The translations under genes and the position numbers were made by a program. Below, piece after piece: positions 1-64,000 of a stretch of DNA of 64,000 nucleotides. A model generated the notes under the pieces. That model was given only the letters and a program-made list of their open reading frames with translations, was not told the DNA's origin and did no database searches. The stretch covers positions 83,554 through 147,553 of the IMG/VR virus record IMGVR_UViG_3300009151_000035; one strand, given 5' to 3'. The first letter of the stretch is position 1, and the number at the start of each line of letters is the position of its first letter. This DNA comes from a virus.

Positions 1-2
1 AT

Positions 3-281
3 GAGGCTCTAGACGGATTAGGCCGACTGATCTGGCATGCCAAGCGTATTTGGGCCCAAGGTCCAACATATGACATGAATATACTGGAGCATGCTTACAA
101 GAGCTACAACAAACCCTTGCCCTGGCAATATTACATGGTGCGTGACAGCCGTACAGTGTTCTCACTGTGGCCAGACCAGCCCTTGCCTCCTACCACACAC
201 CATGCGCTAGAAGACTGCCGCAGACAAATTGGCATGTTACAAAATACACTTAAATACCTCAAAGTTCAGGAGTTGAAATGA
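3..281 (+). CDS. DEDDh 3'-5' exonuclease (DexA/Rv2179c-like), 5'-truncated by window edge
   Basis: Frame is open from position 3: IWAQGPTYDMNILEHAY...PW.Y..VRDSRT...HHALEDC, typical ExoII/ExoIII DEDDh motifs. Confidence 0.7.
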   Translation, partial: EALDGLGRLIWHAKRIWAQGPTYDMNILEHAYKSYNKPLPWQYYMVRDSRTVFSLWPDQPLPPTTHHALEDCRRQIGMLQNTLKYLKVQELK

Positions 282-940
282 TCATTGGCATCTGTGGATT
301 CATTGGGTCAGGCAAAGACACTATTGCTGACTATCTGGTAAATTTGCATCACTTTCGTAGAGAAAGTTTTGCTTCGACACTAAAAGATGCTGTGGCACAA
401 GTGTTTGGCTGGGATCGAACCATGCTGGAAGGACGCACAAAACAAGCTCGTGAATGGCGCGAGCGTGTGGATCCGTGGTGGGCAGAACGCCTGGGTATGC
501 CCACACTAACACCACGTTGGATCTTGCAATACTGGGGTACAGAAGTGTGTAGAGCAGGATTCCATGATGACATCTGGATTGCCAGCTTGGAAAACAAACT
601 GCGTCACAGCCAAGATGATGTTGTGATATCAGATTGTCGTTTTCCTAACGAAATTTTAGCTATCAAGAATGCTGGCGGTCGTGTGATCCGTGTGGTGCGT
701 GGGCCTGAGCCAGCATGGTACAACTCGGCAGTGAGTGTCAATCGTGGTGCCAATGGCAATTCAACTTGGGCTCTTAGTCAGCGTAAATTAGAAAAACTAG
801 GCATCCATGCGTCAGAAACTGCATGGGTAGGAACTGAGTTTGATGCTGTGATAGACAATAACAGCACCCTTGATGACTTGTATCAGCAAGTTAAAAATCT
901 GGTTCAAGATCGCCCTGTCGCCATGGAAGATCGCTCTTAG
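278..940 (+). CDS. deoxynucleoside monophosphate kinase (T4 gp1-like)
   Basis: N-terminal P-loop GFIGSGKDT, FA..LK, R.ILQ..GTE, ISDCRFPNE, HASE. Confidence 0.9.
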   Translation: MIIGICGFIGSGKDTIADYLVNLHHFRRESFASTLKDAVAQVFGWDRTMLEGRTKQAREWRERVDPWWAERLGMPTLTPRWILQYWGTEVCRAGFHDDIWIASLENKLRHSQDDVVISDCRFPNEILAIKNAGGRVIRVVRGPEPAWYNSAVSVNRGANGNSTWALSQRKLEKLGIHASETAWVGTEFDAVIDNNSTLDDLYQQVKNLVQDRPVAMEDRS

Positions 941-1235
941 ACAGTTCTACTTCACAGTTTCTACAAACTGATTTGAGATTCTTGAGTCCAGTATTGTTTA
1001 GGTCTCCATCTGTGTGATACACAAAAATTTGTGCTGCATACTTGGCTCGAAATCCACAACGATCACAGCTCATTTTTTTCTTGTAGCCTGCTGATTTCCA
1101 GCGTGGCTCTCTGGGTTTTAACCCACGCCCTTTCCTAGCACAAGTCTCACACCTTGATCGATAGTGTGTGATATCCTCACGAATATAGTTTACAGCACAG
1201 GGGCGTTGATGGCAGGCTTGACAAATGGGTCTCAT
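891..1235 (-). CDS. small HNH-type Zn-finger endonuclease-like protein
   Basis: CxxC pairs plus HTDGDLNN...NLKSVCRNC; TAAATA 4 nt upstream of ATG on - strand. Confidence 0.6.
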   Translation of the reverse strand: MRPICQACHQRPCAVNYIREDITHYRSRCETCARKGRGLKPREPRWKSAGYKKKMSCDRCGFRAKYAAQIFVYHTDGDLNNTGLKNLKSVCRNCEVELSKSDLPWRQGDLEPDF

Positions 1236-1299
1236 ACGGTATTTAGCGGCACGGACCTTTGGTAAAGGTATTCAAAACGGCTGTTTTTTTCAAGGTCTC

Positions 1300-1307
1300 T
1301 ATAAATA
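1300..1307 (+). promoter_or_regulatory. T4-type late promoter TATAAATA
   Basis: Exact T4 late consensus upstream of AAGGA RBS and tail sheath ATG. Confidence 0.8.
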
Positions 1308-1331
1308 TTAGAACTTGAAAAGGATTCAACC

Positions 1332-4300
1332 ATGGCTCTCATATCACCCGGCGTACAAGTAACAGTAATTGACGAAAGTCAATATATTCCATCAGCAGTC
1401 AACACAGTACCATACTTTGTAATTGCAACAGCACAGAACAAAGTATCTGGTGCTGGCGTGGGAGTAGCTGCTGGTACCACAGCGGCCAATGCTAACAAAA
1501 CATATTTAATCACCAGTCAGCGTGATTTAACAGCCACTTTTGGTGTGCCATTCTTCTATAACACCACAACCGGTACCCCAATTAATGGTTACGAACTCAA
1601 TGAATACGGCCTGTTGGCTGCGTATAGTTCATTGGGTATTAGTAATCGTGCTTATGTTCAGCGAGTGGATATTGATTTAACCGAACTCACAGCTAGCCTA
1701 ACACGACCAACTGGAACCCCAGCTGATGGCGCATATTGGTTGGACACATCCACTTCTGTATGGGGTATTCAAGAATGGAATCAATCTACTGGTCAATTTG
1801 AACTAGTTACTCCGTTGCTTATTACCAATGCTTCAGATGTGACAGAAAGTACTAGTGGAACAACTGGACAGCCAGTTTATACACCCAACACCACAGTGGG
1901 CAGCATTGGTGATTACGCTATTGTATCACTAGGACAGGCCGAAGCTATTTTCAACGTGGGCTGGTATAAAAATTCTAGCAATGTATGGGTTACAGTTGGC
2001 GGTCCAGCATGGCAATCATCATATCCAACAATCCAAGGTAATGTGACCAATCCCACACTCACTGCAGGACAAAGTATTTTTATTAACGGCACATCAGTAT
2101 CTGTGCCAGCTATTCCAGACAATACATTGGCTGGATTTGTTACTGCTGTTAATAATGCAACCATTGTAGGTGTGACTGCTGCGGCGGTGAGTGGCAAGTT
2201 TGTAATTTATGCCAATGATCTTGCAACCAACGATGGTAGCACTGCAAGTGGTGGTATTGTAAGTATTCAGCCCAATGCCGGCGGCACTGCATTGTGTACT
2301 GCACTTGGCATTTCGGCTATAGAATATTTGACTCCAATCTTTTTGTCAGCCTATAGCTATCAAGCACCACGTTGGAACACATCGGGCCCTACCCCAAGAC
2401 CTACTGGATCTGTATGGAATAATGTCAGCCCAGCAAACAATGGTCTAGCCGTTCAACTAAAACAATATAGTGCTGCATTAGGAGAGTGGGTGTTACAAAG
2501 CTGCCCTGCATATTTTAGCACAACCGCTGCAATCAATGCTTTTGATCCGTCTGGTGGTGGCAAAAATATTCCAGTTGGAACACTTTGGGTGCAACCCAAT
2601 GCAAACTTTGCCGAAACAGCACCATTACCGTCTCAAGGATATGAATTTTATAGACAGACAGCTTTTGGTCAAACCATAGTAACCGGAACTACCACACCAG
2701 GATCTAACAGTGATCCTTTGTTTGTGGCAGGCAATAGATTTACAATATCTGCATCCCAAGCTGGTAGCACTGTAGCTAACACCGCTACAGTTATATTAAG
2801 TGGAACCAGTGTTGCCAGTTTCATTGCCGACATTAGTGCAGCCAATGTTCCTTATGTGTCTGCTAGTGTTAACTCAGCTGGAAATATTGTGTTTACTCAT
2901 AGTCAAGGAGGAGTTATTGCACTGTCACCGGTGATTGGCTATGGCACACCAATCTTAACTGCTGGATATACCGCTAACACTACATTTTGCCGACTTTCGG
3001 TAACCAATTACACAACACTATTGTTGACTAACTTCTGTAGCGATCCAGAGTTTAAATATACTTCTAGTGCTACTGCACCTTATCAAGATCCAGCTGACGG
3101 CAGATTGTGGTATTATTCAACTCCAAGTCAAGTTGACATTATGATCCAAAACGGTGGCGCCTGGAGAGGTTATCAAAACGTTACCAACGATGTGCGTGGT
3201 TACGATCTTACCCAAACCAATGCCAGCGGCCCAATCTGTGCTGCCACAGCACCTGTCACACAAAATGATGTGTCAGCAAGTGCTCTAGTGTATGGCGATT
3301 TGTGGGTGGACACCAGCGACTTAGAAAATTATCCCATGTTGTATCGTTGGGAGGCTGTGAGCGGAGTGGATCAGTGGGTGTCAGTTAATACCACTGACCA
3401 GGTCACACAAAATGGTGTGTTGTTTGCTGACGCTCGTTGGGCGCCAAACGGCACAACAAATCCTGTAAGCGATCCAATACCAACTATTGTGAGTTTGCTG
3501 ACCAGCAACTATTTGGATTTAGATGCTCCCAGTTCTGCACTATATCCGCAAGGTATGCTGTTGTGGAACACACGCCGTTCAGGTTACAATGTCAAGAGCT
3601 ATCAAAACAATTACTTTAATGCTACCACATTCCCAGATGCAACATTGCCTGCTGTGACCAGCACCTGGCTCACAGCGTCAGGCAACAAGCAAGACGGCAG
3701 CATGTATGCTGGTCGACTGGCCCAGCGTCAAATGGTTGTGGCTGCAATGAAGTCAGGTATTGATACTAGCCAAGGCGCTAGAGAAGATACTGCTCAGTAC
3801 ACACTGATTGCGTCACCGGCTTATCCAGAGTTGATTCCTAACATGATTGCACTCAGCAATGAGCGTAATAACACACTGTTTGTGGTTGGCGATACTCCAA
3901 TGCGATTGCCAGCTACAGGTGCTGACATTACAACCTGGGCCACCAACAACAATGGTGTTGGCACAGTAGCAGGTGACGGTCAATCTAGCACCAGTAACTA
4001 TGCTGCAACATTCTATCCAAGCTGTACAACTACAGACTTGAGTGGCAACACAGTTGTGACAGCACCAAGTCACATGATGGTTAGAACAATCATCCGCAGT
4101 GATGAAGTTAGCTATCCATGGTTGGCACCAGCTGGTACACGACGTGGTGTAGTAGACAATGCCACACAGATTGGTTATATCAATGGCGCTACTGGTGAAT
4201 TCCAGCCAATTGGTGTAAACCAAGGCTTGCGCGATGTGCTGTACAGTTTGAATGTGAACCCAATTACATTTATTCCGGGTGTGGGTATTACCAACTTTGG

Positions 4301-4655
4301 TAACAAGACATCAACCACAACTACCACAGCACTGGATCGTATCAACGTTGCACGCTTGGTAGCATTCTTGCGCGGACGCCTGGAAGAAATTGGCAAATTG
4401 TATCTGTTCGAACCTAACGATCAGATCACACGTAACGAAATCACCAACACTTGCAACAGCTTGATGGTTGATTTGATTGCCAAACGTGCTATCTATGACT
4501 ACTTGGTTGTTTGCGACTTGAGCAACAACACGCCAGCTCGTATTGACCGCAACGAATTGTGGGTTGATATTGCTATTGAACCAGTTAAGGCTGTGGAGTT
4601 CATCTACATTCCTCTGCGTATCAAGAACACTGGAGACATAGCAGCAGGCCTGTAA
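1332..4655 (+). CDS. contractile tail sheath protein (gp18-like) with large insertion
   Basis: MALISPGVQV N-terminus; C-terminal PWLAPAG..RG, NPI, GNKT, DRINVARL, FEPND, NNTPARIDRNEL.VDI.IEPVKAVEFI. Confidence 0.95.
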   Translation: MALISPGVQVTVIDESQYIPSAVNTVPYFVIATAQNKVSGAGVGVAAGTTAANANKTYLITSQRDLTATFGVPFFYNTTTGTPINGYELNEYGLLAAYSSLGISNRAYVQRVDIDLTELTASLTRPTGTPADGAYWLDTSTSVWGIQEWNQSTGQFELVTPLLITNASDVTESTSGTTGQPVYTPNTTVGSIGDYAIVSLGQAEAIFNVGWYKNSSNVWVTVGGPAWQSSYPTIQGNVTNPTLTAGQSIFINGTSVSVPAIPDNTLAGFVTAVNNATIVGVTAAAVSGKFVIYANDLATNDGSTASGGIVSIQPNAGGTALCTALGISAIEYLTPIFLSAYSYQAPRWNTSGPTPRPTGSVWNNVSPANNGLAVQLKQYSAALGEWVLQSCPAYFSTTAAINAFDPSGGGKNIPVGTLWVQPNANFAETAPLPSQGYEFYRQTAFGQTIVTGTTTPGSNSDPLFVAGNRFTISASQAGSTVANTATVILSGTSVASFIADISAANVPYVSASVNSAGNIVFTHSQGGVIALSPVIGYGTPILTAGYTANTTFCRLSVTNYTTLLLTNFCSDPEFKYTSSATAPYQDPADGRLWYYSTPSQVDIMIQNGGAWRGYQNVTNDVRGYDLTQTNASGPICAATAPVTQNDVSASALVYGDLWVDTSDLENYPMLYRWEAVSGVDQWVSVNTTDQVTQNGVLFADARWAPNGTTNPVSDPIPTIVSLLTSNYLDLDAPSSALYPQGMLLWNTRRSGYNVKSYQNNYFNATTFPDATLPAVTSTWLTASGNKQDGSMYAGRLAQRQMVVAAMKSGIDTSQGAREDTAQYTLIASPAYPELIPNMIALSNERNNTLFVVGDTPMRLPATGADITTWATNNNGVGTVAGDGQSSTSNYAATFYPSCTTTDLSGNTVVTAPSHMMVRTIIRSDEVSYPWLAPAGTRRGVVDNATQIGYINGATGEFQPIGVNQGLRDVLYSLNVNPITFIPGVGITNFGNKTSTTTTTALDRINVARLVAFLRGRLEEIGKLYLFEPNDQITRNEITNTCNSLMVDLIAKRAIYDYLVVCDLSNNTPARIDRNELWVDIAIEPVKAVEFIYIPLRIKNTGDIAAGL

Positions 4656-4682
4656 AAGTGGGGTTCAAGGACCCTATTTTTT
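4654..4682 (+). terminator. probable intrinsic terminator after sheath gene
   Basis: AAAAGTGGGGT-TCAAGG-ACCCTATTTTTT stem (with G-U pairs) and T-run. Confidence 0.6.
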
Positions 4683-4723
4683 GACCTCAAGTCTAAGATA
4701 AATAAAACTAGGAGATATATACA

Positions 4724-5359
4724 ATGCCAAGTTCATCATTAAACAAAATGACAGTACCGCTTGCAAGCGATCAAAGCTCAAGCACCCAAGGTCTGTTAAT
4801 GCCAAAACTTAGATATCGCTTTAGAGTGATGTTTGAGAATTTGGGAGTTTCAACACCAACAACAGAGTTAACCAAGCAGGTTGTGAGCTTTGCTCGACCT
4901 AACTTGACGTTTGAAGCAATCACATTACCAATTTACAATTCAACATTGAAGTTGGCTGGTCGTCATAGCTGGGCAGACGTTGCTGTTGAGATCCGTGATG
5001 ATGCATCAGGTAATGTGTCCAAATTGATTGGCGAACAAATCCAGAAACAAATGGACTTCTTGGAAATGAGTTCAGCTGCATCTGGTATTGACTACAAATT
5101 CTTGACCAAGTTAGAAATGCTTGACGGTGGCAACGGTGCCAACGAGCCAGTAGTCCTTGAGTCATGGGAACTGTATGGTTGCTATATTGTGAGTGCAGAC
5201 TACGGTCCAATGAACTATGGTACCAATGAAGCAGTAGCAATCACCATGAACATCTCTTATGACAACGCCAACCAAGGCAATCAAGGTGGTGGCGGTATTG
5301 GTGGTGTTATCGGCCGTACTGTGAACGACGTTGTTACAGGTATCGGCACAGGACCCTAA
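4724..5359 (+). CDS. tail tube protein (gp19-like)
   Basis: Follows sheath; RP.L.FE...LAGR..W, W.LYGC, YD pattern; TAAATA at 4699-4704 and AGGAG RBS. Confidence 0.85.
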   Translation: MPSSSLNKMTVPLASDQSSSTQGLLMPKLRYRFRVMFENLGVSTPTTELTKQVVSFARPNLTFEAITLPIYNSTLKLAGRHSWADVAVEIRDDASGNVSKLIGEQIQKQMDFLEMSSAASGIDYKFLTKLEMLDGGNGANEPVVLESWELYGCYIVSADYGPMNYGTNEAVAITMNISYDNANQGNQGGGGIGGVIGRTVNDVVTGIGTGP

Positions 5360-5369
5360 GGTCTAATCA

Positions 5370-6560
5370 ATGTCTAGCTTCGGCCAGGACTTTCTTAAAG
5401 GCTTTACTGCGACAAACAGCTTGCGTGACTACACTCACGCAAGTAAAACTTTTCGCACTAATGCCTACGAACTCAAACCCAGATTTAAGTTTTTATTTCA
5501 TGTTCAATTTTCATTGAACTACAATCAGATACCTGCATTGAAAAATAGTAAAATTTTTAATCCTGAGAATATTTCTAATCTTAGTTTGGCGGTAAAAACA
5601 GTTGACTTGCCCAAATACAATATTGATGTTGCTACGTTGAATCAATACAACCGCAAAAGAATTGTACAAACTAAAATCAACTATGAACCAGTAAACATTA
5701 CATTTCATGATGATGGCGGCGACAACATACGTGAAATGTGGTATCAGTATTATTCTTACTACTACAAAGATCCAGCACAACAATACATTTCAAATGCTCC
5801 AACCGAGTATGGCACAGTTGGTCTAAATGCTACCAAAACAAATGGATTCAGCTATAACAATCGAGACATCTATCAACAGAACCGTGTGGGCAGTGTGAAT
5901 GACTGGGGATACATTGGCGAAAACTTCATGGACGGCACACAAACAGCAAGTGGCAAGCCACCATTCTTTAGAGACATTCAGATCATTGGATTTGATCAAC
6001 ACAAGTATGCTAGATACATCTTGATCAATCCATTGATCACCAACTGGAACCATGACACTTACGATTATTCACAAGGTAATGGAACCATGCAACATACCAT
6101 GACCATACGCTACGAAACTGTGAAATACCTCAACGGTGGACTTGGTAAACCGGATACCAATATTCGTTGGCCAGACGCAGCACACTATGATGAAGTACCA
6201 AGTCCATTGGCACGTGCAGGATCCACTGCAACTATTTTTGGGCAAGGTGGTCTTTTAAGCACAGGCGAAGGCATCCTGGCAGACTTAGAATCAGGATCAG
6301 TGGCAGGCTTGATTGGTGCAGCACAAAAGGCTGGCGCAGCCTACAACACATTCAAAGGAAAGAATTTGCAATCTATTGTGCAAAGTGAAGCTATATCATT
6401 GGGCAAACAAGTTATCAGTCAAAATGGTGCCAATGCAGTTAGAGCGGTGATAAACAAAGCTGATGGTTGGGCGTTTCCTGTACAGTCAACTCAACGAGCA
6501 TATACTCGAGTTATAAATTCAGCAGCAGCAACTGGTGACGACCTTAGAGGACTTATATAA
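5370..6560 (+). CDS. tail-tube-like baseplate/tube initiator protein (gp54/gp48-like)
   Basis: Tube-fold pattern LPK.....NQYNRK....KI.YEPV.ITFHDD...W..YY; tail module context. Confidence 0.6.
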   Translation: MSSFGQDFLKGFTATNSLRDYTHASKTFRTNAYELKPRFKFLFHVQFSLNYNQIPALKNSKIFNPENISNLSLAVKTVDLPKYNIDVATLNQYNRKRIVQTKINYEPVNITFHDDGGDNIREMWYQYYSYYYKDPAQQYISNAPTEYGTVGLNATKTNGFSYNNRDIYQQNRVGSVNDWGYIGENFMDGTQTASGKPPFFRDIQIIGFDQHKYARYILINPLITNWNHDTYDYSQGNGTMQHTMTIRYETVKYLNGGLGKPDTNIRWPDAAHYDEVPSPLARAGSTATIFGQGGLLSTGEGILADLESGSVAGLIGAAQKAGAAYNTFKGKNLQSIVQSEAISLGKQVISQNGANAVRAVINKADGWAFPVQSTQRAYTRVINSAAATGDDLRGLI

Positions 6561-6925
6561 TGTCTACAGGTTCAGTCAATTACACCAATACCAATCTTGA
6601 TCAAACTGTGCGAGTGTTTGACAGATTCTACAACTTTGAAGCCAATGTGCCTGCTGCTGAGTATGATATTGTGTTGAGTTTTTTTAAACAACAAATGGGA
6701 GATGCCAGAGTAGCAGGCAACTTCACAGTGAGTTTGTTTCAAGTGGCAGAACAAACCAATATTCCGGCACTTACACTGTTAGACAGTTTTCAAGGTGTAG
6801 ATGTCATGACAATAAATCTCAACATGGCCTACTATCTAAACAATATCCGCAGCAGAGCCACACTACTGGGTGTAAATGTACAACCGGTACCCAACTACTA
6901 TGCTGCCAGAACAGTGCTTCAATGA
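6560..6925 (+). CDS. hypothetical virion-module protein
   Basis: 121-aa ORF translationally coupled on both sides. Confidence 0.6.
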   Translation: MSTGSVNYTNTNLDQTVRVFDRFYNFEANVPAAEYDIVLSFFKQQMGDARVAGNFTVSLFQVAEQTNIPALTLLDSFQGVDVMTINLNMAYYLNNIRSRATLLGVNVQPVPNYYAARTVLQ

Positions 6926-7353
6926 GCAAGTGGGCACAAGGCGTCTATCAAGTTATCAACCCTAAGAAATATGTGGGCCAAGGCATGCCCAGATATCGAT
7001 CAGGTTGGGAACATTCATTCATGCGTTTTTGCGATACCAATGACAACATCATGCAATGGGCCAGTGAAAGCATCCGCATTCCTTATCTGCATCCACTAAC
7101 TGGCAAAATGACCACGTATGTGCCAGATTTTTTGATCACTTACAAAACTCGTGACCACACACTTCGAGCGGAGTTGATTGAAATTAAACCCAAAGGTCAA
7201 AGCGCCATCACTGAAGGCCAAAAGCCCAGAGACCGTGCCGTAGTAGCCGTAAACTACGCCAAATGGGACGCTGCGGTCAAATGGTGCAGAAATCAAGGCT
7301 TGACTTTTAGGGTAATAACTGAAGACGATATGTTTAAGAACGGTAAAGCATAG
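6922..7353 (+). CDS. head completion nuclease (T4 gp4 / TnsA-like PD-(D/E)XK)
   Basis: NPKKY.G, YRSGWE, W.SE...IPY, YVPDF, EIKP, N.AKW, F..ITE. Confidence 0.85.
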   Translation: MSKWAQGVYQVINPKKYVGQGMPRYRSGWEHSFMRFCDTNDNIMQWASESIRIPYLHPLTGKMTTYVPDFLITYKTRDHTLRAELIEIKPKGQSAITEGQKPRDRAVVAVNYAKWDAAVKWCRNQGLTFRVITEDDMFKNGKA

Positions 7354-7367
7354 CCACTAAATATGGC

Positions 7368-7859
7368 ATGACGAGAAAACTCGAAGAACTTTTTGATTTA
7401 CCACCCTCCACTGAAGAAGTGGATGTTGCTGTTCCTTCAATAGCAGAAAATCGCACCGCCATCCAAACACTAGATGATGCTATCAATAAGATAGACGCTG
7501 CCTTGCCGGCTGTGCGTGGCTTGGAGTCCACTGACCAAGAAATGGACGAACTAGCTGGCCTAGCTACTGCCAGCTACCGAGACCTGATGGACCTTGGCAT
7601 GCAGGTAGACTCAAGATTTGCTAGTGAAATATTTGGTGTAGCCAGCAACATGCTAGGCCATGCTATCACAGCCAAAACAGCCAAGCTGGACAAAAAACTC
7701 AAGATGATCGACTTGCAGATGAAAAAAATGCGATTGGATCAGCAACAAGCGGACAAAGATCCAGAGGCCACTGCACAGCAAGGCCAAGGCCATGTGCTCA
7801 GTCGCAATGAATTGCTGGAAAGAATTCTGGGTAAGAATCAAAACGCTCAAAAAGAATAA
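7368..7859 (+). CDS. helical protein, possible terminase small subunit
   Basis: KLEELFDL N-terminus, coiled-coil core, late TAAATA at 7358; function inferred only. Confidence 0.4.
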   Translation: MTRKLEELFDLPPSTEEVDVAVPSIAENRTAIQTLDDAINKIDAALPAVRGLESTDQEMDELAGLATASYRDLMDLGMQVDSRFASEIFGVASNMLGHAITAKTAKLDKKLKMIDLQMKKMRLDQQQADKDPEATAQQGQGHVLSRNELLERILGKNQNAQKE

Positions 7860-7879
7860 ATATATCACAGGAACCTGAC

Positions 7880-8488
7880 ATGAAACCATTTGCCAAATAT
7901 CTAGCAGAAAGTGAACGCACATACGATTATCGTATCAAAATGTGCGGTCGCATTCCGGACGATCTTGTGCGTCAACTCAAATCAAAACTGGATCAATTTG
8001 ACCCAGCCAAACTGGGCGACGTCAAGACTACTCCTATTCAAAAGATCCTCACAGACTTTCCAAACAATCAGAATGACGCTGTGACAATGTTTGATGTGAG
8101 TTTCAAGTATCCAGCAATTGAGCCACAGATCAAACAGTTGTTTCAAATGCTAGGTGGTGATCCCAATCTTATTGTGATGCAAACACAGCCACACGTGGAT
8201 GGACTTGTTGATGAGATGGACAAAATTGAATCTGAAAACAAAGACCTGTTGGCAGACACAGATTACCCTGCAGACAATGCTGAACAACGAGCACTCAAGA
8301 AAGACTACTCAGCCGGACCATATGATCATGCTGTGTTGAAGAATGCTTACCGCAGTGATTTCACAGTGGCTGGTGGTCGGACACCTCCTGCCAAGACCAC
8401 TAACCAACTTCCCCAGGGCAACAAAAGCCCTATGACCAATATCAAGCGTCAACCCAAGCCTGCAACCGGCGCCAACCCAAGAGGATAA
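7880..8488 (+). CDS. putative internal head protein
   Basis: N-terminus MKPFAKYLAE resembles T4 capsid-targeting sequence; TAAATA at 7857. Confidence 0.55.
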   Translation: MKPFAKYLAESERTYDYRIKMCGRIPDDLVRQLKSKLDQFDPAKLGDVKTTPIQKILTDFPNNQNDAVTMFDVSFKYPAIEPQIKQLFQMLGGDPNLIVMQTQPHVDGLVDEMDKIESENKDLLADTDYPADNAEQRALKKDYSAGPYDHAVLKNAYRSDFTVAGGRTPPAKTTNQLPQGNKSPMTNIKRQPKPATGANPRG

Positions 8489-8492
8489 TGAA

Positions 8493-10736
8493 ATGACATT
8501 TTTTTACGACTTAAACAAAAAGCTGGACGAGATTCGTGCCACACCTAGCAAGACACATGGCCAGTTGAACGAGCAGTCAGCACCTGCGCATAAATCAAAG
8601 AGTCAGTTAACACAAGCACTCAATGAGCGTGACATGGGCAAGCACAACAATGCCACAACAGGCTTCAAAGCACTGGCTAAGAAAGCTGGCGGCGGTGAAA
8701 AAGGCAACAAGATTGCCGGTGCACAATTCCAGAAGATGAAGAAGGCCGGTCAACTAGAAGAACAAACAGTTGAAGAAAGTCTTAAAGACAAAGCCAAGTT
8801 GGTAGGTCATTTGGCCAAAGATATGGCAAGAAAAGGTCTTGAAAAGTTGGGTCACGGCGACGACGAAGCCATGCGCAAAGATTTGCAAAAGAAAGTGGGC
8901 ATGCCACAAACAGGCAAGAAGCCTGGCGCTACAGAAGACTATGGCCCAATGGAAGCTGGTGCTCCAATGACAGGCAAGCAGAAGTCATTTGCTGACAAGA
9001 TTGCTGTCGCCAAAAAAGAAGTTGACGAGCGCATTGGTGATGTGGCTGCCGAAGCTATTAAAAATGCATTGAGCCCCAAGCAAAAGAAAATGGCTGCATT
9101 GGGCGGCAACCCAAAAAGAATTGATGGTCCTGATCTTGCTGCGTTGCGCAAAGGTGCTGACATGGGCGAAGATGACGATAATAATCCGTTTACATCATAC
9201 AAGAAGCCTCGCAAAGACGTTCCTCAAGTTGGGTCAGTTGAACGTGGTGCCAAGCACGATATCAAACACAGCACCTCAGATCCAAGATATACAGGCCGTA
9301 CTGTAACACGCCGCACAGATGACCAAGGGCATTCAGTAGGCGCCGATGATGATGCAGACACACAAGCAGGACCACGCGGACGCGGACGTCCCAAGGGTAC
9401 CAAACAAAGTATTGGTGCCAAGGGACCATCAGGTCGTTCAAAGTTGATGACAAAAGAAAATGACCGTGATCCAGGCGAATACGATCAAGAAGGCGACATG
9501 GCCAAAGACAGTATCAAGACTGTGGTACGTCATGCACAGGCCTTGGAAAAGATCCTAGGCGACAACGACAACTTGCCAGAATGGGTGCAAGCCAAGTTGG
9601 CCAAGATTGAAGGCATGATGACTGCTGTGGATGACTACATGCAGAATCAATCCGGCGATGAAGAAATGGCCATGGGCGAAGAGTCTACAAACAAACGTGA
9701 CAACCGTGCTGAAAAGGCCGGTAAGAAAGTTACCAAGGACATTGAGTACGACGAGAAGAAGAAAGATGGGATCCATGGTAAAAAGCGTGGCTCAGAAGAT
9801 GCCAAGGCCGAAAAAGCCGGTAAGAAAGTAGCCAAGGACATTGAGTACGACGAAAAGAAAGACAAAAAAGAAGACAAGCCTAAGAAAGTAAAAGAGCAAG
9901 GCGGAGCAGAAACTCCTACAGCATCAAGTGGCTTCAGCTTTGGACAAGGCATTTACGATTCAATGAATCGTGAACTGGAAAAGATGATTGCTGAATCTAT
10001 GAGCGTGAACATGAGCGACTCAACCGAAGGTGGCAAGAGTTTGACCATCACTGCCACAGACGAAGATGCACTCAAGCTGGCTGGTTTGCTTAAAAATGCA
10101 GGCCTGGGTGGCGGTGAGCAAATGGGTCAAGAAATGGGCCACGGTGATGAACACGGTCATAGTGAAGAGCCATGCCCAAGTTGCGGCATGAGTGATTGCG
10201 GATGTGGCGATATTGACGAAGCCCTAGCTGAAAACAATCCAGATTGGCCAACTGACCAAACAGGCACAGAAGATGCCATGATGTATAGTGATGGATTGAA
10301 CGGTCCTAAGTCAACTGGTCAATCACAGGTGCCAGTATTGGCCAGTCAAGAAGACCGCCAACACACATACGAAGAAGATGAAGCTCTTCGTAGAATGATG
10401 GAAATGGCTGGTGTTCAGCAAGACAATCTCAAGCCATGGGAACGCACCATGAAAGAAGATGCCGAAGAGGAAGAACTTGACGAAGCTGAGAAATGTTCAG
10501 CTTGCGATTGCGATCCATGCGAGTGTGACGAGTCTGTGACAGAAAGTTTTGAACAGATGCTGAGCCGCATGCGTGACATTGCCGGCATCCGAGAAGCCAA
10601 GAAGCCTGACTTCCCCGACTTAGACAAAGATGGCGACAAAAAAGAGCCAATGAAAAAAGCTGTTGCTGACAAAGAAAAAAAAGTTGAAGAAAGTATATTT
10701 GCTTTGACCAATCAATGGCGAGCCTACAAGGGGTAA
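8493..10736 (+). CDS. large charged low-complexity protein, putative internal head/core protein
   Basis: 747 aa K/E/D/G-rich; many (L/I/V/M)xE sites, LPEWVQAKL motif, GRGRP AT-hook, Cys clusters. Confidence 0.6.
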   Translation: MTFFYDLNKKLDEIRATPSKTHGQLNEQSAPAHKSKSQLTQALNERDMGKHNNATTGFKALAKKAGGGEKGNKIAGAQFQKMKKAGQLEEQTVEESLKDKAKLVGHLAKDMARKGLEKLGHGDDEAMRKDLQKKVGMPQTGKKPGATEDYGPMEAGAPMTGKQKSFADKIAVAKKEVDERIGDVAAEAIKNALSPKQKKMAALGGNPKRIDGPDLAALRKGADMGEDDDNNPFTSYKKPRKDVPQVGSVERGAKHDIKHSTSDPRYTGRTVTRRTDDQGHSVGADDDADTQAGPRGRGRPKGTKQSIGAKGPSGRSKLMTKENDRDPGEYDQEGDMAKDSIKTVVRHAQALEKILGDNDNLPEWVQAKLAKIEGMMTAVDDYMQNQSGDEEMAMGEESTNKRDNRAEKAGKKVTKDIEYDEKKKDGIHGKKRGSEDAKAEKAGKKVAKDIEYDEKKDKKEDKPKKVKEQGGAETPTASSGFSFGQGIYDSMNRELEKMIAESMSVNMSDSTEGGKSLTITATDEDALKLAGLLKNAGLGGGEQMGQEMGHGDEHGHSEEPCPSCGMSDCGCGDIDEALAENNPDWPTDQTGTEDAMMYSDGLNGPKSTGQSQVPVLASQEDRQHTYEEDEALRRMMEMAGVQQDNLKPWERTMKEDAEEEELDEAEKCSACDCDPCECDESVTESFEQMLSRMRDIAGIREAKKPDFPDLDKDGDKKEPMKKAVADKEKKVEESIFALTNQWRAYKG
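9708..9860 (+). repeat. intragenic duplication AEKAGKKV(T/A)KDIEYDEKK x2
   Basis: Two near-identical ~54-bp copies at ~9708 and ~9807. Confidence 0.85.
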
Positions 10737-10741
10737 AAATC

Positions 10742-10915
10742 ATGACACCATACAGTGAAATTGCAGCCGAACTAGCACAACGCAAAGCCAATGAATATGT
10801 GCCTCCGTCAATTCCTTCGGTGAGACAACAACCCGTGGAAATTCCCGGAGTGATGTATCAAACTCGTGAACTATTTCAACCCGTGGTCAGTCAGCCCAAC
10901 AAGGATAACAAATAA
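10742..10915 (+). CDS. small hypothetical protein
   Basis: ATG at 10742, stop coupled to next start. Confidence 0.5.
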   Translation: MTPYSEIAAELAQRKANEYVPPSIPSVRQQPVEIPGVMYQTRELFQPVVSQPNKDNK

Positions 10916-11214
10916 TGGCTATTCAAGTAATCAAAGACACAGCAGGTAATGTGTTGTGGACAACAGACAAAGCGCAAATCAATTCTGAAAGCACTAATGT
11001 TACCTATCAAGTGTTCGCTACTGCTCTGGGCACTGCTAATGCTGTAGGTAATCTATATGCAAATGCAGTAAGTGTACCTAACGGAACCACTCAAGAAATT
11101 TATGTAGGTGCAGGCAACTATTTGACCTTGACCGGTAACAATTTTACTGCTCTTGCATTAGGCACAGCAAGTTCTGCACAAGAAGGTGTGATCGGGTACG
11201 GAAGCAACCCATAA
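10915..11214 (+). CDS. small beta-rich hypothetical virion protein
   Basis: AAGGA RBS; T/A/G/N-rich 99 aa. Confidence 0.6.
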   Translation: MAIQVIKDTAGNVLWTTDKAQINSESTNVTYQVFATALGTANAVGNLYANAVSVPNGTTQEIYVGAGNYLTLTGNNFTALALGTASSAQEGVIGYGSNP

Positions 11215-11597
11215 TGCGAGCACAAGAGTTTGTGACTGAGGATCGCAAAGGTAAAATACCTGGTGGGCATGATCATGCCATGCCCGGTGCCCATACCATG
11301 CGTGACAATGGCGGCTACGATCGTATCAATCATATGAATCGCATGATGATGGCAGCTGCCATGCATGATGGCAAGAGTAAAAAAGCCATTCCAAGAGATC
11401 AAATGGATCCTGCGTCATGGGTTGAAAAATACAACACAGCACATCCATACACCAAAGAAGAAGATAATATGATTCATGGTGCCATGAAAACTATTGGTGC
11501 AGAAACTATTCACGCAGTATCAGATCATCGCAGCAGAGAACAACCAGACACTCACAAGGTCAGTCCTGTGAAAGGCTTTGCAGGATATCCCCGATGA
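11214..11597 (+). CDS. putative internal head protein (paralog A)
   Basis: MRAQEFVTE start; ends KVSPVKGFAGYPR. Confidence 0.65.
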   Translation: MRAQEFVTEDRKGKIPGGHDHAMPGAHTMRDNGGYDRINHMNRMMMAAAMHDGKSKKAIPRDQMDPASWVEKYNTAHPYTKEEDNMIHGAMKTIGAETIHAVSDHRSREQPDTHKVSPVKGFAGYPR

Positions 11598-11986
11598 GAG
11601 CACGAGAATTTTTCAATGAAGGTCGCACAGGATCATTTACTGCTGATGTGGGTCGAGCACTGCCTGGAGCTTTTAAAATTCCTGCTTTAAAAAATCAAGA
11701 TCCGTATTTGCAATATCGTTTTGGTGTTGCCATTGCTGGTGCCAAAGGTGCGGCAGCTCGTGCCAGAGATGGCGTGCCACCATTTGATGGCAAAGAGTCA
11801 GTGTTTGGTGAAAACGAAATTGTTGTGAGTTATGATCCTGAGGCAGAAGTCTGGATCAAAGATGCGCTCAAGAGCATGGGCATGCCACCTTCAGACGCCA
11901 TACGCATTGGCACCCAAGCATCGGAAGAAATGTCTGATGTAGATAAAATCAGTCCAGTAAAAGCATTTGCTGGCTATCCACGGTAA
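11594..11986 (+). CDS. putative internal head protein (paralog B)
   Basis: MRAREFFNE start; ends KISPVKAFAGYPR. Confidence 0.65.
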   Translation: MRAREFFNEGRTGSFTADVGRALPGAFKIPALKNQDPYLQYRFGVAIAGAKGAAARARDGVPPFDGKESVFGENEIVVSYDPEAEVWIKDALKSMGMPPSDAIRIGTQASEEMSDVDKISPVKAFAGYPR

Positions 11987-12014
11987 ATAGTAGTATATTA
12001 CTGCAAGGCCTACA

Positions 12015-12827
12015 ATGAAAAAAATATTAGCCATACTGCTGACCATAGTCAGCATGTCATCTCAAGCATGGGATCAACGTGCCCCACTGCCAGCACAAGC
12101 CTGTCAAGTACACTCGCCTTGGGGTTGGGCACAAACAGTAAGACCAGCACAGCCAATCTGCAGAGAAGCATATTTGGTAGCTTATGATGCTCCTGCAAAG
12201 ATTCCTGTGTATGTGAGTTACACCCTGTTGCCACAAAATGCACTTGGATGCTTTCCTCGTACCAATGCATTTGTAGCAGATCAATCAGTGCCAGGTGGTG
12301 CCAGACCAGATGACTATGCTGGCACAGGCTACGACAAAGGGCATGCTGCTCCTGATGGCGACTTGAGCTGGAGTCAACAGGTAGAGTATGAGTCATTCCT
12401 AATGACCAACATGTATCCACAACACGGATCACTCAATCGCGGCATTTGGAAACTGTTAGAAACATCCGTACGTGGTTGGGCTGTGCAACACAATCAGCCA
12501 TTCACAATCTTTGTGGGTGCCATGTACAACAGCAACGACCCCACAATTGGTAACGGTGTTGTGGTACCACACGGCTACTACAAGCTGGTGATCAATCAAG
12601 CCACAGGGCAAGTGGCTGGTTGGATTTTTCCACATGTCAAACCCTATGTAAACTTGGGCAACGATCTAACCAAATTTCGTGCTCCTATAGCTCAAATACA
12701 AGAGTATGCTGGAGTAAAGTTTGCGCTGCCCGCCGCCGCCAAAGAAATTGCACCCGGTACAGAATGGTCAGTTGACTTTGGCGCACTCACCAACGCCAAA
12801 CGTCAAAAGTGCGGCCGAGCTGAATAA
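12015..12827 (+). CDS. DNA/RNA non-specific endonuclease (NucA/EndoG family) with Sec signal peptide
   Basis: YDKGHAAP catalytic His motif, NMYPQ...LNRGIWK.LE, VVVP; MKKILAILL...SQA signal peptide. Confidence 0.9.
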   Translation: MKKILAILLTIVSMSSQAWDQRAPLPAQACQVHSPWGWAQTVRPAQPICREAYLVAYDAPAKIPVYVSYTLLPQNALGCFPRTNAFVADQSVPGGARPDDYAGTGYDKGHAAPDGDLSWSQQVEYESFLMTNMYPQHGSLNRGIWKLLETSVRGWAVQHNQPFTIFVGAMYNSNDPTIGNGVVVPHGYYKLVINQATGQVAGWIFPHVKPYVNLGNDLTKFRAPIAQIQEYAGVKFALPAAAKEIAPGTEWSVDFGALTNAKRQKCGRAE

Positions 12828-13892
12828 TTGAAGATATTTGATTTCAGAGAACCCGCCCTTCCACCACGGATGATTGAGCCAATAGCTCAGTCGAGACTTT
12901 CTCTAATTCTTCCTGACAATTGTGTTGTGTTGGACAATACTCCAGTTATTTTATCAGCTGGTGTTTGGGCGAATGCACATTGGCAATTACAACTGCTGAA
13001 AGATCAAGGAGTTACAGGGAAGATTGTGTTTATCAATGGCACACATGATCCTGTCAAATATAGCAACCGACAATTGCATGAGCAGCTTGACAAAATAAAA
13101 AATTATTTTCCCAATTCAAAAATAGCATTATTAAGCAGCCGAGTGCAACATTGGTTTGACAACGTTCCAGAATTTATCTATGTTCCATACCCCATTCAAT
13201 TGGGCTATGTTCATCACACCCCTAAACCACGACACAAACGAATTGGTTGTTTAAATCGCAATAACACTGCACATCGTGTTTGGTTAATGCATAATTTATT
13301 AGAACAAAATCTATTAAGATCAGATTGTGATGTTTTTAGCATGAGCTTTGAACATATTCATAACAAGAATTTTACTCAAGTTGCTGGGTGGTTGGGCAAT
13401 GCTCTTGCTCCAATAGATATTGATTATGAAATAGCCAAATGGCCAGCATCAATTGCCACCCACCCAGATAATTTTCCAAATGATTTCACAACAGATCATC
13501 CAGCATGGAATACTGCAATCGCTGTAGTGACAGAAACTGAATCTGGATGGATGACCATGATAACCGAAAAAACTTGGAAAGCAATTAGAAGTCGCAGTTG
13601 TTGGACAGTATACATGGCTGATGTTGGGTACAAGTTTTTGAGAGATGTGGGATTTGAACCTGATTTTTTTGGTAGGCATGCTAGTTTTGTTGATATAAAC
13701 CCTATTATAAAAATTTGCAAAACATTTGATACAGAAACAGTGGCATTAGATTACTATCACAGTCAAACTCACAAAATAAATCACAATTTTGAGTGGTCAG
13801 GTGGTGACGATCAGGATGCTGCTACAAATTTTACTGCCCCCTGGATGCAGAAATTTTTATCAAAATTCCAACAAGACCTAGCCCGCCTGTAA
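12828..13892 (+). CDS. GT10-like (E-x-TEK motif) glycosyltransferase-like protein
   Basis: CLNR...HR, AVVTETE...ITEKTWKAI; TTG start. Confidence 0.5.
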   Translation: MKIFDFREPALPPRMIEPIAQSRLSLILPDNCVVLDNTPVILSAGVWANAHWQLQLLKDQGVTGKIVFINGTHDPVKYSNRQLHEQLDKIKNYFPNSKIALLSSRVQHWFDNVPEFIYVPYPIQLGYVHHTPKPRHKRIGCLNRNNTAHRVWLMHNLLEQNLLRSDCDVFSMSFEHIHNKNFTQVAGWLGNALAPIDIDYEIAKWPASIATHPDNFPNDFTTDHPAWNTAIAVVTETESGWMTMITEKTWKAIRSRSCWTVYMADVGYKFLRDVGFEPDFFGRHASFVDINPIIKICKTFDTETVALDYYHSQTHKINHNFEWSGGDDQDAATNFTAPWMQKFLSKFQQDLARL

Positions 13893-13899
13893 ATACAGC

Positions 13900-15048
13900 A
13901 TGAGCAATTTTTATTGTGCCGCACCCTGGCGTGGCCTACACATCAATCCCCGTGGCGACGTAAAGACTTGTTGTGCCGGCAACCCCAACATGCTGGGCAA
14001 TTTAAACTCACAAACCATTGAGCAGATATTGAATAGCAATCTCATGACAGACATACGCACCAGTTTGGCCAAAGGTGAGCCGCACGAATACTGCTCTAAT
14101 TGTGTGCGAGCCGAACGCTTTGGTGCGGACTCAGAGCGTCAATGGCACAACAATGTAAATCCCAACTTTGATTATACTACAGCTGGAGACCAGTATCACT
14201 ATCCTGTGATTGTGGATGTGCGTTGGAATACCACTTGTAATTTAAGTTGCAACTACTGTGGCGAGTCATGCAGCTCAAAATGGGCGTCGATCAAAGGCAT
14301 TCCTTTTAAGAGCGGTGCAAGACCTTACTATGATTCAGTCTGTGATTTTATTGAACAACACTACGAACACATACACGAAGTCGCACTTGTAGGCGGTGAA
14401 CCTTTGTTACTGCCAGAAAACAACAGACTGCTAGATGTCATACCAACGGATGCCATAGTCACGCTGATCACAAACTTAAATGTAGATTTGGATTCAAACA
14501 AGATATTCCAAAAGTTATCAACCCGTAACCGAGTAGGTTGGTCAATGAGCTTTGACAATATAGGTGACCGCGTGGAGTATGTGCGACACGGTGCCAGCTG
14601 GGAGTTGATCAAAGAAAATCTCGCCAAGATCAAACATCTGATGACCACTCAAGGACAGTGGGGCGGTATACATGCAGTGTACAACATCTACAATGCCACA
14701 CGCATTTGTGAGTTAAGGCAGTTTGCTGAAGACACAGGTACTACAGTGCTGTGGCAGAATTTGTTTCAGCCTGAGTACCTTGATCCATTCTTACATGGCG
14801 CAGGTGTTGCACGTGAAGCCATAGCAGAGATTGAACGTTTTTATGAGATGAACATTGCCACACCTGCTGAGCGGCAGTTTTTTGACAATGCATTGACCAC
14901 ATATCGCAATAGATTGAATGAGGACAAAGTCAGCAAAATTGACACAGCATTTTTCAAGCACATACATGAAAATGAAACTCGATACCATCCAGATAAAGCT
15001 GGTGAATTTCAACGGCTATGGCCGGAACTAGCATTTTTATGCAAATAA
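13900..15048 (+). CDS. radical SAM protein with N-terminal twitch/SPASM-like Cys domain
   Basis: CNLSCNYC, GGEP; N-terminal CAAPW...TCC...CSNC. Confidence 0.9.
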   Translation: MSNFYCAAPWRGLHINPRGDVKTCCAGNPNMLGNLNSQTIEQILNSNLMTDIRTSLAKGEPHEYCSNCVRAERFGADSERQWHNNVNPNFDYTTAGDQYHYPVIVDVRWNTTCNLSCNYCGESCSSKWASIKGIPFKSGARPYYDSVCDFIEQHYEHIHEVALVGGEPLLLPENNRLLDVIPTDAIVTLITNLNVDLDSNKIFQKLSTRNRVGWSMSFDNIGDRVEYVRHGASWELIKENLAKIKHLMTTQGQWGGIHAVYNIYNATRICELRQFAEDTGTTVLWQNLFQPEYLDPFLHGAGVAREAIAEIERFYEMNIATPAERQFFDNALTTYRNRLNEDKVSKIDTAFFKHIHENETRYHPDKAGEFQRLWPELAFLCK

Positions 15049-15602
15049 CACCAGTCGACGAATATAACAATCTTTTTGAAATAACAGATATAATATCTCA
15101 CGATCTCATGGAAAAAATATTGTCTACGCCATGGCTAGATTTGCCTTGGTCACGTCAAGAAGGACAGGAACATTGGTTCCGCCGCCGTATTTCAAATGAC
15201 AGTGTACCCTGGACCACTGAGTGGAATGATCACATAAACAAAATGTGGCCCAAGGTAGGAGAAGCCATTGGAAGAAAATTAGAAATATCATATGGCTCCA
15301 CATGGTGGATTGACGAGCCAGAATTTACATGTGACATGCACACCGACGGTGATTTAAAAGGAGCCATGCAAATAATTTGTATTGCTGCCCACAAACAATT
15401 GGGAACTTGTTTTTATCATGACAAAAATGGAACTCAAGTAAGAAAACAATTTTTATCTATACCAAACACCGGTTATGTAATGTTAAATTTTCCCAGGAAA
15501 AATGGACTTACTCATTTGCACTGGCATGCAATGTCATGCAAAGTACCTCCGGGAACTTTTAGACTAAGTAGCTATACCTTATTAACACCATCAAAACAAT
15601 GA
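15039..15602 (+). CDS. 2OG-Fe(II) oxygenase-like protein
   Basis: HTD...GT.FY...NTGY...WH...R.S facial-triad pattern. Confidence 0.6.
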   Translation: MQITPVDEYNNLFEITDIISHDLMEKILSTPWLDLPWSRQEGQEHWFRRRISNDSVPWTTEWNDHINKMWPKVGEAIGRKLEISYGSTWWIDEPEFTCDMHTDGDLKGAMQIICIAAHKQLGTCFYHDKNGTQVRKQFLSIPNTGYVMLNFPRKNGLTHLHWHAMSCKVPPGTFRLSSYTLLTPSKQ

Positions 15603-16744
15603 TAACTAAAAGTCCTACATTTTGTCCAGCACCATGGACTAGTCTCAACATTGACCAAGCTGGTGAAACCAGCCCGTGTTTTCATTGTGTTGATATGATT
15701 GGCAACAACAAAAAAAATACCATCCAAGAAATCATACATGGCGCTAAAGCAACCAGCATGCGAGAAGCAATGGCACGTGGCGAATGGCATCCAGGGTGCA
15801 GTTGGTGTAAACGACTGGAAGAAACCACAGGCACCAGTGGTAGAACCGTAAGAGGTGCAAGTGAAGAAACACTAGCGGCAATTGACAAGGACATTAACTT
15901 TTTTAAATTAGAACATCTAGTGGTTAACTGGAGCAATCTTTGCAACTTAACCTGTGTGTATTGTAATGACCAAACATCTACTGCCTGGCAAAGTGTTAAA
16001 AAAATTCCTATCAATCATGTGAAAAATGAACATGCAGATTTGATTGATCTAGCACAAACTCAAGGGCACAACATACAGGGACTTAGTTTGGGTGGAGGAG
16101 AACCCTTGCTGCAAAAAGGACTTGAGGTATTTTTAAGCTATCTCAATCCTGCCACAGTGTCAGTAATGGTCACAACCAATCTCAGTATGGAGATCACAAC
16201 CAATCCTATCTATCAGTTATTGAAAACTTGGCCCAAGGTAGAATGGATGGTCAGTTTTGACAATGCCCACAAAGAAAAATTTGAATATGTAAGAGACCGA
16301 GCAAACTGGGAACAGTTTGTAAAAAACATACGGCAAATGAAACAGGATGGACAACGTGTAAACGCACATCCTGCTTACAGTATCTATTGTGCATTGGATC
16401 TTGTTGAATATTATGATTTTTGCATTGAAGAAAATTTAGGTGTCTACTGGTGTGAACTCAATCATCCAATAGAATTAGACATAAGAAGACACAATCAAAA
16501 TTTACGACACAGTGCAGTTGCAGCCATTGATCAGGTTCTAACCAAGTATGGCGATAAAAAAAGTCTAGCCATTGATGTGCTAAAAACTTATCGCAATACA
16601 TTACAAGACAATAGTTATCTTCGAGACCAAGAATTTTTCAAACCATCAAACACACTAAAATGGCATGAGAAAATTGAAAACACTTTGAGCAAAAAAAATA
16701 AATTTGTTGATCTGTGGCCAGAGCTGACAAAGGAAATGCAATGA
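15599..16744 (+). CDS. radical SAM protein with N-terminal auxiliary Cys domain
   Basis: CNLTCVYC, GGGEP; CPAPW...PC..C...CSWC. Confidence 0.9.
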   Translation: MITKSPTFCPAPWTSLNIDQAGETSPCFHCVDMIGNNKKNTIQEIIHGAKATSMREAMARGEWHPGCSWCKRLEETTGTSGRTVRGASEETLAAIDKDINFFKLEHLVVNWSNLCNLTCVYCNDQTSTAWQSVKKIPINHVKNEHADLIDLAQTQGHNIQGLSLGGGEPLLQKGLEVFLSYLNPATVSVMVTTNLSMEITTNPIYQLLKTWPKVEWMVSFDNAHKEKFEYVRDRANWEQFVKNIRQMKQDGQRVNAHPAYSIYCALDLVEYYDFCIEENLGVYWCELNHPIELDIRRHNQNLRHSAVAAIDQVLTKYGDKKSLAIDVLKTYRNTLQDNSYLRDQEFFKPSNTLKWHEKIENTLSKKNKFVDLWPELTKEMQ

Positions 16745-17490
16745 TGCCACAGGTCACTACTCCACCTTGGCATAGTAATATCAGTTTGACTGCTGGCAAA
16801 ACTTATCAATGGTGGCCTACAGATACTGAAGAAAGTTTTGACCGTATGATGCAAGATCCTGTACATCGTGCATACTTTCAAGAAAAAGCATGGGATAAGC
16901 CAGACACTATTAGCTATAAAATAAACAGTGACGGATTTAGGTCAGAAGAATTTGATCCTTTGGCTGATAATTTAGTGGCATTGGGTTGCAGCTTTACCAT
17001 GGGTATTGGATTGCCATACAAAGATTTATGGCCAACTAGATTGGCACAAGCGTTAAATTTAAGAGCATGCAACTTTGGATGGGGTGGCGCCAGTTCAGAT
17101 CAGTGTTTTAGATTGGCCGATTATTGGATTCCACGATTGAAACCAAAATTAGTAGTGCTTTTAAATCCGCCACGTGGTCGAATGGAAGTTGTGGTGAATG
17201 AGACCACAGGAGAAACTGATACTGTAATGCCCATGAGCAATCACCTGGATGTGTTTGTTAAAAAATGGTTAAGTGTAGATGCAAATCAACGATTAAATAA
17301 TCGCAAGAACAGTCTGGCCATTGAAGCTGTATGCAATCAACTCAGCATACTATTCTTAAGCTACGAAGCAGATGTCTGGATGAGCCGCAGTAGGGAAGAA
17401 GCAGAGTATGCAAGAGACTATATGCATGCTGGACCAAGAGGTCATGCAACATTTACCGAAAGAATACTGGATGATTGGTCTAAAAAGTAA
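16741..17490 (+). CDS. SGNH/GDSL hydrolase/acyltransferase-like protein
   Basis: LGCSFTMG block I, NFGWGGASSD block II, DYMH.G block V. Confidence 0.65.
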   Translation: MMPQVTTPPWHSNISLTAGKTYQWWPTDTEESFDRMMQDPVHRAYFQEKAWDKPDTISYKINSDGFRSEEFDPLADNLVALGCSFTMGIGLPYKDLWPTRLAQALNLRACNFGWGGASSDQCFRLADYWIPRLKPKLVVLLNPPRGRMEVVVNETTGETDTVMPMSNHLDVFVKKWLSVDANQRLNNRKNSLAIEAVCNQLSILFLSYEADVWMSRSREEAEYARDYMHAGPRGHATFTERILDDWSKK

Positions 17491-19054
17491 TTTAGAAACA
17501 GTGCTGGTCAAAGCACCACACAGGGTCGAAACATACACTGAACAGGAACTCACAGAGTTTGCACTATGCGCTGATCCTGTGACTGGTCCGCTGTATTTCA
17601 TGGATAACTTTTTCTTTATCCAGCATCCCACACGCGGCAAAATGCTGTATCATCCTTTTGACTATCAGAAGCGACTGATCCATACCTATCACAACTATAG
17701 ATATTCAATATCACTGATGCCTCGACAAACAGGCAAGTCAACTTCGGCAGCTGGATATCTCTTATGGTATGCTATGTTTGTGCCAGACTCAACAATTCTT
17801 ATTGCTGCACACAAATACACAGGCGCACAAGAAATCATGCAACGTATTAGATATGCGTATGAACTGTGCTCCAATCATATTCGAGCAGGTGCTACCAGCT
17901 ACAACAAAGGTTCGATAGAGTTTGAAAATGGTAGTCGTATTGTTAGTCAGACCACAACAGAAACAACAGGCCGGGGTATGTCAATCTCATTGCTGTACGC
18001 TGACGAATTTGCATTTGTGCGCCCCACCATTGCCAAAGAGTTTTGGACTTCAATTTCTCCCACATTGGCCACTGGTGGTAAGGCAATTATCACATCAACC
18101 CCCAACTCAGACGAAGATCAGTTTGCATTCTTGTGGAAAGGTGCCAACAAATGTGAAGATGAACATGGCAACACCACAGAACTAGGCATCAACGGATTCC
18201 GAGCATTTAGATCATACTGGCGCGAACATCCTGACCGTGGTGATGCCTGGGGTTCAGAACAACTGGCCCAATTGGGCGAAGAACGTTTTCGCAGAGAAAT
18301 GGATTGCGAATTTGTTATCAACGACGAAACATTGATAGCACCTATCAAGCTGATGGACTTGGAAGGTGCAGAGCCCATACGTAGAACTGGGCAAGTGCGT
18401 TGGTATAAAAATCCTGTAAAAGATGGCATGTATGTAATAGCACTAGATCCTAGCTTGGGCACAGGTGGCGACCCTTCTGCTATACAAGTATTTGATGCAA
18501 GAACAACGGATCAGATTGCTGAATGGCGGCACAACAAAACTGACATTCCCACACAAATTAGAATTTTAGCAGACATTGTTAAAGAACTGCATGGTGTAGT
18601 GCAAGATGAAAAAAGCATTTACTACTCAGTAGAAAACAACACTATTGGTGAAGCTGCACTAATCAGCATAGCAGAATATGGCGAACAAAATATTCCTGGG
18701 TATTTTCTAAGCGACAACTCGGTACAAGGCACAAGTGGGCGCAAAATTCGCAAAGGATTTACAACCACAAACAAAAGCAAAATTGTAGCTTGTAACAAGT
18801 TCAAAATTTTAGTAGAGTCTGGGCGAATGAAAATCAACTCAAGGCCCTTAGTGAGCGAACTCAAAACGTTTGTGGCTATGGGTACCAGTTACGAAGCCAA
18901 ACCAGGCGAAACAGACGACTTGGTAATGGCCAGTTTGTTAGCTGTGCGCATGTTAATGATGTTGCAAACCTACCATGCAGACTTGGATACACACTTAAAA
19001 GACCACGGAGATATGATTGTTGAGCCGTTTCCATTCATATCAATGATGCGCTAA
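17471..19054 (+). CDS. terL: terminase large subunit (gp17-like)
   Basis: Walker A PRQTGKST, Walker B LLYADEFAF, ITSTP, nuclease LDP..G, ENN, DDLVMA; start uncertain (17408 or 17471). Confidence 0.95.
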   Translation: MIGLKSNLETVLVKAPHRVETYTEQELTEFALCADPVTGPLYFMDNFFFIQHPTRGKMLYHPFDYQKRLIHTYHNYRYSISLMPRQTGKSTSAAGYLLWYAMFVPDSTILIAAHKYTGAQEIMQRIRYAYELCSNHIRAGATSYNKGSIEFENGSRIVSQTTTETTGRGMSISLLYADEFAFVRPTIAKEFWTSISPTLATGGKAIITSTPNSDEDQFAFLWKGANKCEDEHGNTTELGINGFRAFRSYWREHPDRGDAWGSEQLAQLGEERFRREMDCEFVINDETLIAPIKLMDLEGAEPIRRTGQVRWYKNPVKDGMYVIALDPSLGTGGDPSAIQVFDARTTDQIAEWRHNKTDIPTQIRILADIVKELHGVVQDEKSIYYSVENNTIGEAALISIAEYGEQNIPGYFLSDNSVQGTSGRKIRKGFTTTNKSKIVACNKFKILVESGRMKINSRPLVSELKTFVAMGTSYEAKPGETDDLVMASLLAVRMLMMLQTYHADLDTHLKDHGDMIVEPFPFISMMR

Positions 19055-19064
19055 ATAACAAACT

Positions 19065-21431
19065 ATGGCTATAGAAAACATTTCCCAAGACGTTGCTGAC
19101 TTGCTGGCAACCAAAGACTATGATGTCAAATACACGGACGGGCAAGGACAGGATGCCTCACCAGAGGAATCCAAAACATTTGCGTTTGACTGGGTTGCAG
19201 GATCTGGCAAAAACTACGGCACAGTGGTAATTGTGCTGGGCGATGACAACGACCTGCAATTGTTCTTTGGAGACAATCTGGGCAAAACCATGGAAAATCC
19301 CCAGGACAAACTGGACTGGTTTGGCTCAGAACGTGAAACAGGGTTTTTGCCCGAACTCAAGAACTTTGCTACACAGCACAGATACACATTCAGCCCCAAA
19401 GACATCAATCAACTCAAGCATACCATGCAAGGTATGGCTGCCATCAAAGAAGGTTTATTTGAAGGCTACTATGGCACACGCCGAATCAGCTACGTGGGCC
19501 AGCAAACAGAAGCCAGACTGGTGATCAAACACAATCGCATGATCGGCGAAGATGACAAACGCTATCGTTATGTGGAAAGTTTGTTTATTGAAACTGTGGA
19601 TGGAGAACGATTCAAACTGCCATTTGTGAAACTGTCAGGTGGCAGAGCCATGTTAGAACATGTGAAGCAAGGCGGTAGACCATACGACATTCGTGGACAG
19701 CACATCAATGAGATTGTGAGTGAAATGGCTGTGTTAAGCAGATTTAACCGAGCCAGTCAGCAACGAGTGTTTGAAGGCATCACACAAGAACTGGTAGAAA
19801 CAGTTCATCACTACTATTCGGAACTGCGTGAAAGTTTACAACACATGGCCACAGGCCGCGGCTACAGTCAATATTTTGAATCATGGACACCAGCAGATAT
19901 TGCGGATGAAACTGCCTTGGTAGAAGATCTCAAGACCATGTTTATTGAACAAACATTAGATGCCAGAATTGAGGCTGCATTGCCCACACTGGCCAAAATA
20001 CAACAACGAGGAAACGCTATGAAAGAAGCACAAATTTTTGAAAACTGGGCAAATCAAATCATGGAGGGCACATGGGCCTTGCCAGATACACCAGAAGCAC
20101 AAGCCAAACTAGATGAACTCATGAGCCAAGAACTCATTGTTGGTCCAGACGCTACCAATGCCAAAGAACAACTGTATGATATCTTAGGCGATGATCAATT
20201 ATTTGACATTCTGTCTGACTTGGCTGAACAAGATCCTCGTGCTAACTGTTGGGATGACACAGATGTTCAAGCTAGATTGCAAGAACTTGGTATTCAAATG
20301 AACACCACACCTGACGCTGAACAACAACAGCCTGTGGCACCTCCTGCTGGCGAACCGGCACCAGGCACTGCTCCTGAACAAGGTATGGCGGAAGGCAGTT
20401 CAGAAAACAAATATTCTAACTTATCTAACCGCGGAGTAAATCGTGGAATAAATCGTGCCGGTGATGATTTTAACAGATTGATGGATCTTGACCAAGCAGA
20501 ATCACCACATTATAAAACACAACATCAACAAGATACAAAGCAAAGACTAAAAACTCGTCCAATGGCAGGTCCTAAAGGGCAATTACCCGAGCAAGGTATG
20601 GCAGAAGATCAGTTGGACGAACTAAGTCCCGGCACACTCAGCAACTATGTAAATCAAGCAGTAGATGATGTGGCTGATCGCAGCCATAAAACAGGTTTCC
20701 AAAAGGGTGCAAGAGTTGCATTTAATGCAGTGGCCGGCGGACTTCCAAAATCAGGTAGATTTGAAAAAGATTCTAAGATTGACAATCGCAAAGTTGGCAT
20801 CAGCCGCGCCATAGGCAGAATGGAAGAAAACACAGAACTCAACGCCATGCTGAAATATGCTGGCATTCCGGTGAACGAAAGTCGTATCCATGAAAACTCT
20901 GAGTACACCTATGAAAAAGTTGCCAAAATTTTAGCCCGTGAAAAACCAGGCCTGTCAACAGACAGACACAGCAACGAGTTCTACAGTGCAGTGTATCATG
21001 AACTGATTGCCATTGGTATGACACCAAAAGCTGCTCGCAATTTGATCTCGTATGATAAAGACTTCATGCGTGATGTAGCAAGCACATACGATCATTATCA
21101 AACAAATCCCGGGCTGGATGAAAGCAACTCCGGCATGCTCATGCCCGAAGCAGATCCAATTGCCACAGTAGAAGCCATGCCTGACTTGAGCGCACCAGTT
21201 GTGGAAGGTTCATGCAACTCAACCATGGAGGGAGAATACTGCCCCGAACACGGCCTGGCCGAATGTGGCATGTATGAAATGGGCACAGTAGCAGGTTCGA
21301 TGGCACCAGTGATTGGTGAAGCACCACAGGATCCGATCAACTACAATGCAGCTATCACCGGTGCCTACTACGAAAGCAAATCTGATACTGCACTATTAGC
21401 AAGAATAAAATCACTGGCTTTGCTAAAGTAA
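19065..21431 (+). CDS. large putative virion/head protein with modular C-terminal half
   Basis: 788 aa; late TAAATA at 19052; many xxE processing-like sites and PEQGMAE repeat. Confidence 0.6.
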   Translation: MAIENISQDVADLLATKDYDVKYTDGQGQDASPEESKTFAFDWVAGSGKNYGTVVIVLGDDNDLQLFFGDNLGKTMENPQDKLDWFGSERETGFLPELKNFATQHRYTFSPKDINQLKHTMQGMAAIKEGLFEGYYGTRRISYVGQQTEARLVIKHNRMIGEDDKRYRYVESLFIETVDGERFKLPFVKLSGGRAMLEHVKQGGRPYDIRGQHINEIVSEMAVLSRFNRASQQRVFEGITQELVETVHHYYSELRESLQHMATGRGYSQYFESWTPADIADETALVEDLKTMFIEQTLDARIEAALPTLAKIQQRGNAMKEAQIFENWANQIMEGTWALPDTPEAQAKLDELMSQELIVGPDATNAKEQLYDILGDDQLFDILSDLAEQDPRANCWDDTDVQARLQELGIQMNTTPDAEQQQPVAPPAGEPAPGTAPEQGMAEGSSENKYSNLSNRGVNRGINRAGDDFNRLMDLDQAESPHYKTQHQQDTKQRLKTRPMAGPKGQLPEQGMAEDQLDELSPGTLSNYVNQAVDDVADRSHKTGFQKGARVAFNAVAGGLPKSGRFEKDSKIDNRKVGISRAIGRMEENTELNAMLKYAGIPVNESRIHENSEYTYEKVAKILAREKPGLSTDRHSNEFYSAVYHELIAIGMTPKAARNLISYDKDFMRDVASTYDHYQTNPGLDESNSGMLMPEADPIATVEAMPDLSAPVVEGSCNSTMEGEYCPEHGLAECGMYEMGTVAGSMAPVIGEAPQDPINYNAAITGAYYESKSDTALLARIKSLALLK

Positions 21432-21445
21432 CACAATAGGCAATC

Positions 21446-22453
21446 ATGCATGAGGTAGCACCATTCCCAGGTGGTGATCCGTTTATTTTTTCAATGCCTC
21501 AATGGTTACCCATAGTTCAGAATCACCAATCAACTGAACTATGGGTTCCTTTTTGGTGGACTAATTCGAAAGAGATTAAAAAGTATATAAAAACTCACTT
21601 AGTCAAAAAATTAGTTTTTTATGATCTATTTCATGCTCATCCTGGACCTGATCAATCTTGCCTTAACATAGTTCGGCATTATCAAAAACTTATACCAACG
21701 GTGTTAGTAACAGCTTGTAAAACACCCATACCTGGTATAGACAATATTTTGCATTTTGATTTTTACTGGAATCGCACCAAATATGCATATCTTGACAAAC
21801 AGTCAAGTTGGAAACAACAATCGCCAGACAACTACAATCAATGGCCTGTAGAATTAACTAGACGTCCCGGTGCCATACTTTCTTTGTATGGAACAAATAA
21901 TTGGGGGCTCAAGCAACATTTATATCATCAGATTAAACACGTTTCTGGATATCACGGCGGATATGATGTTAACAATACAAGTTTGCCCAGTGAGACTGGT
22001 ATTAACGATCTGACCAGGTTGCAGGCAACACCACCGGCTAGAAAATATTTTGACAATACATACATATCAGCACAAGTTGAGTCATTATGCAAAGGGCCCA
22101 CTATATTGTATTCAGAGAAAACATATGATCATTTGATACAGGGAAGATTTGTAATGAATTTTGGCCCAAGACATTTTTATCGTACTCTTGTGAATGATGG
22201 ATGGAAACTACCAGTTGGTATAGATTATGAGTGGGATGATATAGAAGATCATCATAATGATTCACATAAGATTGCCACTGAACCTAGATTTCGGGCTTAC
22301 ATCCGATGTCTATTAGAGTTGTCATCCAACATGGAACAACTACACGAACTGTTTGTTACTAATCGTGATGTGTTTGCTCACAACCATGAGCAACTCTGGC
22401 AAAAGCCCTATGATATTATCAGTTTAGAACAACTTGCTCATAAATACACTTGA
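21446..22453 (+). CDS. GT10-like (E-x-SEK motif) glycosyltransferase-like protein
   Basis: ISAQVES...YSEKTYDHLIQGRF...G; IDY.WD; HN. Confidence 0.5.
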   Translation: MHEVAPFPGGDPFIFSMPQWLPIVQNHQSTELWVPFWWTNSKEIKKYIKTHLVKKLVFYDLFHAHPGPDQSCLNIVRHYQKLIPTVLVTACKTPIPGIDNILHFDFYWNRTKYAYLDKQSSWKQQSPDNYNQWPVELTRRPGAILSLYGTNNWGLKQHLYHQIKHVSGYHGGYDVNNTSLPSETGINDLTRLQATPPARKYFDNTYISAQVESLCKGPTILYSEKTYDHLIQGRFVMNFGPRHFYRTLVNDGWKLPVGIDYEWDDIEDHHNDSHKIATEPRFRAYIRCLLELSSNMEQLHELFVTNRDVFAHNHEQLWQKPYDIISLEQLAHKYT

Positions 22454-22478
22454 CACCAAGGCAAATAGCGCATATACT
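22450..22478 (+). promoter_or_regulatory. sigma70-type promoter for gp32 (plus late TAAATA at 22441)
   Basis: TTGACA-17-TATACT. Confidence 0.8.
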
Positions 22479-22575
22479 ACATGGTGTATGCGCTTTATTG
22501 TTTGTGCGTCACAGGCAACAAAGATCTAATTTTAGATAGGCAACACATAGGCAACTTTTTTAGGAGAAACAAACT

Positions 22576-23571
22576 ATGGCATCTTTAGCAGAAATCCGAG
22601 CAAGACTACAGGCAGCTGAAAACAAAGGCAACTCAAACCAAGGTGGAGGCGATCGAGCAATTTATCCACACTGGAATATGGAAGAAGGTCAATCGGCCAC
22701 ACTACGCTTCTTACCTGACGGTAACACAAAAAACACATTTTTCTGGGTCGAACGAGCAATGATCCGACTGCCATTCAACGGCGTCAAAGGAGAAATGGAA
22801 TCCAAACAAGTATTCGTACAAGTACCCTGCGTGGAAATGTGGGGAGACGCTTGCCCGGTACTGGCAGAAGTTCGTACTTGGTTCAAGGACAAGAGCCTTG
22901 AGGACATGGGTCGCAAGTACTGGAAAAAACGTTCATATCTGTTCCAAGGTTTTGTGCGTGAGAATCCCATCTCCGAAGACAAGACTCCGGACAATCCCAT
23001 CCGCAAGTTCATCATTGGACCTCAACTGTTTACCTTGATCAAGGGTGCGTTGATGGATCCTGAGCTGGAAGAATTGCCAACTGACTTGATGCGTGGCTTG
23101 GACTTCCGTATCACCAAGACCCAAAAGGGTGGCTTTGCTGACTACAACAGTTCCAAGTGGGCTAGAAAAGAGTCAGCACTCACAGAAGCTGAACAGGCTG
23201 CAATTGAAACTCACGGCTTGTATGACTTAAGCACATTCTTGCCCAAGCGTCCTGGCGATGTTGAACTGAAGGTGATCAAAGAGATGTTTGAAGCATCAGT
23301 AGACGGACAACCATACGACACCGAGCGTTGGGGTCAATACTTTCGTCCTGCAGGCGTAGCCGCACCCGGTGGTGCTGCCAGCGATGCTGATGACACTCCG
23401 GCACCTGCTGCTAAGCCAGCACTGAAGGTGGCTGCACCAGCAGCACCTGCGGCTGAAGATTCGTTTGATGAAGAACCAGCGTCTGCTGCCGCGCCAGTCA
23501 CAGCAGCCAAACCTAGTGGTAATGCCCAAGACATTTTGGCCATGATCCGCGCACGTCAAAACAAGCAGTAA
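22576..23571 (+). CDS. single-stranded DNA-binding protein (gp32-like)
   Basis: LRFLPD, C..CP, YWKKR, G.DF.I.K, ADY..SKW; acidic Ala-rich tail; AGGAG RBS. Confidence 0.9.
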   Translation: MASLAEIRARLQAAENKGNSNQGGGDRAIYPHWNMEEGQSATLRFLPDGNTKNTFFWVERAMIRLPFNGVKGEMESKQVFVQVPCVEMWGDACPVLAEVRTWFKDKSLEDMGRKYWKKRSYLFQGFVRENPISEDKTPDNPIRKFIIGPQLFTLIKGALMDPELEELPTDLMRGLDFRITKTQKGGFADYNSSKWARKESALTEAEQAAIETHGLYDLSTFLPKRPGDVELKVIKEMFEASVDGQPYDTERWGQYFRPAGVAAPGGAASDADDTPAPAAKPALKVAAPAAPAAEDSFDEEPASAAAPVTAAKPSGNAQDILAMIRARQNKQ

Positions 23572-24197
23572 TGCTGACAGCTCTTGATCAAGAGCTGTTT
23601 CCTAAACTTTGTGAAGTGGTAGCAATGCCACTTCACAATCAGTGGATTTATTTGATTCAAAAAAATGGAAGCAGTAGTTTGAGATTACAACAAGAACAAA
23701 ACAATCTTGATGTATTTTGTAATGAACAAATTTTGTCACTTGATTTTGTAGATGTTTATATCCGAAATCCAAAAGCCAGATATGTAAGTGGAGTCAACAC
23801 TTATTTGCAACATCTATTTCGAGATCATCCAGAACTTGATGTCAAAACTGCCTTATGGTTTGCCAAACGCTACAAATTTTTAAACACACACTATCTGCCA
23901 CAGTTTCACTGGGTAGCAAATCTAAGTCAGTATCTCAAACCCACAACTAAAATACGATTTAGAGATTTAAAAGAGCTTGACAAAATAACTGATTTTCGAG
24001 ACCGTGCTTTGATTGATCCACCCAGTCAAGATTTTGTAAAAAAATTACTTGAAAATGACCCTAGTGCAGAGTTATGGTGGTATTTAGATCAAATCTTGCT
24101 TGACTTAGATGGTAAACTGTTGACCTGGCAAGAACTCATTAATCATTACAAGAGTAATTATCCAGACATCATAGCACATGTATTGCCCAAGACTTGA
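23571..24197 (+). CDS. sulfotransferase-like protein (Sulfotransfer_2 type)
   Basis: IQKNGSSS (5'-PSB loop), IRNPKARYVSG (3'-PB), HYLPQ. Confidence 0.65.
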   Translation: MLTALDQELFPKLCEVVAMPLHNQWIYLIQKNGSSSLRLQQEQNNLDVFCNEQILSLDFVDVYIRNPKARYVSGVNTYLQHLFRDHPELDVKTALWFAKRYKFLNTHYLPQFHWVANLSQYLKPTTKIRFRDLKELDKITDFRDRALIDPPSQDFVKKLLENDPSAELWWYLDQILLDLDGKLLTWQELINHYKSNYPDIIAHVLPKT

Positions 24198-25062
24198 TCA
24201 TTTTGTTAGATTCAATCCCAATGGTACCGTAAGCCGTTGCGGTCACATGGTCAACCCACCGCAGTTTGAAAATCTTGAACAATTAGAATTGAGCAAATGG
24301 TTGAGCGACATTAAGGTTAAATTTCAAACAGATATTTGGCCAACTGAATGTAGTCGTTGTAGTCAAATTGAACAGCAAGGTAATGACAGTATAAGAACAT
24401 ACGCAATAAAATTAGATCAACAAGAAACACAAGTTGATTATTTACAAGTAGGTGGAGTATTAGACAATGTATGTAATGCAGCTTGCCAGACTTGTAATCC
24501 AAACTGTAGCACTAGAATTGGCAGTTTAATTGGGAAAACTTTTCCTATTGTAAACAACAGTGATCAGTTTAAAAATCTTCCACAACAGCGCATTAGACAT
24601 TTGGATATTAACGGGGGAGAACCCAGTTATAGCAAAAACTACAAAACACTATTGGCCAATTTGCCACCTAACCTTAAAACGTTACGTCTTAATACCAATT
24701 GCAATGTGGTGTTGTATGAATTGGTGGACATTGCACAGTCTGGTGTGAACGTTACTGTTACTGTAAGTTGCGATGGCATTGGTCCAATACACGAGTTCAT
24801 GCGATGGCCGATCAAGTGGGACACTTTTTATAAAAACTTAATGGTATATAAAACCATGCCAGTAACATTAAATTTGTGGACCACAGTTAGCTGTTTGAAT
24901 GTCGAGGATTTGCCTAACATACAGGCATTTGCTCAAGAACTTGACATTGATCATTCTTATGCATATCTTGAAGAGCCTGCGATTTTAAGTATAAACAATA
25001 AAGATCAACAATCAATAGATGCATACATACAAAAACAAAAAGACCTAAGGGGGATCAAGTGA
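24178..25062 (+). CDS. radical SAM protein with N-terminal auxiliary Cys domain
   Basis: CNAACQTC, GGEP; YCPRL.H...RCGH...CSRC. Confidence 0.9.
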   Translation: MYCPRLDHFVRFNPNGTVSRCGHMVNPPQFENLEQLELSKWLSDIKVKFQTDIWPTECSRCSQIEQQGNDSIRTYAIKLDQQETQVDYLQVGGVLDNVCNAACQTCNPNCSTRIGSLIGKTFPIVNNSDQFKNLPQQRIRHLDINGGEPSYSKNYKTLLANLPPNLKTLRLNTNCNVVLYELVDIAQSGVNVTVTVSCDGIGPIHEFMRWPIKWDTFYKNLMVYKTMPVTLNLWTTVSCLNVEDLPNIQAFAQELDIDHSYAYLEEPAILSINNKDQQSIDAYIQKQKDLRGIK

Positions 25063-25532
25063 AATACTATACTGTGGTGGAATGCGATCACACTCAAGTT
25101 ATTGCTGACAAAATTTATAATTTTTTAAAAACTCAGACTGAGTTGTTGCAAGTAATAAATTTTGGATGGAATTTTATTGATCATATTGCAGTTCTTGAGC
25201 AGGTGCCAGAATTGTTTGAATTTTTTAAAAACAAAAAACTAGTACCAAGAAATGCCGCAGTTACCATAATTGAAACTAACAAACATTTGCCCCGGCATAT
25301 CGATCAGCTGCCAGTTGTGGCAAAAATGAACTTTCCTGTAATTAATACCCAAGGGTGGGCCAATCGTTGGTATGTTGATAACAAGTTAGTTGCAGAACTA
25401 CAAGATATGCCAACACCAATAGTGTTCAATTCACAGATTGAACACAGCGTAGAAAGAACAACAGCAATCAAGATTCCTAGAATTGTTGCTAGTTTTACAT
25501 TTTATAACGAACCACTGCACTTACTACAATGA
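25059..25532 (+). CDS. 2OG-Fe(II)/cupin-like oxygenase
   Basis: HID...NFPV.N...FNSQIEHSV...PR. Confidence 0.55.
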   Translation: MKYYTVVECDHTQVIADKIYNFLKTQTELLQVINFGWNFIDHIAVLEQVPELFEFFKNKKLVPRNAAVTIIETNKHLPRHIDQLPVVAKMNFPVINTQGWANRWYVDNKLVAELQDMPTPIVFNSQIEHSVERTTAIKIPRIVASFTFYNEPLHLLQ

Positions 25533-26074
25533 AAATAGCAATAACTGGTCATACTGCGGGAATTGGATTGGCCCTCAGTAAACAATTAGTTGAGCAGGGG
25601 CATGAAATTATTGGCCTAAGCAAAAGGCATGGAGATAACATACGCAATATACCTAAAATATGTGATCAAGTTGAACCTTGTGATGTATTTGTAAACAATG
25701 CTCAAGCTGGTTTTGCACAAACAGAATTGTTGTTTGAAATGAGCAAGCGATGGAAACATTTACGCAAACACATTGTGGTGATCAGCACTATAATGACTCA
25801 AGATCCAATAAGCATGTTACCGGGTATTGAGATGATTGAATATCGAGCACAAAAAGTCACACTAGAACATGCAGTGCAACAATTGAGACATGCCAGACTT
25901 GGCATAAAATATACGATTGTTAGACCAGGAAATATTGCTACCAGTGCAGATAAAACTGTGCCGCCGGCTGCTGATGTAGACAACTGGGCTAGAGTGCTAA
26001 TAAATATTTTGGATATGGCACAAGCCAACAGCTTGGTTGTTGCTGATATTTCGTTAGGCCCGGTGTTCCAATGA
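25529..26074 (+). CDS. short-chain dehydrogenase/reductase
   Basis: ITGHTAGIG, NNA, YRAQK (YxxxK), RPG. Confidence 0.85.
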   Translation: MKIAITGHTAGIGLALSKQLVEQGHEIIGLSKRHGDNIRNIPKICDQVEPCDVFVNNAQAGFAQTELLFEMSKRWKHLRKHIVVISTIMTQDPISMLPGIEMIEYRAQKVTLEHAVQQLRHARLGIKYTIVRPGNIATSADKTVPPAADVDNWARVLINILDMAQANSLVVADISLGPVFQ

Positions 26075-27213
26075 CTCCAAAAGAGATGTTAACCAACTCA
26101 TATTTTTGTCCCATGCCATGGTCTGGAATGATGTATAACTTCGATGGCGAAGTGAAAAACTGTATTCGTAGTGCCGGTAAACTTGGTAATATCAAGGAAC
26201 AACCTATACAGCAGATTTTGATTGATAACAACCGACCCAGGCAAGATCATATTGTAAACCAACAACCAGTGGCCACTTGCCATACTTGTTATGACCTTGA
26301 AGGTAGCAATACAGGTTTAAATATCATTAGCGATCGTGTGTTCTACATAAAAGAACTCAAGCACACTCCTACTTCTTTATATACTCCTGGAAATTTCGAC
26401 CTTCAAGCCATTGACGTAAGATGGACCAATCTTTGTAATTTTGCATGCGTCTACTGCGGCCCCATGTTCAGTAGCAAATGGGCCAGTGAGTTAAAAGTTG
26501 TTCAACATAGCCCTACTACAGATCAGATTGATCAGTTCAAACAATATGTGTTTGAACATGCTGCGCAACTCAAACATGTATATCTAGCCGGTGGTGAACC
26601 ACTGCTGATGAAAGAGAATTTAGAACTATTAGTGTTGTTAAAAAAAGTCAATCCAGATGTAAACCTGCGCATCAATACCAATCTTAGCAAAGTAGATACT
26701 CAGGTGTTTGATTTGGTATGCGGATTTAAAAACGTTCATTGGACGGTGAGTGTTGAAACTGTAGAACAAGAATTTGAATACATCAGATATGGCAGCAGTT
26801 GGATAGACTTCCAAGAAAATCTTAAAACAATCAAAAATTTGAATCATAAGATATCTTTTAACATGTTGCATTTTTTGCTAAATTATCAAAGCATATTTGG
26901 TTGTGTAGATCATTTGAAATCTTTGGGATTCCACAACAACAGTTTCATAATCGGAGCTTTACTTGACCCACTATACCTAAATGTTAGACATTTGCCAGAT
27001 CATGTGTTACACTCACTGAAATACACGCTGCAAGAAAAAATTAATCAACAACCAAAGTATCTCTTAGAACAAAGCTATCGAAATATGTTGAGCTATTTGA
27101 ATCAACCATTTGAAAAAAATCTAGCAGGAGCAATAGAAAAATTGCAGACGCTGGATCAAAGAAGAGGATTAGATAGTAAAACAATTTTTCAAAATTTATA
27201 CAACTTAATTTAA
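26071..27213 (+). CDS. radical SAM protein with N-terminal auxiliary Cys domain
   Basis: CNFACVYC, AGGEP; CPMPW...NC...CHTC. Confidence 0.9.
   Translation: MTPKEMLTNSYFCPMPWSGMMYNFDGEVKNCIRSAGKLGNIKEQPIQQILIDNNRPRQDHIVNQQPVATCHTCYDLEGSNTGLNIISDRVFYIKELKHTPTSLYTPGNFDLQAIDVRWTNLCNFACVYCGPMFSSKWASELKVVQHSPTTDQIDQFKQYVFEHAAQLKHVYLAGGEPLLMKENLELLVLLKKVNPDVNLRINTNLSKVDTQVFDLVCGFKNVHWTVSVETVEQEFEYIRYGSSWIDFQENLKTIKNLNHKISFNMLHFLLNYQSIFGCVDHLKSLGFHNNSFIIGALLDPLYLNVRHLPDHVLHSLKYTLQEKINQQPKYLLEQSYRNMLSYLNQPFEKNLAGAIEKLQTLDQRRGLDSKTIFQNLYNLI
26985..27013 (+). promoter_or_regulatory. possible internal sigma70 promoter for uvsX inside the radical SAM gene
   Basis: TAGACA-17-TACACT with extended TG. Confidence 0.4.
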
Positions 27214-27227
27214 AAAGGAAATAACCC

Positions 27228-28280
27228 ATGGGCAAACCATTTGATGTAAGCAAGTTCCGCAAGGAAATCACCAAAAGCATTGACGGACTTTCAATCGGCT
27301 TTAATGATCCAACAGACTGGATCTCCACAGGCAACTATGCCCTGAACTACTTGATCTCAGGCGACTTCAATCGTGGCATTCCACTGGGCAAAGTCACTGT
27401 ATTTGCCGGAGATTCAGGTGCGGGTAAAAGTTATATCTGCTCAGGTAATATTGTGAAGAACGCACAAGAGCAAGGTATCTTTGTGGTGCTGATTGACAGT
27501 GAAAACGCACTGGACGAAGACTGGCTCAAGGCACTTGGTGTGGATACAAGTGACAGCAAATTGCTAAAATTGAGCATGGCCATGATTGATGATGTGGCAA
27601 AGACTATCTCCACATTCATGAGTGACTACAAGGCCTTGCCAGATGGCGAGCGTCCCAAGGTTATGTTTGTGATTGACTCGTTGGGCATGTTGCTCACCCC
27701 CACAGACGTGAACCAATTTGATGCAGGCGAAATGAAGGGTGATCTAGGCCGTAAGCCCAAAGCTCTCACCGCCTTGGTGCGCAACTGTGTGAATATGTTT
27801 GGTTCATACAATGTGGGTTTGGTTTGTACCAACCACACATACGCAAGCCAGGATATGTTTGACCCAGATGATAAGATCTCAGGCGGTCAAGGTTTCATTT
27901 ACGCCAGCTCAATTGTTGTGGCTATGAAGAAGATGAAGCTGAAAGAGGACGAGGACGGCAACAAGATCACTGACGTGATGGGCATACGTGCTGGTTGCAA
28001 GGTCATGAAAACACGCTATGCCAAACCGTTTGAAGGTGTGCAAGTAAAGATCCCCTACACAACAGGCATGAGTCCGTACTCGGGACTTACTGACTTGATT
28101 GAGAAAAAAGGCCTGCTCAAGAAAGAAGGCAACAGCTTGGTATTCACCACAACCGAAGGCGAAATTATCAAGAAGTTCCGCAAAGGATGGGAACGTAACG
28201 ATGACAACTGCCTTGATACCGTAATGAAAGATTTTGCAAATATCAAGGAAGAAACAGTGTCAGACGCTGTTGAAGAATAA
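27228..28280 (+). CDS. uvsX: RecA-like recombinase UvsX
   Basis: ISTGN..LN, Walker A GDSGAGKS, DSENA, VIDSL, NHTY, SGG.G..YASS. Confidence 0.92.
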   Translation: MGKPFDVSKFRKEITKSIDGLSIGFNDPTDWISTGNYALNYLISGDFNRGIPLGKVTVFAGDSGAGKSYICSGNIVKNAQEQGIFVVLIDSENALDEDWLKALGVDTSDSKLLKLSMAMIDDVAKTISTFMSDYKALPDGERPKVMFVIDSLGMLLTPTDVNQFDAGEMKGDLGRKPKALTALVRNCVNMFGSYNVGLVCTNHTYASQDMFDPDDKISGGQGFIYASSIVVAMKKMKLKEDEDGNKITDVMGIRAGCKVMKTRYAKPFEGVQVKIPYTTGMSPYSGLTDLIEKKGLLKKEGNSLVFTTTEGEIIKKFRKGWERNDDNCLDTVMKDFANIKEETVSDAVEE

Positions 28281-29378
28281 TTGACTTATTGCTCTCAAAA
28301 GTTTTGGTGGCTTACGGTAGAACCCGAACGCCGCACAGTTGCCAGTTGCTGTGCAGCTACTCCGCAACGAGTAGATTCTACAACAACAGATTTGTTTAAT
28401 ATTGTTGAGTTTCAGCAAGACAGGCAAAACATGCTTGAGGGCAATCAAGTCAGCAGTTGCGAGGCAACTTGTTGGCAACCAGAAAGGCAAGGAAGACTTA
28501 GTAGACGATTGGTAATGCACAGTGATCAAGTAACGCATACTAATATTGAATGCATGCCAACTACATTGCATATTGTTCTTGGTAGTGATTGTAATCTAAC
28601 TTGCAGTTATTGTTGTAAACAGTATAGCACTGCTTGGTTGAGAGATATTGAAAATAATGGCGTATATTTTGATCAAGAAAGATTTCGAGTAAACATCAGT
28701 GACAAGGTTGTATCTAAATTAGGACAAAAAGCCATCAAAGGAAGTAAATCCTATTTAGGCATTTTAGATTCTGTTATGCAATACAAACATGCAGACACTA
28801 TTGAAATTACTGGCGGCGAACCTTTTTTATATAACGGGCTTGTTGATATTGTAAGTGGTTTTCGACGTTCAAATATTTTTACAGGACTGGGTGTTAGCCC
28901 GACAAGATTTCGAAGAATATTAGATCAGTTACCTCGCACAACCACGTTGACAGTGAGTGCAGAAAATATCGAAGCCTTGTATGAATTCAATCGGTATGGC
29001 AACTCATGGGATCAGTTCCAGGAAAATTTACAAACAATAAGAGAATTTGGATTTGACTATCAGTTTTGTAGTGTGATCAGCAACACCACCATTCAAGGAT
29101 TCAGACAATTTTTAGATTGGTCCGGAGATCGCAAAATTATAATTAACCCATGCAGTGATCCTGATTACCAAAGTGCATCAGTGCTAGATGACGAAACCAA
29201 AGAACTTGTAAATTCTTGTAAATATGACCGTTACGATGATATCGTAACACAGTGTATAAACGCAGCTACCAATGATTACCAAGTCACTCAGTTTAAACAA
29301 TATATAAAAGAATTTGCGAAAAGAAGAGCATTGTCATTTGATGCTTTTCCGCAAAGTTTTCAAAAGTGGATCAATTAG
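28281..29378 (+). CDS. radical SAM protein with N-terminal auxiliary Cys domain
   Basis: CNLTCSYC, TGGEP; YC...SCC...CEATC; TTG start. Confidence 0.88.
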   Translation: MTYCSQKFWWLTVEPERRTVASCCAATPQRVDSTTTDLFNIVEFQQDRQNMLEGNQVSSCEATCWQPERQGRLSRRLVMHSDQVTHTNIECMPTTLHIVLGSDCNLTCSYCCKQYSTAWLRDIENNGVYFDQERFRVNISDKVVSKLGQKAIKGSKSYLGILDSVMQYKHADTIEITGGEPFLYNGLVDIVSGFRRSNIFTGLGVSPTRFRRILDQLPRTTTLTVSAENIEALYEFNRYGNSWDQFQENLQTIREFGFDYQFCSVISNTTIQGFRQFLDWSGDRKIIINPCSDPDYQSASVLDDETKELVNSCKYDRYDDIVTQCINAATNDYQVTQFKQYIKEFAKRRALSFDAFPQSFQKWIN

Positions 29379-29390
29379 TAAAGGAAAAAT

Positions 29391-29648
29391 ATGGAAACAA
29401 TCGTAAGTGAAATCTGGAGCGAACTCAAGCGGTTTGTAAACACTGTTGATCGAGCCGAGGCGGCAGAGACTGTGGTGCAAATCTTAATGGACAATGATAG
29501 TGATGTAGAAGATATCCGCAACGCTTTCAAAGGTGATACTGATATCAAACGAGCACTCACAGCATATCTTGACAACGACAAAGACTATGCTGAAGACGAA
29601 GAAGATCCTGAAGAAGAGGATTACAACGAAGACGACTGGGAAAATTAA
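29391..29648 (+). CDS. small acidic hypothetical protein
   Basis: AAGGA RBS, acidic tail. Confidence 0.65.
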   Translation: METIVSEIWSELKRFVNTVDRAEAAETVVQILMDNDSDVEDIRNAFKGDTDIKRALTAYLDNDKDYAEDEEDPEEEDYNEDDWEN

Positions 29649-30100
29649 TGTGGTATAGTCGAGTAGTGGCTGGGCTTGATGCTATTCCAGATTTTATAGC
29701 ACACTACGAGCGTGAAATAACTGACGCTAAAAAAGACTGCCGCATTGCTGGCATTGTTGAAAAAAACATAACAGCACTCCCGGGTATTACTGAGTTTAGA
29801 TACAACCAGCTTCAAGAGATTGAAGCTGTGTTGAACTATCTCAACATCCAACTGCGCAAGATACGCAGAAAACACTTTCAAAAATACCTGGAAGGCTATG
29901 CCCGTGCGCTTACTTCACGAGATGCTGAAAAGTATGTGGATGGTGAGGACGAAGTGATTGACTACGAAACCATAATCAACGAAGTGGCATACTTGCGCAA
30001 TCGTTGGTTGGGCATCATGAAGGGTCTGGATACCAAGCAGTGGCAAATGGGTCACATTGTTCGTCTAAGAACTGCTGGCATGGAAGACATCCAGGTGTGA
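29648..30100 (+). CDS. uvsY: recombination mediator UvsY-like
   Basis: Helical 150 aa, KY.E.Y..., YVDGED, K.LD.K.WQ; near uvsX. Confidence 0.7.
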   Translation: MWYSRVVAGLDAIPDFIAHYEREITDAKKDCRIAGIVEKNITALPGITEFRYNQLQEIEAVLNYLNIQLRKIRRKHFQKYLEGYARALTSRDAEKYVDGEDEVIDYETIINEVAYLRNRWLGIMKGLDTKQWQMGHIVRLRTAGMEDIQV

Positions 30101-30300
30101 AACAAGACTATTTTGATTGGAAAAATCAACAGGCTGTAAACAATCAAGAACAACTTGAATTGCAATGGCAACAAGTTCGCAGCCAGTTGACTCTCGAAGA
30201 ATTGGCCTGGCAAAATGATCTAGAAGAAATACAACTTGTATTGTTGATTGTTCTAGTCGCAAGTTGGATTGCATACTGGTATTTTTCGGTACACTTGTAA
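30097..30300 (+). CDS. small membrane protein
   Basis: GTG overlapping uvsY stop; C-terminal hydrophobic helix. Confidence 0.4.
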   Translation: MKQDYFDWKNQQAVNNQEQLELQWQQVRSQLTLEELAWQNDLEEIQLVLLIVLVASWIAYWYFSVHL

Positions 30301-30320
30301 TTACAGTGATACATAACAGT

Positions 30321-31082
30321 ATGAAAATTGCACTTGTCACCGGCGGCTTTGACCCGCTACACTCCGGGCACATTGCCTATTTCAAAGCAGCACGCACACT
30401 GGGCGACATGCTGATTGTGGGTCTCAATTCGGATGAATGGCTCACACGCAAAAAAGGTCGGCCGTTTATGCCGTGGACAGAAAGATTGTGTGTGATAAAC
30501 AATCTTGCCATGGTAGATGAAGTTTACACCTTTGATGATTCAGACGGTTCTGCATGTCATTTTATACAGCAGATTCGAGCACACTATCCTGATGCTGACC
30601 TTGTGTTTGCCAATGGCGGCGATCGTACACACACAAACATTCCAGAGATGGATGTTAAAGATAGCAATTTAGAATTTGCATTTGGTGTAGGCGGATCCAA
30701 CAAAACAAATTCAAGCTCGTGGATTTTGGAAGATTGGAAAAAGCCTCGGACTCAACGAGCTTGGGGGTATTATCGTGTGCTACACGAAGTCGGCGCCAAC
30801 ACCAAGCTGAAAGAACTCACAGTCACACCTAAAACTTGCCTGAGCATGCAACGACATGACAAGCGAGCAGAGTTTTGGTTTGTGGCCGAAGGTGAAGCCA
30901 CAGTATACACACTGGATTCTAGTACCGATAGAGATGTTAAAGACCATCTTACTGTACATGAGTCATGTTGGATCAACCGTAACGAATGGCATCAACTGTG
31001 CAATGAAACTGATCGCCCACTTCGACTGATTGAAATACAGTTTGGCGAAGATTGTGTGGAAGAAGATATCGAACGCCTATGA
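30321..31082 (+). CDS. cytidylyltransferase (HxGH) fused to type II phosphomannose-isomerase cupin
   Basis: GGFDPLHSGH, LNSD.WL.RKKG, ANGGDR; R.WG.Y...LSMQRH..R.E.W...WH. Confidence 0.88.
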   Translation: MKIALVTGGFDPLHSGHIAYFKAARTLGDMLIVGLNSDEWLTRKKGRPFMPWTERLCVINNLAMVDEVYTFDDSDGSACHFIQQIRAHYPDADLVFANGGDRTHTNIPEMDVKDSNLEFAFGVGGSNKTNSSSWILEDWKKPRTQRAWGYYRVLHEVGANTKLKELTVTPKTCLSMQRHDKRAEFWFVAEGEATVYTLDSSTDRDVKDHLTVHESCWINRNEWHQLCNETDRPLRLIEIQFGEDCVEEDIERL

Positions 31083-31759
31083 AGCCAATTCCAATTTTCG
31101 TAGGGTATGATCCAAGAGAAGCCATTGCATATCATACCTGTGTAAATTCAATCATACGCAACAGCAGTCAACCTGTGGCCATTGTGCCTGTGGCACTAAA
31201 TTTGTTTCGAGACTACAGCGAAACACACACAGACGGAAGCAATCATTTTATCTACACACGATTCCTTGTGCCCCATCTCATGCAATACGAAGGCTGGGCA
31301 GTATTCATTGACGGCGATATGATTGTGCGTGGAGACATTGCAGAACTTTGGAACTTGAGGCAACTTGACAAAGATGTCATGGTAGTCAAACATAATTACA
31401 AAACCAGCCGGACCGAAAAGTACCTTGGCGCCAAAAACGAAGACTATCCATGCAAGAACTGGTCAAGTGTTATACTGTGGAATTGCAACAGCCATCCCAA
31501 TAGACGTCTCACACCAGAATTCGTGCAAAAGTCCACTGGCGCCGAACTGCATAGATTCACATGGCTAAAGGACGAACGCATAGGCGAATTGCCTCCAGAA
31601 TGGAATTGGTTGCCTGATGAATACGGGCCAAACCCCGCGGCCAAGCTCTTGCATTATACCTTGGGCACTCCATGCTTTCACGAGTTTGCTGATACACCAC
31701 AAGGCAACGAGTGGCACCGGGAACGCATGCTTACAGAATATTGTCAACAACGCATATGA
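31079..31759 (+). CDS. GT-A glycosyltransferase (GT8-like)
   Basis: FVGYDPRE, TRFLVP, FIDGDM, KNWSS, EWNWL, HYTLGTP. Confidence 0.8.
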   Translation: MKPIPIFVGYDPREAIAYHTCVNSIIRNSSQPVAIVPVALNLFRDYSETHTDGSNHFIYTRFLVPHLMQYEGWAVFIDGDMIVRGDIAELWNLRQLDKDVMVVKHNYKTSRTEKYLGAKNEDYPCKNWSSVILWNCNSHPNRRLTPEFVQKSTGAELHRFTWLKDERIGELPPEWNWLPDEYGPNPAAKLLHYTLGTPCFHEFADTPQGNEWHRERMLTEYCQQRI

Positions 31760-32517
31760 TTTTTTTAAGCAAAAATGGCAAGGATGAATACATTAACATG
31801 CTTGCGTATGGCTGTGGACAACAACCAGTCGCTGATTTTGATTATGATGCCAGTGACCAACCTATAGTTTTGCGTGGTATCTTAAAACACAAAATAATGA
31901 AACGCTGTTGGCACGACAAGCGAGATTTTTATTACGTAGACACTGGATACTTTGGCAACGGTCGATGGAAGCAATGGCATCGCATTGTAAAAAATAATTT
32001 GCAGTTGACAGAGATACAGAATAGCCCGGGAGACCGTTGGGAAAAACATGGACTCAAATTTCAACCATGGCGACAAGGCCGCAATATTGTGGTGGCTGCA
32101 CCTGATGAGAAACCTTGTAAATTTTATGAGATAGATCTCAATACTTGGATAGAACAAACAGTTGCCATAATTCGACAACATACTGACAGACCAGTAGTAG
32201 TAAGACAACGATCTCCCAAACGCATAGACAGAATAACCACAGATACCCTAGCACAAGCTCTAACAGATGCACATGCCTTGGTCACATTCAATTCTAATGC
32301 TGCAACCGAAAGTATATTATTAGGAGTTCCTGTATTTACTCTTGCTCCTAACGCTGCTGGACCAGTTGGATTGCAAGATCTATCGCAAATTGAAAAGCCG
32401 TATTATCCCGATCAGGATAAATTACATGCATGGGCCTGTCATTTAGCTTATGGACAGTTTCATAACGACGAACTTAGTGACGGCACAGCCGCTAGAATAT
32501 TATTTGAACATGACTAA
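31756..32517 (+). CDS. KpsC/KpsS-like GT-B glycosyltransferase
   Basis: DTGYF, TDRPVVVR, VTFNSNAATESILLGVPVF. Confidence 0.6.
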   Translation: MIFLSKNGKDEYINMLAYGCGQQPVADFDYDASDQPIVLRGILKHKIMKRCWHDKRDFYYVDTGYFGNGRWKQWHRIVKNNLQLTEIQNSPGDRWEKHGLKFQPWRQGRNIVVAAPDEKPCKFYEIDLNTWIEQTVAIIRQHTDRPVVVRQRSPKRIDRITTDTLAQALTDAHALVTFNSNAATESILLGVPVFTLAPNAAGPVGLQDLSQIEKPYYPDQDKLHAWACHLAYGQFHNDELSDGTAARILFEHD

Positions 32518-33271
32518 ATTTGCAGTAGTTACCAGTATGGATCATGCATATTATGAAAAATGCGGGCGTGCCTGCATCGAAAGTTTCAATCAGTATTGGC
32601 CCAACAGCATACCCTTGTATGTGTATGATGAAGGCATTCAAGATCGACCTAAACATAAAACGGTACACTATCAACCCTGGACAGATCTTGGAAAAGACTA
32701 TAAAGAGTTCATTGCAGGACCTTGGACCTCTAGAACTATCACTTTTGCTAAAAAAGCATTCAGTATCATGGCAGGTGCTCGGGATATAGATTGCGATAGG
32801 TTAATTTGGCTGGACGCTGATGTAGTTACACTACAAGAGATAAATCAACATCTTTTGGATTTGATTTCTCCCCCAGAGATATTGAGCACACATTATGGTG
32901 TGATGCATCCTTGGCCCAGCGACACTGATCAAACTAGATTTAGTTTTAGTTGCGAAACTGGTTTTTTTATATTGAATCGCCGACATGCCATGTTTGAGAC
33001 CATGATGAATCAATATCAAGATTGGTATGTGACCGGCAGAGGAAATGAGTTACGAAGATTTTATGATGGCGAAGTTTATGGAGCAGTAATCAAAGAAATG
33101 GAAAATCAAGGTGCTAGAGTTATGGAACTAAATCCGGAACAGCGACACAGAACACCTATTCCTCGCAGTGTAATGGCTCCTTATATCATGCACTACAAGG
33201 CTGGAGCGAAAGAACCTTTTAACAGCGAAATGCTGTTACAGCATCATGGCATCAGTAGCAGTATATCATAA
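32510..33271 (+). CDS. GT-A glycosyltransferase (DxD)
   Basis: FAKKAFSI, WLDADV, ETGF, HYK; paralog of 35648-36457. Confidence 0.7.
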   Translation: MTKFAVVTSMDHAYYEKCGRACIESFNQYWPNSIPLYVYDEGIQDRPKHKTVHYQPWTDLGKDYKEFIAGPWTSRTITFAKKAFSIMAGARDIDCDRLIWLDADVVTLQEINQHLLDLISPPEILSTHYGVMHPWPSDTDQTRFSFSCETGFFILNRRHAMFETMMNQYQDWYVTGRGNELRRFYDGEVYGAVIKEMENQGARVMELNPEQRHRTPIPRSVMAPYIMHYKAGAKEPFNSEMLLQHHGISSSIS

Positions 33272-34157
33272 GTCGGTTCCTTCAAGTAATAAAAATCTTG
33301 AGAAGCCTTTGATTTTGACCAACTTTTCTCAAGGTGTAAAAAGAACTGGCGATGTAGTAATTGATGTGCAAGGATATGAGTGTGTGTCAACAGATGTTGG
33401 CATGATACAAGGTTGGGTACACGCTCTAACAGATACTCCGCATTTGAAGTTGCGTCACTCAGCGATACTATCACATCGCAGCATTGTTGCAGCAGATAGC
33501 AATTTATTCTTGTACAAAAACAGTACCAACCCAGGAAATTATTTGCGATACAGCTTCAATGGTATTTTTCCTAATTCTGGAATTTACTGTGATGATCAAG
33601 TTGATCCTGCAAGATGGCAGCAAATACAACGCAATCTCAATCTTGCTGTAAAAGACTATAGGAAATCAGGACAACACATTTTGCTATGCTTACAACGTAA
33701 CGGTGGTTGGAGTATGGCCGGACTTGATGTAGTTGCGTGGACACTAGATACTATTAACACTTTAAGAAAACATACTTCTAGACCAATTGTGATTCGTGCT
33801 CATCCGGGAGATAAGTCAAGTAAGAATTATGTAAAACAATTGCAGGGACTTGTAAATGTAAATATCAGTGAACCGGGAAGAACCATTGAACAAGATTTAG
33901 TTGACTGTTGGGCAGTGATCAATTACAATTCCAGTTCCGTGGTTGGTGCTGCCATAGAAGGATATCCAGTATTTGTAACTGATCCTGTCCGTAGCCAATG
34001 CAAAGATATCGCCAACACTGATCTGGCCCAAATTGAAAATCCAGTATTGTATGACAGACAGTCTTGGTTGGAACGCATATCCATGTTCCACTGGAATTTT
34101 CAAGAACTCAGCAATGGTGCATGTTGGACACACATGCGAAAATGGATCAATAAGTAA
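33246..34157 (+). CDS. KpsC/KpsS-like GT-B glycosyltransferase
   Basis: LQ...WS, IRAHPGD, NSSSVVGAAIEGYPVF. Confidence 0.65.
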   Translation: MASVAVYHKSVPSSNKNLEKPLILTNFSQGVKRTGDVVIDVQGYECVSTDVGMIQGWVHALTDTPHLKLRHSAILSHRSIVAADSNLFLYKNSTNPGNYLRYSFNGIFPNSGIYCDDQVDPARWQQIQRNLNLAVKDYRKSGQHILLCLQRNGGWSMAGLDVVAWTLDTINTLRKHTSRPIVIRAHPGDKSSKNYVKQLQGLVNVNISEPGRTIEQDLVDCWAVINYNSSSVVGAAIEGYPVFVTDPVRSQCKDIANTDLAQIENPVLYDRQSWLERISMFHWNFQELSNGACWTHMRKWINK

Positions 34158-34161
34158 CAAC

Positions 34162-34833
34162 ATGACACATATAATTAACGATTTACAATTTCCGTTTGAA
34201 GACTACTTTCAGAAACATTCTGGAAATATTTTATTATTTGGCAAAGCTTCTAGAGATGTGGCACTGACCCATGTTAAAAATTATCGCACAGTTGTGGACA
34301 TTGGTGCTCACGTTGGTATCAGCGTTCATTGTTGGGCGCCACTGTTTGAACAAGTGATAGCATTTGAGCCAATGGTCGATCATTACGAGTGTCTGATGGA
34401 GAATACAAAGAAATTTTCAAATGTAACTGTACACAATTGTGCAATGTCAAATCAAAACGCCATGCTCAAAGGTGCGTATCGCACACTCAAGAATTCGGGT
34501 AGTTTTCAATTGGTAGACGACGAGTTTATTAGAACTAATCGTAAACAAACAACTATCTATAACATTCCTAGTCGCAGATTAGATGAGTTTGAATTAACTG
34601 ATGTTGACCTTATTAAAGTGGATGTGGAGGGCTGGGAGTTTGAAGTACTCAAAGGCGCCCAGGAAACAATAAGTCGTTGCCGTCCTACTTTAATGATCGA
34701 ATTCACTGGCGGCGGTGCTCGTAAAAGCATGACCAGTTACAATGTTGACGAATATCAAAAATTAATTGATGATCTTGGATACCATTCAGTAGCCAGTGTA
34801 GACGACGATACAATATACATTCCCAATGATTGA
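34162..34833 (+). CDS. FkbM-family SAM methyltransferase
   Basis: VDIGAHVG, AFEP, IKVDVEGWE..VLKGA, RP..MIE. Confidence 0.9.
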   Translation: MTHIINDLQFPFEDYFQKHSGNILLFGKASRDVALTHVKNYRTVVDIGAHVGISVHCWAPLFEQVIAFEPMVDHYECLMENTKKFSNVTVHNCAMSNQNAMLKGAYRTLKNSGSFQLVDDEFIRTNRKQTTIYNIPSRRLDEFELTDVDLIKVDVEGWEFEVLKGAQETISRCRPTLMIEFTGGGARKSMTSYNVDEYQKLIDDLGYHSVASVDDDTIYIPND

Positions 34834-35662
34834 TAGTTTTTTATATTACAATGAGCAAGATGTTTTTTTCTTGCGTGTGCAATATCTTAACAAGTTTGTT
34901 GACAAGTTTGTTATTGTAGAAACTGACACAACGTTTAGTTGCCAGCCGCATGTCGCACAGTTTGATGCAGTGTACAAACAACTACCTTCAGACATACAAA
35001 AAAAGATAGTGTACCACTATCTCAAAATTGACAAGAGTAAATTCCAGTCTGGCGATGAACATTACAAGGACAATAGTCGTTATGTTGAACGCGAAATGCG
35101 TCATCAGAAAGCTCGCATGATTCGTGCCGAAAGCAACAATGACTGGGTTATGGTAAGCGACCTTGATGAAATCTGGGATGTTCGCAAACTGGATGAAGCC
35201 AAGGCCTTGGTTGATCAGCATGGCAAAATGTTTTTTGCTCAAGACAATCGTACTGCTTTTATAGATTGGCGCATGGATTATGATCGCTGGCCTGGCACTA
35301 GATTCACAAGAGTAGACATCATGCCTGATCCTATACAAAAATTGTACATGAGTAAAAAGAAAACATGGGGTGCATTTAATAATGTGTACCTCGAAGCAGG
35401 TTGGCATCTTACACTGATGGGCAATGCCAAAATGAAAGCTGCACATATAGATAGTCTGCGCGAAGGACCGGGGTGGACAGACAAATTAAAAAAATCAAGC
35501 AGTGAAATTGCTCAAGGCATGCTGTCGGGGCATTATAACACCGTGATCAAAAAAGGTGGTATGCGAGCAACCAAAATAGGAGTTAATGACTTGGACCCAG
35601 ATCTGGTAGTATTGGCTAAGAAATTTCCAGATCTATGGAGCAACGATTTAACACCTATCTAA
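34826..35662 (+). CDS. GT17-like beta-1,4-GlcNAc transferase
   Basis: DSF.Y.NE.D...LR..L..VD.FVIVE...TF, SDLDEI, GWH. Confidence 0.75.
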   Translation: MIDSFLYYNEQDVFFLRVQYLNKFVDKFVIVETDTTFSCQPHVAQFDAVYKQLPSDIQKKIVYHYLKIDKSKFQSGDEHYKDNSRYVEREMRHQKARMIRAESNNDWVMVSDLDEIWDVRKLDEAKALVDQHGKMFFAQDNRTAFIDWRMDYDRWPGTRFTRVDIMPDPIQKLYMSKKKTWGAFNNVYLEAGWHLTLMGNAKMKAAHIDSLREGPGWTDKLKKSSSEIAQGMLSGHYNTVIKKGGMRATKIGVNDLDPDLVVLAKKFPDLWSNDLTPI

Positions 35663-36457
35663 GTTGGTCCAATAACTTTCTTGTCTAATTACTTTCAAAT
35701 CTTTGGGCTTGCTTCTGCCTAATGTTTTGCGATCACCTTTGAGATGGTCCAAGTATGCACCCCACTTTGAATTGATCAATGGATGACCTTCGCCTGTGAT
35801 TAGGTGGCTGCTCCAGTCCAACTCGTGTAAACTAGTCTGCCGACGAACAGCATCAAAAACAAAACTATCATGCCATTCGTCCAGTGTAAAAATACCTTGT
35901 TCGGCGTCATCGTAATACTTTTGAAATTTAGTTAAAAAATCTCTCGTGCCGGGTCTGCTAAGATTCATGGCATACAGTCCACATTCGGTATATTTGCTAC
36001 GCCGCCCTAAAAAACATAAATCACTTGTTTCTGGACACAGGTTTTCTAAATCTTTCACAGTTATAGGACTGTGGCATACAGTATCTGCATCCATCCAGAT
36101 CAACCAATCAGTATCAGCATGTTTGGCACAATGAAAAATGCTGTACACCTTGTGAGCAAAACGAACAGCGTCCCATTTGAATCCTTTGCCAGCATCCCGG
36201 CGTTTTGATCTAACTGGATCGCCACTTACATCGCCATTGGCTCGGGGAACGCCCTGCCACTGTTGTTTGAATGCAGTTAGTTGGTTGACCACGGCAATAT
36301 CACGTACTAGAAGATTAGGTGCAGTTTCGTTTACGCTACAGCCTTCTGCGTATACAACCAGATTAACTGGCCAGTTTTGCAAAAATGTTTGGATCATGCG
36401 CTGGCCGTACTTTGCATAACCATCTGCATTAAACGTGGTAATTACAGTGTATTTCAT
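35648..36457 (-). CDS. GT-A glycosyltransferase (DxD)
   Basis: RFAHKVYSI, WMDADT, ECG, EWHDS, DHLKG. Confidence 0.75.
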   Translation of the reverse strand: MKYTVITTFNADGYAKYGQRMIQTFLQNWPVNLVVYAEGCSVNETAPNLLVRDIAVVNQLTAFKQQWQGVPRANGDVSGDPVRSKRRDAGKGFKWDAVRFAHKVYSIFHCAKHADTDWLIWMDADTVCHSPITVKDLENLCPETSDLCFLGRRSKYTECGLYAMNLSRPGTRDFLTKFQKYYDDAEQGIFTLDEWHDSFVFDAVRRQTSLHELDWSSHLITGEGHPLINSKWGAYLDHLKGDRKTLGRSKPKDLKVIRQESYWTNLDRC

Positions 36458-36468
36458 CTCACATACTT

Positions 36469-37317
36469 ATGATCAATAACGTAGCCTATTTTCCTTCTCA
36501 ATGTGCTCAAAACAGCAGACCCGTAATGAGTGCAGTGCTGGATTATTTTCAAGCCCGCGGCATACAAACACAAGAGAATTCAATGCAATCGGATGCGGCT
36601 GTGATTTGGTCGGTGTTGTGGGCAGGCCGAATGGCGCCTAACCAAGAAGTATACAAGCACTATCGATCACAAGGCAAGCCAGTGGTCATAATTGAAGTAG
36701 GTGCGCTGTATCGCGGTAACACCTGGAAGATTGCAGTAAACAATATTACTGCACAAGGCTACTATGGCCACTTGGACAATTTAGACTGGGATCGACCTGC
36801 CAAACTAAAGATCAGTTTGGCCAAGCAAATTGGTAGCAAACCCAATATTGTGATTGCCGCACAACATGATCGCAGTCTACAGGTTACTGGTGTTGACATG
36901 ACTGACTGGGTCAATAACACAATTGGTATTCTTAGAAACAACACAGACCGTCCTATCACCATACGTCCGCATCCACGCTGTAGACTGTTGTTAAATAGCT
37001 TGCCGCCGGGTGTGATTATTGAATCACCGCAAAAGTTAGCCAACACATATGACAGTTATGACATGCACTTTGATTGTCATGCTGTAGTCAACCTCAATTC
37101 AGGTCCGGGCATACAGGCAGCCATAGCAGGGGTAAGACCAGTGGTAGAATTGACCAGTTTGGCATATCCTGTGGCGGTAGGGGTTAGTGACATCGAACAG
37201 CCTTATGAAAAAGACCGACAACTATGGCTCACACAGATTTGCCATACCGAATACACTGTAGAAGAATTGCAAAGAGGAACATGGCTAAAAAGAATAGAAC
37301 CCGCACTGACCAAATGA
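36469..37317 (+). CDS. KpsC/KpsS-like GT-B glycosyltransferase
   Basis: EVGAL.R, QHDRS, IRPHPR, NSGPGIQAAIAGV. Confidence 0.65.
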   Translation: MINNVAYFPSQCAQNSRPVMSAVLDYFQARGIQTQENSMQSDAAVIWSVLWAGRMAPNQEVYKHYRSQGKPVVIIEVGALYRGNTWKIAVNNITAQGYYGHLDNLDWDRPAKLKISLAKQIGSKPNIVIAAQHDRSLQVTGVDMTDWVNNTIGILRNNTDRPITIRPHPRCRLLLNSLPPGVIIESPQKLANTYDSYDMHFDCHAVVNLNSGPGIQAAIAGVRPVVELTSLAYPVAVGVSDIEQPYEKDRQLWLTQICHTEYTVEELQRGTWLKRIEPALTK

Positions 37318-38021
37318 CTGACTGTGCCTGCGTTATTCACGGAACTGGGTATGACTGGATATATGTTGAACGTCTGTACAACATGTTAAACCGACACTTG
37401 AGTGTCGGTTGCAGAATGCACGTTTACACTGAACACGATAGATCAGTGCCACCACACATGATCAAGCATTGTTTGGAAGATTGGGCAGGCATCAGCGGCC
37501 CTAAACGATCCTGGTGGTACAAAATGCAGTTGTTTAATCCTGAACACCACTCGGGTAATTTGCTGTATTTTGATTTGGATGTTGTGATCAACGGAGACAT
37601 AACATGGATCACACACCTTGACACAGAAAAATTTTGGACCATAAAAGATTTTAGATATTTACAAAACCCTACGTTGTCGGGAATCAACAGCAGTATCATG
37701 TGGTGGAATGTAGAACGCTACCAGCAGGTATGGGAAAAATTCAAAGCAGAAGACGTGACCAAAGTAGTGCGGCAGTACCCAGGCGATCAAGACTATCTAA
37801 ATGTCACCATTGACTACAACAATCGCAGATACCTTGATGTCGACCGAATCAAAAGTTATCGCTGGCAAGTGGCCGATGGTGGATTTGACTTTCCCATGCG
37901 TGTGCCTCGCATGCCGGGTACCGGTGCCGCAATTGACTCAGAAACCTGTGTCATAGTGTTTCACGGTCAGCCCAAACCGCATGAGGTACGTGATCCTAAA
38001 ATTGTACAACTTTGGACTTAG
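37314..38021 (+). CDS. GT-A glycosyltransferase (GT8-like)
   Basis: YVERLYNM, WWYKM.LF, YFDLDVV, NSS, GDQD, FHGQPKPH. Confidence 0.8.
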   Translation: MTDCACVIHGTGYDWIYVERLYNMLNRHLSVGCRMHVYTEHDRSVPPHMIKHCLEDWAGISGPKRSWWYKMQLFNPEHHSGNLLYFDLDVVINGDITWITHLDTEKFWTIKDFRYLQNPTLSGINSSIMWWNVERYQQVWEKFKAEDVTKVVRQYPGDQDYLNVTIDYNNRRYLDVDRIKSYRWQVADGGFDFPMRVPRMPGTGAAIDSETCVIVFHGQPKPHEVRDPKIVQLWT

Positions 38022-38022
38022 G

Positions 38023-38051
38023 TTGACCAATAATTCCCGTTTTGCTATAAT
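38023..38051 (+). promoter_or_regulatory. strong early sigma70 promoter 1
   Basis: TTGACC-17-TATAAT with extended TG. Confidence 0.85.
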
Positions 38052-38076
38052 TAGGACTTAGCAACAAGGAGCCGCT

Positions 38077-38283
38077 ATGGGGTACAAGGTTATTGAAGTT
38101 GATAACATACGTGAAAAATACGGAGCCCGTCCAGGTTTAGAAGGCCCGTTCAACTTCTCTGGCCGAGTGTTGTATTATGACCCCAAAGAGGGCGCATACT
38201 ATGACCCGCGCACTGACTTCTATGTGGATCAAAGCGAGATGGATGCGCTCAATCAACAATTTTACGAAATCTTAAAAAGGTAA
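38077..38283 (+). CDS. small early hypothetical protein
   Basis: AAGGAG RBS; YYDP x2. Confidence 0.7.
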   Translation: MGYKVIEVDNIREKYGARPGLEGPFNFSGRVLYYDPKEGAYYDPRTDFYVDQSEMDALNQQFYEILKR

Positions 38284-38288
38284 TACTT

Positions 38289-38702
38289 TTGCTGTACTTT
38301 GCTTATGGAATGAATACCAACCGTGAGGGCATGGCTTCGCGCTGTCGTGGCGCACTGAGCTTGGGTCACGCACGCCTGATTGATCATGCCTTCCGCTTTG
38401 CCATTCACGCTGATGTGGTGCCGTGTAAGGGTTCTTATGTGGACGGTGTGCTGTGGCGCATTGATGAGTTTCATTTGAACAGCCTGGACCGCCTGGAAGG
38501 CTTTCCATGGTACTACAACCGTGGCCAATTTGCAGTGGAGCATCGTGGTGGAGTGGTTGTTGCAGAGTGTTACTTTATGCAACCCGGCAATGAACCCAGC
38601 CTGCCCGACCAGAGCTATTTTGACATGGTGGTTGAGGGCTATGAGCAACATGGTGTGCCTACAGAGCAGGTGTTTAATAGTGTATACGATAGTATTACAT
38701 AA
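38289..38702 (+). CDS. gamma-glutamylcyclotransferase (AIG2/GGCT-like)
   Basis: LYFAYGMN, V.GVLW, LDRLEG.P..Y. Confidence 0.85.
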   Translation: MLYFAYGMNTNREGMASRCRGALSLGHARLIDHAFRFAIHADVVPCKGSYVDGVLWRIDEFHLNSLDRLEGFPWYYNRGQFAVEHRGGVVVAECYFMQPGNEPSLPDQSYFDMVVEGYEQHGVPTEQVFNSVYDSIT

Positions 38703-38721
38703 CCTGCCAGAATAACGGGAC

Positions 38722-38750
38722 TTGACCAATAAATGGCAATCTGCTACAAT
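38722..38750 (+). promoter_or_regulatory. early sigma70 promoter 2
   Basis: TTGACC-17-TACAAT with extended TG. Confidence 0.8.
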
Positions 38751-38770
38751 AGTGGCATAAGGAGTTAAAC

Positions 38771-38905
38771 ATGTATAGAGTAGATAGTTCGTTGCTTTTT
38801 CGCAACATCCAAGCACTTGATAATTTCCTGCAAGCACATCAAGGTAAAACTTTTGTAATAGAATACATTACCAGTTATGCACTTGGTGATCCAATGGAAC
38901 AATAA
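38771..38905 (+). CDS. 44-aa early protein (below ORF-track cutoff)
   Basis: TAAGGAG RBS, own promoter; MYRVDSSLLF...GDPMEQ. Confidence 0.7.
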   Translation: MYRVDSSLLFRNIQALDNFLQAHQGKTFVIEYITSYALGDPMEQ

Positions 38906-38907
38906 GG

Positions 38908-38936
38908 TTGACCAATAATTGCCAATTTGCTATAAT
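38908..38936 (+). promoter_or_regulatory. early sigma70 promoter 3
   Basis: TTGACC-17-TATAAT with extended TG. Confidence 0.85.
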
Positions 38937-38981
38937 ACACACATAGACAGCAAAGTTCAACAGCACACTAAGGAGCCAACC

Positions 38982-40010
38982 ATGAGTGCAATTCGTATCG
39001 TTCGCGGCGTTTACCGCAACAAAACTGTTCAAAACCAAGTGTTCAACTTGGTGAGCGGGTTTCAAACTGGTGCCAAAGGTGGCTATGTCACCGTGCAAAA
39101 TGATGGTACCTTTCCCAACTGCCCTGATGCCATCCGCATCAAGGTAGAAAACATTTCGGACATTGAGTATACTTCAGGAGAGCATGTGCAAGAAAACACT
39201 GTAAAGTTCAAGCCCACTGTGGTGGCAGAGACCGATGAGCAAGCCATGGATCGTATCCGTGAGCGCTTTGATATCCTGCATGAGATGACCAAGGCCTGCG
39301 TGAGCGGCGACATCCGTGCTATGATTGTGAGTGGCCCTCCTGGCGTGGGCAAGAGCTATGGTGTGGAGCAAGAGATTGACAAGGCCTGTTTGTTTGACAA
39401 GCTGGCTAGCAAACGCCTTAAGGCCGAGGTTGTTAAAGGTTCGGCCAGTCCCATTGGCCTGTACCAGACCCTGTACAAGTATTCAGATCCCAATTGTGTG
39501 TTGGTGTTTGATGACTGTGACTCAATCCTGTTGGATGACGTTGCTCTTAACTTGCTAAAGGGTGCCCTGGACTCTGGCAAGAAGCGCAAGATCTCCTGGT
39601 TGTCAGACAGTCGCATTCTGCGAAGCGAAGGCATTCCGGACAGTTTTGAGTTCAAGGGTTCGGTAATTTTTATTACCAACTTGAAGTTTGATACCATGCG
39701 CTCGCAAAAATTGCGGGACCACTTGGATGCATTGCAGAGCCGGTGCCACTACTTGGACTTGACACTTGACACCATGCGTGACAAGGTGTTGCGTATCAAG
39801 CAGATTGCCAAGGACGGTGTGTTGTTTGCAGACTACGACTTTGACGAGTGTGTGCAAGACGAGATCATCGCCTTCATGGACGAGAATAAAAATCGTTTGC
39901 GTGAGATGAGTTTGCGTATGGCGTTGAAGATTGCAGACTTGCGCAAGATGTCAGTATTGAACTGGAAGCGCCTGGCAGAGACCACTGTTATGAAACCCGC
40001 AGGAGCCTAA
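38982..40010 (+). CDS. AAA-type P-loop ATPase
   Basis: Walker A GPPGVGKS, Walker B VLVFDD, ITN, AL.SR; TAAGGAG RBS fixes start at 38982. Confidence 0.85.
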   Translation: MSAIRIVRGVYRNKTVQNQVFNLVSGFQTGAKGGYVTVQNDGTFPNCPDAIRIKVENISDIEYTSGEHVQENTVKFKPTVVAETDEQAMDRIRERFDILHEMTKACVSGDIRAMIVSGPPGVGKSYGVEQEIDKACLFDKLASKRLKAEVVKGSASPIGLYQTLYKYSDPNCVLVFDDCDSILLDDVALNLLKGALDSGKKRKISWLSDSRILRSEGIPDSFEFKGSVIFITNLKFDTMRSQKLRDHLDALQSRCHYLDLTLDTMRDKVLRIKQIAKDGVLFADYDFDECVQDEIIAFMDENKNRLREMSLRMALKIADLRKMSVLNWKRLAETTVMKPAGA

Positions 40011-40011
40011 C

Positions 40012-40128
40012 ATGTACGAAATATGGGATGGAGACTTGTACTTGTACTCAGTGGATACCGAGTACGAAGCAGATGAACAGCGTGAAGCAGGCTTCACAGT
40101 TAAATGTTTAGAATACTACGGAGCGTGA
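40012..40128 (+). CDS. 38-aa acidic protein (below cutoff)
   Basis: AGGAG RBS; fills gap between neighbours. Confidence 0.6.
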   Translation: MYEIWDGDLYLYSVDTEYEADEQREAGFTVKCLEYYGA

Positions 40129-40129
40129 C

Positions 40130-40345
40130 ATGGAAAAATTTGCAGTGTTTGTTGGTGCAATTGTGATTGCTATTATGGGAGTTCTGTTATTGAGTTTCTT
40201 ACTGAGCTGGCCTGTGTACATGCTGTGGAATGGTTGCTTGGTCGATGCAGTGCCTTCTGTTAAAGAAGTCACCTGGTTGCAGGCCTGGGGCATCACTGTC
40301 CTGTGCGGCTTCCTTTTTAAGACATCGGTCAACTCAAAAGATTAA
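40130..40345 (+). CDS. small membrane protein
   Basis: Hydrophobic helices, LWN...P....TW.QAWG. Confidence 0.7.
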   Translation: MEKFAVFVGAIVIAIMGVLLLSFLLSWPVYMLWNGCLVDAVPSVKEVTWLQAWGITVLCGFLFKTSVNSKD

Positions 40346-40393
40346 CCCTCCAAGGTTACCCCGGGCATTGGTTGGCTCCGGCCCGGGCTTTAT

Positions 40394-40426
40394 GGCAGGT
40401 ACCCGTAAAACGGTACCTGTCTTTTT
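40394..40426 (+). terminator. intrinsic terminator of early operon
   Basis: GGCAGGTACC-loop-GGTACCTGTC followed by TTTTT. Confidence 0.8.
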
Positions 40427-40453
40427 GACTTTTTTCGTCGGTAAGTATATACT
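40425..40453 (+). promoter_or_regulatory. sigma70 promoter, leaderless geometry
   Basis: TTGACT-17-TATACT, ATG 6 nt downstream; nested TAAGTA. Confidence 0.7.
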
Positions 40454-40459
40454 GTTATA

Positions 40460-41317
40460 ATGCCGCAACACCTGCTGATACATCTAAGCCAAGGCCTAGA
40501 ACTACAATTTCAAATACGACCAACTCCGCTTGCTGAGTTGTGGGTTGAGCGTATGCATGCCCGCGGCAGTTATCCTTTAGACCATCCAGATCGATTTTAC
40601 GGCTTTGGTTCTTGTTTGGAAGAGCGCCAGCGTGCCGAACTTATGATCCAACAATGTATCAAAACAATCAACCAACATGATACCATAATTGAGCGTGAGT
40701 TTGATTGGAGCCAAGACAGTCTCAATTACATGCACAACATTTTTGAACGCTTTCACGGTCTGCTAGATCAACAAACATCAGAATACTGGCAACAGGCGCC
40801 TGTGGCTGTGAGACAGGCACTGGCTGAATTGAATCTGGCTGTGCATAGATGTGAAATTGTGCTCGAAGGTGCTCAACCAAGACTTGTTTGCACTTGGTTT
40901 GGCATGCCCAAAACAAAAACACTCGAGCCTTACCAACTCATGCAATGGGGAGAAACGCAAATTAAATTTGGAACTGTGTATCTCAACTATTGTGAAATTG
41001 GAAAAACAGTTGAGGACTTGGCGCACGATAACGATGCATATATAGGTGACGAAGCATTCCGCCCATTCAGTCATTACAGTGCCGATTTCAATGTGGCCTT
41101 CTTTGATCAAGATCTAATTTCTAAAGAGCCAAGAATGCAACAATATATTGAGCAACATCGAGATTTTTTTCTTGCTCATCATATAACAAATGTGTATAAT
41201 GCAAGAGCACGACCCTTGCGTTTTCCTGTTGCAGATTTGGAATTCGCAGGTGATACCAACGAACTTATAACACAAATAGCACGCCAGCAACGGGTGCTTG
41301 AAGTAAACATACAATGA
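40460..41317 (+). CDS. hypothetical protein
   Basis: 285 aa; LN..H..FE..H, LN..VH..E His/Glu pattern. Confidence 0.65.
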   Translation: MPQHLLIHLSQGLELQFQIRPTPLAELWVERMHARGSYPLDHPDRFYGFGSCLEERQRAELMIQQCIKTINQHDTIIEREFDWSQDSLNYMHNIFERFHGLLDQQTSEYWQQAPVAVRQALAELNLAVHRCEIVLEGAQPRLVCTWFGMPKTKTLEPYQLMQWGETQIKFGTVYLNYCEIGKTVEDLAHDNDAYIGDEAFRPFSHYSADFNVAFFDQDLISKEPRMQQYIEQHRDFFLAHHITNVYNARARPLRFPVADLEFAGDTNELITQIARQQRVLEVNIQ

Positions 41318-42783
41318 AAAGATGCACCATACAGATTCGAGATGAAGTAAACATCAAGCTAGAGGGCATTGACTTGGATGTGCGCAAGGCTCTGGTCAAT
41401 GCGTTCAAGTATGATGTGCCGTATGCAAGATACCTACCAGCAGTGAGGCTGGGAAGGTGGGATGGCAAAGTCAGTTACTTCCAACTGGGCGGTAGCACAT
41501 ATACCAATCTCCTGCCAGAGATCATGCCCATCCTAGAACGCTACAACTACGACATCGAATTGGATGATCAAAGAGACTACTCAACTACATTTGAGTTTGC
41601 TCAAGTTACCGAACAAACATTTGCACACAAGACTTGGCCCAAAGGACATCCTGCTGAAGGACAGCCTATCTTGTTGCGCGACTATCAGGTGGAGATTGTG
41701 AACAACTTCTTAACCAATCCGCAATGCATACAGGAAGTGGCCACAGGTGCAGGCAAGACCATAATGACAGCAGCCTTGAGTGCCAGCGTCGAGCCATATG
41801 GCAGGTCAATTGTGATTGTGCCCAACAAGAGTCTTGTGACACAAACAGAAAAAGATTATGTGAATCTTGGCCTGGATGTGGGTGTTTACTTTGGCGATAG
41901 AAAAGAACATGGTTGTACACACACCATCTGCACTTGGCAGAGTCTTAATGTACTACTGAAGAATACCAAGGCAGGCATAGGTGAAGCCACCATCCAGGAC
42001 TTTATTGAAGATGTGGTATGTGTGATGGTAGACGAAGTACACATGGCCAAAGCGGATGCACTCAAAACACTGTTGACCACGGTGATGGCTAGAGTGCCAA
42101 TTCGTTGGGGTTTGACTGGTACTGTGCCCAAAGAGAAGTTTGAAAGCCAAGCACTGTTGGTCAGCCTTGGACCGGTTATCAGCAAACTGTCAGCCAATGA
42201 ACTACAACAACAAGGGGTGCTGGCGCAGTGCCATGTGAACATTGTGCAGTTGCAAGATCACGTGGAATACTCCAACTACCAAAGCGAGCTTAAATACCTG
42301 TTGGAAGAGTCGGGCAGACTAGATGCTATGAGTGAACTCATACGCCATGTGAATGAAACAGGCAACACACTTGTATTAGTAGACAGAACTGAGTGTGGTC
42401 GACAACTTGTTGCAAGACTAGGTGACAAATCTGTATTTGTTAGCGGTGCAACAAAAGGAACAAAAAGACAAGAAGAATATGACGAAGTGGCTGACAGCGT
42501 TGATAAGATTATTGTGGCTACCTATGGTGTTGCCGCTGTGGGTATTAATATCCCTAGGATTTTTAATTTGGTTCTTGTGGAGCCCGGGAAAAGTTTTGTC
42601 CGCGTTATCCAAAGTATTGGACGTGGGATAAGAAAAGCCGAAGACAAAGATCATGTTCAAATTTGGGATGTGACTTCCACTTGCAAATTTGCCAAGCGTC
42701 ACTTGACCAAGCGCAAACAATTCTACAAAGAAGCCAACTACCCCTTTACTCAGGAAAAATTAGAATGGATGAAAATAAAATAA
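41314..42783 (+). CDS. uvsW: SF2 DNA helicase UvsW
   Basis: WDGK, LRDYQ, ATGAGKT, VDEVH, GLTGT, QSIGRG.R. Confidence 0.92.
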   Translation: MKRCTIQIRDEVNIKLEGIDLDVRKALVNAFKYDVPYARYLPAVRLGRWDGKVSYFQLGGSTYTNLLPEIMPILERYNYDIELDDQRDYSTTFEFAQVTEQTFAHKTWPKGHPAEGQPILLRDYQVEIVNNFLTNPQCIQEVATGAGKTIMTAALSASVEPYGRSIVIVPNKSLVTQTEKDYVNLGLDVGVYFGDRKEHGCTHTICTWQSLNVLLKNTKAGIGEATIQDFIEDVVCVMVDEVHMAKADALKTLLTTVMARVPIRWGLTGTVPKEKFESQALLVSLGPVISKLSANELQQQGVLAQCHVNIVQLQDHVEYSNYQSELKYLLEESGRLDAMSELIRHVNETGNTLVLVDRTECGRQLVARLGDKSVFVSGATKGTKRQEEYDEVADSVDKIIVATYGVAAVGINIPRIFNLVLVEPGKSFVRVIQSIGRGIRKAEDKDHVQIWDVTSTCKFAKRHLTKRKQFYKEANYPFTQEKLEWMKIK

Positions 42784-43457
42784 CCATTGCAGTGTGTGGC
42801 GAAAGTCATTGTGCGGCATGCACAGAGGAATTGAAATATGTAGGTAGTCGTGCTCACTTTAGTCAAATTCTTGAAGATCATTATGGATACAAAGTTTTGC
42901 ATTTTGCGCATGGTGGATTCAGCAACACCGGAATATTATTTCAATTGCAAGAAGCAGTAAAGCACCGGCCTAATGCAATTGTTTATCATACAACCTGGGC
43001 AAGTCGAATTACAATTCGAACAAACAATCAATTTTTTCCTGAGATGGGGTTGAAAAATTTTGTATATTTTAATCCGCATATGGTTAGTACACATGAGCCC
43101 TGGGCCGGCAATTTAAATGCTCCAATTTTGAGTACAGTAGCTGAAGGATTGGAAAATCGTTCCATAGTCTCCCCAGAGAAAATTCAGGCTGTCAAACAGT
43201 ATATGACGGAGTTGTTTGATTATGATCTACAACAAACACTAGACAATTGGTTGTTTGAATACTGGCATGACAGAATTGCTAACGCTGGAATTTTACCATT
43301 GTGTTTTGCTGCCGAGGATATTGGCAAAGTTGCTATTGACTTTAGCGGAGCCAATCCAACATTTGACTCGCCGTTTCATACAGACCGTGCCACACAAGAA
43401 CAAGTGGCTGCAAATATTCATCGCAAAGTCATTGACAATCTGCCACAAATCAAGTAA
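42765..43457 (+). CDS. SGNH-like protein
   Basis: VCGESH, A.GGFSN, C-terminal FHT; diverged. Confidence 0.5.
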   Translation: MDENKITIAVCGESHCAACTEELKYVGSRAHFSQILEDHYGYKVLHFAHGGFSNTGILFQLQEAVKHRPNAIVYHTTWASRITIRTNNQFFPEMGLKNFVYFNPHMVSTHEPWAGNLNAPILSTVAEGLENRSIVSPEKIQAVKQYMTELFDYDLQQTLDNWLFEYWHDRIANAGILPLCFAAEDIGKVAIDFSGANPTFDSPFHTDRATQEQVAANIHRKVIDNLPQIK

Positions 43458-43460
43458 AAT
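43432..43460 (+). promoter_or_regulatory. sigma70 promoter, leaderless geometry
   Basis: TTGACA-17-TAAAAT, ATG 6 nt downstream. Confidence 0.75.
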
Positions 43461-43466
43461 GACAAC

Positions 43467-43967
43467 ATGAGAATACTTACACTAGACAATGCCACCTACG
43501 ATTTAGATCACCTGCCTGAAGAAGTAGATGACATGCGTTTTGCAATATTAGACAATTCAAATCCAGCAGAACCTGACTATCATTTTATACCATTGATCTT
43601 TTTAGAGAGCTTTAACGCTCCTGCACTTGTGCTACGCATTGGAGAGCACACCATAAAGATGCCCATGGACTGGCAGATTTTAATTGGTGAACCTGATGTA
43701 GGCGACTTGGAAGTGTTGCCACTAACGTCAATAAATGACCGTGGCTTCAAAGTATTCCAGTTCAATCCCTTGACCAGTTTCCGTCCCAGCTTTCCAGAAA
43801 TTGAAATCCTAGATGTGTATCATGAGGTATCATGGTATGCACCCAAACTCAAGAACGGTCAACTATTGGCTGTGCCTGTAAGTGACGGGGCAGATCCTGA
43901 CTGTGTGTATTTTGTGAAAGACGTCAGTCGCAATTGCGAGATTGTGGACTATAACAAGGCCTGGTAA
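43467..43967 (+). CDS. hypothetical protein
   Basis: 166-aa ORF behind own promoter. Confidence 0.7.
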   Translation: MRILTLDNATYDLDHLPEEVDDMRFAILDNSNPAEPDYHFIPLIFLESFNAPALVLRIGEHTIKMPMDWQILIGEPDVGDLEVLPLTSINDRGFKVFQFNPLTSFRPSFPEIEILDVYHEVSWYAPKLKNGQLLAVPVSDGADPDCVYFVKDVSRNCEIVDYNKAW

Positions 43968-44113
43968 TGCCCTATACTGAACCCCAAATATTCGAAATTA
44001 TCAATAGACTGGCCAGAGTGTACCTGGAAAGTTATCCCGACGACCGTGAAGGACTAGAGCGATTCTTGCGTTGGGCGCATTTGCAATACGGCTATCAATA
44101 TGGGCAGCCTTAA
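43967..44113 (+). CDS. 48-aa hypothetical protein (below cutoff)
   Basis: TAATG coupling; MPYTEPQIFE...YGQP. Confidence 0.5.
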   Translation: MPYTEPQIFEIINRLARVYLESYPDDREGLERFLRWAHLQYGYQYGQP

Positions 44114-44396
44114 GCCGGGTGCCACATACATATACGAACGTGTGGGCAATGAAGTGTATGCTCGAGAGTTTGGTGCTGATCCTGCTGATCGTAAGTTAAT
44201 GGGCTATGCATATGATCCTGTGACTGGTCACAAAATCGAATACGATGCTAGAACTTCGGACGGTAGACCCTTGCACGATCACTTGATGGGGGACAAGCTG
44301 TGGGGCGAGATTCGTCGCGCAGCCCGAACCAATCCCACTTTACAAGATGAATTAAATCGTGTTATAATGATCTACAAACTGACCAAAACTAAATGA
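44100..44396 (+). CDS. hypothetical protein
   Basis: YIYER...VYAREFG; NPTLQ. Confidence 0.65.
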   Translation: MGSLKPGATYIYERVGNEVYAREFGADPADRKLMGYAYDPVTGHKIEYDARTSDGRPLHDHLMGDKLWGEIRRAARTNPTLQDELNRVIMIYKLTKTK

Positions 44397-44854
44397 GCGA
44401 TAAATTACATATCAGCAACGAAATGTGTCAACTGGATCTCAAGAATAGAGATTTTTATGACGAGCTCACTCCTGAAGAACGCAAGAAGTTTTCAACGTTC
44501 TTGATGATTCGTTGGAGCTCGGCTGTGCAAGTAGGCAATTCATCTAGAGACAAAAATATAGAACAATACTATTTGCAATCTTGTAATGAAAATCTCAACA
44601 AGCATTTTTTTGCCATCAGCAAACATCCCAAATTGCAATGGTTGTTGGCTACCACAGTTGGTCCAGGGGTAGGCGAATATAGACATCCGTGGATTGCTCC
44701 TAAGAAAAAACAACCAGGCGCCAGTGCCAAACGCAAAGCATTGACAGCAATGTATCCGCACTACAAAGACGACGAAATAGAAGTAATGATGCAGATTGTG
44801 TCAGACAAAGAAATCAAACAATACATTAAAGACTCTGGCGAAGATCCCAAATGA
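44393..44854 (+). CDS. possible clamp-loader small subunit (gp62-like)
   Basis: FLMIRW.S...NE..N...HP.LQW...W...KK pattern; replication context. Confidence 0.4.
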   Translation: MSDKLHISNEMCQLDLKNRDFYDELTPEERKKFSTFLMIRWSSAVQVGNSSRDKNIEQYYLQSCNENLNKHFFAISKHPKLQWLLATTVGPGVGEYRHPWIAPKKKQPGASAKRKALTAMYPHYKDDEIEVMMQIVSDKEIKQYIKDSGEDPK

Positions 44855-45522
44855 CACAGTGCCAATACTGCAAGAAAGATTTTGTCAAAGAAACTTCGTT
44901 GGCAGTGCATGTGTGTGAGCCCAAACGGCGTAGACAGGAACGAGCAGAGCGTGGTGTGGAACTGGGCTTTCAAGCCTACATACGTTTTTATGAAATGAGC
45001 CAAGGGTCAGCTAAACTTAAAACGTTTGATGACTTTGCAGACTCACCTTACTATCGCGCATTTGTGAAGTTTGGCCGCTATTGTGTGAGCACAAGAACCA
45101 TCAACCCCAAACAGTTTCTTGAGTGGCTGTTGAAGAACAACAAAAAGATCGACCGCTGGGCATCAGATCAACTGTACACAGAATATCTCATACAGCATTT
45201 GCCCGTGGAGAATGTGAACGATGCACTAGCACGAGCAGTGGAGTTTGGCATGGACTGGGCAGAGAAGAATTCAGCACAGCCACAGGACTGTTTGAGATAT
45301 GGCAGCACCGCAGCCATGTGCTATGCAGTCACAACAGGCAGGATATCACCTTGGGTGATTTACAATTCAGAGTCAGGGCAAAAGTTCTTGGGTGAACTCA
45401 CTCCTGATCAGATCAGCATGGTATGGCCTTACATTGACTCAGATGTGTGGCAGAAAAAGTTTCACAATTATCCTGCTGATCAGGAATACGCCAAAGACAT
45501 ATTGAGCAAGGCAGGGTGGTAA
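44851..45522 (+). CDS. hypothetical protein with N-terminal Zn finger
   Basis: CQYC..F...H.C; GRISPW. Confidence 0.6.
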   Translation: MTQCQYCKKDFVKETSLAVHVCEPKRRRQERAERGVELGFQAYIRFYEMSQGSAKLKTFDDFADSPYYRAFVKFGRYCVSTRTINPKQFLEWLLKNNKKIDRWASDQLYTEYLIQHLPVENVNDALARAVEFGMDWAEKNSAQPQDCLRYGSTAAMCYAVTTGRISPWVIYNSESGQKFLGELTPDQISMVWPYIDSDVWQKKFHNYPADQEYAKDILSKAGW

Positions 45523-45523
45523 C

Positions 45524-45892
45524 ATGGCAACAGTGATATTTTTAACACTCATACTCCTACAGATCAAACACTGGTACATTGACTTTGTGGATCAAGATAT
45601 GGTAGAAGTCAGGCACAAAGGCATCTACGGTCACTGGCTGGGCATGCGACACAGTCTCAAACACGGTATTGGTACCGCTGCCTGTGTGGGCTTGGTAGTA
45701 GGTCCTGCATATTGGCCAGCCAGCATTATGATGGGCGTGATAGACGCTGTGGCTCACTATCACATTGATTGGGCCAAAATGAACTGGGGCAATCGAGACC
45801 TTCAGAATCCCAGCTTCTGGGCACATCTAGGCCTGGATCAGATGGCACATCAGTTGACTTACATTGGCCTTGTGGCTATAATTGCATTATGA
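45524..45892 (+). CDS. DUF3307-like membrane protein
   Basis: KH..IDF..Q, H..HG, HYHIDW.K, GLDQ.AH. Confidence 0.7.
   Translation: MATVIFLTLILLQIKHWYIDFVDQDMVEVRHKGIYGHWLGMRHSLKHGIGTAACVGLVVGPAYWPASIMMGVIDAVAHYHIDWAKMNWGNRDLQNPSFWAHLGLDQMAHQLTYIGLVAIIAL
45854..45882 (+). promoter_or_regulatory. sigma70 promoter inside upstream gene, leaderless geometry
   Basis: TTGACT-17-TATAAT, ATG at 45889 6 nt downstream. Confidence 0.75.
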
Positions 45893-46248
45893 TTAGAAAT
45901 ATTAGCGGCAGCAAATACATTCAAGTGTCTGGTGGCATGCACACCAATCCATACATCAGTCCAGGTGCCAGCGGTGCAGGCATGGTACGATGGAGCGCCA
46001 GCATGAACTGTTTGGAAATTAATGACGGCAACTCCTGGCAACAACTTCACTCATCACATCCTATGATCGCTCTCTCATCAGATGCCGAAACCCTGTTGGA
46101 TTGGGCGCGAGCCAAGCGTGATGAAGAATGGCGCATTGCTGCCCTGGCAGCCGAGCATCCCACAGTGGCAGATGCCTTGGCAGCAATGCAACTGGCCCGA
46201 GAAAAACTGCAAGTGGTGATTGCACTTTGCGATACTACTACTAAATGA
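45889..46248 (+). CDS. hypothetical protein
   Basis: ATGA coupling on both sides; G.VRW......E..DG..W. Confidence 0.6.
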   Translation: MIRNISGSKYIQVSGGMHTNPYISPGASGAGMVRWSASMNCLEINDGNSWQQLHSSHPMIALSSDAETLLDWARAKRDEEWRIAALAAEHPTVADALAAMQLAREKLQVVIALCDTTTK

Positions 46249-46823
46249 GCGCAGACATTGACATCGATGTGCCGGACAGATCGGCTGTGTTGAAACTGAT
46301 TCAACACACTGCCGCACGGCAACTGCATCAAGGTCAAGTGCGTAGACACAATTCAGGTATCTATATCACAGACATTCCTCGAGACATACCCAACGGCTGT
46401 GCAGCCATAGACTATGAGTCAGCAGAACAGCGTGGATACTTCAAGATAGACCTGTTGAACATGAGTGTGTATCAGTTGATCCGTGATCCTGCACACTATG
46501 TAGAAATGCTGGCAGCCACGCCACCGTGGCAGAGACTGTGGACTGATATTGCTTGGGCTAGTCAGCTAGTGCATGTGGGAAATTACACAGACTTGATGGT
46601 GTCCATGCAGCCAGATTCTATTCCCAGAATGGCAGCATTTATTTCGGTTATTCGCCCTGGCAAAGCACACTTGCAGAATCGCCCCTGGGCTGACGTGTTT
46701 GCTGAAGTATGGAATGGGGATGATTCGCGTGGATACACATTCAAAAAGTCGCACAGTATAAGTTACGCTGCCTTGGTAGCATTACACATGAACTTGCTCA
46801 ATCAAGACGCCGCACAAGTGTGA
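46245..46823 (+). CDS. miniature DNA polymerase III alpha (family C) catalytic-core-like protein
   Basis: DIDID, HNSG, KIDLL, IRPG, GYTFKKSH..SY in DnaE order within 192 aa. Confidence 0.75.
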   Translation: MSADIDIDVPDRSAVLKLIQHTAARQLHQGQVRRHNSGIYITDIPRDIPNGCAAIDYESAEQRGYFKIDLLNMSVYQLIRDPAHYVEMLAATPPWQRLWTDIAWASQLVHVGNYTDLMVSMQPDSIPRMAAFISVIRPGKAHLQNRPWADVFAEVWNGDDSRGYTFKKSHSISYAALVALHMNLLNQDAAQV

Positions 46824-47175
46824 TTGATTTTCGTTTGGTTTTCTTGCGAGCGATGTCCATCAAACTGCAAGCTGGTCCGTGCAAAATTTCTAGGTCTTTG
46901 TTAGAAAAGGTGCGTAAGGTAGGACGAAACTTATCCCATTCACCACGCAAGAAGATGTTTATAGGTATACTACGATTGCTTTCCCACCACCAAGTGGCTG
47001 CTAATTCCAAATATTCTAGCTTGAGATCTTGTGTTAGTATAGCACCAAAATCATAGATGGTTGTGACAGCATCATCTCTATTTTGCACCACACCTACGTA
47101 TTCTTCGTTGGCATACACGCACAGAGTTATAAACGGATATTTCACCGCCAGCTTTTGAAAGATATCATTACCCAT
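46798..47175 (-). CDS. hypothetical protein
   Basis: YPF, EYVG, WWWESNR.IPIN.FL; 125 aa. Confidence 0.7.
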   Translation of the reverse strand: MGNDIFQKLAVKYPFITLCVYANEEYVGVVQNRDDAVTTIYDFGAILTQDLKLEYLELAATWWWESNRSIPINIFLRGEWDKFRPTLRTFSNKDLEILHGPACSLMDIARKKTKRKSITLVRRLD

Positions 47176-47195
47176 AAATATTGTTTGAGGATCCT

Positions 47196-48266
47196 ATGTA
47201 TTCAACCACCGTTTACTTATACCAGCAAATTACCAAAGTCTTGTTAGTTGACACCAGTGGTGGATATTTCACAGCGAGGTACGACCCAGTGTATGCAAAA
47301 CAATTAACCGTAAACAAAGGCGTAGACAATGTTCTACTGTTTGAATTTATCAATCAAGAGGAAAAGCCTGTAAACATTACAGGCAGCAGTTTTGTGTTTA
47401 GATTGATGAATCAAACCGGCGATCAATTGCTGGTTGAGAAGCCCATGGTCACACTCAGTGCCACGTTAGGCCGGGTAAAAGTGGTGTTAGACAATGCAGA
47501 CACCATTAACATCACAGCACAACCAGGCAGCTACAGCATACAGCGCACAGCAGGCGACTATGTGCAGGCTGCTTATGTAGATGCCAATTCGGGTGCCAGA
47601 GCAGATTGCAATATCGTGAATAGTGTGTTGCCTGCATTCGTGCCTAGTCCGATGTTAACTATTCCCACAATCTACGGCAAAGCACAACAACTGCAACCTG
47701 GTCCCACAAACTGGCCTGATTGGGCGTTAACACCACAGCCTGTAAATACCACACAACTTACAGAATTCTATTCAAGTCATATTCCGACCAGTGGGCAAAG
47801 TTTGACCACAGTTAAAATGGACTTGGATCACTATACCGGAACCATTAAGTTTCAAGCCGCGGACACCTATGAATCAGTTTGGTACGATGTAACTGAAAGT
47901 TTTGAATTCTTCAATGAAACTTCCACCCAGTATTTTAATATTGTGGGTTTTTACAATTTGATTCGAGCTGGATTCAACAATAGCCAAGGGTTTGGTGCAT
48001 CAGCTACAGCACAAGTCACCAACGGAGTGGTCACAGGTATCACTGTAAACAACTCTGGTCAAGGTTATGTGGCACCGCCTAAAGTTCAAATCTTAGGCAA
48101 TGGATCAGGTGCAGAAGCCATTGTGACCTCCGTTGGTAATGGACAGATTGGCGCAATTACTGTCACCAATGGCGGATCAGGTTACTTGCCAATCCAGTAC
48201 CAAGGCACCATTGCAGCAACAGTATTGATCACAACTGGTTATATCACCAACCTCCAATATCGTTGA
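47196..48266 (+). CDS. virion structural protein (baseplate/fibre-like)
   Basis: Late TAAATA and GAGG RBS; repeats ITV.N.G.GY...P.V. Confidence 0.65.
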   Translation: MYSTTVYLYQQITKVLLVDTSGGYFTARYDPVYAKQLTVNKGVDNVLLFEFINQEEKPVNITGSSFVFRLMNQTGDQLLVEKPMVTLSATLGRVKVVLDNADTINITAQPGSYSIQRTAGDYVQAAYVDANSGARADCNIVNSVLPAFVPSPMLTIPTIYGKAQQLQPGPTNWPDWALTPQPVNTTQLTEFYSSHIPTSGQSLTTVKMDLDHYTGTIKFQAADTYESVWYDVTESFEFFNETSTQYFNIVGFYNLIRAGFNNSQGFGASATAQVTNGVVTGITVNNSGQGYVAPPKVQILGNGSGAEAIVTSVGNGQIGAITVTNGGSGYLPIQYQGTIAATVLITTGYITNLQYR

Positions 48267-48291
48267 TTTAGTACAGCTAATCTGCTATACT
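48263..48291 (+). promoter_or_regulatory. sigma70 promoter, leaderless geometry
   Basis: TTGATT-17-TATACT with extended TG, ATG 6 nt downstream. Confidence 0.7.
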
Positions 48292-48297
48292 GTATAG

Positions 48298-49281
48298 ATG
48301 CTTGACATCCTTGCGTATCTACCTGCCAAAAGAAAACCCACACCATCAGGTTGGTCGAGTTTCAATGCGGTCTGCTGCCAGCACAATGGCAGCACTAAAG
48401 ACACAAGAGGACGTGGCGGACTCAAAGCCACAGAGGCAGGCTGGAGTTATCACTGTTTCAATTGTGCCTACACAGCCAGTTTTATCATGGGCAGGACTCT
48501 AAGTGTCAAAGCTCGTAGACTGCTGTCGTGGATGGGTGTGCCGGATAATGAGATTGAAATGCTCAATCTTGAAAGTCTGCGGCATCGTAGTATCCATGGC
48601 ATCCTGGAAGATCGACAACAGGCTTGGAATCAACTGAACGGCATCACATTTGAAGAACGAGACTTGCCACCATATGCTGAATTGCTAACACCAGGTCACA
48701 AGCAATACTGGGATTATGTGCGTGGTAGACGTGTGCCTGAAGATTTTCCCATGATGTTGCAGATAAAAAATGATGGCATTCATTGGACACGCCCGCATGT
48801 GGTTATACCATTCACCTACGATAACAAAATTGTAGGATACACTTGCAGGTTCTTAGACAACAAGCAACCCAAGTTCATTTCAGACAGTCAGCCAGGCTAT
48901 GTGTTTGGCACAGATTTACAACACAACAACTGGACCAACGTGATAGTTACAGAAGGCATATTTGATGCACTCAGCATTGGTGGTGTGGCTGTGATGCATA
49001 ATACCATAAGTGACGCACAAGCTAGATTGATACGTAACTTGAGTCGAGACATAACTGTGGTACCTGATCAAGACCTAGCAGGTGTAGAATTGATTGATCG
49101 TGCTGTTGAGTTGGGTTGGGCGGTAAGTATACCTGAGTGGCCGGAAGGCTGTAAAGATGTCAATGATGCTGTGATTGTGCTAGGGCGTATTGGCACATTA
49201 CTAACTATAATGGCAGCCAGAGAAACTAGCAAGATCAAGATAGAACTAAGGAAGAAACAACTTGTTAAAAAAATACAGTAA
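48298..49281 (+). CDS. DNA primase (gp61-like)
   Basis: Zn ribbon CC.H...HCFNC; TOPRIM EGIFDA, DQD..G, KDVND. Confidence 0.88.
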   Translation: MLDILAYLPAKRKPTPSGWSSFNAVCCQHNGSTKDTRGRGGLKATEAGWSYHCFNCAYTASFIMGRTLSVKARRLLSWMGVPDNEIEMLNLESLRHRSIHGILEDRQQAWNQLNGITFEERDLPPYAELLTPGHKQYWDYVRGRRVPEDFPMMLQIKNDGIHWTRPHVVIPFTYDNKIVGYTCRFLDNKQPKFISDSQPGYVFGTDLQHNNWTNVIVTEGIFDALSIGGVAVMHNTISDAQARLIRNLSRDITVVPDQDLAGVELIDRAVELGWAVSIPEWPEGCKDVNDAVIVLGRIGTLLTIMAARETSKIKIELRKKQLVKKIQ

Positions 49282-50068
49282 ACTCTGGGTATTTGGTGAC
49301 AGCTATACCGCTCCATTCTTCCACGTTAAACCTGCAGATAGTTTCTGGGGCCTGGCTGCTCAAGCACTAGAGGCAAACACAGTAATGAATTGCTCACGCA
49401 TAGGAAATAGTTTTGCATCTGTTCAACAGCTATTGATAGGAATGTCTGAAGAAATTGACTGGTATAATGACATGATATTTGTAGGCATTCCGCCGTTGGA
49501 GCGTATTACTGTTTTTGATGAGGATGTAGACACGCTATACCAGGGACACAATTTCAATACCAGCACCTGGCAAGTTGACCCATTTGAGATTCCTGAACAT
49601 CGTGGACTGGTTAGCATGCAAAATTTTGGTGGCGACCGAGAATTGATCCTGCACAGCAATCGCAGATGGATTGAAACAGAAGCACTGCGTCAAATTTTTT
49701 TACTAACACAATGGCTAGATAGCTTCAACGCTAATTACATGATCATAAATCTCAGTAGAAATTTTGACCACGTTGACGATTGGGAGCCTGGCCGAGTAGT
49801 TTCGACCTATTGCAAAGAGCACAAAAAATGCATTGTGTTTGACAAAACCTATTACAACATAAACATTGGAGTGAACCGCCCAGCAGACTCTGACGCACCA
49901 GGAGGGCATCACGGACCAGAAGGCAATCGCTATTTTTTCAAAAAATCGTTGTTACCAAAACTTCAACAATGTTACACACAGCGCACTCAACCACCAACAC
50001 CCGCTGAAGCATTAGATACACTTACTGCATACTTGGAATTTATTCATGCTAAAAGATTACGGACTTGA
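49262..50068 (+). CDS. SGNH-like protein
   Basis: VFGDSYT, N.S..GNS, GHHGPEG; TTG start. Confidence 0.6.
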   Translation: MLKKYSKLWVFGDSYTAPFFHVKPADSFWGLAAQALEANTVMNCSRIGNSFASVQQLLIGMSEEIDWYNDMIFVGIPPLERITVFDEDVDTLYQGHNFNTSTWQVDPFEIPEHRGLVSMQNFGGDRELILHSNRRWIETEALRQIFLLTQWLDSFNANYMIINLSRNFDHVDDWEPGRVVSTYCKEHKKCIVFDKTYYNINIGVNRPADSDAPGGHHGPEGNRYFFKKSLLPKLQQCYTQRTQPPTPAEALDTLTAYLEFIHAKRLRT

Positions 50069-51494
50069 TGTCCAACGCCTATTTCTAGAAATGATGTTGG
50101 AGGACGCACAGAGTTATGTGCGTGTTCAAAACATCTACAACCCGCAGAACTTTGACAAGAGTTTGAGACCTGCGGCTGAGTTTATCAAAGAACACTCAGA
50201 CAACCATAAGACCTTACCAGACCGCATGCAAATTTCAGCCACCACAGGCGTTAAATTGGCAGCCGTACCGGACTTGAATGAAGGACACTTTGACTGGTTC
50301 ATGGGCGAGTTTGAAGCATTTACTCGACGCCAGGAACTAGAGCGAGCTATTTTAAAAGCCGCAGACCTGCTTGAAAAAGGCGAATATGATCCGGTTGAAA
50401 AACTCATCAAAGATGCAGTGCAAATATCGCTTACCAAAGACATGGGCACAGATTACTTTGCTGATCCCAAGAGTCGCATTGAGAAATACTTCAACTCAGG
50501 CGGACAAGTAAGCACAGGTTGGCCGCAACTGGATCGACTGCTGTATGGCGGATTCAGTCGTGGTGAACTCAATATCTTTGCCGGGGGATCAGGATCAGGC
50601 AAATCACTTGTGATGATGAACATTGCTCTAAACTGGCTACAGCAAGGACTAAGTGGTGTATACATCACGCTAGAACTTTCAGAAGAACTTACTAGCTTGC
50701 GAACTGATGCTATGTTGACCAACATGAGCACCAAGGACATTCGCAAGGACATTGATACTACAGAACTCAAGGTCAAACTGGTGGCCAAGAAGTCAGGTAA
50801 CTATCAAGTAAAAGGCTTGCCTGCACAAAGCAACATCAATGACATTCGTGCTTATTTAAAAGAGTATCAAATTCAAACAGGCAAGCGAGTAGACTTTGTA
50901 ATGATTGACTACTTGGACTTGCTGATGCCTGTGAGTGCCAAAGTCTCGCCCAATGACTTGTTTGTAAAGGACAAGTATGTGAGTGAAGAACTGCGCAACT
51001 TGGCCAAAGAGCTGGGTATCTTGATGGTAACAGCATCGCAGTTGAATCGATCAGCGGTGGAAGAAATTGAATTTGATCACAGCCATATATCAGGTGGTAT
51101 TTCAAAGATTAACACAGCAGATAATGTGTTTGGTATTTTTACAAGTCGTGCAATGAAAGAGCGTGGCAAGTATCAGATCCAGTGTATGAAGTCTCGAAGC
51201 TCGACCGGCGTTGGTCAAAAGATTGATTTGGAGTACAACATTGAAACCATGCGCATTACTGATGAAGGCGGGGATGATAACGAAAACGGGTTTAGCAAAA
51301 AGCCCAGCTCAAGTATCATGGACTCGATCAAAGCAAAAAGCCAAGTTAGTGCAGCCGCCGCAGATGATGCCAAGGCTCCACCTTGGGACCGACCACAGGC
51401 CCGAGAAGGTTTTGACATAGAAACACCCAAGGTCACAGCAGATGTACAGAGCGCTAAACTCAAACAGTTATTAGGCAAGATCAAGACATCATGA
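50046..51494 (+). CDS. replicative helicase (gp41/DnaB family)
   Basis: STGW..LD, GGSGSGKS, TLELSE, IDYLDL, TASQLNR, KSR. Confidence 0.93.
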   Translation: MLKDYGLDVQRLFLEMMLEDAQSYVRVQNIYNPQNFDKSLRPAAEFIKEHSDNHKTLPDRMQISATTGVKLAAVPDLNEGHFDWFMGEFEAFTRRQELERAILKAADLLEKGEYDPVEKLIKDAVQISLTKDMGTDYFADPKSRIEKYFNSGGQVSTGWPQLDRLLYGGFSRGELNIFAGGSGSGKSLVMMNIALNWLQQGLSGVYITLELSEELTSLRTDAMLTNMSTKDIRKDIDTTELKVKLVAKKSGNYQVKGLPAQSNINDIRAYLKEYQIQTGKRVDFVMIDYLDLLMPVSAKVSPNDLFVKDKYVSEELRNLAKELGILMVTASQLNRSAVEEIEFDHSHISGGISKINTADNVFGIFTSRAMKERGKYQIQCMKSRSSTGVGQKIDLEYNIETMRITDEGGDDNENGFSKKPSSSIMDSIKAKSQVSAAAADDAKAPPWDRPQAREGFDIETPKVTADVQSAKLKQLLGKIKTS

Positions 51495-52594
51495 GCAAAT
51501 ATTGCCCTAGGATACATCATGGATTAATGCTGGCCGAAATTAACAGACAATCACTATCATACTCGGTGTGTTGTTGGGCCGACCAGTTAATTCGTACATC
51601 AGATCAAGTTAATTTTTTTCATCCAAACTTAGCTCAACTGCGTGTTGAAAATCAACAAGATACTTTACCAAAATCTTTCTGTGCTAAGTGTATTGTACAG
51701 GAAAATTCAAACAAAAAAAGCATGCGATTGGGTTACCTCGAAACGCATGGCAAAGAAACATACGATTCAAGCATTCAGTATCTCGACGTCAATATTGACT
51801 ATACATGCAATTTGGCTTGTGTAACGTGCGGTCCAGAGTTAAGCACTACCTGGAGGAACGAACTTGGGATAAAAGGCATTGACGTTAGACCCAATATAGA
51901 CAATTTTATAAAAACAAAACTACACACACTTGACCTTTCCCGCTTGCGAGAAATTCGCATGTGGGGCGGCGAGCCATTTTTAACACTAACTCACAAACAA
52001 ATATTACAACATTTAATTGAGCATGTAGATGTGAGTCAAATTACATTGATGTATAATACCAATGGCACGCAACGCATTGATCAATCAACCAAGGAACTTA
52101 TTGAAAAATTTAAATTTGCTCGAATAAGTTTTAGCATTGATGGCATAGGCAATCAATTTGAATATTTGCGGTATCCAGCCAAGTGGAATGAAGTTGAAGA
52201 AAATTTGTTTTGGTGGCAAAAAAACTTGCCTCACAATAGTATGTTATCGTTGACTGTAACTGCTAGTATTTTGAATATTTTGAGACTTGACGATGTGTGC
52301 AATTGGCACAAACAACACTTTTCAAAATCTGTATTTGGTGATGACATTGAAATATACATACATCAAGCATTTGGTATATACGGCTTAGAATCCATGCCTG
52401 ACGCCATGATTGAGTATTTAATATCCAAACTTGACTATTGTCAGCCTTGGATACAACAATTGAAAATTTTAGGAACACAAAAATATAACTTGAAAAAAGT
52501 CCTAGAACAATTACAAAAGAATGATCATCGCCGAAACTTAAATATGGCGGCGGTCTTTCCAGAAGTTGCTGCCTTTATAAATTATCAAAAATAA
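51491..52594 (+). CDS. radical SAM protein with N-terminal auxiliary Cys domain
   Basis: CNLACVTC, WGGEP; YCPRI.H...VCC...CAKC. Confidence 0.9.
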   Translation: MSKYCPRIHHGLMLAEINRQSLSYSVCCWADQLIRTSDQVNFFHPNLAQLRVENQQDTLPKSFCAKCIVQENSNKKSMRLGYLETHGKETYDSSIQYLDVNIDYTCNLACVTCGPELSTTWRNELGIKGIDVRPNIDNFIKTKLHTLDLSRLREIRMWGGEPFLTLTHKQILQHLIEHVDVSQITLMYNTNGTQRIDQSTKELIEKFKFARISFSIDGIGNQFEYLRYPAKWNEVEENLFWWQKNLPHNSMLSLTVTASILNILRLDDVCNWHKQHFSKSVFGDDIEIYIHQAFGIYGLESMPDAMIEYLISKLDYCQPWIQQLKILGTQKYNLKKVLEQLQKNDHRRNLNMAAVFPEVAAFINYQK

Positions 52595-53618
52595 ATGCTG
52601 CTATCTCGGGCATGTGGTCTCTAATGTCTGTTTTTTTCGCTTGGTCTTGTTTGGCAATTTGCTGAGCCAGCGTGTGTAATGCAATCTCTGTTCCTGTTAG
52701 ATTGCAATACTCAGTGATAAAATTGTTGTGTTGTTTTAAATGTTGTTTCAATACAACCGGCATATTTCTCAGTGACAGCCAAATTGGACCAGAAACCACA
52801 TTGTGATTGTATGCTAGATTATTTTGTTGAAACCACTTGACAGTTTTGTTGTAATACATGGCGTTCAATGAACTAATTGTGTAACTTACACTGATATTTT
52901 TTGTTATGGATTTATACTGCTCAATGTTTTCTAATAGATCTAGCCATTTCCCGGGCCATCTCATGTATTCAAACACACTGCCAACGCCGTCAATACTGAT
53001 GCAAATGTTAAGATCACTGAATTGCATCAACAGGTCAATTTGTTGCGCTTTTAGATTGATACTTCCATTGGTTACAAGCGATATAAAACAGTCAGTATTG
53101 TTGTGGTCAATTAATTTTTGCAAGATTTCGAAAGTTTTTGGGTCAAACAACGGCTCGCCGCCCAATAAGGAAATTCGTTTGGCTGAATGGTAGTTGATAT
53201 TTGCAGGGTCCAGATCAATTTGATATTGGGGACTAGGAAGTAAATTCATACGTTTTTCAACTTGTGCCCATTTAGTTGAAAATTTGCTATCACAACTTAC
53301 ACATGCCTGATTGCATAGATTACTAGTGGTTATTTGGTAAAGTATAGTTTGGTGATTTGAATCTGCACAATCTTGCTGAATTTTATCTAAATCTCTATCT
53401 AACTTATAATCCAAAAACTCATTCTCAAATTGACGACGACTTTTGTTCCCTGTAGATTCTACATCCCAGCATTTTTTGCAAGCCACAGTTTGAACGTTAT
53501 CGAGCAAATCTTGTTTTATTTGATCAATATTGTATTTTTGTGGCAACAAACAACATGGAGTATTCCAAAGTCCTAATTCTTGACTGTACCAAGGTAATAC
53601 GCAAAAGCAGTTGTTCAT
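52575..53618 (-). CDS. radical SAM protein with N-terminal auxiliary Cys domain
   Basis: CNQACVSC, LGGEP; FCVLPW...PCC...CKKC; start moved to ATG 53618, 4 nt after TAAATA. Confidence 0.9.
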   Translation of the reverse strand: MNNCFCVLPWYSQELGLWNTPCCLLPQKYNIDQIKQDLLDNVQTVACKKCWDVESTGNKSRRQFENEFLDYKLDRDLDKIQQDCADSNHQTILYQITTSNLCNQACVSCDSKFSTKWAQVEKRMNLLPSPQYQIDLDPANINYHSAKRISLLGGEPLFDPKTFEILQKLIDHNNTDCFISLVTNGSINLKAQQIDLLMQFSDLNICISIDGVGSVFEYMRWPGKWLDLLENIEQYKSITKNISVSYTISSLNAMYYNKTVKWFQQNNLAYNHNVVSGPIWLSLRNMPVVLKQHLKQHNNFITEYCNLTGTEIALHTLAQQIAKQDQAKKTDIRDHMPEIAAFIFDNL

Positions 53619-53682
53619 TGGGTATTTAATTACCAACTTCAATGTGAAAATATTAATAAATAATCCAAAGGCCCTTGAGCAG

Positions 53683-53931
53683 ATGCAAAAACGCACCCGC
53701 AGTTTACTAGAAGAATTAGACGATCTGTACATCGAGCGTGATCGCCGCCTGTTGATTGAAAATCGTGCGGCCACTCTTATTGCTAATGCTATTAGATTGC
53801 TAGAACAAATTGATACAGAGTTTCCAGCTGATCAGGCTGAAAATTTGCAGCGCAAATTGCTTAACGCTATTCGTACAAGAGACTCGGGTAAATTTGCCAG
53901 ATCAGTGAGAAGAACAAATGCAGATACATGA
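53683..53931 (+). CDS. small helical hypothetical protein
   Basis: MQKRTRSLLEEL; TAAATA at 53657. Confidence 0.65.
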   Translation: MQKRTRSLLEELDDLYIERDRRLLIENRAATLIANAIRLLEQIDTEFPADQAENLQRKLLNAIRTRDSGKFARSVRRTNADT

Positions 53932-55384
53932 AATCACACGCCGCAATATAAACGAAGGCCCACTCAAGAATGTGGCAACTGATCCTGTGAACTTTGGTAG
54001 AACCACAGTGGCCATGCCACAACAGACTGTGGCCCCAAGCAAAGTGACATTTGCACCAAACATGATGCCCAAGGCGGCGGCACCAGGCACAAATCTTGCT
54101 GTAGCACCACAAACAACTGCGGTAGCAAAAGCACCGGGTACTAATCTTGCAACAATTCCCACTGGTGGCGCAGCAACTGCACCACCCAAAACTGGTCAAG
54201 TAGCACCTGCTACCAGCAGATCAAATCAATCTGATCCTAATGTGATTGATGTTGATGCCAAAGATATCACCAATAGACAAGCACTGCCGGCACCTGCAGG
54301 AAACTATGATATCAACACTGGTATGCCAATATCCGATAAAGGCCGAGCAGCCGTGGCTCGTCAGGCAGCATTTGATGCCAGTCCAAAAGGTAAGGCATTA
54401 CAAGCAAAAATTAATCAATGGGATGCTGAAGATGCAGCCGCAAAACAACCAGCGGCTACACCAGCAACAGCACCAGCGGCTGTTACGAAGCCTTGGACTC
54501 CATCTAACCTCAATGTAAAACCAGGTGGTAGTAAAGAAGCTCAGGCTTTTCAAGCACAACAGGCTGGACAACAGGCTGCACAAAAGCCTGCGGCAGGAGC
54601 AACGCAACCAACCGATAACTGGAAAACAATAAAAGGTGCCCGAGCACCTGCCCCAGCTGCGCCAGGTAAAGCAGGATTCATGCGCAATGCCGCAGAGTAC
54701 TTTGCCAACAAAACAATGAATGCTGCTGGCATTCCTTTAGACCAGCAAGGTGGAACCACAGGCTGGCATCCTGGCGGCCACATGGCTACTAGATTGGGAC
54801 AAGGTACTACAGCTATTAACCAACAAGAAGCTGCGATTGCTTCACAACTCAGTCGTGAATGGCTAAATCAAAAAACTTTGAATCAGAAACCTTCTAATCT
54901 TGCACCGAATGAAATTAAAGCTGCCGCTGATTTGATCAATCAAGCAGGATCAAATTTACAAATTAATACTGACAACATTGTAAAACTGGTAAAGAAAACA
55001 GTCAATGACCGGCAGGCTACGCAACAGGCTGCGCAACAGCAGGCAAAAAACAATTACCGTAACGCATTGAACATGAAAAAGAATCTCGAACAAGATCCTG
55101 CTGCAGATGAAGCAGAAAAACAACGCATGGCAGATCTTGTTAAACAAACTACAGAACAAATGAAACTTGCAGGACTTGGTAACGAAATAGCGGCAGTAGC
55201 TGCATCTATTTTACGCACTCAAGACTCACAGGTATTACCAACACAAACATCTGCTACTACCAACACATCGTTGCCTACTGTTAACCCGTATGTTAAGAAA
55301 GTAACCGAATCTTTGATCTGGAGCAAGAACTTTGATCCCAGCAAACAGCTATATCGTCGAATGAAACAAGGACAAACTCAATGA
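53918..55384 (+). CDS. Ala/Pro/Gln-rich putative internal virion protein
   Basis: MQIHEI...INE start; low complexity. Confidence 0.55.
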   Translation: MQIHEITRRNINEGPLKNVATDPVNFGRTTVAMPQQTVAPSKVTFAPNMMPKAAAPGTNLAVAPQTTAVAKAPGTNLATIPTGGAATAPPKTGQVAPATSRSNQSDPNVIDVDAKDITNRQALPAPAGNYDINTGMPISDKGRAAVARQAAFDASPKGKALQAKINQWDAEDAAAKQPAATPATAPAAVTKPWTPSNLNVKPGGSKEAQAFQAQQAGQQAAQKPAAGATQPTDNWKTIKGARAPAPAAPGKAGFMRNAAEYFANKTMNAAGIPLDQQGGTTGWHPGGHMATRLGQGTTAINQQEAAIASQLSREWLNQKTLNQKPSNLAPNEIKAAADLINQAGSNLQINTDNIVKLVKKTVNDRQATQQAAQQQAKNNYRNALNMKKNLEQDPAADEAEKQRMADLVKQTTEQMKLAGLGNEIAAVAASILRTQDSQVLPTQTSATTNTSLPTVNPYVKKVTESLIWSKNFDPSKQLYRRMKQGQTQ

Positions 55385-57333
55385 GATTACTAGAAGGCGG
55401 TAACGTATTCAAAGATGCTGATGGCCGACCATTAACAGGCCGCATCAATCAAAGCGATGTGCCTGCCACAGTACAATGGTTGGAAACACTCACAGGATTA
55501 GAATTCCCACGTGAACGTTGGCTGGGATCAACTGGTCGCAAGCCCACCTCGGGCGATATGGACATGGCAGTTGATGCCAGTGAAATAAGCAAAGAACAAC
55601 TGGCAGCAAAACTCACACAATGGGCCGTAAGTCACGGTCAAGATCCCAAGGCCTGGGTGAAAAAGGGTGGCGAAGTTCACTTGCGCACACCCATTAATGG
55701 CAATCCTCAAAACGGATATGTTCAAACAGACTTCATGTTCTTTCCTAACCTGGACTGGGGACAGTTCTACTATGGCGGTTCAGAAGATAGTGCTTATAAA
55801 GGCATGAATCGTAATGTGCTGATGAGTTCAATAGCCAAGCAACTGGGACTCAAAGTAGGCGCAAATGGCATGTTCAGCCGCACAACAAATCAACTGGTAG
55901 ATGGTGGCATGGATCCAGACTATGTGGCCAAAACTTTGTTGGGTCCAAAGGCCACTAGAGAAAATCTCAAGAATGTGGAAAGCATTTATGCTGCTCTAGC
56001 ACGTGACCGGGACCGCGATGCCAAGCTGGCCGACTTCCGTGAATACCTGGGCCGTGAAGGTTTACAAGAGCCTGGCGCTGTTAACGAAAATACAGAAGTA
56101 AACTTCCTAGCAAAACTGCGTGACAGAATTGTAAATCAAGGCATGCAACCCTTGATTGAAACTGAAAAAACAAACCCATATCAAATCTACGAAGCAGAAG
56201 AAGGTAATGTAGGTGGTAGAGCCAAAGGTATTGAACACTTGGAAGATCTTGTGTTCCGCAAAGGCTCACGCGGAGTTGACGAAGCACTGGCCATTGTTCA
56301 ACATGCTGCCGAAGCACCACAAAAGACCACTAGCGTAAAATGGGACGGCAAACCTGCTGTGATATTTGGCCGCAAGCCCGACACAGGAGAATTTGTGCTT
56401 ACAGACGGATCAGGATTTGAAGCCAAGGGATATGATGGACTTGCTACTTCGCCCCAAATGATGGCACAAATACAAAGCACAAGAAAAGGCGAGCGTGGCG
56501 AATTGGTTCAATTGTATGCTGATCTTTGGCCACAGTTAGAAGCAGCTACACCCACCAACTTCCGTGGCTATGTCAAAGGCGACTTGTTGTACTACCCCGA
56601 ACAGCCCTGGGAAGAACAAGCTGGCAATCTTGTGTTCAAACCCAACACAGTGCAATACCGCATACCTGCCAAGAGCGCACTGGGCCAACGAATTCGCAAC
56701 AGCACCACAGGCATTGCCATGCACACCATGTATGCTGATCAAGGCGAGCCCAAGCAACCACTCAGCAGAGTGAAATTTAATGAAGTTCCGGGATTGTTCT
56801 TGATCGAACCAATTTATGGTAAAGGTATCACACCTCAAGATCCTGCACAGTCTAAAGAGCAAGCAGCATTGATCAAACAGATTCAACAAATACGCCGCAG
56901 CAAGGGTGCTGCCATTGATACTTTGTTCAATCCTGCAGAACTGCGAGCCATGCAAATCACAGACTTGGCCAAGCTGTGTGTGGACTATATCAACAAACGT
57001 ATCAATCCAGACTATGCAGGTTATACTGGAGACTTTTCTAACTTGATAGGTGATTTTGGCCAGTTCCTGCAGAGTACAGTGACTTCTAAAAAGTTCAACA
57101 ATATTGTGGAATATTTAAAAAGTCCTGCCAGCAACACAGAAGGCCTGGCAGCTGCCTTTACCTTGTTTATCCTGCTACACGATTTGAAGCTGGATATGTT
57201 GCGTAATTTGGATTTGAAAGATCCCGGGCACGAAGGTTGGGTAATGGCTACTCCCGCAGGCTATGCCAAAGCTGTTAATCGCTTTGATTTTACTGCTAGA
57301 AATCGAGGCCAAAACAATCCTCAACAGGCGTGA
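55381..57333 (+). CDS. Pol-beta-type nucleotidyltransferase fused to ligase-fold (KxDG) domain
   Basis: GSTG...SGDMD...VQTD; C-terminal KWDG, GDLL, EGWV, K.VNR. Confidence 0.65.
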   Translation: MRLLEGGNVFKDADGRPLTGRINQSDVPATVQWLETLTGLEFPRERWLGSTGRKPTSGDMDMAVDASEISKEQLAAKLTQWAVSHGQDPKAWVKKGGEVHLRTPINGNPQNGYVQTDFMFFPNLDWGQFYYGGSEDSAYKGMNRNVLMSSIAKQLGLKVGANGMFSRTTNQLVDGGMDPDYVAKTLLGPKATRENLKNVESIYAALARDRDRDAKLADFREYLGREGLQEPGAVNENTEVNFLAKLRDRIVNQGMQPLIETEKTNPYQIYEAEEGNVGGRAKGIEHLEDLVFRKGSRGVDEALAIVQHAAEAPQKTTSVKWDGKPAVIFGRKPDTGEFVLTDGSGFEAKGYDGLATSPQMMAQIQSTRKGERGELVQLYADLWPQLEAATPTNFRGYVKGDLLYYPEQPWEEQAGNLVFKPNTVQYRIPAKSALGQRIRNSTTGIAMHTMYADQGEPKQPLSRVKFNEVPGLFLIEPIYGKGITPQDPAQSKEQAALIKQIQQIRRSKGAAIDTLFNPAELRAMQITDLAKLCVDYINKRINPDYAGYTGDFSNLIGDFGQFLQSTVTSKKFNNIVEYLKSPASNTEGLAAAFTLFILLHDLKLDMLRNLDLKDPGHEGWVMATPAGYAKAVNRFDFTARNRGQNNPQQA

Positions 57334-57397
57334 TTTTTGCCAAAAGACTAAATAAAAGCAGGTCCACCAGGACCACTAACTTTAAAGGATTTTTATC

Positions 57398-57826
57398 ATG
57401 GCATATTATACCCCCGTAAATGGTGACGCACAACCAGTATTCGCATTAGACACACGCAACGGTCCTGTTGCTGCTAGTTCTTCTGTTGTTGGTCAACCAG
57501 TTCAACCTCAAGGTCCAAAACTGGACTTCTATCGCGTTGTTGCTAACGTTTCTATTGCTGCCGAACAAGGTGTGCAAGAGTATGTGGCTAACGTGATTCA
57601 AGCAGTGCAACAAACTGCTACTGTTGCAATGTATCAAGTTGATACAGTGGGCGGCGTTGGCGTTATCAGCTTTGCTACATACCCAACAGGTGCTTTTGGT
57701 AACTCAGCTGCCAATCCACCTACCACAACCAGTACAGCAATCTTCTTGGCTGCTGCTAACGTGACATACACTGGCTTCCAGTTGGATACTTGCCAGAGCT
57801 TGGGCTTCAAACTAGCTGCTTCTTAA
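57398..57826 (+). CDS. small virion protein (decoration-like)
   Basis: Own late promoter (57349), AAGGA RBS, terminator downstream; A/V/T/G-rich. Confidence 0.55.
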   Translation: MAYYTPVNGDAQPVFALDTRNGPVAASSSVVGQPVQPQGPKLDFYRVVANVSIAAEQGVQEYVANVIQAVQQTATVAMYQVDTVGGVGVISFATYPTGAFGNSAANPPTTTSTAIFLAAANVTYTGFQLDTCQSLGFKLAAS

Positions 57827-57850
57827 TCTGAAGTAAAGTGTAAACTTTAT

Positions 57851-57883
57851 ACCCCGGAATTAAAAACTCCGGGGTTTTTCTTT
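57851..57883 (+). terminator. intrinsic terminator
   Basis: ACCCCGGA-loop-TCCGGGGT followed by TTTTCTTT. Confidence 0.85.
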
Positions 57884-57902
57884 GTCGTTAAATACCCGCA
57901 GA

Positions 57903-58325
57903 ATGAATATATTATGCCGGACCCTATTTGATTGTACATGCACTGGCATCACTGGGCACTTTCGCTCAAGTCAAGTGCCGTATCCTGATCGCACAGGCCG
58001 ATTGATAAACGATATAAACGACTGGAACCGTGCTAGGAATCAACATCGCAACTGGGAAACTATCATGCAAATGATCAGCCTGCGAGCACAACCTACCATT
58101 GTGCAAGAACCACACTGTGTGGATAGTATATGGCAGTTTGAATTCAGTGTGGAAACACCCGGGGTATATTCTACCAATAATGACGTTGACAATCTAGATG
58201 GGTTACTGAATGAGTGTGCCGGCATACCAATGGTTGTGGGACTGGATGAATCTGCTGCTATTGAGCCCAGTTTAACCATCAACGGGCCAAATCAAAACTT
58301 GTGGTTTGAAACCATAAATAAATGA
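57903..58325 (+). CDS. hypothetical protein
   Basis: TLFD.T.TG...RNQ.RNWET..Q.ISLR.QP; TAAATA at 57889. Confidence 0.65.
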   Translation: MNILCRTLFDCTCTGITGHFRSSQVPYPDRTGRLINDINDWNRARNQHRNWETIMQMISLRAQPTIVQEPHCVDSIWQFEFSVETPGVYSTNNDVDNLDGLLNECAGIPMVVGLDESAAIEPSLTINGPNQNLWFETINK

Positions 58326-58339
58326 CTGGGAACCAAACA

Positions 58340-58603
58340 ATGAGCGATACCACCGACATCGAAAAGAAAAGTCTTGAGGCACATGTAGAATTGTGTGCTG
58401 AGCGCTATCGTCTGCTAGAAACCAAACTGGAATCAATGGATGAAAAGATAACCACTCTTTTTGGTGTAATAGCTGAACTGCGCGGCATGTTACAAGCATC
58501 CAATGCCAAAAACAACGACAGGCTAATCAGTTGGGGTGCAGGTATAATTGTTACCCTGGTGGGCGCTCTAGGCTGGGCGGCTGCACATTTGATTAAACTA
58601 TGA
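58340..58603 (+). CDS. coiled-coil protein with C-terminal TM helix (holin-like candidate)
   Basis: LEAHVELCAERY coiled coil, hydrophobic C-terminus. Confidence 0.55.
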   Translation: MSDTTDIEKKSLEAHVELCAERYRLLETKLESMDEKITTLFGVIAELRGMLQASNAKNNDRLISWGAGIIVTLVGALGWAAAHLIKL

Positions 58604-59088
58604 CTCAAGAACAAAAATTAGAACGCTGGGCCGAGCGTGAAGTTCGCCGCAATATCCACACCATGATTGTGGATGATGAATCAGGCGGGTATGTGGCATT
58701 TGGTCGATATCATTTGCGCCCATCTCATCAGTCTTTTGAAGTATACACCACAGGCGATAATTTTATAGGCACTTTCAGCAACAAACGCACAGCAATCAGT
58801 TGGTGTGTGGCAGACAATCACAATCAGCTGAGACTGGCACAAAGCATCAAGACTTTAGACACCAAAAAACAAACGCTGTCAGCAGACATATACTGTAGAC
58901 GTCAAGTGGCTGATCGTAGCCGAAACAACGGATTTAGCGAAGTAGTGCTGACCAAGTTACAACCCAAGGTTCAACAGCATGCCTTGGTGGATCAGGAACT
59001 TGAAAAATGTTTAAATTCGGCTAAATATATACAACTTAGGGGATTCCAAAATGAAACTGCAAGAACTAGCGGCAACCAAGCCAACTAA
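58600..59088 (+). CDS. hypothetical protein
   Basis: 162 aa, coupled to neighbours. Confidence 0.6.
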   Translation: MTQEQKLERWAEREVRRNIHTMIVDDESGGYVAFGRYHLRPSHQSFEVYTTGDNFIGTFSNKRTAISWCVADNHNQLRLAQSIKTLDTKKQTLSADIYCRRQVADRSRNNGFSEVVLTKLQPKVQQHALVDQELEKCLNSAKYIQLRGFQNETARTSGNQAN

Positions 59089-59968
59089 ACAAATAGCTCG
59101 TGTATTCGAAAGCTATTTTGGCTCACGCATGAAGTTTGACCAAATCACTGGCAAACAAGCTCAACAGATGTTGAAGCGTGTGCGTGGCGTACTAGGCGAG
59201 ACTCGTCGTCAACCATCGTTCCATCAAAGCGAACGCAATCCAGCTTATCTCAAGCTATTGATGGTCGAACAGGCATTGACTGCTAGAATTAGAGAAGCTG
59301 CCATGCCCGGCGCTCCTGCCGCTCCCGGCGCTCCTGCCGCTCCTGGCGCTCCTGCTGCCCCAAATTTATCACAAGCTACTTCAACAGTTAAAGATCCAAA
59401 GCTAAAAGCTGCTTTAGACAAAAGTACCAAAGGCCAGACCCTTACACCAGACGAACAAAAGATGGTTGCCGGTGCTGCTATGATGGCTGCTGAAAGCCGA
59501 CTGCGCAGAGCCTATCGCATGCTGAAAGAATCAGAAGTACAACAAGCTCAAGTGGTATTGGCTGCACAAGACATGGTTGACAAAATGCAATCAATGTTGG
59601 AAGACGCCAGCGAAATGCAATTCAAAGAATTGCCTGCTCTAGTTGATTCAATCAAGAATCAAGTGGGTATTGATCAAGCTGCTCAATTCAACACAGACGC
59701 CACTGCTGCTCTAACCGGCCTGGTGCAAAACTTGCAAGGTGCCAAACAACAACTTGATCAAGCACTTGGCGTAGTAACCGGCACAACACCTCCACCTGAT
59801 GCTGGTATGGCTGCCATGGGCGGTGCCCCTGCACCTGCTGGTGATATGGCTGCTGCTGGAATGGATGACCTAGACGCTGCTGCTGACATGGCCGGTGATG
59901 AAATTGCACCTCCTCCAGATGAGCCAGCCGCAGTTCCCCCTGCTGCACTTGGTCGCGCCAAGAGATAA
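59051..59968 (+). CDS. putative prohead core/scaffold-like protein
   Basis: MKLQE start, LKESE..QAQVVLAA.DMVD helical core, acidic Pro/Ala tail ending LGRAKR; TAAATA at 59022. Confidence 0.55.
   Translation: MKLQELAATKPTKQIARVFESYFGSRMKFDQITGKQAQQMLKRVRGVLGETRRQPSFHQSERNPAYLKLLMVEQALTARIREAAMPGAPAAPGAPAAPGAPAAPNLSQATSTVKDPKLKAALDKSTKGQTLTPDEQKMVAGAAMMAAESRLRRAYRMLKESEVQQAQVVLAAQDMVDKMQSMLEDASEMQFKELPALVDSIKNQVGIDQAAQFNTDATAALTGLVQNLQGAKQQLDQALGVVTGTTPPPDAGMAAMGGAPAPAGDMAAAGMDDLDAAADMAGDEIAPPPDEPAAVPPAALGRAKR
59306..59359 (+). repeat. 18-bp tandem repeat x3 (PGAPAA)
   Basis: CCCGGCGCTCCTGCCGCT x2 plus a variant copy. Confidence 0.9.
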
Positions 59969-60315
59969 TGCGAATTTTTGAAGTTGATCAGTCCAGTGCT
60001 GGGGCCGATCCCAACAAACTGGTGGGGTTGGTAAACTTTCTTGCAGGTCGAGCAGACGATACAAATGCTCAAAAACAAATCAGTCAAACGGCTTTTATTT
60101 CAGCTGCTCAAAGCCTGGGTATTGCTATTACTAGTCAAAATCTTGGCGATGTCATCAGTCAACCTCCACTTAGTGGTGTGTTAGAACCATTAGATCCAAA
60201 TTCTGGTATGGTCACATTCAAAGGTGCCGACATTGGTCCAGAAAAACTGTCAGTGCAACAAAGTCAACAAGTGGTAAACAAAATGGCCAAATCGGCTATG
60301 AAACGACCAATGTAA
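59968..60315 (+). CDS. putative internal head protein
   Basis: MRIFE start; ends V.KMAK.A.KR. Confidence 0.55.
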   Translation: MRIFEVDQSSAGADPNKLVGLVNFLAGRADDTNAQKQISQTAFISAAQSLGIAITSQNLGDVISQPPLSGVLEPLDPNSGMVTFKGADIGPEKLSVQQSQQVVNKMAKSAMKRPM

Positions 60316-60331
60316 TATAGTCAACTAATAG

Positions 60332-60360
60332 TTGACGCAAGGCGTTAAATATAGTATACT
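60332..60360 (+). promoter_or_regulatory. sigma70 promoter with nested late TAAATA, driving the isc operon
   Basis: TTGACG-17-TATACT; TAAATA at 60346-60351; overlapping dyads. Confidence 0.75.
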
Positions 60361-60378
60361 ATGCTGTAGGAGGCCCGT

Positions 60379-60657
60379 ATGAAAAAACTCATTGCTCTCA
60401 TGTTAGCGATTGTAGCTGTTTCAGCTCAAGCACAACATCACGGTTATTCACATCGCGGAAATTGGATAGCACCCATGGTAATTGGTGGAGCAGTTGGGTA
60501 TGCGTTAACACGCAATTACTACGAGCCTGTTTACAATTACGGTTATGTTCCACCACCTCCAGTGGTTGTTCAACAACCGGTGCGCTCTGTCTGCACACCT
60601 TGGACTGAAACCCAATATGCAGATGGTTCTATAACTAGAACTAGAACCTGCCAATGA
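60379..60657 (+). CDS. small exported Pro-rich protein
   Basis: AGGAGG RBS; signal peptide MKKLIALML...AQA; IGGAVG, PPPP, two Cys. Confidence 0.7.
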   Translation: MKKLIALMLAIVAVSAQAQHHGYSHRGNWIAPMVIGGAVGYALTRNYYEPVYNYGYVPPPPVVVQQPVRSVCTPWTETQYADGSITRTRTCQ

Positions 60658-60839
60658 AACACTGGAAAGCTCCTGTCACCTACGTTGCAAATGATGTGAC
60701 AAAAAGTTATGTTGCCACAGTGGCAGCAGAAAATCAGTTTGAAGCGGTGAATGAGTTCCACAAGAAGTTTGGCACAGACTGCTTGATAGGTTGGATACAG
60801 GAAACAAAATTATATGGCTTACAGTCAATCGGTTATTGA
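60654..60839 (+). CDS. small hypothetical protein
   Basis: ATGA coupling, 61 aa. Confidence 0.5.
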   Translation: MKHWKAPVTYVANDVTKSYVATVAAENQFEAVNEFHKKFGTDCLIGWIQETKLYGLQSIGY

Positions 60840-61200
60840 TCACTATGAAAACCCACGCAATGTGGGTAGCTTTGCCAAGGACGACGAACACGTGGGAACT
60901 GGCATGGTTGGTGCGCCGGCCTGCGGCGATGTTATGAAATTGCAAATCAAAGTTAAAGATGGTATCATCACAGACGCAAGATTCAAAACCTACGGATGCG
61001 GCAGTGCGATTGCCTCCAGTTCTCTCGTTACCGAGTGGGTTAAAGGCCAAACGCTTGAGCAAGCGTCAACTATTAAAAATTCAGCAATTGCTAAAGAACT
61101 CTCGCTGCCACCTGTCAAAATCCATTGTTCAATCCTTGCTGAAGACGCCATCAAAGCGGCTGTAGAAGACTACAGAAAGAAGCATGATCTCTCTAACTGA
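60814..61200 (+). CDS. iscU: Fe-S cluster scaffold IscU
   Basis: DHYENPRNVG, GAPACGDVM, GCGSAIASSS, LPPVKIHCS. Confidence 0.97.
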   Translation: MAYSQSVIDHYENPRNVGSFAKDDEHVGTGMVGAPACGDVMKLQIKVKDGIITDARFKTYGCGSAIASSSLVTEWVKGQTLEQASTIKNSAIAKELSLPPVKIHCSILAEDAIKAAVEDYRKKHDLSN

Positions 61201-61507
61201 TCGTGCGTATACCAAAGTAAAACGACTTCTGCAAGCTAAAGACTATGCTGGCATTCGGCTTGGAGTGAAAACTACAGGTTGCTCAGGCTTGGCTTATGTG
61301 TTAGAATATGTACAAGAATACAAACCTTCAGAATCTGACATAAACTATGCACAAGCAGACTTTGTGGTATTAGTTGACAAGAAAAATGAAGTGTATCTCA
61401 AAGGCATTACCGTGGACTATGTGCGCCAAGGCCTCAATGAGGGCTTTGAATTTGTCAATCCTAACGAACGCGACCGTTGTGGGTGTGGTGAAAGTTTTAG
61501 AGTTTAG
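61184..61507 (+). CDS. iscA: A-type Fe-S carrier IscA
   Basis: GCSGLAY, F.NPN, CGCGESF. Confidence 0.95.
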   Translation: MISLTDRAYTKVKRLLQAKDYAGIRLGVKTTGCSGLAYVLEYVQEYKPSESDINYAQADFVVLVDKKNEVYLKGITVDYVRQGLNEGFEFVNPNERDRCGCGESFRV

Positions 61508-61512
61508 ATTTT

Positions 61513-62586
61513 ATGTTAATTCCCACTCAACATTATGGGTCTTGGGTGCTGCTCCCACCCAAAGGGTCAAGACTATTGACCTTTGATCCAGAAAGTATTT
61601 TAATAGATCTTAGATGGATCCTTCGAAAAGATTACATAATAGATAACTTACCAGCTGTGGAAGATCAGTTGGTCAAACACTATGATAAGCACAATCTTTA
61701 TTTTTATGCACCGGATGGTAATGATGTGTTAGCCCCGGGGTTGGTAGCTTGGATTAAACTGATTCAACGTGGACTAAGCATACCTGACAATAAAATCTGT
61801 TTTTTAAGTGTCAGCCCTAGTTTGCCGCAATGGCAGTGGATATCATATCCATTGGATGCTTTTGAATTTATAAGAAAAATCATATCTGCCAATGATGTAA
61901 ACAGAGATAACAGCCAGACAAAATTTGTTGGTATGTTAGCTGGCAGCAGAGTCAGCATCAGTAGACTGCGGCTGGCTTACGATTTGGATTGTGCATTTCC
62001 GGGTGACGCATTTATTACATTTCCTGTAAACGCAGCAAAAGGTATCTTGAACGAGAGAGTGTCTGAATATTATCAGACTGAACTTGATTGGATGTCTCAA
62101 AGACAGTTCAACAATGATATGCCCAACGCCAAGGGAATTGACTACAGGTCCGGCGCTGCCAATTATGCACAAATTTGGAATCAATTCCAAATTGAAATTG
62201 TACCCGAAACTGACGAATATCAAAATCAATGGTTTACTGATAAAATAGCCAAATGCCTCCGCACTGGAAAACCGTTTTTATTACTAAGTGGTCAACACAG
62301 TTTACAGAATCTCAAACAGTTGGGCTTTGTAACATTTGACCAGTGGATTGATGAAAGCTATGATGAATGTGTATTGCCCGGACAACGAATAAATGCTATA
62401 ATCAACAGCCTGCAGAAATTGTATCACCACCCAGCAAAGGCGTCAATCATTGCTGACATGCAACAACATGCCAAAAAAAATATTGGCCATTATCATGACT
62501 ATGTACAAAAACAAATTCAATTACGAACCTATACCGAGAGTTACAATAGATGGCAAGAGATTTTACGCCACACCGGACGGCAATAA
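61513..62586 (+). CDS. GT10-like (E-x-TDK motif) glycosyltransferase-like protein
   Basis: IEIVPET...FTDKIAKCL..GKPF...G...L..LGF.TF..WIDESYD. Confidence 0.55.
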   Translation: MLIPTQHYGSWVLLPPKGSRLLTFDPESILIDLRWILRKDYIIDNLPAVEDQLVKHYDKHNLYFYAPDGNDVLAPGLVAWIKLIQRGLSIPDNKICFLSVSPSLPQWQWISYPLDAFEFIRKIISANDVNRDNSQTKFVGMLAGSRVSISRLRLAYDLDCAFPGDAFITFPVNAAKGILNERVSEYYQTELDWMSQRQFNNDMPNAKGIDYRSGAANYAQIWNQFQIEIVPETDEYQNQWFTDKIAKCLRTGKPFLLLSGQHSLQNLKQLGFVTFDQWIDESYDECVLPGQRINAIINSLQKLYHHPAKASIIADMQQHAKKNIGHYHDYVQKQIQLRTYTESYNRWQEILRHTGRQ

Positions 62587-63217
62587 ACTGCCCTCAGTTA
62601 CCACCATACTAGACCAAACCAAAAGTGCAGAAAGTCGGGCAGCACTACACAACTGGCGGCGTGCAGTAGGTGCAGAACGAGCACAGCAAATAACCACCGA
62701 AGCTGCCAATCGCGGCACCAGAATGCATACCTATCTTGAAAAATACATTCGGGAAGGTGCTATACCTGCCCGTGGATCAAACCCGTTCAGTTGGCCCAGT
62801 CATGTCATGGCTGAAGAAGTGATCAACAAGGGCTTGGTGAATGTTAGTGAATTTTGGGGAATTGAAGTGCCACTGTACTTTCCCGGTGTGTATGCAGGCA
62901 CCACAGACGGTGCAGGAATTCATCTAAATGAACAATCAATACTGGACTACAAGCAAACCAACAAGCCCAAAAAGCGCGAGTGGATTGACGATTACTTTGT
63001 TCAGCTGTGTGCATACGCCGAGGCTCATAATGAACTGCACGGAACTAACATCAAAAAAGGCGTAGTTTTGATGTGTGTAAAACCTGACTTGGACCAAGAT
63101 CATAATATTGTGGGCAAGCCACAATATCAAGAGTTTGTGCTGGAAGGTGCAGAATTTGAACGATATCGTACCCTGTGGTGGAAAAAGGTTGAACAGTTCT
63201 ACATGCTAAATATGTGA
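62501..63217 (+). CDS. PD-(D/E)XK exonuclease (Cas4/MGME1-like)
   Basis: LPSVTTIL, RGT.MH..LE, E..L, YAGTTD, DYKQ, Y..QL.AYA.A. Confidence 0.85.
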   Translation: MYKNKFNYEPIPRVTIDGKRFYATPDGNKLPSVTTILDQTKSAESRAALHNWRRAVGAERAQQITTEAANRGTRMHTYLEKYIREGAIPARGSNPFSWPSHVMAEEVINKGLVNVSEFWGIEVPLYFPGVYAGTTDGAGIHLNEQSILDYKQTNKPKKREWIDDYFVQLCAYAEAHNELHGTNIKKGVVLMCVKPDLDQDHNIVGKPQYQEFVLEGAEFERYRTLWWKKVEQFYMLNM

Positions 63218-63236
63218 TACCTCAAGGAATCACACT

Positions 63237-64000
63237 GTGGCAATTGTACAAATATCAAGAATTACCAACCGTAAAGGTCTACAAGAAGATCTTCCGCAAC
63301 CCCTGGCACCTGCTGAACTTGGTTGGGCAGTAGACACACGCCAATTGTTTATTGGACCAGGTACACTGGCCGAAGGTTCTCCTGATCAAAATAACAACGT
63401 AGAAATTCTTACTGAATATTCAGATATTTTAGCCACACAAACAGCTTATACCTATACTGGATTTGCTGCCACTGGATACAGTGTGCAAACTGGCCCCACA
63501 GCAGGCACGCCAATCAGTCAACCTTTGCAAAACAGACTGGACAGCTATTGTGTGGTCACTGATTTTGGTGCCACAGGAAATGGTACTACTGACGATACCG
63601 CGGCTATAAATCGCGCACTCTATCAATTGTACTGTGTTCAAGCAAATCCACAAATTCGAAGAAGTCTGTTTTTCCCTGCTGGCAGTTATAGAATCACCAA
63701 CACCATCCTAGTACCACCATATGCCATGCTGTATGGTGAAGGACCCAATAGCAGTATTTTAAACTTTACTGTTGCTGCATGGACCAGCACAGTGCCTTAT
63801 GCTGCAGGGGTGTTGGTAAGGTCCGGATCATACAATGCCGGATCGTTGACTATAGGCAGCACTTATACTATTACTGCTCTTGGTACCACTGATTTTACTT
63901 TGATAGGTGCATCATCAAATACTCCCGGAGTAACTTTCACTGCAACAGGAGCAGGATCTGGAACAGGAACAGTTACACAATATTTTAGATCAAACTTTGC
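63237..64000 (+). CDS. tail fibre/spike with pectate-lyase-3-like beta-helix start, 3'-truncated (not in ORF track)
   Basis: GTG after TAAATA and AAGGA; MAIVQISRI..RKG...ELGWAVDTRQLFIG; VTDFGATGNGTTDDTAAINRAL...LFFPAGSY. Confidence 0.8.
   Translation, partial: MAIVQISRITNRKGLQEDLPQPLAPAELGWAVDTRQLFIGPGTLAEGSPDQNNNVEILTEYSDILATQTAYTYTGFAATGYSVQTGPTAGTPISQPLQNRLDSYCVVTDFGATGNGTTDDTAAINRALYQLYCVQANPQIRRSLFFPAGSYRITNTILVPPYAMLYGEGPNSSILNFTVAAWTSTVPYAAGVLVRSGSYNAGSLTIGSTYTITALGTTDFTLIGASSNTPGVTFTATGAGSGTGTVTQYFRSNF

Follow-up and report, generated by a model that had tools for sequence, protein, structure and literature searches.

Seven open reading frames (ORFs) in the 64,000-nucleotide stretch of viral DNA analysed here (the window) encode intact radical SAM enzymes with an N-terminal twitch domain. 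We interpret them as diverged members of the protein family NF033640 that act as two-cluster, sugar-tailoring enzymes, with a separate IscU/IscA module probably raising Fe-S capacity, and assign this reading a probability of about 0.6. The source is an uncultured giant lake phage of the T4-like type, the TerL of which is nearest to those of the jumbo phages PA5oct and Atu_ph07. Three more radical SAM genes are present on the same contig, which brings the phage to about ten radical SAM enzymes. The seven genes form no single operon and are placed among replication, recombination and packaging genes, outside the glycosyltransferase (GT) island:

13900..15048, plus strand: rSAM1, 382 aa; NF033640 214.9 bits; Pfam SPASM at residues 6-68, Radical_SAM at 111-247
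15599..16744, plus strand: rSAM2, 381 aa; NF033640 198.4 bits; SPASM at residues 9-70, Radical_SAM at 110-253
24178..25062, plus strand: rSAM3, short (294 aa), without the C-terminal tail; NF033640 144.8 bits, profile positions 11-335
26071..27213, plus strand: rSAM4, 380 aa, directly upstream of uvsX; NF033640 235.1 bits
28281..29378, plus strand: rSAM5, 365 aa, Cx3C variant, between uvsX and uvsY; NF033640 148.7 bits, profile positions 3-391
51491..52594, plus strand: rSAM6, 367 aa, downstream of a DnaB-like helicase; NF033640 190.3 bits
52575..53618, minus strand: rSAM7, convergent with rSAM6 (20-bp 3' overlap); NF033640 191.7 bits

The first-pass annotation had counted seven ORFs of this kind, and its count holds: all match Radical_SAM-type models and carry both the CxxxCxxC cluster motif and the GGE(P) SAM-binding motif, the criteria of the radical SAM superfamily. 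The seventh gene, at 52575, exists as claimed, with its strand corrected to minus and a probable extent of 52575-53618. Its start is likely the internal Met at 53618 rather than the GTG at 53774, because in the 399-aa ORF opened by the GTG, the match to the family sets in only at residue 53.

The NF033640 profile (N_Twi_rSAM) matches all seven ORFs at E-values from 4e-42 to 1e-69 (145-235 bits), and they align to it nearly end to end, across twitch domain, CxxxCxxC core and C-terminal helical tail. The curated cut-off of 170 bits, a whole-protein score, is passed by rSAM1, rSAM2, rSAM4, rSAM6 and rSAM7 and missed by the tail-less rSAM3 (144.8 bits) and the Cx3C variant rSAM5 (148.7 bits). The latter two are divergent relatives of NF033640 rather than strict members; most of the profile is aligned in both, every ligand Cys is kept, and they are nested in the family tree within orthogroups of support 100. 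The family itself is large, with 2921 clusters at 50% identity (E<=1e-10); the ESM Atlas clusters nearest to it are 93-100% viral, and rSAM4 has more than 3400 metagenomic homologues. The permuted architecture is thus already catalogued, as the curated NCBIfam entry "twitch domain-containing radical SAM protein", although NF033640 is named in none of the literature searched. Since the family is without any characterised member, membership in it assigns no function.

A Cys domain ahead of the radical SAM core had been proposed for every copy, and domain profiles and alignment agree on this in all seven. SPASM matches lie at residues 6-74 and Radical_SAM matches at about 100-280; in three copies the Pfam SPASM profile is fully covered (1-66/67) on the N-terminal side of the core. 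Across the seven sequences the N-domain cysteines C6, C24, C65 and C68 are invariant, followed by C113/C117/C120 and G165-G-E-P, and the same four N-domain cysteines are invariant in 55 diverse NF033640 family members. The finer motif description needs some adjustment. CxxPW is found in four copies and CPRxxH in two, as described, whereas the seventh has YCSQKFW; the CxxC of the N-domain is general except in the copy at 28281, which has Cx3C. The D..RR....FPE-like C-terminal tail is present in 6/7 copies and in the family consensus, the exception being the 294-aa copy at 24178.

In a review, SPASM and twitch auxiliary-cluster domains are defined as "C-terminal extensions" (PMC9012708). The order found here, N-terminal in 7/7, is reversed relative to such canonical enzymes of the BtrN, anSME and SkfB type. 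A neighbour of canonical order, encoded in a metagenome-assembled genome (MAG L089), matches the same HMM positions, but at its C-terminus.

Structure prediction identifies the N-domain as a BtrN-like, four-Cys twitch domain, as the first-pass annotation had anticipated. The full-length AF2 model of rSAM4 (pLDDT 95.5, pTM 0.92) has a partial TIM-barrel core closest to BlsE, MoaA, anSME and SkfB (Z 11.9-12.7). Folded alone, its N-domain has a sole match among 48,161 chains, the twitch domain of BtrN (163-249), at Z 4.1 over 80 residues, the next best chain reaching Z 2.3. A phmmer search of the PDB with the N-domain likewise returned only this stretch of BtrN, with all four cysteines aligned. 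BtrN, the 2-deoxy-scyllo-inosamine dehydrogenase and archetypal twitch enzyme, has a sugar-like substrate; its auxiliary cluster, for which four Cys provide all the ligands, is believed to act as an electron acceptor (PMC9012708). The window enzymes differ from it in carrying the twitch domain before rather than after the barrel and in adding a conserved C-terminal helical region that ends in D..RR....FPE; overall identity is about 15-20%, a likeness that gives no sign of the same reaction.

The nearest structures and sequences do not discriminate between substrates, as the peptide maturases SkfB, YydG/EpeE and anSME tie with BlsE, BtrN and MoaA, which act on sugars or nucleosides, and it is the gene contexts that point to sugars. 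In a bacterial O-antigen locus (G111), four tandem copies lie within rmlC-rmlD-wzm-wzt, one of them fused to Wzt/Wzt_C, and adjoin TylF and class-I methyltransferases and a WbsX GT. Other copies are found beside a GT2 and an NDP-sugar epimerase/dehydratase (G182), with a DegT aminotransferase and PMM nearby (L091), and with a UDP-Glc/GDP-Man dehydrogenase and a carbamoyltransferase (L265); MAG L089 combines an NTP_transferase, about ten radical SAM genes and AsnB, with GDSL genes flanking the array. Nucleotide-sugar or glycan genes occur in every informative context found and peptide-export or protease genes in none, these five contexts having been hand-picked for informative neighbours rather than sampled systematically, and three other look-ups having yielded uninformative short contigs. 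Of the earlier proposal that the enzymes tailor a glycan on the virion, host surface or DNA, a sugar or glycan substrate is thus the best-supported part.

A different reading is that the enzymes are peptide or protein maturases, marking a virion protein or a peptide encoded by the phage with a thioether, a C-C cross-link or an epimerisation. Maturases make up most of the characterised SPASM/twitch enzymes; the best PDB sequence matches of the core are TigE (8vpo), SkfB and YydG/EpeE, and Foldseek puts SkfB, anSME, SuiB and CteB in its top ranks. Small ORFs to which matches assign no function adjoin several copies (15018-15602, 29391-29648), and in the Aeromonas giant phage 332-Vera eight radical SAM genes lie within a structural-gene cluster (PMC12390700). 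However, no paralogy links the small ORFs beside the copies, and among the neighbours, in which short ORFs were searched non-exhaustively, no repeated, Cys-rich or obviously precursor-like ORF was found. None of the seven has a Pfam match to an RRE/PqqD-type domain, although some maturases also do without one. Together with the gene contexts and the resemblance of the N-domain to the twitch of an enzyme with a sugar-like substrate, these observations make a maturase role unlikely in our view.

The position of the genes might instead suggest a substrate among nucleotides or nucleic acids, such as a hypermodified DNA base or a modified nucleotide, which would explain their embedding in the replication and recombination block. 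Some copies occupy the intervals of gp32-uvsX-uvsY and others follow dnaB/primase, a double-domain copy in L091 is near thyA and DHFR, and the nucleotide-acting radical SAM enzymes MoaA, QueE and viperin are among the structural and sequence neighbours. Yet in T4-like phages accessory genes usually insert in the gaps between core genes, so that position alone says little. Deazapurine and base-hydroxymethylase genes were not found among the window ORFs scanned with Pfam, and the bacterial O-antigen contexts are hard to square with a DNA substrate; DNA glycosylation would itself still be sugar tailoring. We consider this explanation improbable and retain sugar tailoring as the preferred reading.

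The neighbouring genes of the window include further candidates for sugar metabolism:

15018..15602, plus strand: 194-aa ORF between rSAM1 and rSAM2; no Pfam or PHROG match
16714..17490, plus strand: SGNH/GDSL-like hydrolase, weak match; Pfam Lipase_GDSL_2 29.9 bits, below the cut-off of 32.9
23571..24197, plus strand: 208-aa ORF, sulfotransferase-like as a lead only; no Pfam or PHROG match
25059..25532, plus strand: 157-aa ORF, cupin/2OG-oxygenase-like, weak lead; Pfam Asp_Arg_Hydrox E=0.0068, 16.7 bits, below cut-off
25529..26074, plus strand: 181-aa short Rossmann/SDR-like protein, overlapping the rSAM4 start; Pfam Epimerase and adh_short, N-terminus only
30264..37317: sugar island; Pfam matches, paralogy by all-vs-all BLASTP

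The island starts about 900 bp past rSAM5 and comprises a cytidylyltransferase+cupin gene, GT8, three paralogous DUF6716-like GTs, an FkbM methyltransferase, GT17, and a GT2 (minus strand) with a GT2 paralogue. PHROG matches of the 181-aa protein are a FabG-like reductase and a nucleotide-sugar epimerase, and its gene is kept beside the rSAM4 orthologue. The 194-aa ORF is seemingly missing between the orthologous pair in the related contig G003, judged by the spacing of matches. Among the neighbours named earlier, the glycosyltransferases, a weak SGNH/GDSL match and a short SDR-like protein can be upheld; the "sulfotransferase" (23571), for which PF03567 is found on 14% of the members of a near ESM Atlas cluster, and the "2OG" gene (25059) remain weak leads. 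UvsX was identified by Pfam scan and UvsY by PHROG.

The description of the enzymes as an expanded viral family is borne out, with seven copies here and 6-14 on each of the related jumbo-phage contigs. In the tree, five of the window copies each fall into an orthogroup of support 100 with copies from three related contigs. These one-to-one orthologues in three relatives imply old paralogues that were retained separately. Orthologues of rSAM1 are found 1:1 in the related contigs G001, G002 and G003, which also contribute to the rSAM3 orthogroup (support 100); that of rSAM2 includes copies from G002 and G003, that of rSAM5 has support 100, and rSAM6 is grouped with a G002 copy (support 93). At least two family genes are present at 79/80 loci of rSAM4 orthologues. 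The radical SAM genes were inserted long ago between core genes of the T4-like type (terL, gp32-uvsX-uvsY, dnaB).

Gene sets of this kind have been published before, in 2017 (PMC5332604) and 2020 (PMC7029224), and with NF033640 being curated as well, the suggestion of an undescribed system is not supported. Nishimura et al. reported T4-like environmental phages with IscU or A-type carriers and up to 12 radical SAM genes, and proposed that the phage scaffolds supply the Fe-S enzymes encoded by the phages themselves (PMC5332604). Their genomes resemble the present one as large T4-like aquatic phages that combine an Fe-S scaffold with many radical SAM genes, but are marine, whereas the present phage is from a lake, its IscU is Burkholderiales-like and its TerL is near PA5oct/Atu_ph07; enzyme domain order lay outside their analysis. 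Zaragoza-Solas et al. described radical SAM cassettes in the host-recognition clusters of pelagimyophages (PMC7029224), likewise T4-like aquatic phages with variable radical SAM gene cassettes, when compared by gene type. There the genes lie in a hypervariable cluster next to tail fibres, here they are conserved inserts between core genes.

The two Isc genes were placed correctly at 60814-61507 by the first-pass annotation, and both are intact with their cluster-ligand residues:

60814..61200, plus strand: IscU Fe-S scaffold; TIGR01999 222.1 bits, cut-off 192.4
61184..61507, plus strand: IscA-type A-type carrier; TIGR00049 subfamily 102.9 bits, cut-off 58.8

In the IscU translation all three Cys ligands can be read, as can LPPVK-IHC and the Asp two positions past the first of these Cys. 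IscA keeps the Cys of TGCSG and the C-terminal CGCG motif (three conserved Cys), and scores 114 bits against the IscA equivalog TIGR02011, below the cut-off of 150.6. IscU is 82-86% identical to Burkholderiales IscU, and the pair was probably captured from a betaproteobacterial host lineage.

That these proteins supply the radical SAM enzymes is plausible, but physical linkage is missing, the link is our inference, and the idea is already found in PMC5332604. The nearest radical SAM gene is 7 kb away, and a family member lies within 10 kb at only 8/80 viral IscU loci. All five of the long viral contigs with IscU that were tested encode 2-7 family members, one of them a 374-kb contig rated 100% complete, but these are close relatives and hence not independent cases, and the complete Kyanoviridae phage C48C1 has IscU after DnaB, at the same syntenic spot, with no family member above cut-off. 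IscU and IscA might therefore be general auxiliary metabolic genes (AMGs) that sustain host Fe-S proteins in respiration and nucleotide metabolism rather than a dedicated supply line. In addition to the scattered loci and C48C1, close IscU relatives are encoded by at least 600 IMG/VR stretches, and earlier virome work treats such genes as photic-zone AMGs (PMC5332604). Pfam families for IscS, HscB/HscA or ferredoxin were not found in about 70 ORFs scanned, all within the window, which is part of a 147-kb contig that lacks roughly 58% of the genome. On the other hand, in addition to the family members on the five contigs, the roughly ten radical SAM enzymes of the contig that holds the window need roughly 19 clusters per set, and Nishimura et al. 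proposed the scaffold-enzyme link independently (PMC5332604). We regard a general role as a serious contender at somewhat less than even odds; the two roles are not exclusive.

Under the preferred reading, sugar tailoring with a separate IscU/IscA module, each enzyme would bind two [4Fe-4S] clusters, a SAM-cleaving one on CxxxCxxC and an auxiliary one fully ligated by the four invariant Cys of the twitch domain ahead of the barrel. The 5'-deoxyadenosyl radical would abstract a hydrogen at a sugar carbon of a nucleotide-sugar or glycan, and the auxiliary cluster would then serve as electron relay or acceptor, so as to give a keto-sugar by oxidation, an epimer, or the product of a related rearrangement. 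IscU and IscA, as a separate module, would probably boost Fe-S assembly during infection and help the phage radical SAM enzymes to mature. Each paralogue may have its own step or substrate, and the products may feed the phage island of glycosyltransferases, methyltransferase and cytidylyltransferase, with virion, host surface or DNA as the final target. It is conceivable, though doubtful, that the separately kept N-twitch paralogues, together with the sulfotransferase-like, cupin-like, short-SDR, cytidylyltransferase and GT genes, constitute a phage-specific multi-step radical pathway that makes an unprecedented, heavily edited sugar on virion or DNA, in which the N-terminal twitch would provide a new mode of substrate access, for example to polymer-bound sugars, as the bacterial Wzt fusion hints.

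The seven radical SAM ORFs of the window (rSAM1 to rSAM7, at 13900, 15599, 24178, 26071, 28281, 51491 and 52575) are all intact and all match radical SAM models. Their Cys domain indeed precedes the core, and since the literature treats SPASM/twitch domains as extensions at the C-terminus (PMC9012708), the term "permuted", used in the first-pass annotation, is correct. The accompanying suggestion of an undescribed system was not borne out, as a curated family, NCBIfam NF033640 ("twitch domain-containing radical SAM protein", N_Twi_rSAM), already covers the permuted architecture. All seven copies match this family, five above its cut-off of 170 bits and two at 145-149 bits. A literature search on the family name and the N-terminal twitch architecture turned up no publication in which NF033640 is named or characterised.

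Four Cys of the N-domain (C6, C24, C65 and C68, numbered as in rSAM1), the CxxxCxxC triad and GGEP are invariant in the seven-way alignment, and the same four Cys are invariant across an alignment of 55 diverse relatives. Pfam SPASM has a full-length match in three of the seven copies, at residues 6-74 and thus before the core. A D..RR....FPE-like tail belongs to the family consensus and, in agreement with the tails reported for most copies, ends six of the seven, the short 294-aa rSAM3 being without it. Two details of the earlier reading need correction: the CxxC spacing of the N-domain is replaced by Cx3C in rSAM5, and rSAM7 lies on the minus strand. As the long GTG ORF matches the family only from residue 53 onwards, the most likely start of rSAM7 is the Met at 53618.

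The AF2 model of rSAM4 (26071-27213) has a pLDDT of 95.5 and a pTM of 0.92. Its barrel is nearest to BlsE, MoaA, anSME and SkfB (Z 11.9-12.7, core only), and no solved chain in the PDB matches the whole protein (Foldseek TM ~0.4; VIA Z at most 12.7, core only). Residues 1-102 folded alone reach a pLDDT of 90.8. Compared with 48,161 PDB representatives, this isolated N-domain gave a single match above noise, residues 163-249 of BtrN, which constitute the BtrN twitch domain (Z 4.1 over 80 aligned residues; next best 2.3). The same stretch is the sole PDB match of the rSAM1 N-domain by phmmer, a weak one (E 0.62) in which all four Cys are aligned. The predicted four-Cys auxiliary cluster would act as an electron relay.

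Three more radical SAM genes lie on the contig outside the window, bringing the number to about ten in 147 kb (contig coordinates where prefixed G000:C1, locus coordinates where prefixed L):

G000:C1:50898-51626 (L085:1399-2127), eighth paralogue of 242 aa, with family core and C-terminal tail and without N-terminal twitch
L086:946-1797, canonical-order radical SAM ORF, weak family match
L087:1236-2198, canonical-order radical SAM ORF, weak family match

Two paralogous ORFs without assigned function lie before the eighth paralogue, and a desaturase-like membrane protein with a His-box lies after it. In the other two ORFs, CxxxCxxC is close to the N-terminus, and the C-terminus is Cys-rich and twitch-like (the order is assigned by motif); phmmer found no PDB relative for them. 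Both domain orders therefore occur in one phage. Elsewhere in the family, two N-twitch radical SAM units are fused in proteins of 790-1106 aa (L089:8001-11321, L091:273-2645, P0170, P0179, P0190 and P0192), with TPR repeats separating the units of the L089 protein. Bacterial members of 574-592 aa (L180:4235-5959, L181:8421-10199) have an insertion of ~170 aa between twitch domain and core, which is missing from the phage copies.

The family is large and predominantly found in viruses. It comprises 2921 clusters at 50% identity (E<=1e-10), rSAM4 has more than 3400 homologues in a 90%-clustered collection, and the nearest ESM Atlas clusters are 93-100% viral. Five related IMG/VR contigs hold 3-14 family matches each, six of them in tandem in one 182-kb contig. 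Among Pseudomonadota, the family occurs in 2 of 401 genomes sampled; bacterial contexts were reached through this sample and through IscU loci as handles. A search of genome contigs with a single paralogue of the related phage contig G001 as query found no related locus.

A recent tandem duplication of the seven copies was rejected on the basis of their pairwise identity of 18-31% and of the separate orthogroups of five of them. In a quick maximum-likelihood tree (IQ-TREE), the copies at 13900, 15599, 24178, 26071 and 28281 each fall into a group of their own with a support of 100 (SH-aLRT, the only measure used), joined by two or three relatives with one copy each. Likewise, 79 of 80 loci with an rSAM4 orthologue contain at least one further family gene. 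The paralogues are therefore old and have been kept separately, which argues for distinct roles. Bacterial arrays of the family appear in the same quick tree as within-genome duplications.

Gene contexts provide insight into the probable substrate. They are not a systematic sample, and three distant representatives gave uninformative short contigs; nucleotide-sugar or glycan genes are present in every context with informative neighbours. In the window, the start of rSAM4 is overlapped by a short SDR-like gene. Weak leads are the sulfotransferase-like and cupin-like ORFs flanking rSAM3 and a weak GDSL match after rSAM2. A further context follows rSAM5:

7-kb sugar island beginning ~900 bp after rSAM5: cytidylyltransferase-cupin, GT8, GT17, GT2, DUF6716-like GTs and FkbM methyltransferase

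Comparable neighbours are found in other phage contigs, namely a DegT aminotransferase and a phosphomannomutase (L091), and a UDP-Glc/GDP-Man dehydrogenase with a carbamoyltransferase (L265). In a MAG (L089), about ten radical SAM genes come after an NTP-transferase gene, along with a GDSL hydrolase and AsnB. In the bacterial genome G111, an O-antigen locus of the ABC-transporter type (rmlC, rmlD, wzm and wzt) contains four tandem copies, with methyltransferases of the TylF type and of class I and a WbsX glycosyltransferase next to them. On its contig 19 (L180:8579-11143), an open frame of 854 aa joins Wzt, the ATPase of the O-antigen ABC transporter, and its Wzt_C carbohydrate-binding domain to one of the family copies, a full N-twitch radical SAM enzyme, a fusion which suggests that the enzyme acts on, or couples to, the exported polysaccharide. 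In a second bacterium (G182, contig 134, L181), the family copy adjoins a GT2 and an NDP-sugar epimerase/dehydratase in prophage-like surroundings (ERF recombinase and ParB-methylase genes), and this locus may be a prophage-borne module for the modification of surface glycans.

The structural neighbours of rSAM4 fail to discriminate between sugars and peptides as substrates. A peptide or protein remains a rival substrate, and so does nucleic acid. The nucleotide-sugar and glycan genes in these non-systematically sampled contexts lead us to favour radical tailoring of sugars as the putative function of the N-twitch enzymes.

The proposed Fe-S helper genes were found at the positions where they had been placed, are recognised as such by their model scores and have retained their ligand residues:

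60814-61200, iscU
61184-61507, iscA

IscS, HscBA and ferredoxin were not found in the window. The predicted demand of about ten phage enzymes amounts to roughly 19 clusters per set, and it is reasonable that IscU/IscA supply clusters to them. The idea of a phage-encoded supply line is in keeping with co-occurrence: each of the five long viral contigs with IscU that were tested has 2-7 family genes, one of these contigs being 374 kb long and rated complete. All five are close relatives of the window's phage, however, so that the cases are not independent. Physical linkage speaks against the idea: IscU/IscA as part of a radical SAM cassette was rejected, since 7 kb separate the genes from the nearest copy, and a family member occurs within 10 kb at only 8 of 80 viral IscU loci. 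In the complete Kyanoviridae genome C48C1 (L262, OQ984149.1:34807-47172), primase, DnaB and IscU follow in the order of the window, with a nucleotide-sugar epimerase and a UDP-glucose dehydrogenase inserted after the primase gene; IscU comes after DnaB as in the window, but the family match is only partial, at 24 bits. Together with the absence of IscS, HscBA and ferredoxin from the window, this further weakens the supply idea. The idea had also been put forward before: Nishimura et al. 2017 reached it for marine T4-like viral genomes, in which they found IscU or A-type carriers beside as many as 12 radical SAM genes (PMC5332604).

The window spans bases 83554-147553 of a virus contig from IMG/VR that is 147.5 kb long and has a completeness of 42% (CheckV). 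T4-type core genes in the window are as follows:

tail sheath, large terminase, gp32, UvsX and UvsY
helicase, primase and DnaB-like helicase

The large terminase shares 51% identity with its counterpart in Pseudomonas jumbo phage PA5oct and 48% with that of Agrobacterium phage Atu_ph07. Judged by these genes and terminase relatives, the contig is part of the genome of an uncultured jumbo myovirus. The phage IscU shares 82-86% identity with that of Burkholderiales, e.g., Limnohabitans and Polynucleobacter, which suggests a host lineage among freshwater betaproteobacteria. Among GenBank phages, neither the 15.5-kb radical SAM block (megablast) nor rSAM4 (tblastn) had a match, so a close copy is absent from cultured relatives. 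An Endonuclease_NS gene (DNA/RNA non-specific endonuclease, 133 bits; 12015-12827, plus strand) lies ~1 kb upstream of rSAM1, with a 354-aa ORF without assigned function (12828-13892) in between. At 63237-63998 (plus strand), an ORF open at the window end has a pectate-lyase-like beta-helix domain (PF12708, 51.7 bits) and is probably a polysaccharide-degrading tail spike.

Radical SAM cassettes have been noted in pelagimyophages (PMC7029224), and an Aeromonas giant phage has eight radical SAM genes (PMC12390700). The genes described here are one more instance of a family that is catalogued but uncharacterised and occurs largely in phages, and of its previously published pairing with Fe-S helpers; they bring no new principle, and the helpers add one more freshwater case to the published idea of phage cofactor economics. 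That abundant jumbo phages of lakes each keep 6-14 anciently diverged copies implies that what these enzymes do must be important for infection. The O-antigen and nucleotide-sugar contexts offer enzymologists a concrete substrate class, which makes the chemistry of the family testable, and they draw attention to glycans made by phages as a factor still to be explored in host recognition or evasion of defences.

Follow-up and report, generated by a model that had tools for sequence, protein, structure and literature searches.

Organization of the locus

The window analyzed here is a stretch of 64,000 nucleotides (positions 83,554 to 147,553 of the IMG/VR record IMGVR_UViG_3300009151_000035) from an uncultured giant (T4-like) phage. 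The phage is represented by a 147.5-kb IMG/VR contig, which was judged to be 42% complete. The gene under study encodes a protein of 192 aa, which we call the C-unit (Table 1). The first-pass annotation, which was made from the sequence alone, had described it as an intact ORF, coupled to the preceding one, with five motifs in the order in which they occur in DnaE. This description holds in all points. The ORF begins with the ATG that comes first behind a stop codon, and the frame stays open through all 192 aa; at 46245-46248 the ATG shares an ATGA with the TGA of the upstream ORF. The motifs are DIDID (residues 4-8), HNSG (35-38), KIDLL (67-71), IRPG (136-139) and GYTFKKSH (163-170), the last of which is followed by SISY. 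Residues D4 and D6 (plus D8) are located on strand 5-9, while K67 and D69 are on strand 68-72. The segment R137-P138-G-K140 comes after the latter strand, and the finger motif consists of F166-K-K-S-H170.

Table 1. Genes around the C-unit in the window, and the genes that flank the N-unit in the complete relative G001.
Feature	Position	Strand	Size, match or remark
Probable AAA+ ATPase	38919-40010	+	363 aa; phrog_1250, E 4.6e-84
UvsW-type SF2 DNA helicase	41314-42783	+	phrog_16, E 7e-70
ORF flanking replication genes	42663-43457	+	~230-270 aa; no PHROG match
166-aa module gene	43467-43967	+	phrog_11279; no Pfam match
Upstream module gene	44851-45522	+	phrog_11058; N-terminal Cys/His zinc-finger-like motif
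Small DUF3307 membrane protein	45524-45892	+	Pfam 24.1 bits; phrog_2470
C-unit (putative Mg2+-/template-binding half of a split minimal DNA polymerase III alpha-like enzyme)	46245-46823	+	192 aa
Convergent gene	46798-47175	-	125 aa; phrog_11637, "unknown function"
DnaG/gp61-type DNA primase	48298-49281	+	phrog_47, E 1.9e-29
ORF flanking replication genes	49262-50068	+	~230-270 aa; no PHROG match
DnaB/gp41-like replicative helicase	50046-51494	+	phrog_19, E 4.4e-70
Radical SAM domain protein	51491-52594	+	phrog_14086, E 1.8e-13
N-unit flanking genes in G001	L087:878-1276 and L087:2003-2620	- and -	

The neighborhood was compared with those in the cultured phages PA5oct and Atu_ph07 and with the complete genome of a relative, G001, which has 364,404 bp and terminal repeats. 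The C-unit of G001 is 94% identical to ours at the protein level, and the genome is collinear with the contig at 70-83% nucleotide identity. The primase and the helicase that had been noticed near the C-unit gene are both present downstream of it, and a UvsW-type helicase gene lies upstream; in PA5oct the primase gene occupies the same position. A gp62-like gene had also been proposed, and a search with PF16790 (Phage_clamp_A), which is a weak test for a divergent protein, gave no match in the contig or in G001. The 3' ends of the C-unit gene and of the convergent gene overlap by 26 nt. This arrangement recurs in PA5oct and Atu_ph07, and also beside a fused gene on the metagenome scaffold L104 that is described below. 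Both PA5oct and Atu_ph07 have genes of the same size as the phrog_11058 gene upstream of their C-units, and the phrog_11279 gene has the same place in the module of both phages.

Several other genes belong to the same region. The product of the gene at the left end of Table 1 has the Walker A motif GPPGVGKS and is probably an AAA+ ATPase that opens the replication module. The gene for the small DUF3307 membrane protein is situated between the phrog_11058 gene and the C-unit gene, and the radical SAM gene follows directly downstream of the DnaB-like helicase gene with a 4-nt overlap. One of the two ORFs that flank replication genes (49262-50068) begins with ...KLWVFGDSYTAPF, a sequence that resembles a GDSL/SGNH hydrolase motif.

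Homology to family C DNA polymerases

A phmmer search of the PDB with the single C-unit sequence gave no match, and a family profile was needed. In Pfam the protein stayed below every cut-off, including the gathering score of PF07733 (DNA_pol3_alpha); the best NCBIfam match (E 0.74) was also below the cut-off, and a megablast search of the C-unit locus against cultured phages gave no match. Among the PHROGs, phrog_11778 ("DNA polymerase", 197 positions) matches the C-unit end to end with an E value of 2.9e-50; residues 3-188 of the protein correspond to positions 7-194 of this profile. A weak match was obtained with the DnaE-type phrog_405 (1190 positions), at positions 579-681 and 784-809.

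Next to these searches we used a profile built from 81 homologs of the C-unit. It matched Pol III alpha from E. coli (2hnh) with an E value of 4.4e-6, and the matches to the E. coli, Thermus and Mycobacterium enzymes ranged from 4e-6 to 9e-5. In the profile alignment KiDlL falls on KFDFLG of the E. coli protein (D555), RP on RPG (640-641) and FKKSH on FNKSH (about 760). Profile positions 9-54 bridge E. coli residues of about 406-538, and positions 141-150 bridge residues 642-738. Because phrog_11778 matches over the full length and the family profile matches E. coli Pol III alpha, the motifs in the C-unit reflect homology and not chance. The C-unit is a fragment of a family C polymerase, homologous to the DxD, second palm segment and finger motifs of DnaE/PolC.

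The bacterial replicative enzymes of family C to which the C-unit is closest are Pol III alpha from E. coli (2hnh, 5fkw), the enzyme from Thermus aquaticus (3e0d, 2hpi), DnaE1 from M. tuberculosis (5lew) and PolC (3f2b). The Asp triad D4/D6/D69 of the C-unit is equivalent to D401/D403/D555 of E. coli. Common to the C-unit and the bacterial proteins are furthermore the Lys before the third Asp, the RPG motif and the F-x-K-S-H finger motif. The earlier assignment of these motifs to the palm and fingers of Pol III alpha, with all three catalytic Asp residues, thus agrees with the profile alignment as well as with the structure alignment described in the following section.

Predicted structure and missing parts

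The AlphaFold (AF2) model of the C-unit has a pLDDT of 96.2 and a pTM of 0.88. In a Foldseek search with this model the top 16 matches were all family C polymerases. VIA-align placed the model on PolC (3f2b, residues 970-1296) with a Z score of 9.9 over 190 aa (3.8 A), on the Thermus enzyme (3e0d, 460-841) with 9.6 over 190 aa, on the M. tuberculosis enzyme (5lew, 418-808) with 9.4 over 189 aa and on the E. coli enzyme (2hnh, 399-781) with 8.3 over 185 aa. The next unrelated fold had a Z score of 3.9 over 44 aa. Only DnaE and PolC, with Z scores of 8.3-9.9, therefore rise above the noise when the prediction is compared with the Pol III alpha palm, as the annotation had proposed to check.

Residue 1 of the model aligns with residue 399 of 2hnh. 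The alignment ranges show that the C-unit as a whole is the counterpart of a DnaE segment that begins at the catalytic DxD and ends at the KSH of the fingers, at half the length of that segment. The estimate that this segment is roughly twice as long in DnaE was accurate; the 192 residues of the C-unit cover E. coli 399-781, and about 190 residues of that segment are missing. The ranges also agree with the proposal that the deletions fall between the motifs and that the ends are not truncated. Of the missing residues, about 90 belong between the DxD and HxxG strands and another 90 or so between RPG and KSH. In the E. coli structure, which Lamers et al. reportedly described in 2006, the thumb is said to comprise residues 433-510, and this places it in the first of these gaps. 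Missing from the C-unit are the thumb and a large part of the fingers, with a large finger insertion among the lost segments. In line with this, the search with PF17657 gave no match, and a thumb together with a full finger domain in one chain of more than 900 aa is absent here.

Bacterial DnaE and PolC also contain PHP, clamp-binding, HhH and OB domains, whereas the C-unit has none of them. Neither the contig nor the complete relative G001 has a match to PF02811 (PHP domain); the same search gave a match in 14 out of 14 control genomes.

Conservation, selection and distribution

A protein that retains about half of the residues of the matching DnaE segment could be the decaying remnant of a former full-length DnaE gene. 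The conservation of the C-unit contradicts this reading. In an alignment of 81 diverse homologs D4, D6, K67, D69 and P138 are invariant, and D8, H35, G38, R137, K140, K167 and H170 are conserved in at least 90%. Comparison with IMG/VR orthologs (52 pairs) gave a median dN/dS of 0.088 and a maximum of 0.148, and the length is exactly 192 aa in 61 of the 73 orthologs. The C-unit is under strong purifying selection.

All of the best 150 out of 350 family representatives are no longer than 375 aa; a search for homologs among proteins of 337-2000 aa yielded only an unrelated 397-aa chimera and no long relative of the C-unit. Since full-length relatives were not found, and since dN/dS values and length both indicate conservation, we conclude that this gene is not a neutrally decaying copy with full-length homologs. 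The chance that it is a remnant of a larger gene is in our view negligible.

The family has a very wide distribution among uncultured large phages. Its metagenomic members form 7393 clusters at 90% identity and 350 at 50%, and a member is present on more than 590 IMG/VR stretches. A tblastn search found the C-unit in 96 records of cultured jumbo phages, always with about 190 aa and with 27-41% identity. The carriers include PA5oct, Atu_ph07, the RaK2/121Q/PBECO4/GAP32/CBB group and phages of Xanthomonas and Stenotrophomonas.

A separate gene for the other half of the palm

The C-unit begins only 3 residues ahead of the first catalytic Asp. Because it starts at the DxD, it is devoid of one half of the pol-beta-like palm, the one that comes first and in DnaE contains the GS motif for binding of the triphosphate. 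A small protein with such a motif (GVGRGS), the N-unit, is encoded in PA5oct, Atu_ph07, G001, G003 and G004, with a length of 169-177 aa. The N-unit of PA5oct is a 169-aa ORF that ends with ...GVGRGSSVAS...IKEFLK, and a distance of 43 kb separates it from the C-unit gene. Atu_ph07 has an N-unit ORF of 177 aa. In G001 it has 172 aa and lies about 97 kb from the C-unit gene. The N-unit of G001 reaches PF07733 even on its own (26.8 bits, with a cut-off of 23.9). A gene of ~200 aa upstream of the N-unit is conserved in G001, G003 and G004, and in G001 a GroES-like gene of 132 aa is found downstream of it (Table 1).

On the 147.5-kb contig (42% complete) an N-unit was not found by motif scan, genome search or tblastn; the tblastn queries were the N-units of PA5oct and Atu_ph07, and the best hit had an E value above 1. 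As the contig is collinear with G001, the N-unit gene, like the gene for the family B polymerase, probably lies beyond the end of the contig. The gene at 43467-43967 (phrog_11279) was considered as an N-unit for reasons of synteny and was rejected, as it lacks a GS motif and resembles none of the N-units. The adjacent ORFs, which had been suggested for co-folding, do not include the partner; in G001 it is encoded about 97 kb away.

Four lines of evidence suggest that the N- and C-units work together. Among cultured phages 96 records have a C-unit, compared with 93 that have an N-unit, and the spread over hosts is the same. A natural fusion, P0161, is encoded on a metagenome scaffold; its 375 aa are made up of an N-unit, 10 aa and a C-unit, and it matches PF07733 with 59.6 bits in a continuous manner over the junction. 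This protein (L104:1066-2193) is the sole fused form among the best 150 of the 350 representatives and comes from one 2.4-kb contig. The point of the split is constant throughout the C-unit family. Finally, a co-fold of the C-unit from the window with the N-unit of G001 had an ipSAE of 0.90, compared with 0.01 for the best control; the mark applied to this score is attained by 58 of 80 solved complexes and by 2 of 110 mismatched pairs. Contacts agreed between runs to at least 96%, and the pLDDT of the partners was at least 89.

In the co-fold, residues 2-10 of the C-unit contact residues 133-146 of the N-unit, which include the GVGRGSS loop, and its C-terminus (165-172). Such contacts are as expected for two chains that would rebuild one continuous palm. 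The pair resembles a single chain of the solved DnaE structures, and for this reason the good score of the co-fold may in part reflect that likeness.

These data bear on the question of whether the C-unit could be a self-sufficient miniature polymerase or nucleotidyltransferase, that is, whether its 192 aa alone are a complete catalytic core. Such a reading could appeal to the fact that one chain holds the finger motifs together with all three Asp residues that bind metal, and to the confident folding of the protein by itself (pLDDT 96). It is contradicted by the finding that the GS-motif half of the pol-beta fold is a separate conserved gene, by the almost strict co-occurrence of the two units and the existence of a fusion, and by the position of the GS loop on strand 2-10 of the C-unit in the co-fold. 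We therefore consider a complete core in one small chain very unlikely. The first-pass annotation had named the protein a miniature polymerase core; the idea of a self-contained core has to be abandoned, since the GS-motif half is carried by another gene. Among the options which it offered, the subunit of a split polymerase is the one that the N-unit gene, the fusion and the co-fold favor. Its description as a selected minimal nucleotidyltransferase is correct in one part, because the C-unit is a DnaE-like fragment under selection (dN/dS 0.088), and fails in the other, because the fragment has only half a palm.

A family B polymerase in the same lineage

A search of the 147.5-kb contig (42% complete) did not reveal a family B polymerase (PF00136). 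If taken by itself, this could mean that the enzyme formed with the C-unit is the main replicase of the phage and that the family B polymerase was replaced in this lineage. The relatives of the phage contradict such a replacement. G001 encodes a family B polymerase of 907 aa (103 bits), PA5oct and MIJ3 carry a PolB (PMC6892783), and according to Iyer et al. (2021, PMC7824862) PolB occurs throughout the jumbo phages of group 2.2. Because the lineage keeps a family B polymerase, the C-unit very probably does not replace gp43; a role as the main replicase is highly improbable.

Proposed function of the split enzyme

We consider it likely that the C-unit is one part of the split, minimal Pol III alpha-like enzyme found in jumbo phages of group 2.2, and that this enzyme performs accessory templated synthesis beside PolB. 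In this model the C-unit alone would provide only half of an active site. The N-unit of ~170 aa would end, with ...GVGRGSS...EFLR, right before the point where the C-unit starts, and it would supply a helix-loop whose GS motif holds the triphosphate of the dNTP. The N-unit is predicted to dock non-covalently on strand 2-10 of the C-unit. The resulting heterodimer of about 364 aa would rebuild a two-metal nucleotidyltransferase with a pol-beta fold, in which D4, D6 and D69 presumably bind two Mg2+ ions and K67 and the RPGK and KKSH motifs may contact the nucleotide and the template. The most plausible activity would be a short-patch, Mg2+-dependent and template-directed synthesis of DNA, as in primer extension, gap filling or repair. 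The heterodimer would act beside the family B replicase and not in its place. Since the enzyme has no thumb and no recognizable clamp-binding module, stable binding of a primer-template is not obvious.

The lack of a thumb and of clamp-binding and OB modules could also indicate that the two chains form an active enzyme which is not a templated DNA polymerase. It might carry out template-independent tailing of DNA or RNA ends, or synthesize a nucleotide product for the conflict between phage and host. The superfamily with the pol-beta fold includes many non-polymerase nucleotidyltransferases, and with the PolB of G001 the lineage already has a replicase. The ~364-aa enzyme would then be a specialized nucleotidyltransferase within the replication module of T4-like jumbo phages, e.g. 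for clamp-independent primer extension or tailing, or for a nucleotide product other than DNA. On the other hand, RPG and FxKSH, which in DnaE serve the template and the incoming nucleotide, are among the best conserved positions. Furthermore, all structural neighbors above noise are replicative family C polymerases, and the C-unit gene is inside a conserved helicase-primase-helicase module. On balance it is unlikely that the two chains make a nucleotidyltransferase of this kind, and we favor accessory templated synthesis as the function of the split enzyme.

Comparison with known systems

A split enzyme of this type has already been described. Iyer, Anantharaman, Krishnan, Burroughs and Aravind (2021, Viruses 13:63, section 3.4.1 and Fig. 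3b; PMC7824862) reported that group 2.2 jumbo phages have PolB plus a phage-specific minimal Pol III alpha. The latter consists of an N-terminal NTP-binding protein and a C-terminal Mg2+-/template-binding protein, which are encoded by distant genes; synthesis of one strand or repair was suggested as its role (PMC7824862). In size (~190 aa), in its start at the DxDxD strand and in its conserved motifs the C-unit agrees with the published family. It also has the same neighborhood, with a UvsW-type helicase upstream and a convergent small gene, a structural gene, the primase and the DnaB-like helicase downstream. In the collinear relative G001 the N-unit gene is remote and a PolB is present, and the phage of the window probably agrees with the published family in these two features as well. 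The differences are that the copy in the window is from a fragment of an uncultured phage, that it has 27-41% identity to the members from cultured phages, and that its contig is without an N-unit. Nothing in the anatomy of the C-unit departs from the published description. The split arrangement was published in 2021, and the C-unit from the window adds one more, uncultured member.

A search of the literature gave no experimental paper on any member of the split Pol III alpha family, and the omics paper on PA5oct does not mention the C-unit gene. An independent confirmation of the published description comes here from the predicted structure and the selection analysis, and also from the natural fusion and the co-fold. 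The C-unit family, which is strongly conserved, is the smallest known version of the fold of the bacterial replicative polymerase, and the active site of the split Pol III alpha appears to be assembled from two chains. Should this enzyme be a true templated polymerase, it would function without a thumb and be much smaller than any other polymerase of family C. The copy in the window provides well-behaved sequences for biochemistry.

The split enzyme differs from the family C polymerases of bacteria, in which the palm is part of one chain; here it is divided between two polypeptides. A different solution is found in the jumbo phages of group 3.2 (phage G and c-st); according to Iyer et al. (2021, PMC7824862) their DnaE is full-length and includes a PHP domain. 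Both this protein and the C-unit are family C catalytic modules carried by jumbo phages. However, the DnaE of group 3.2 is host-like, consists of a single chain of more than 1000 aa and is the only replicase, whereas the C-unit is minimal, split and found beside PolB.
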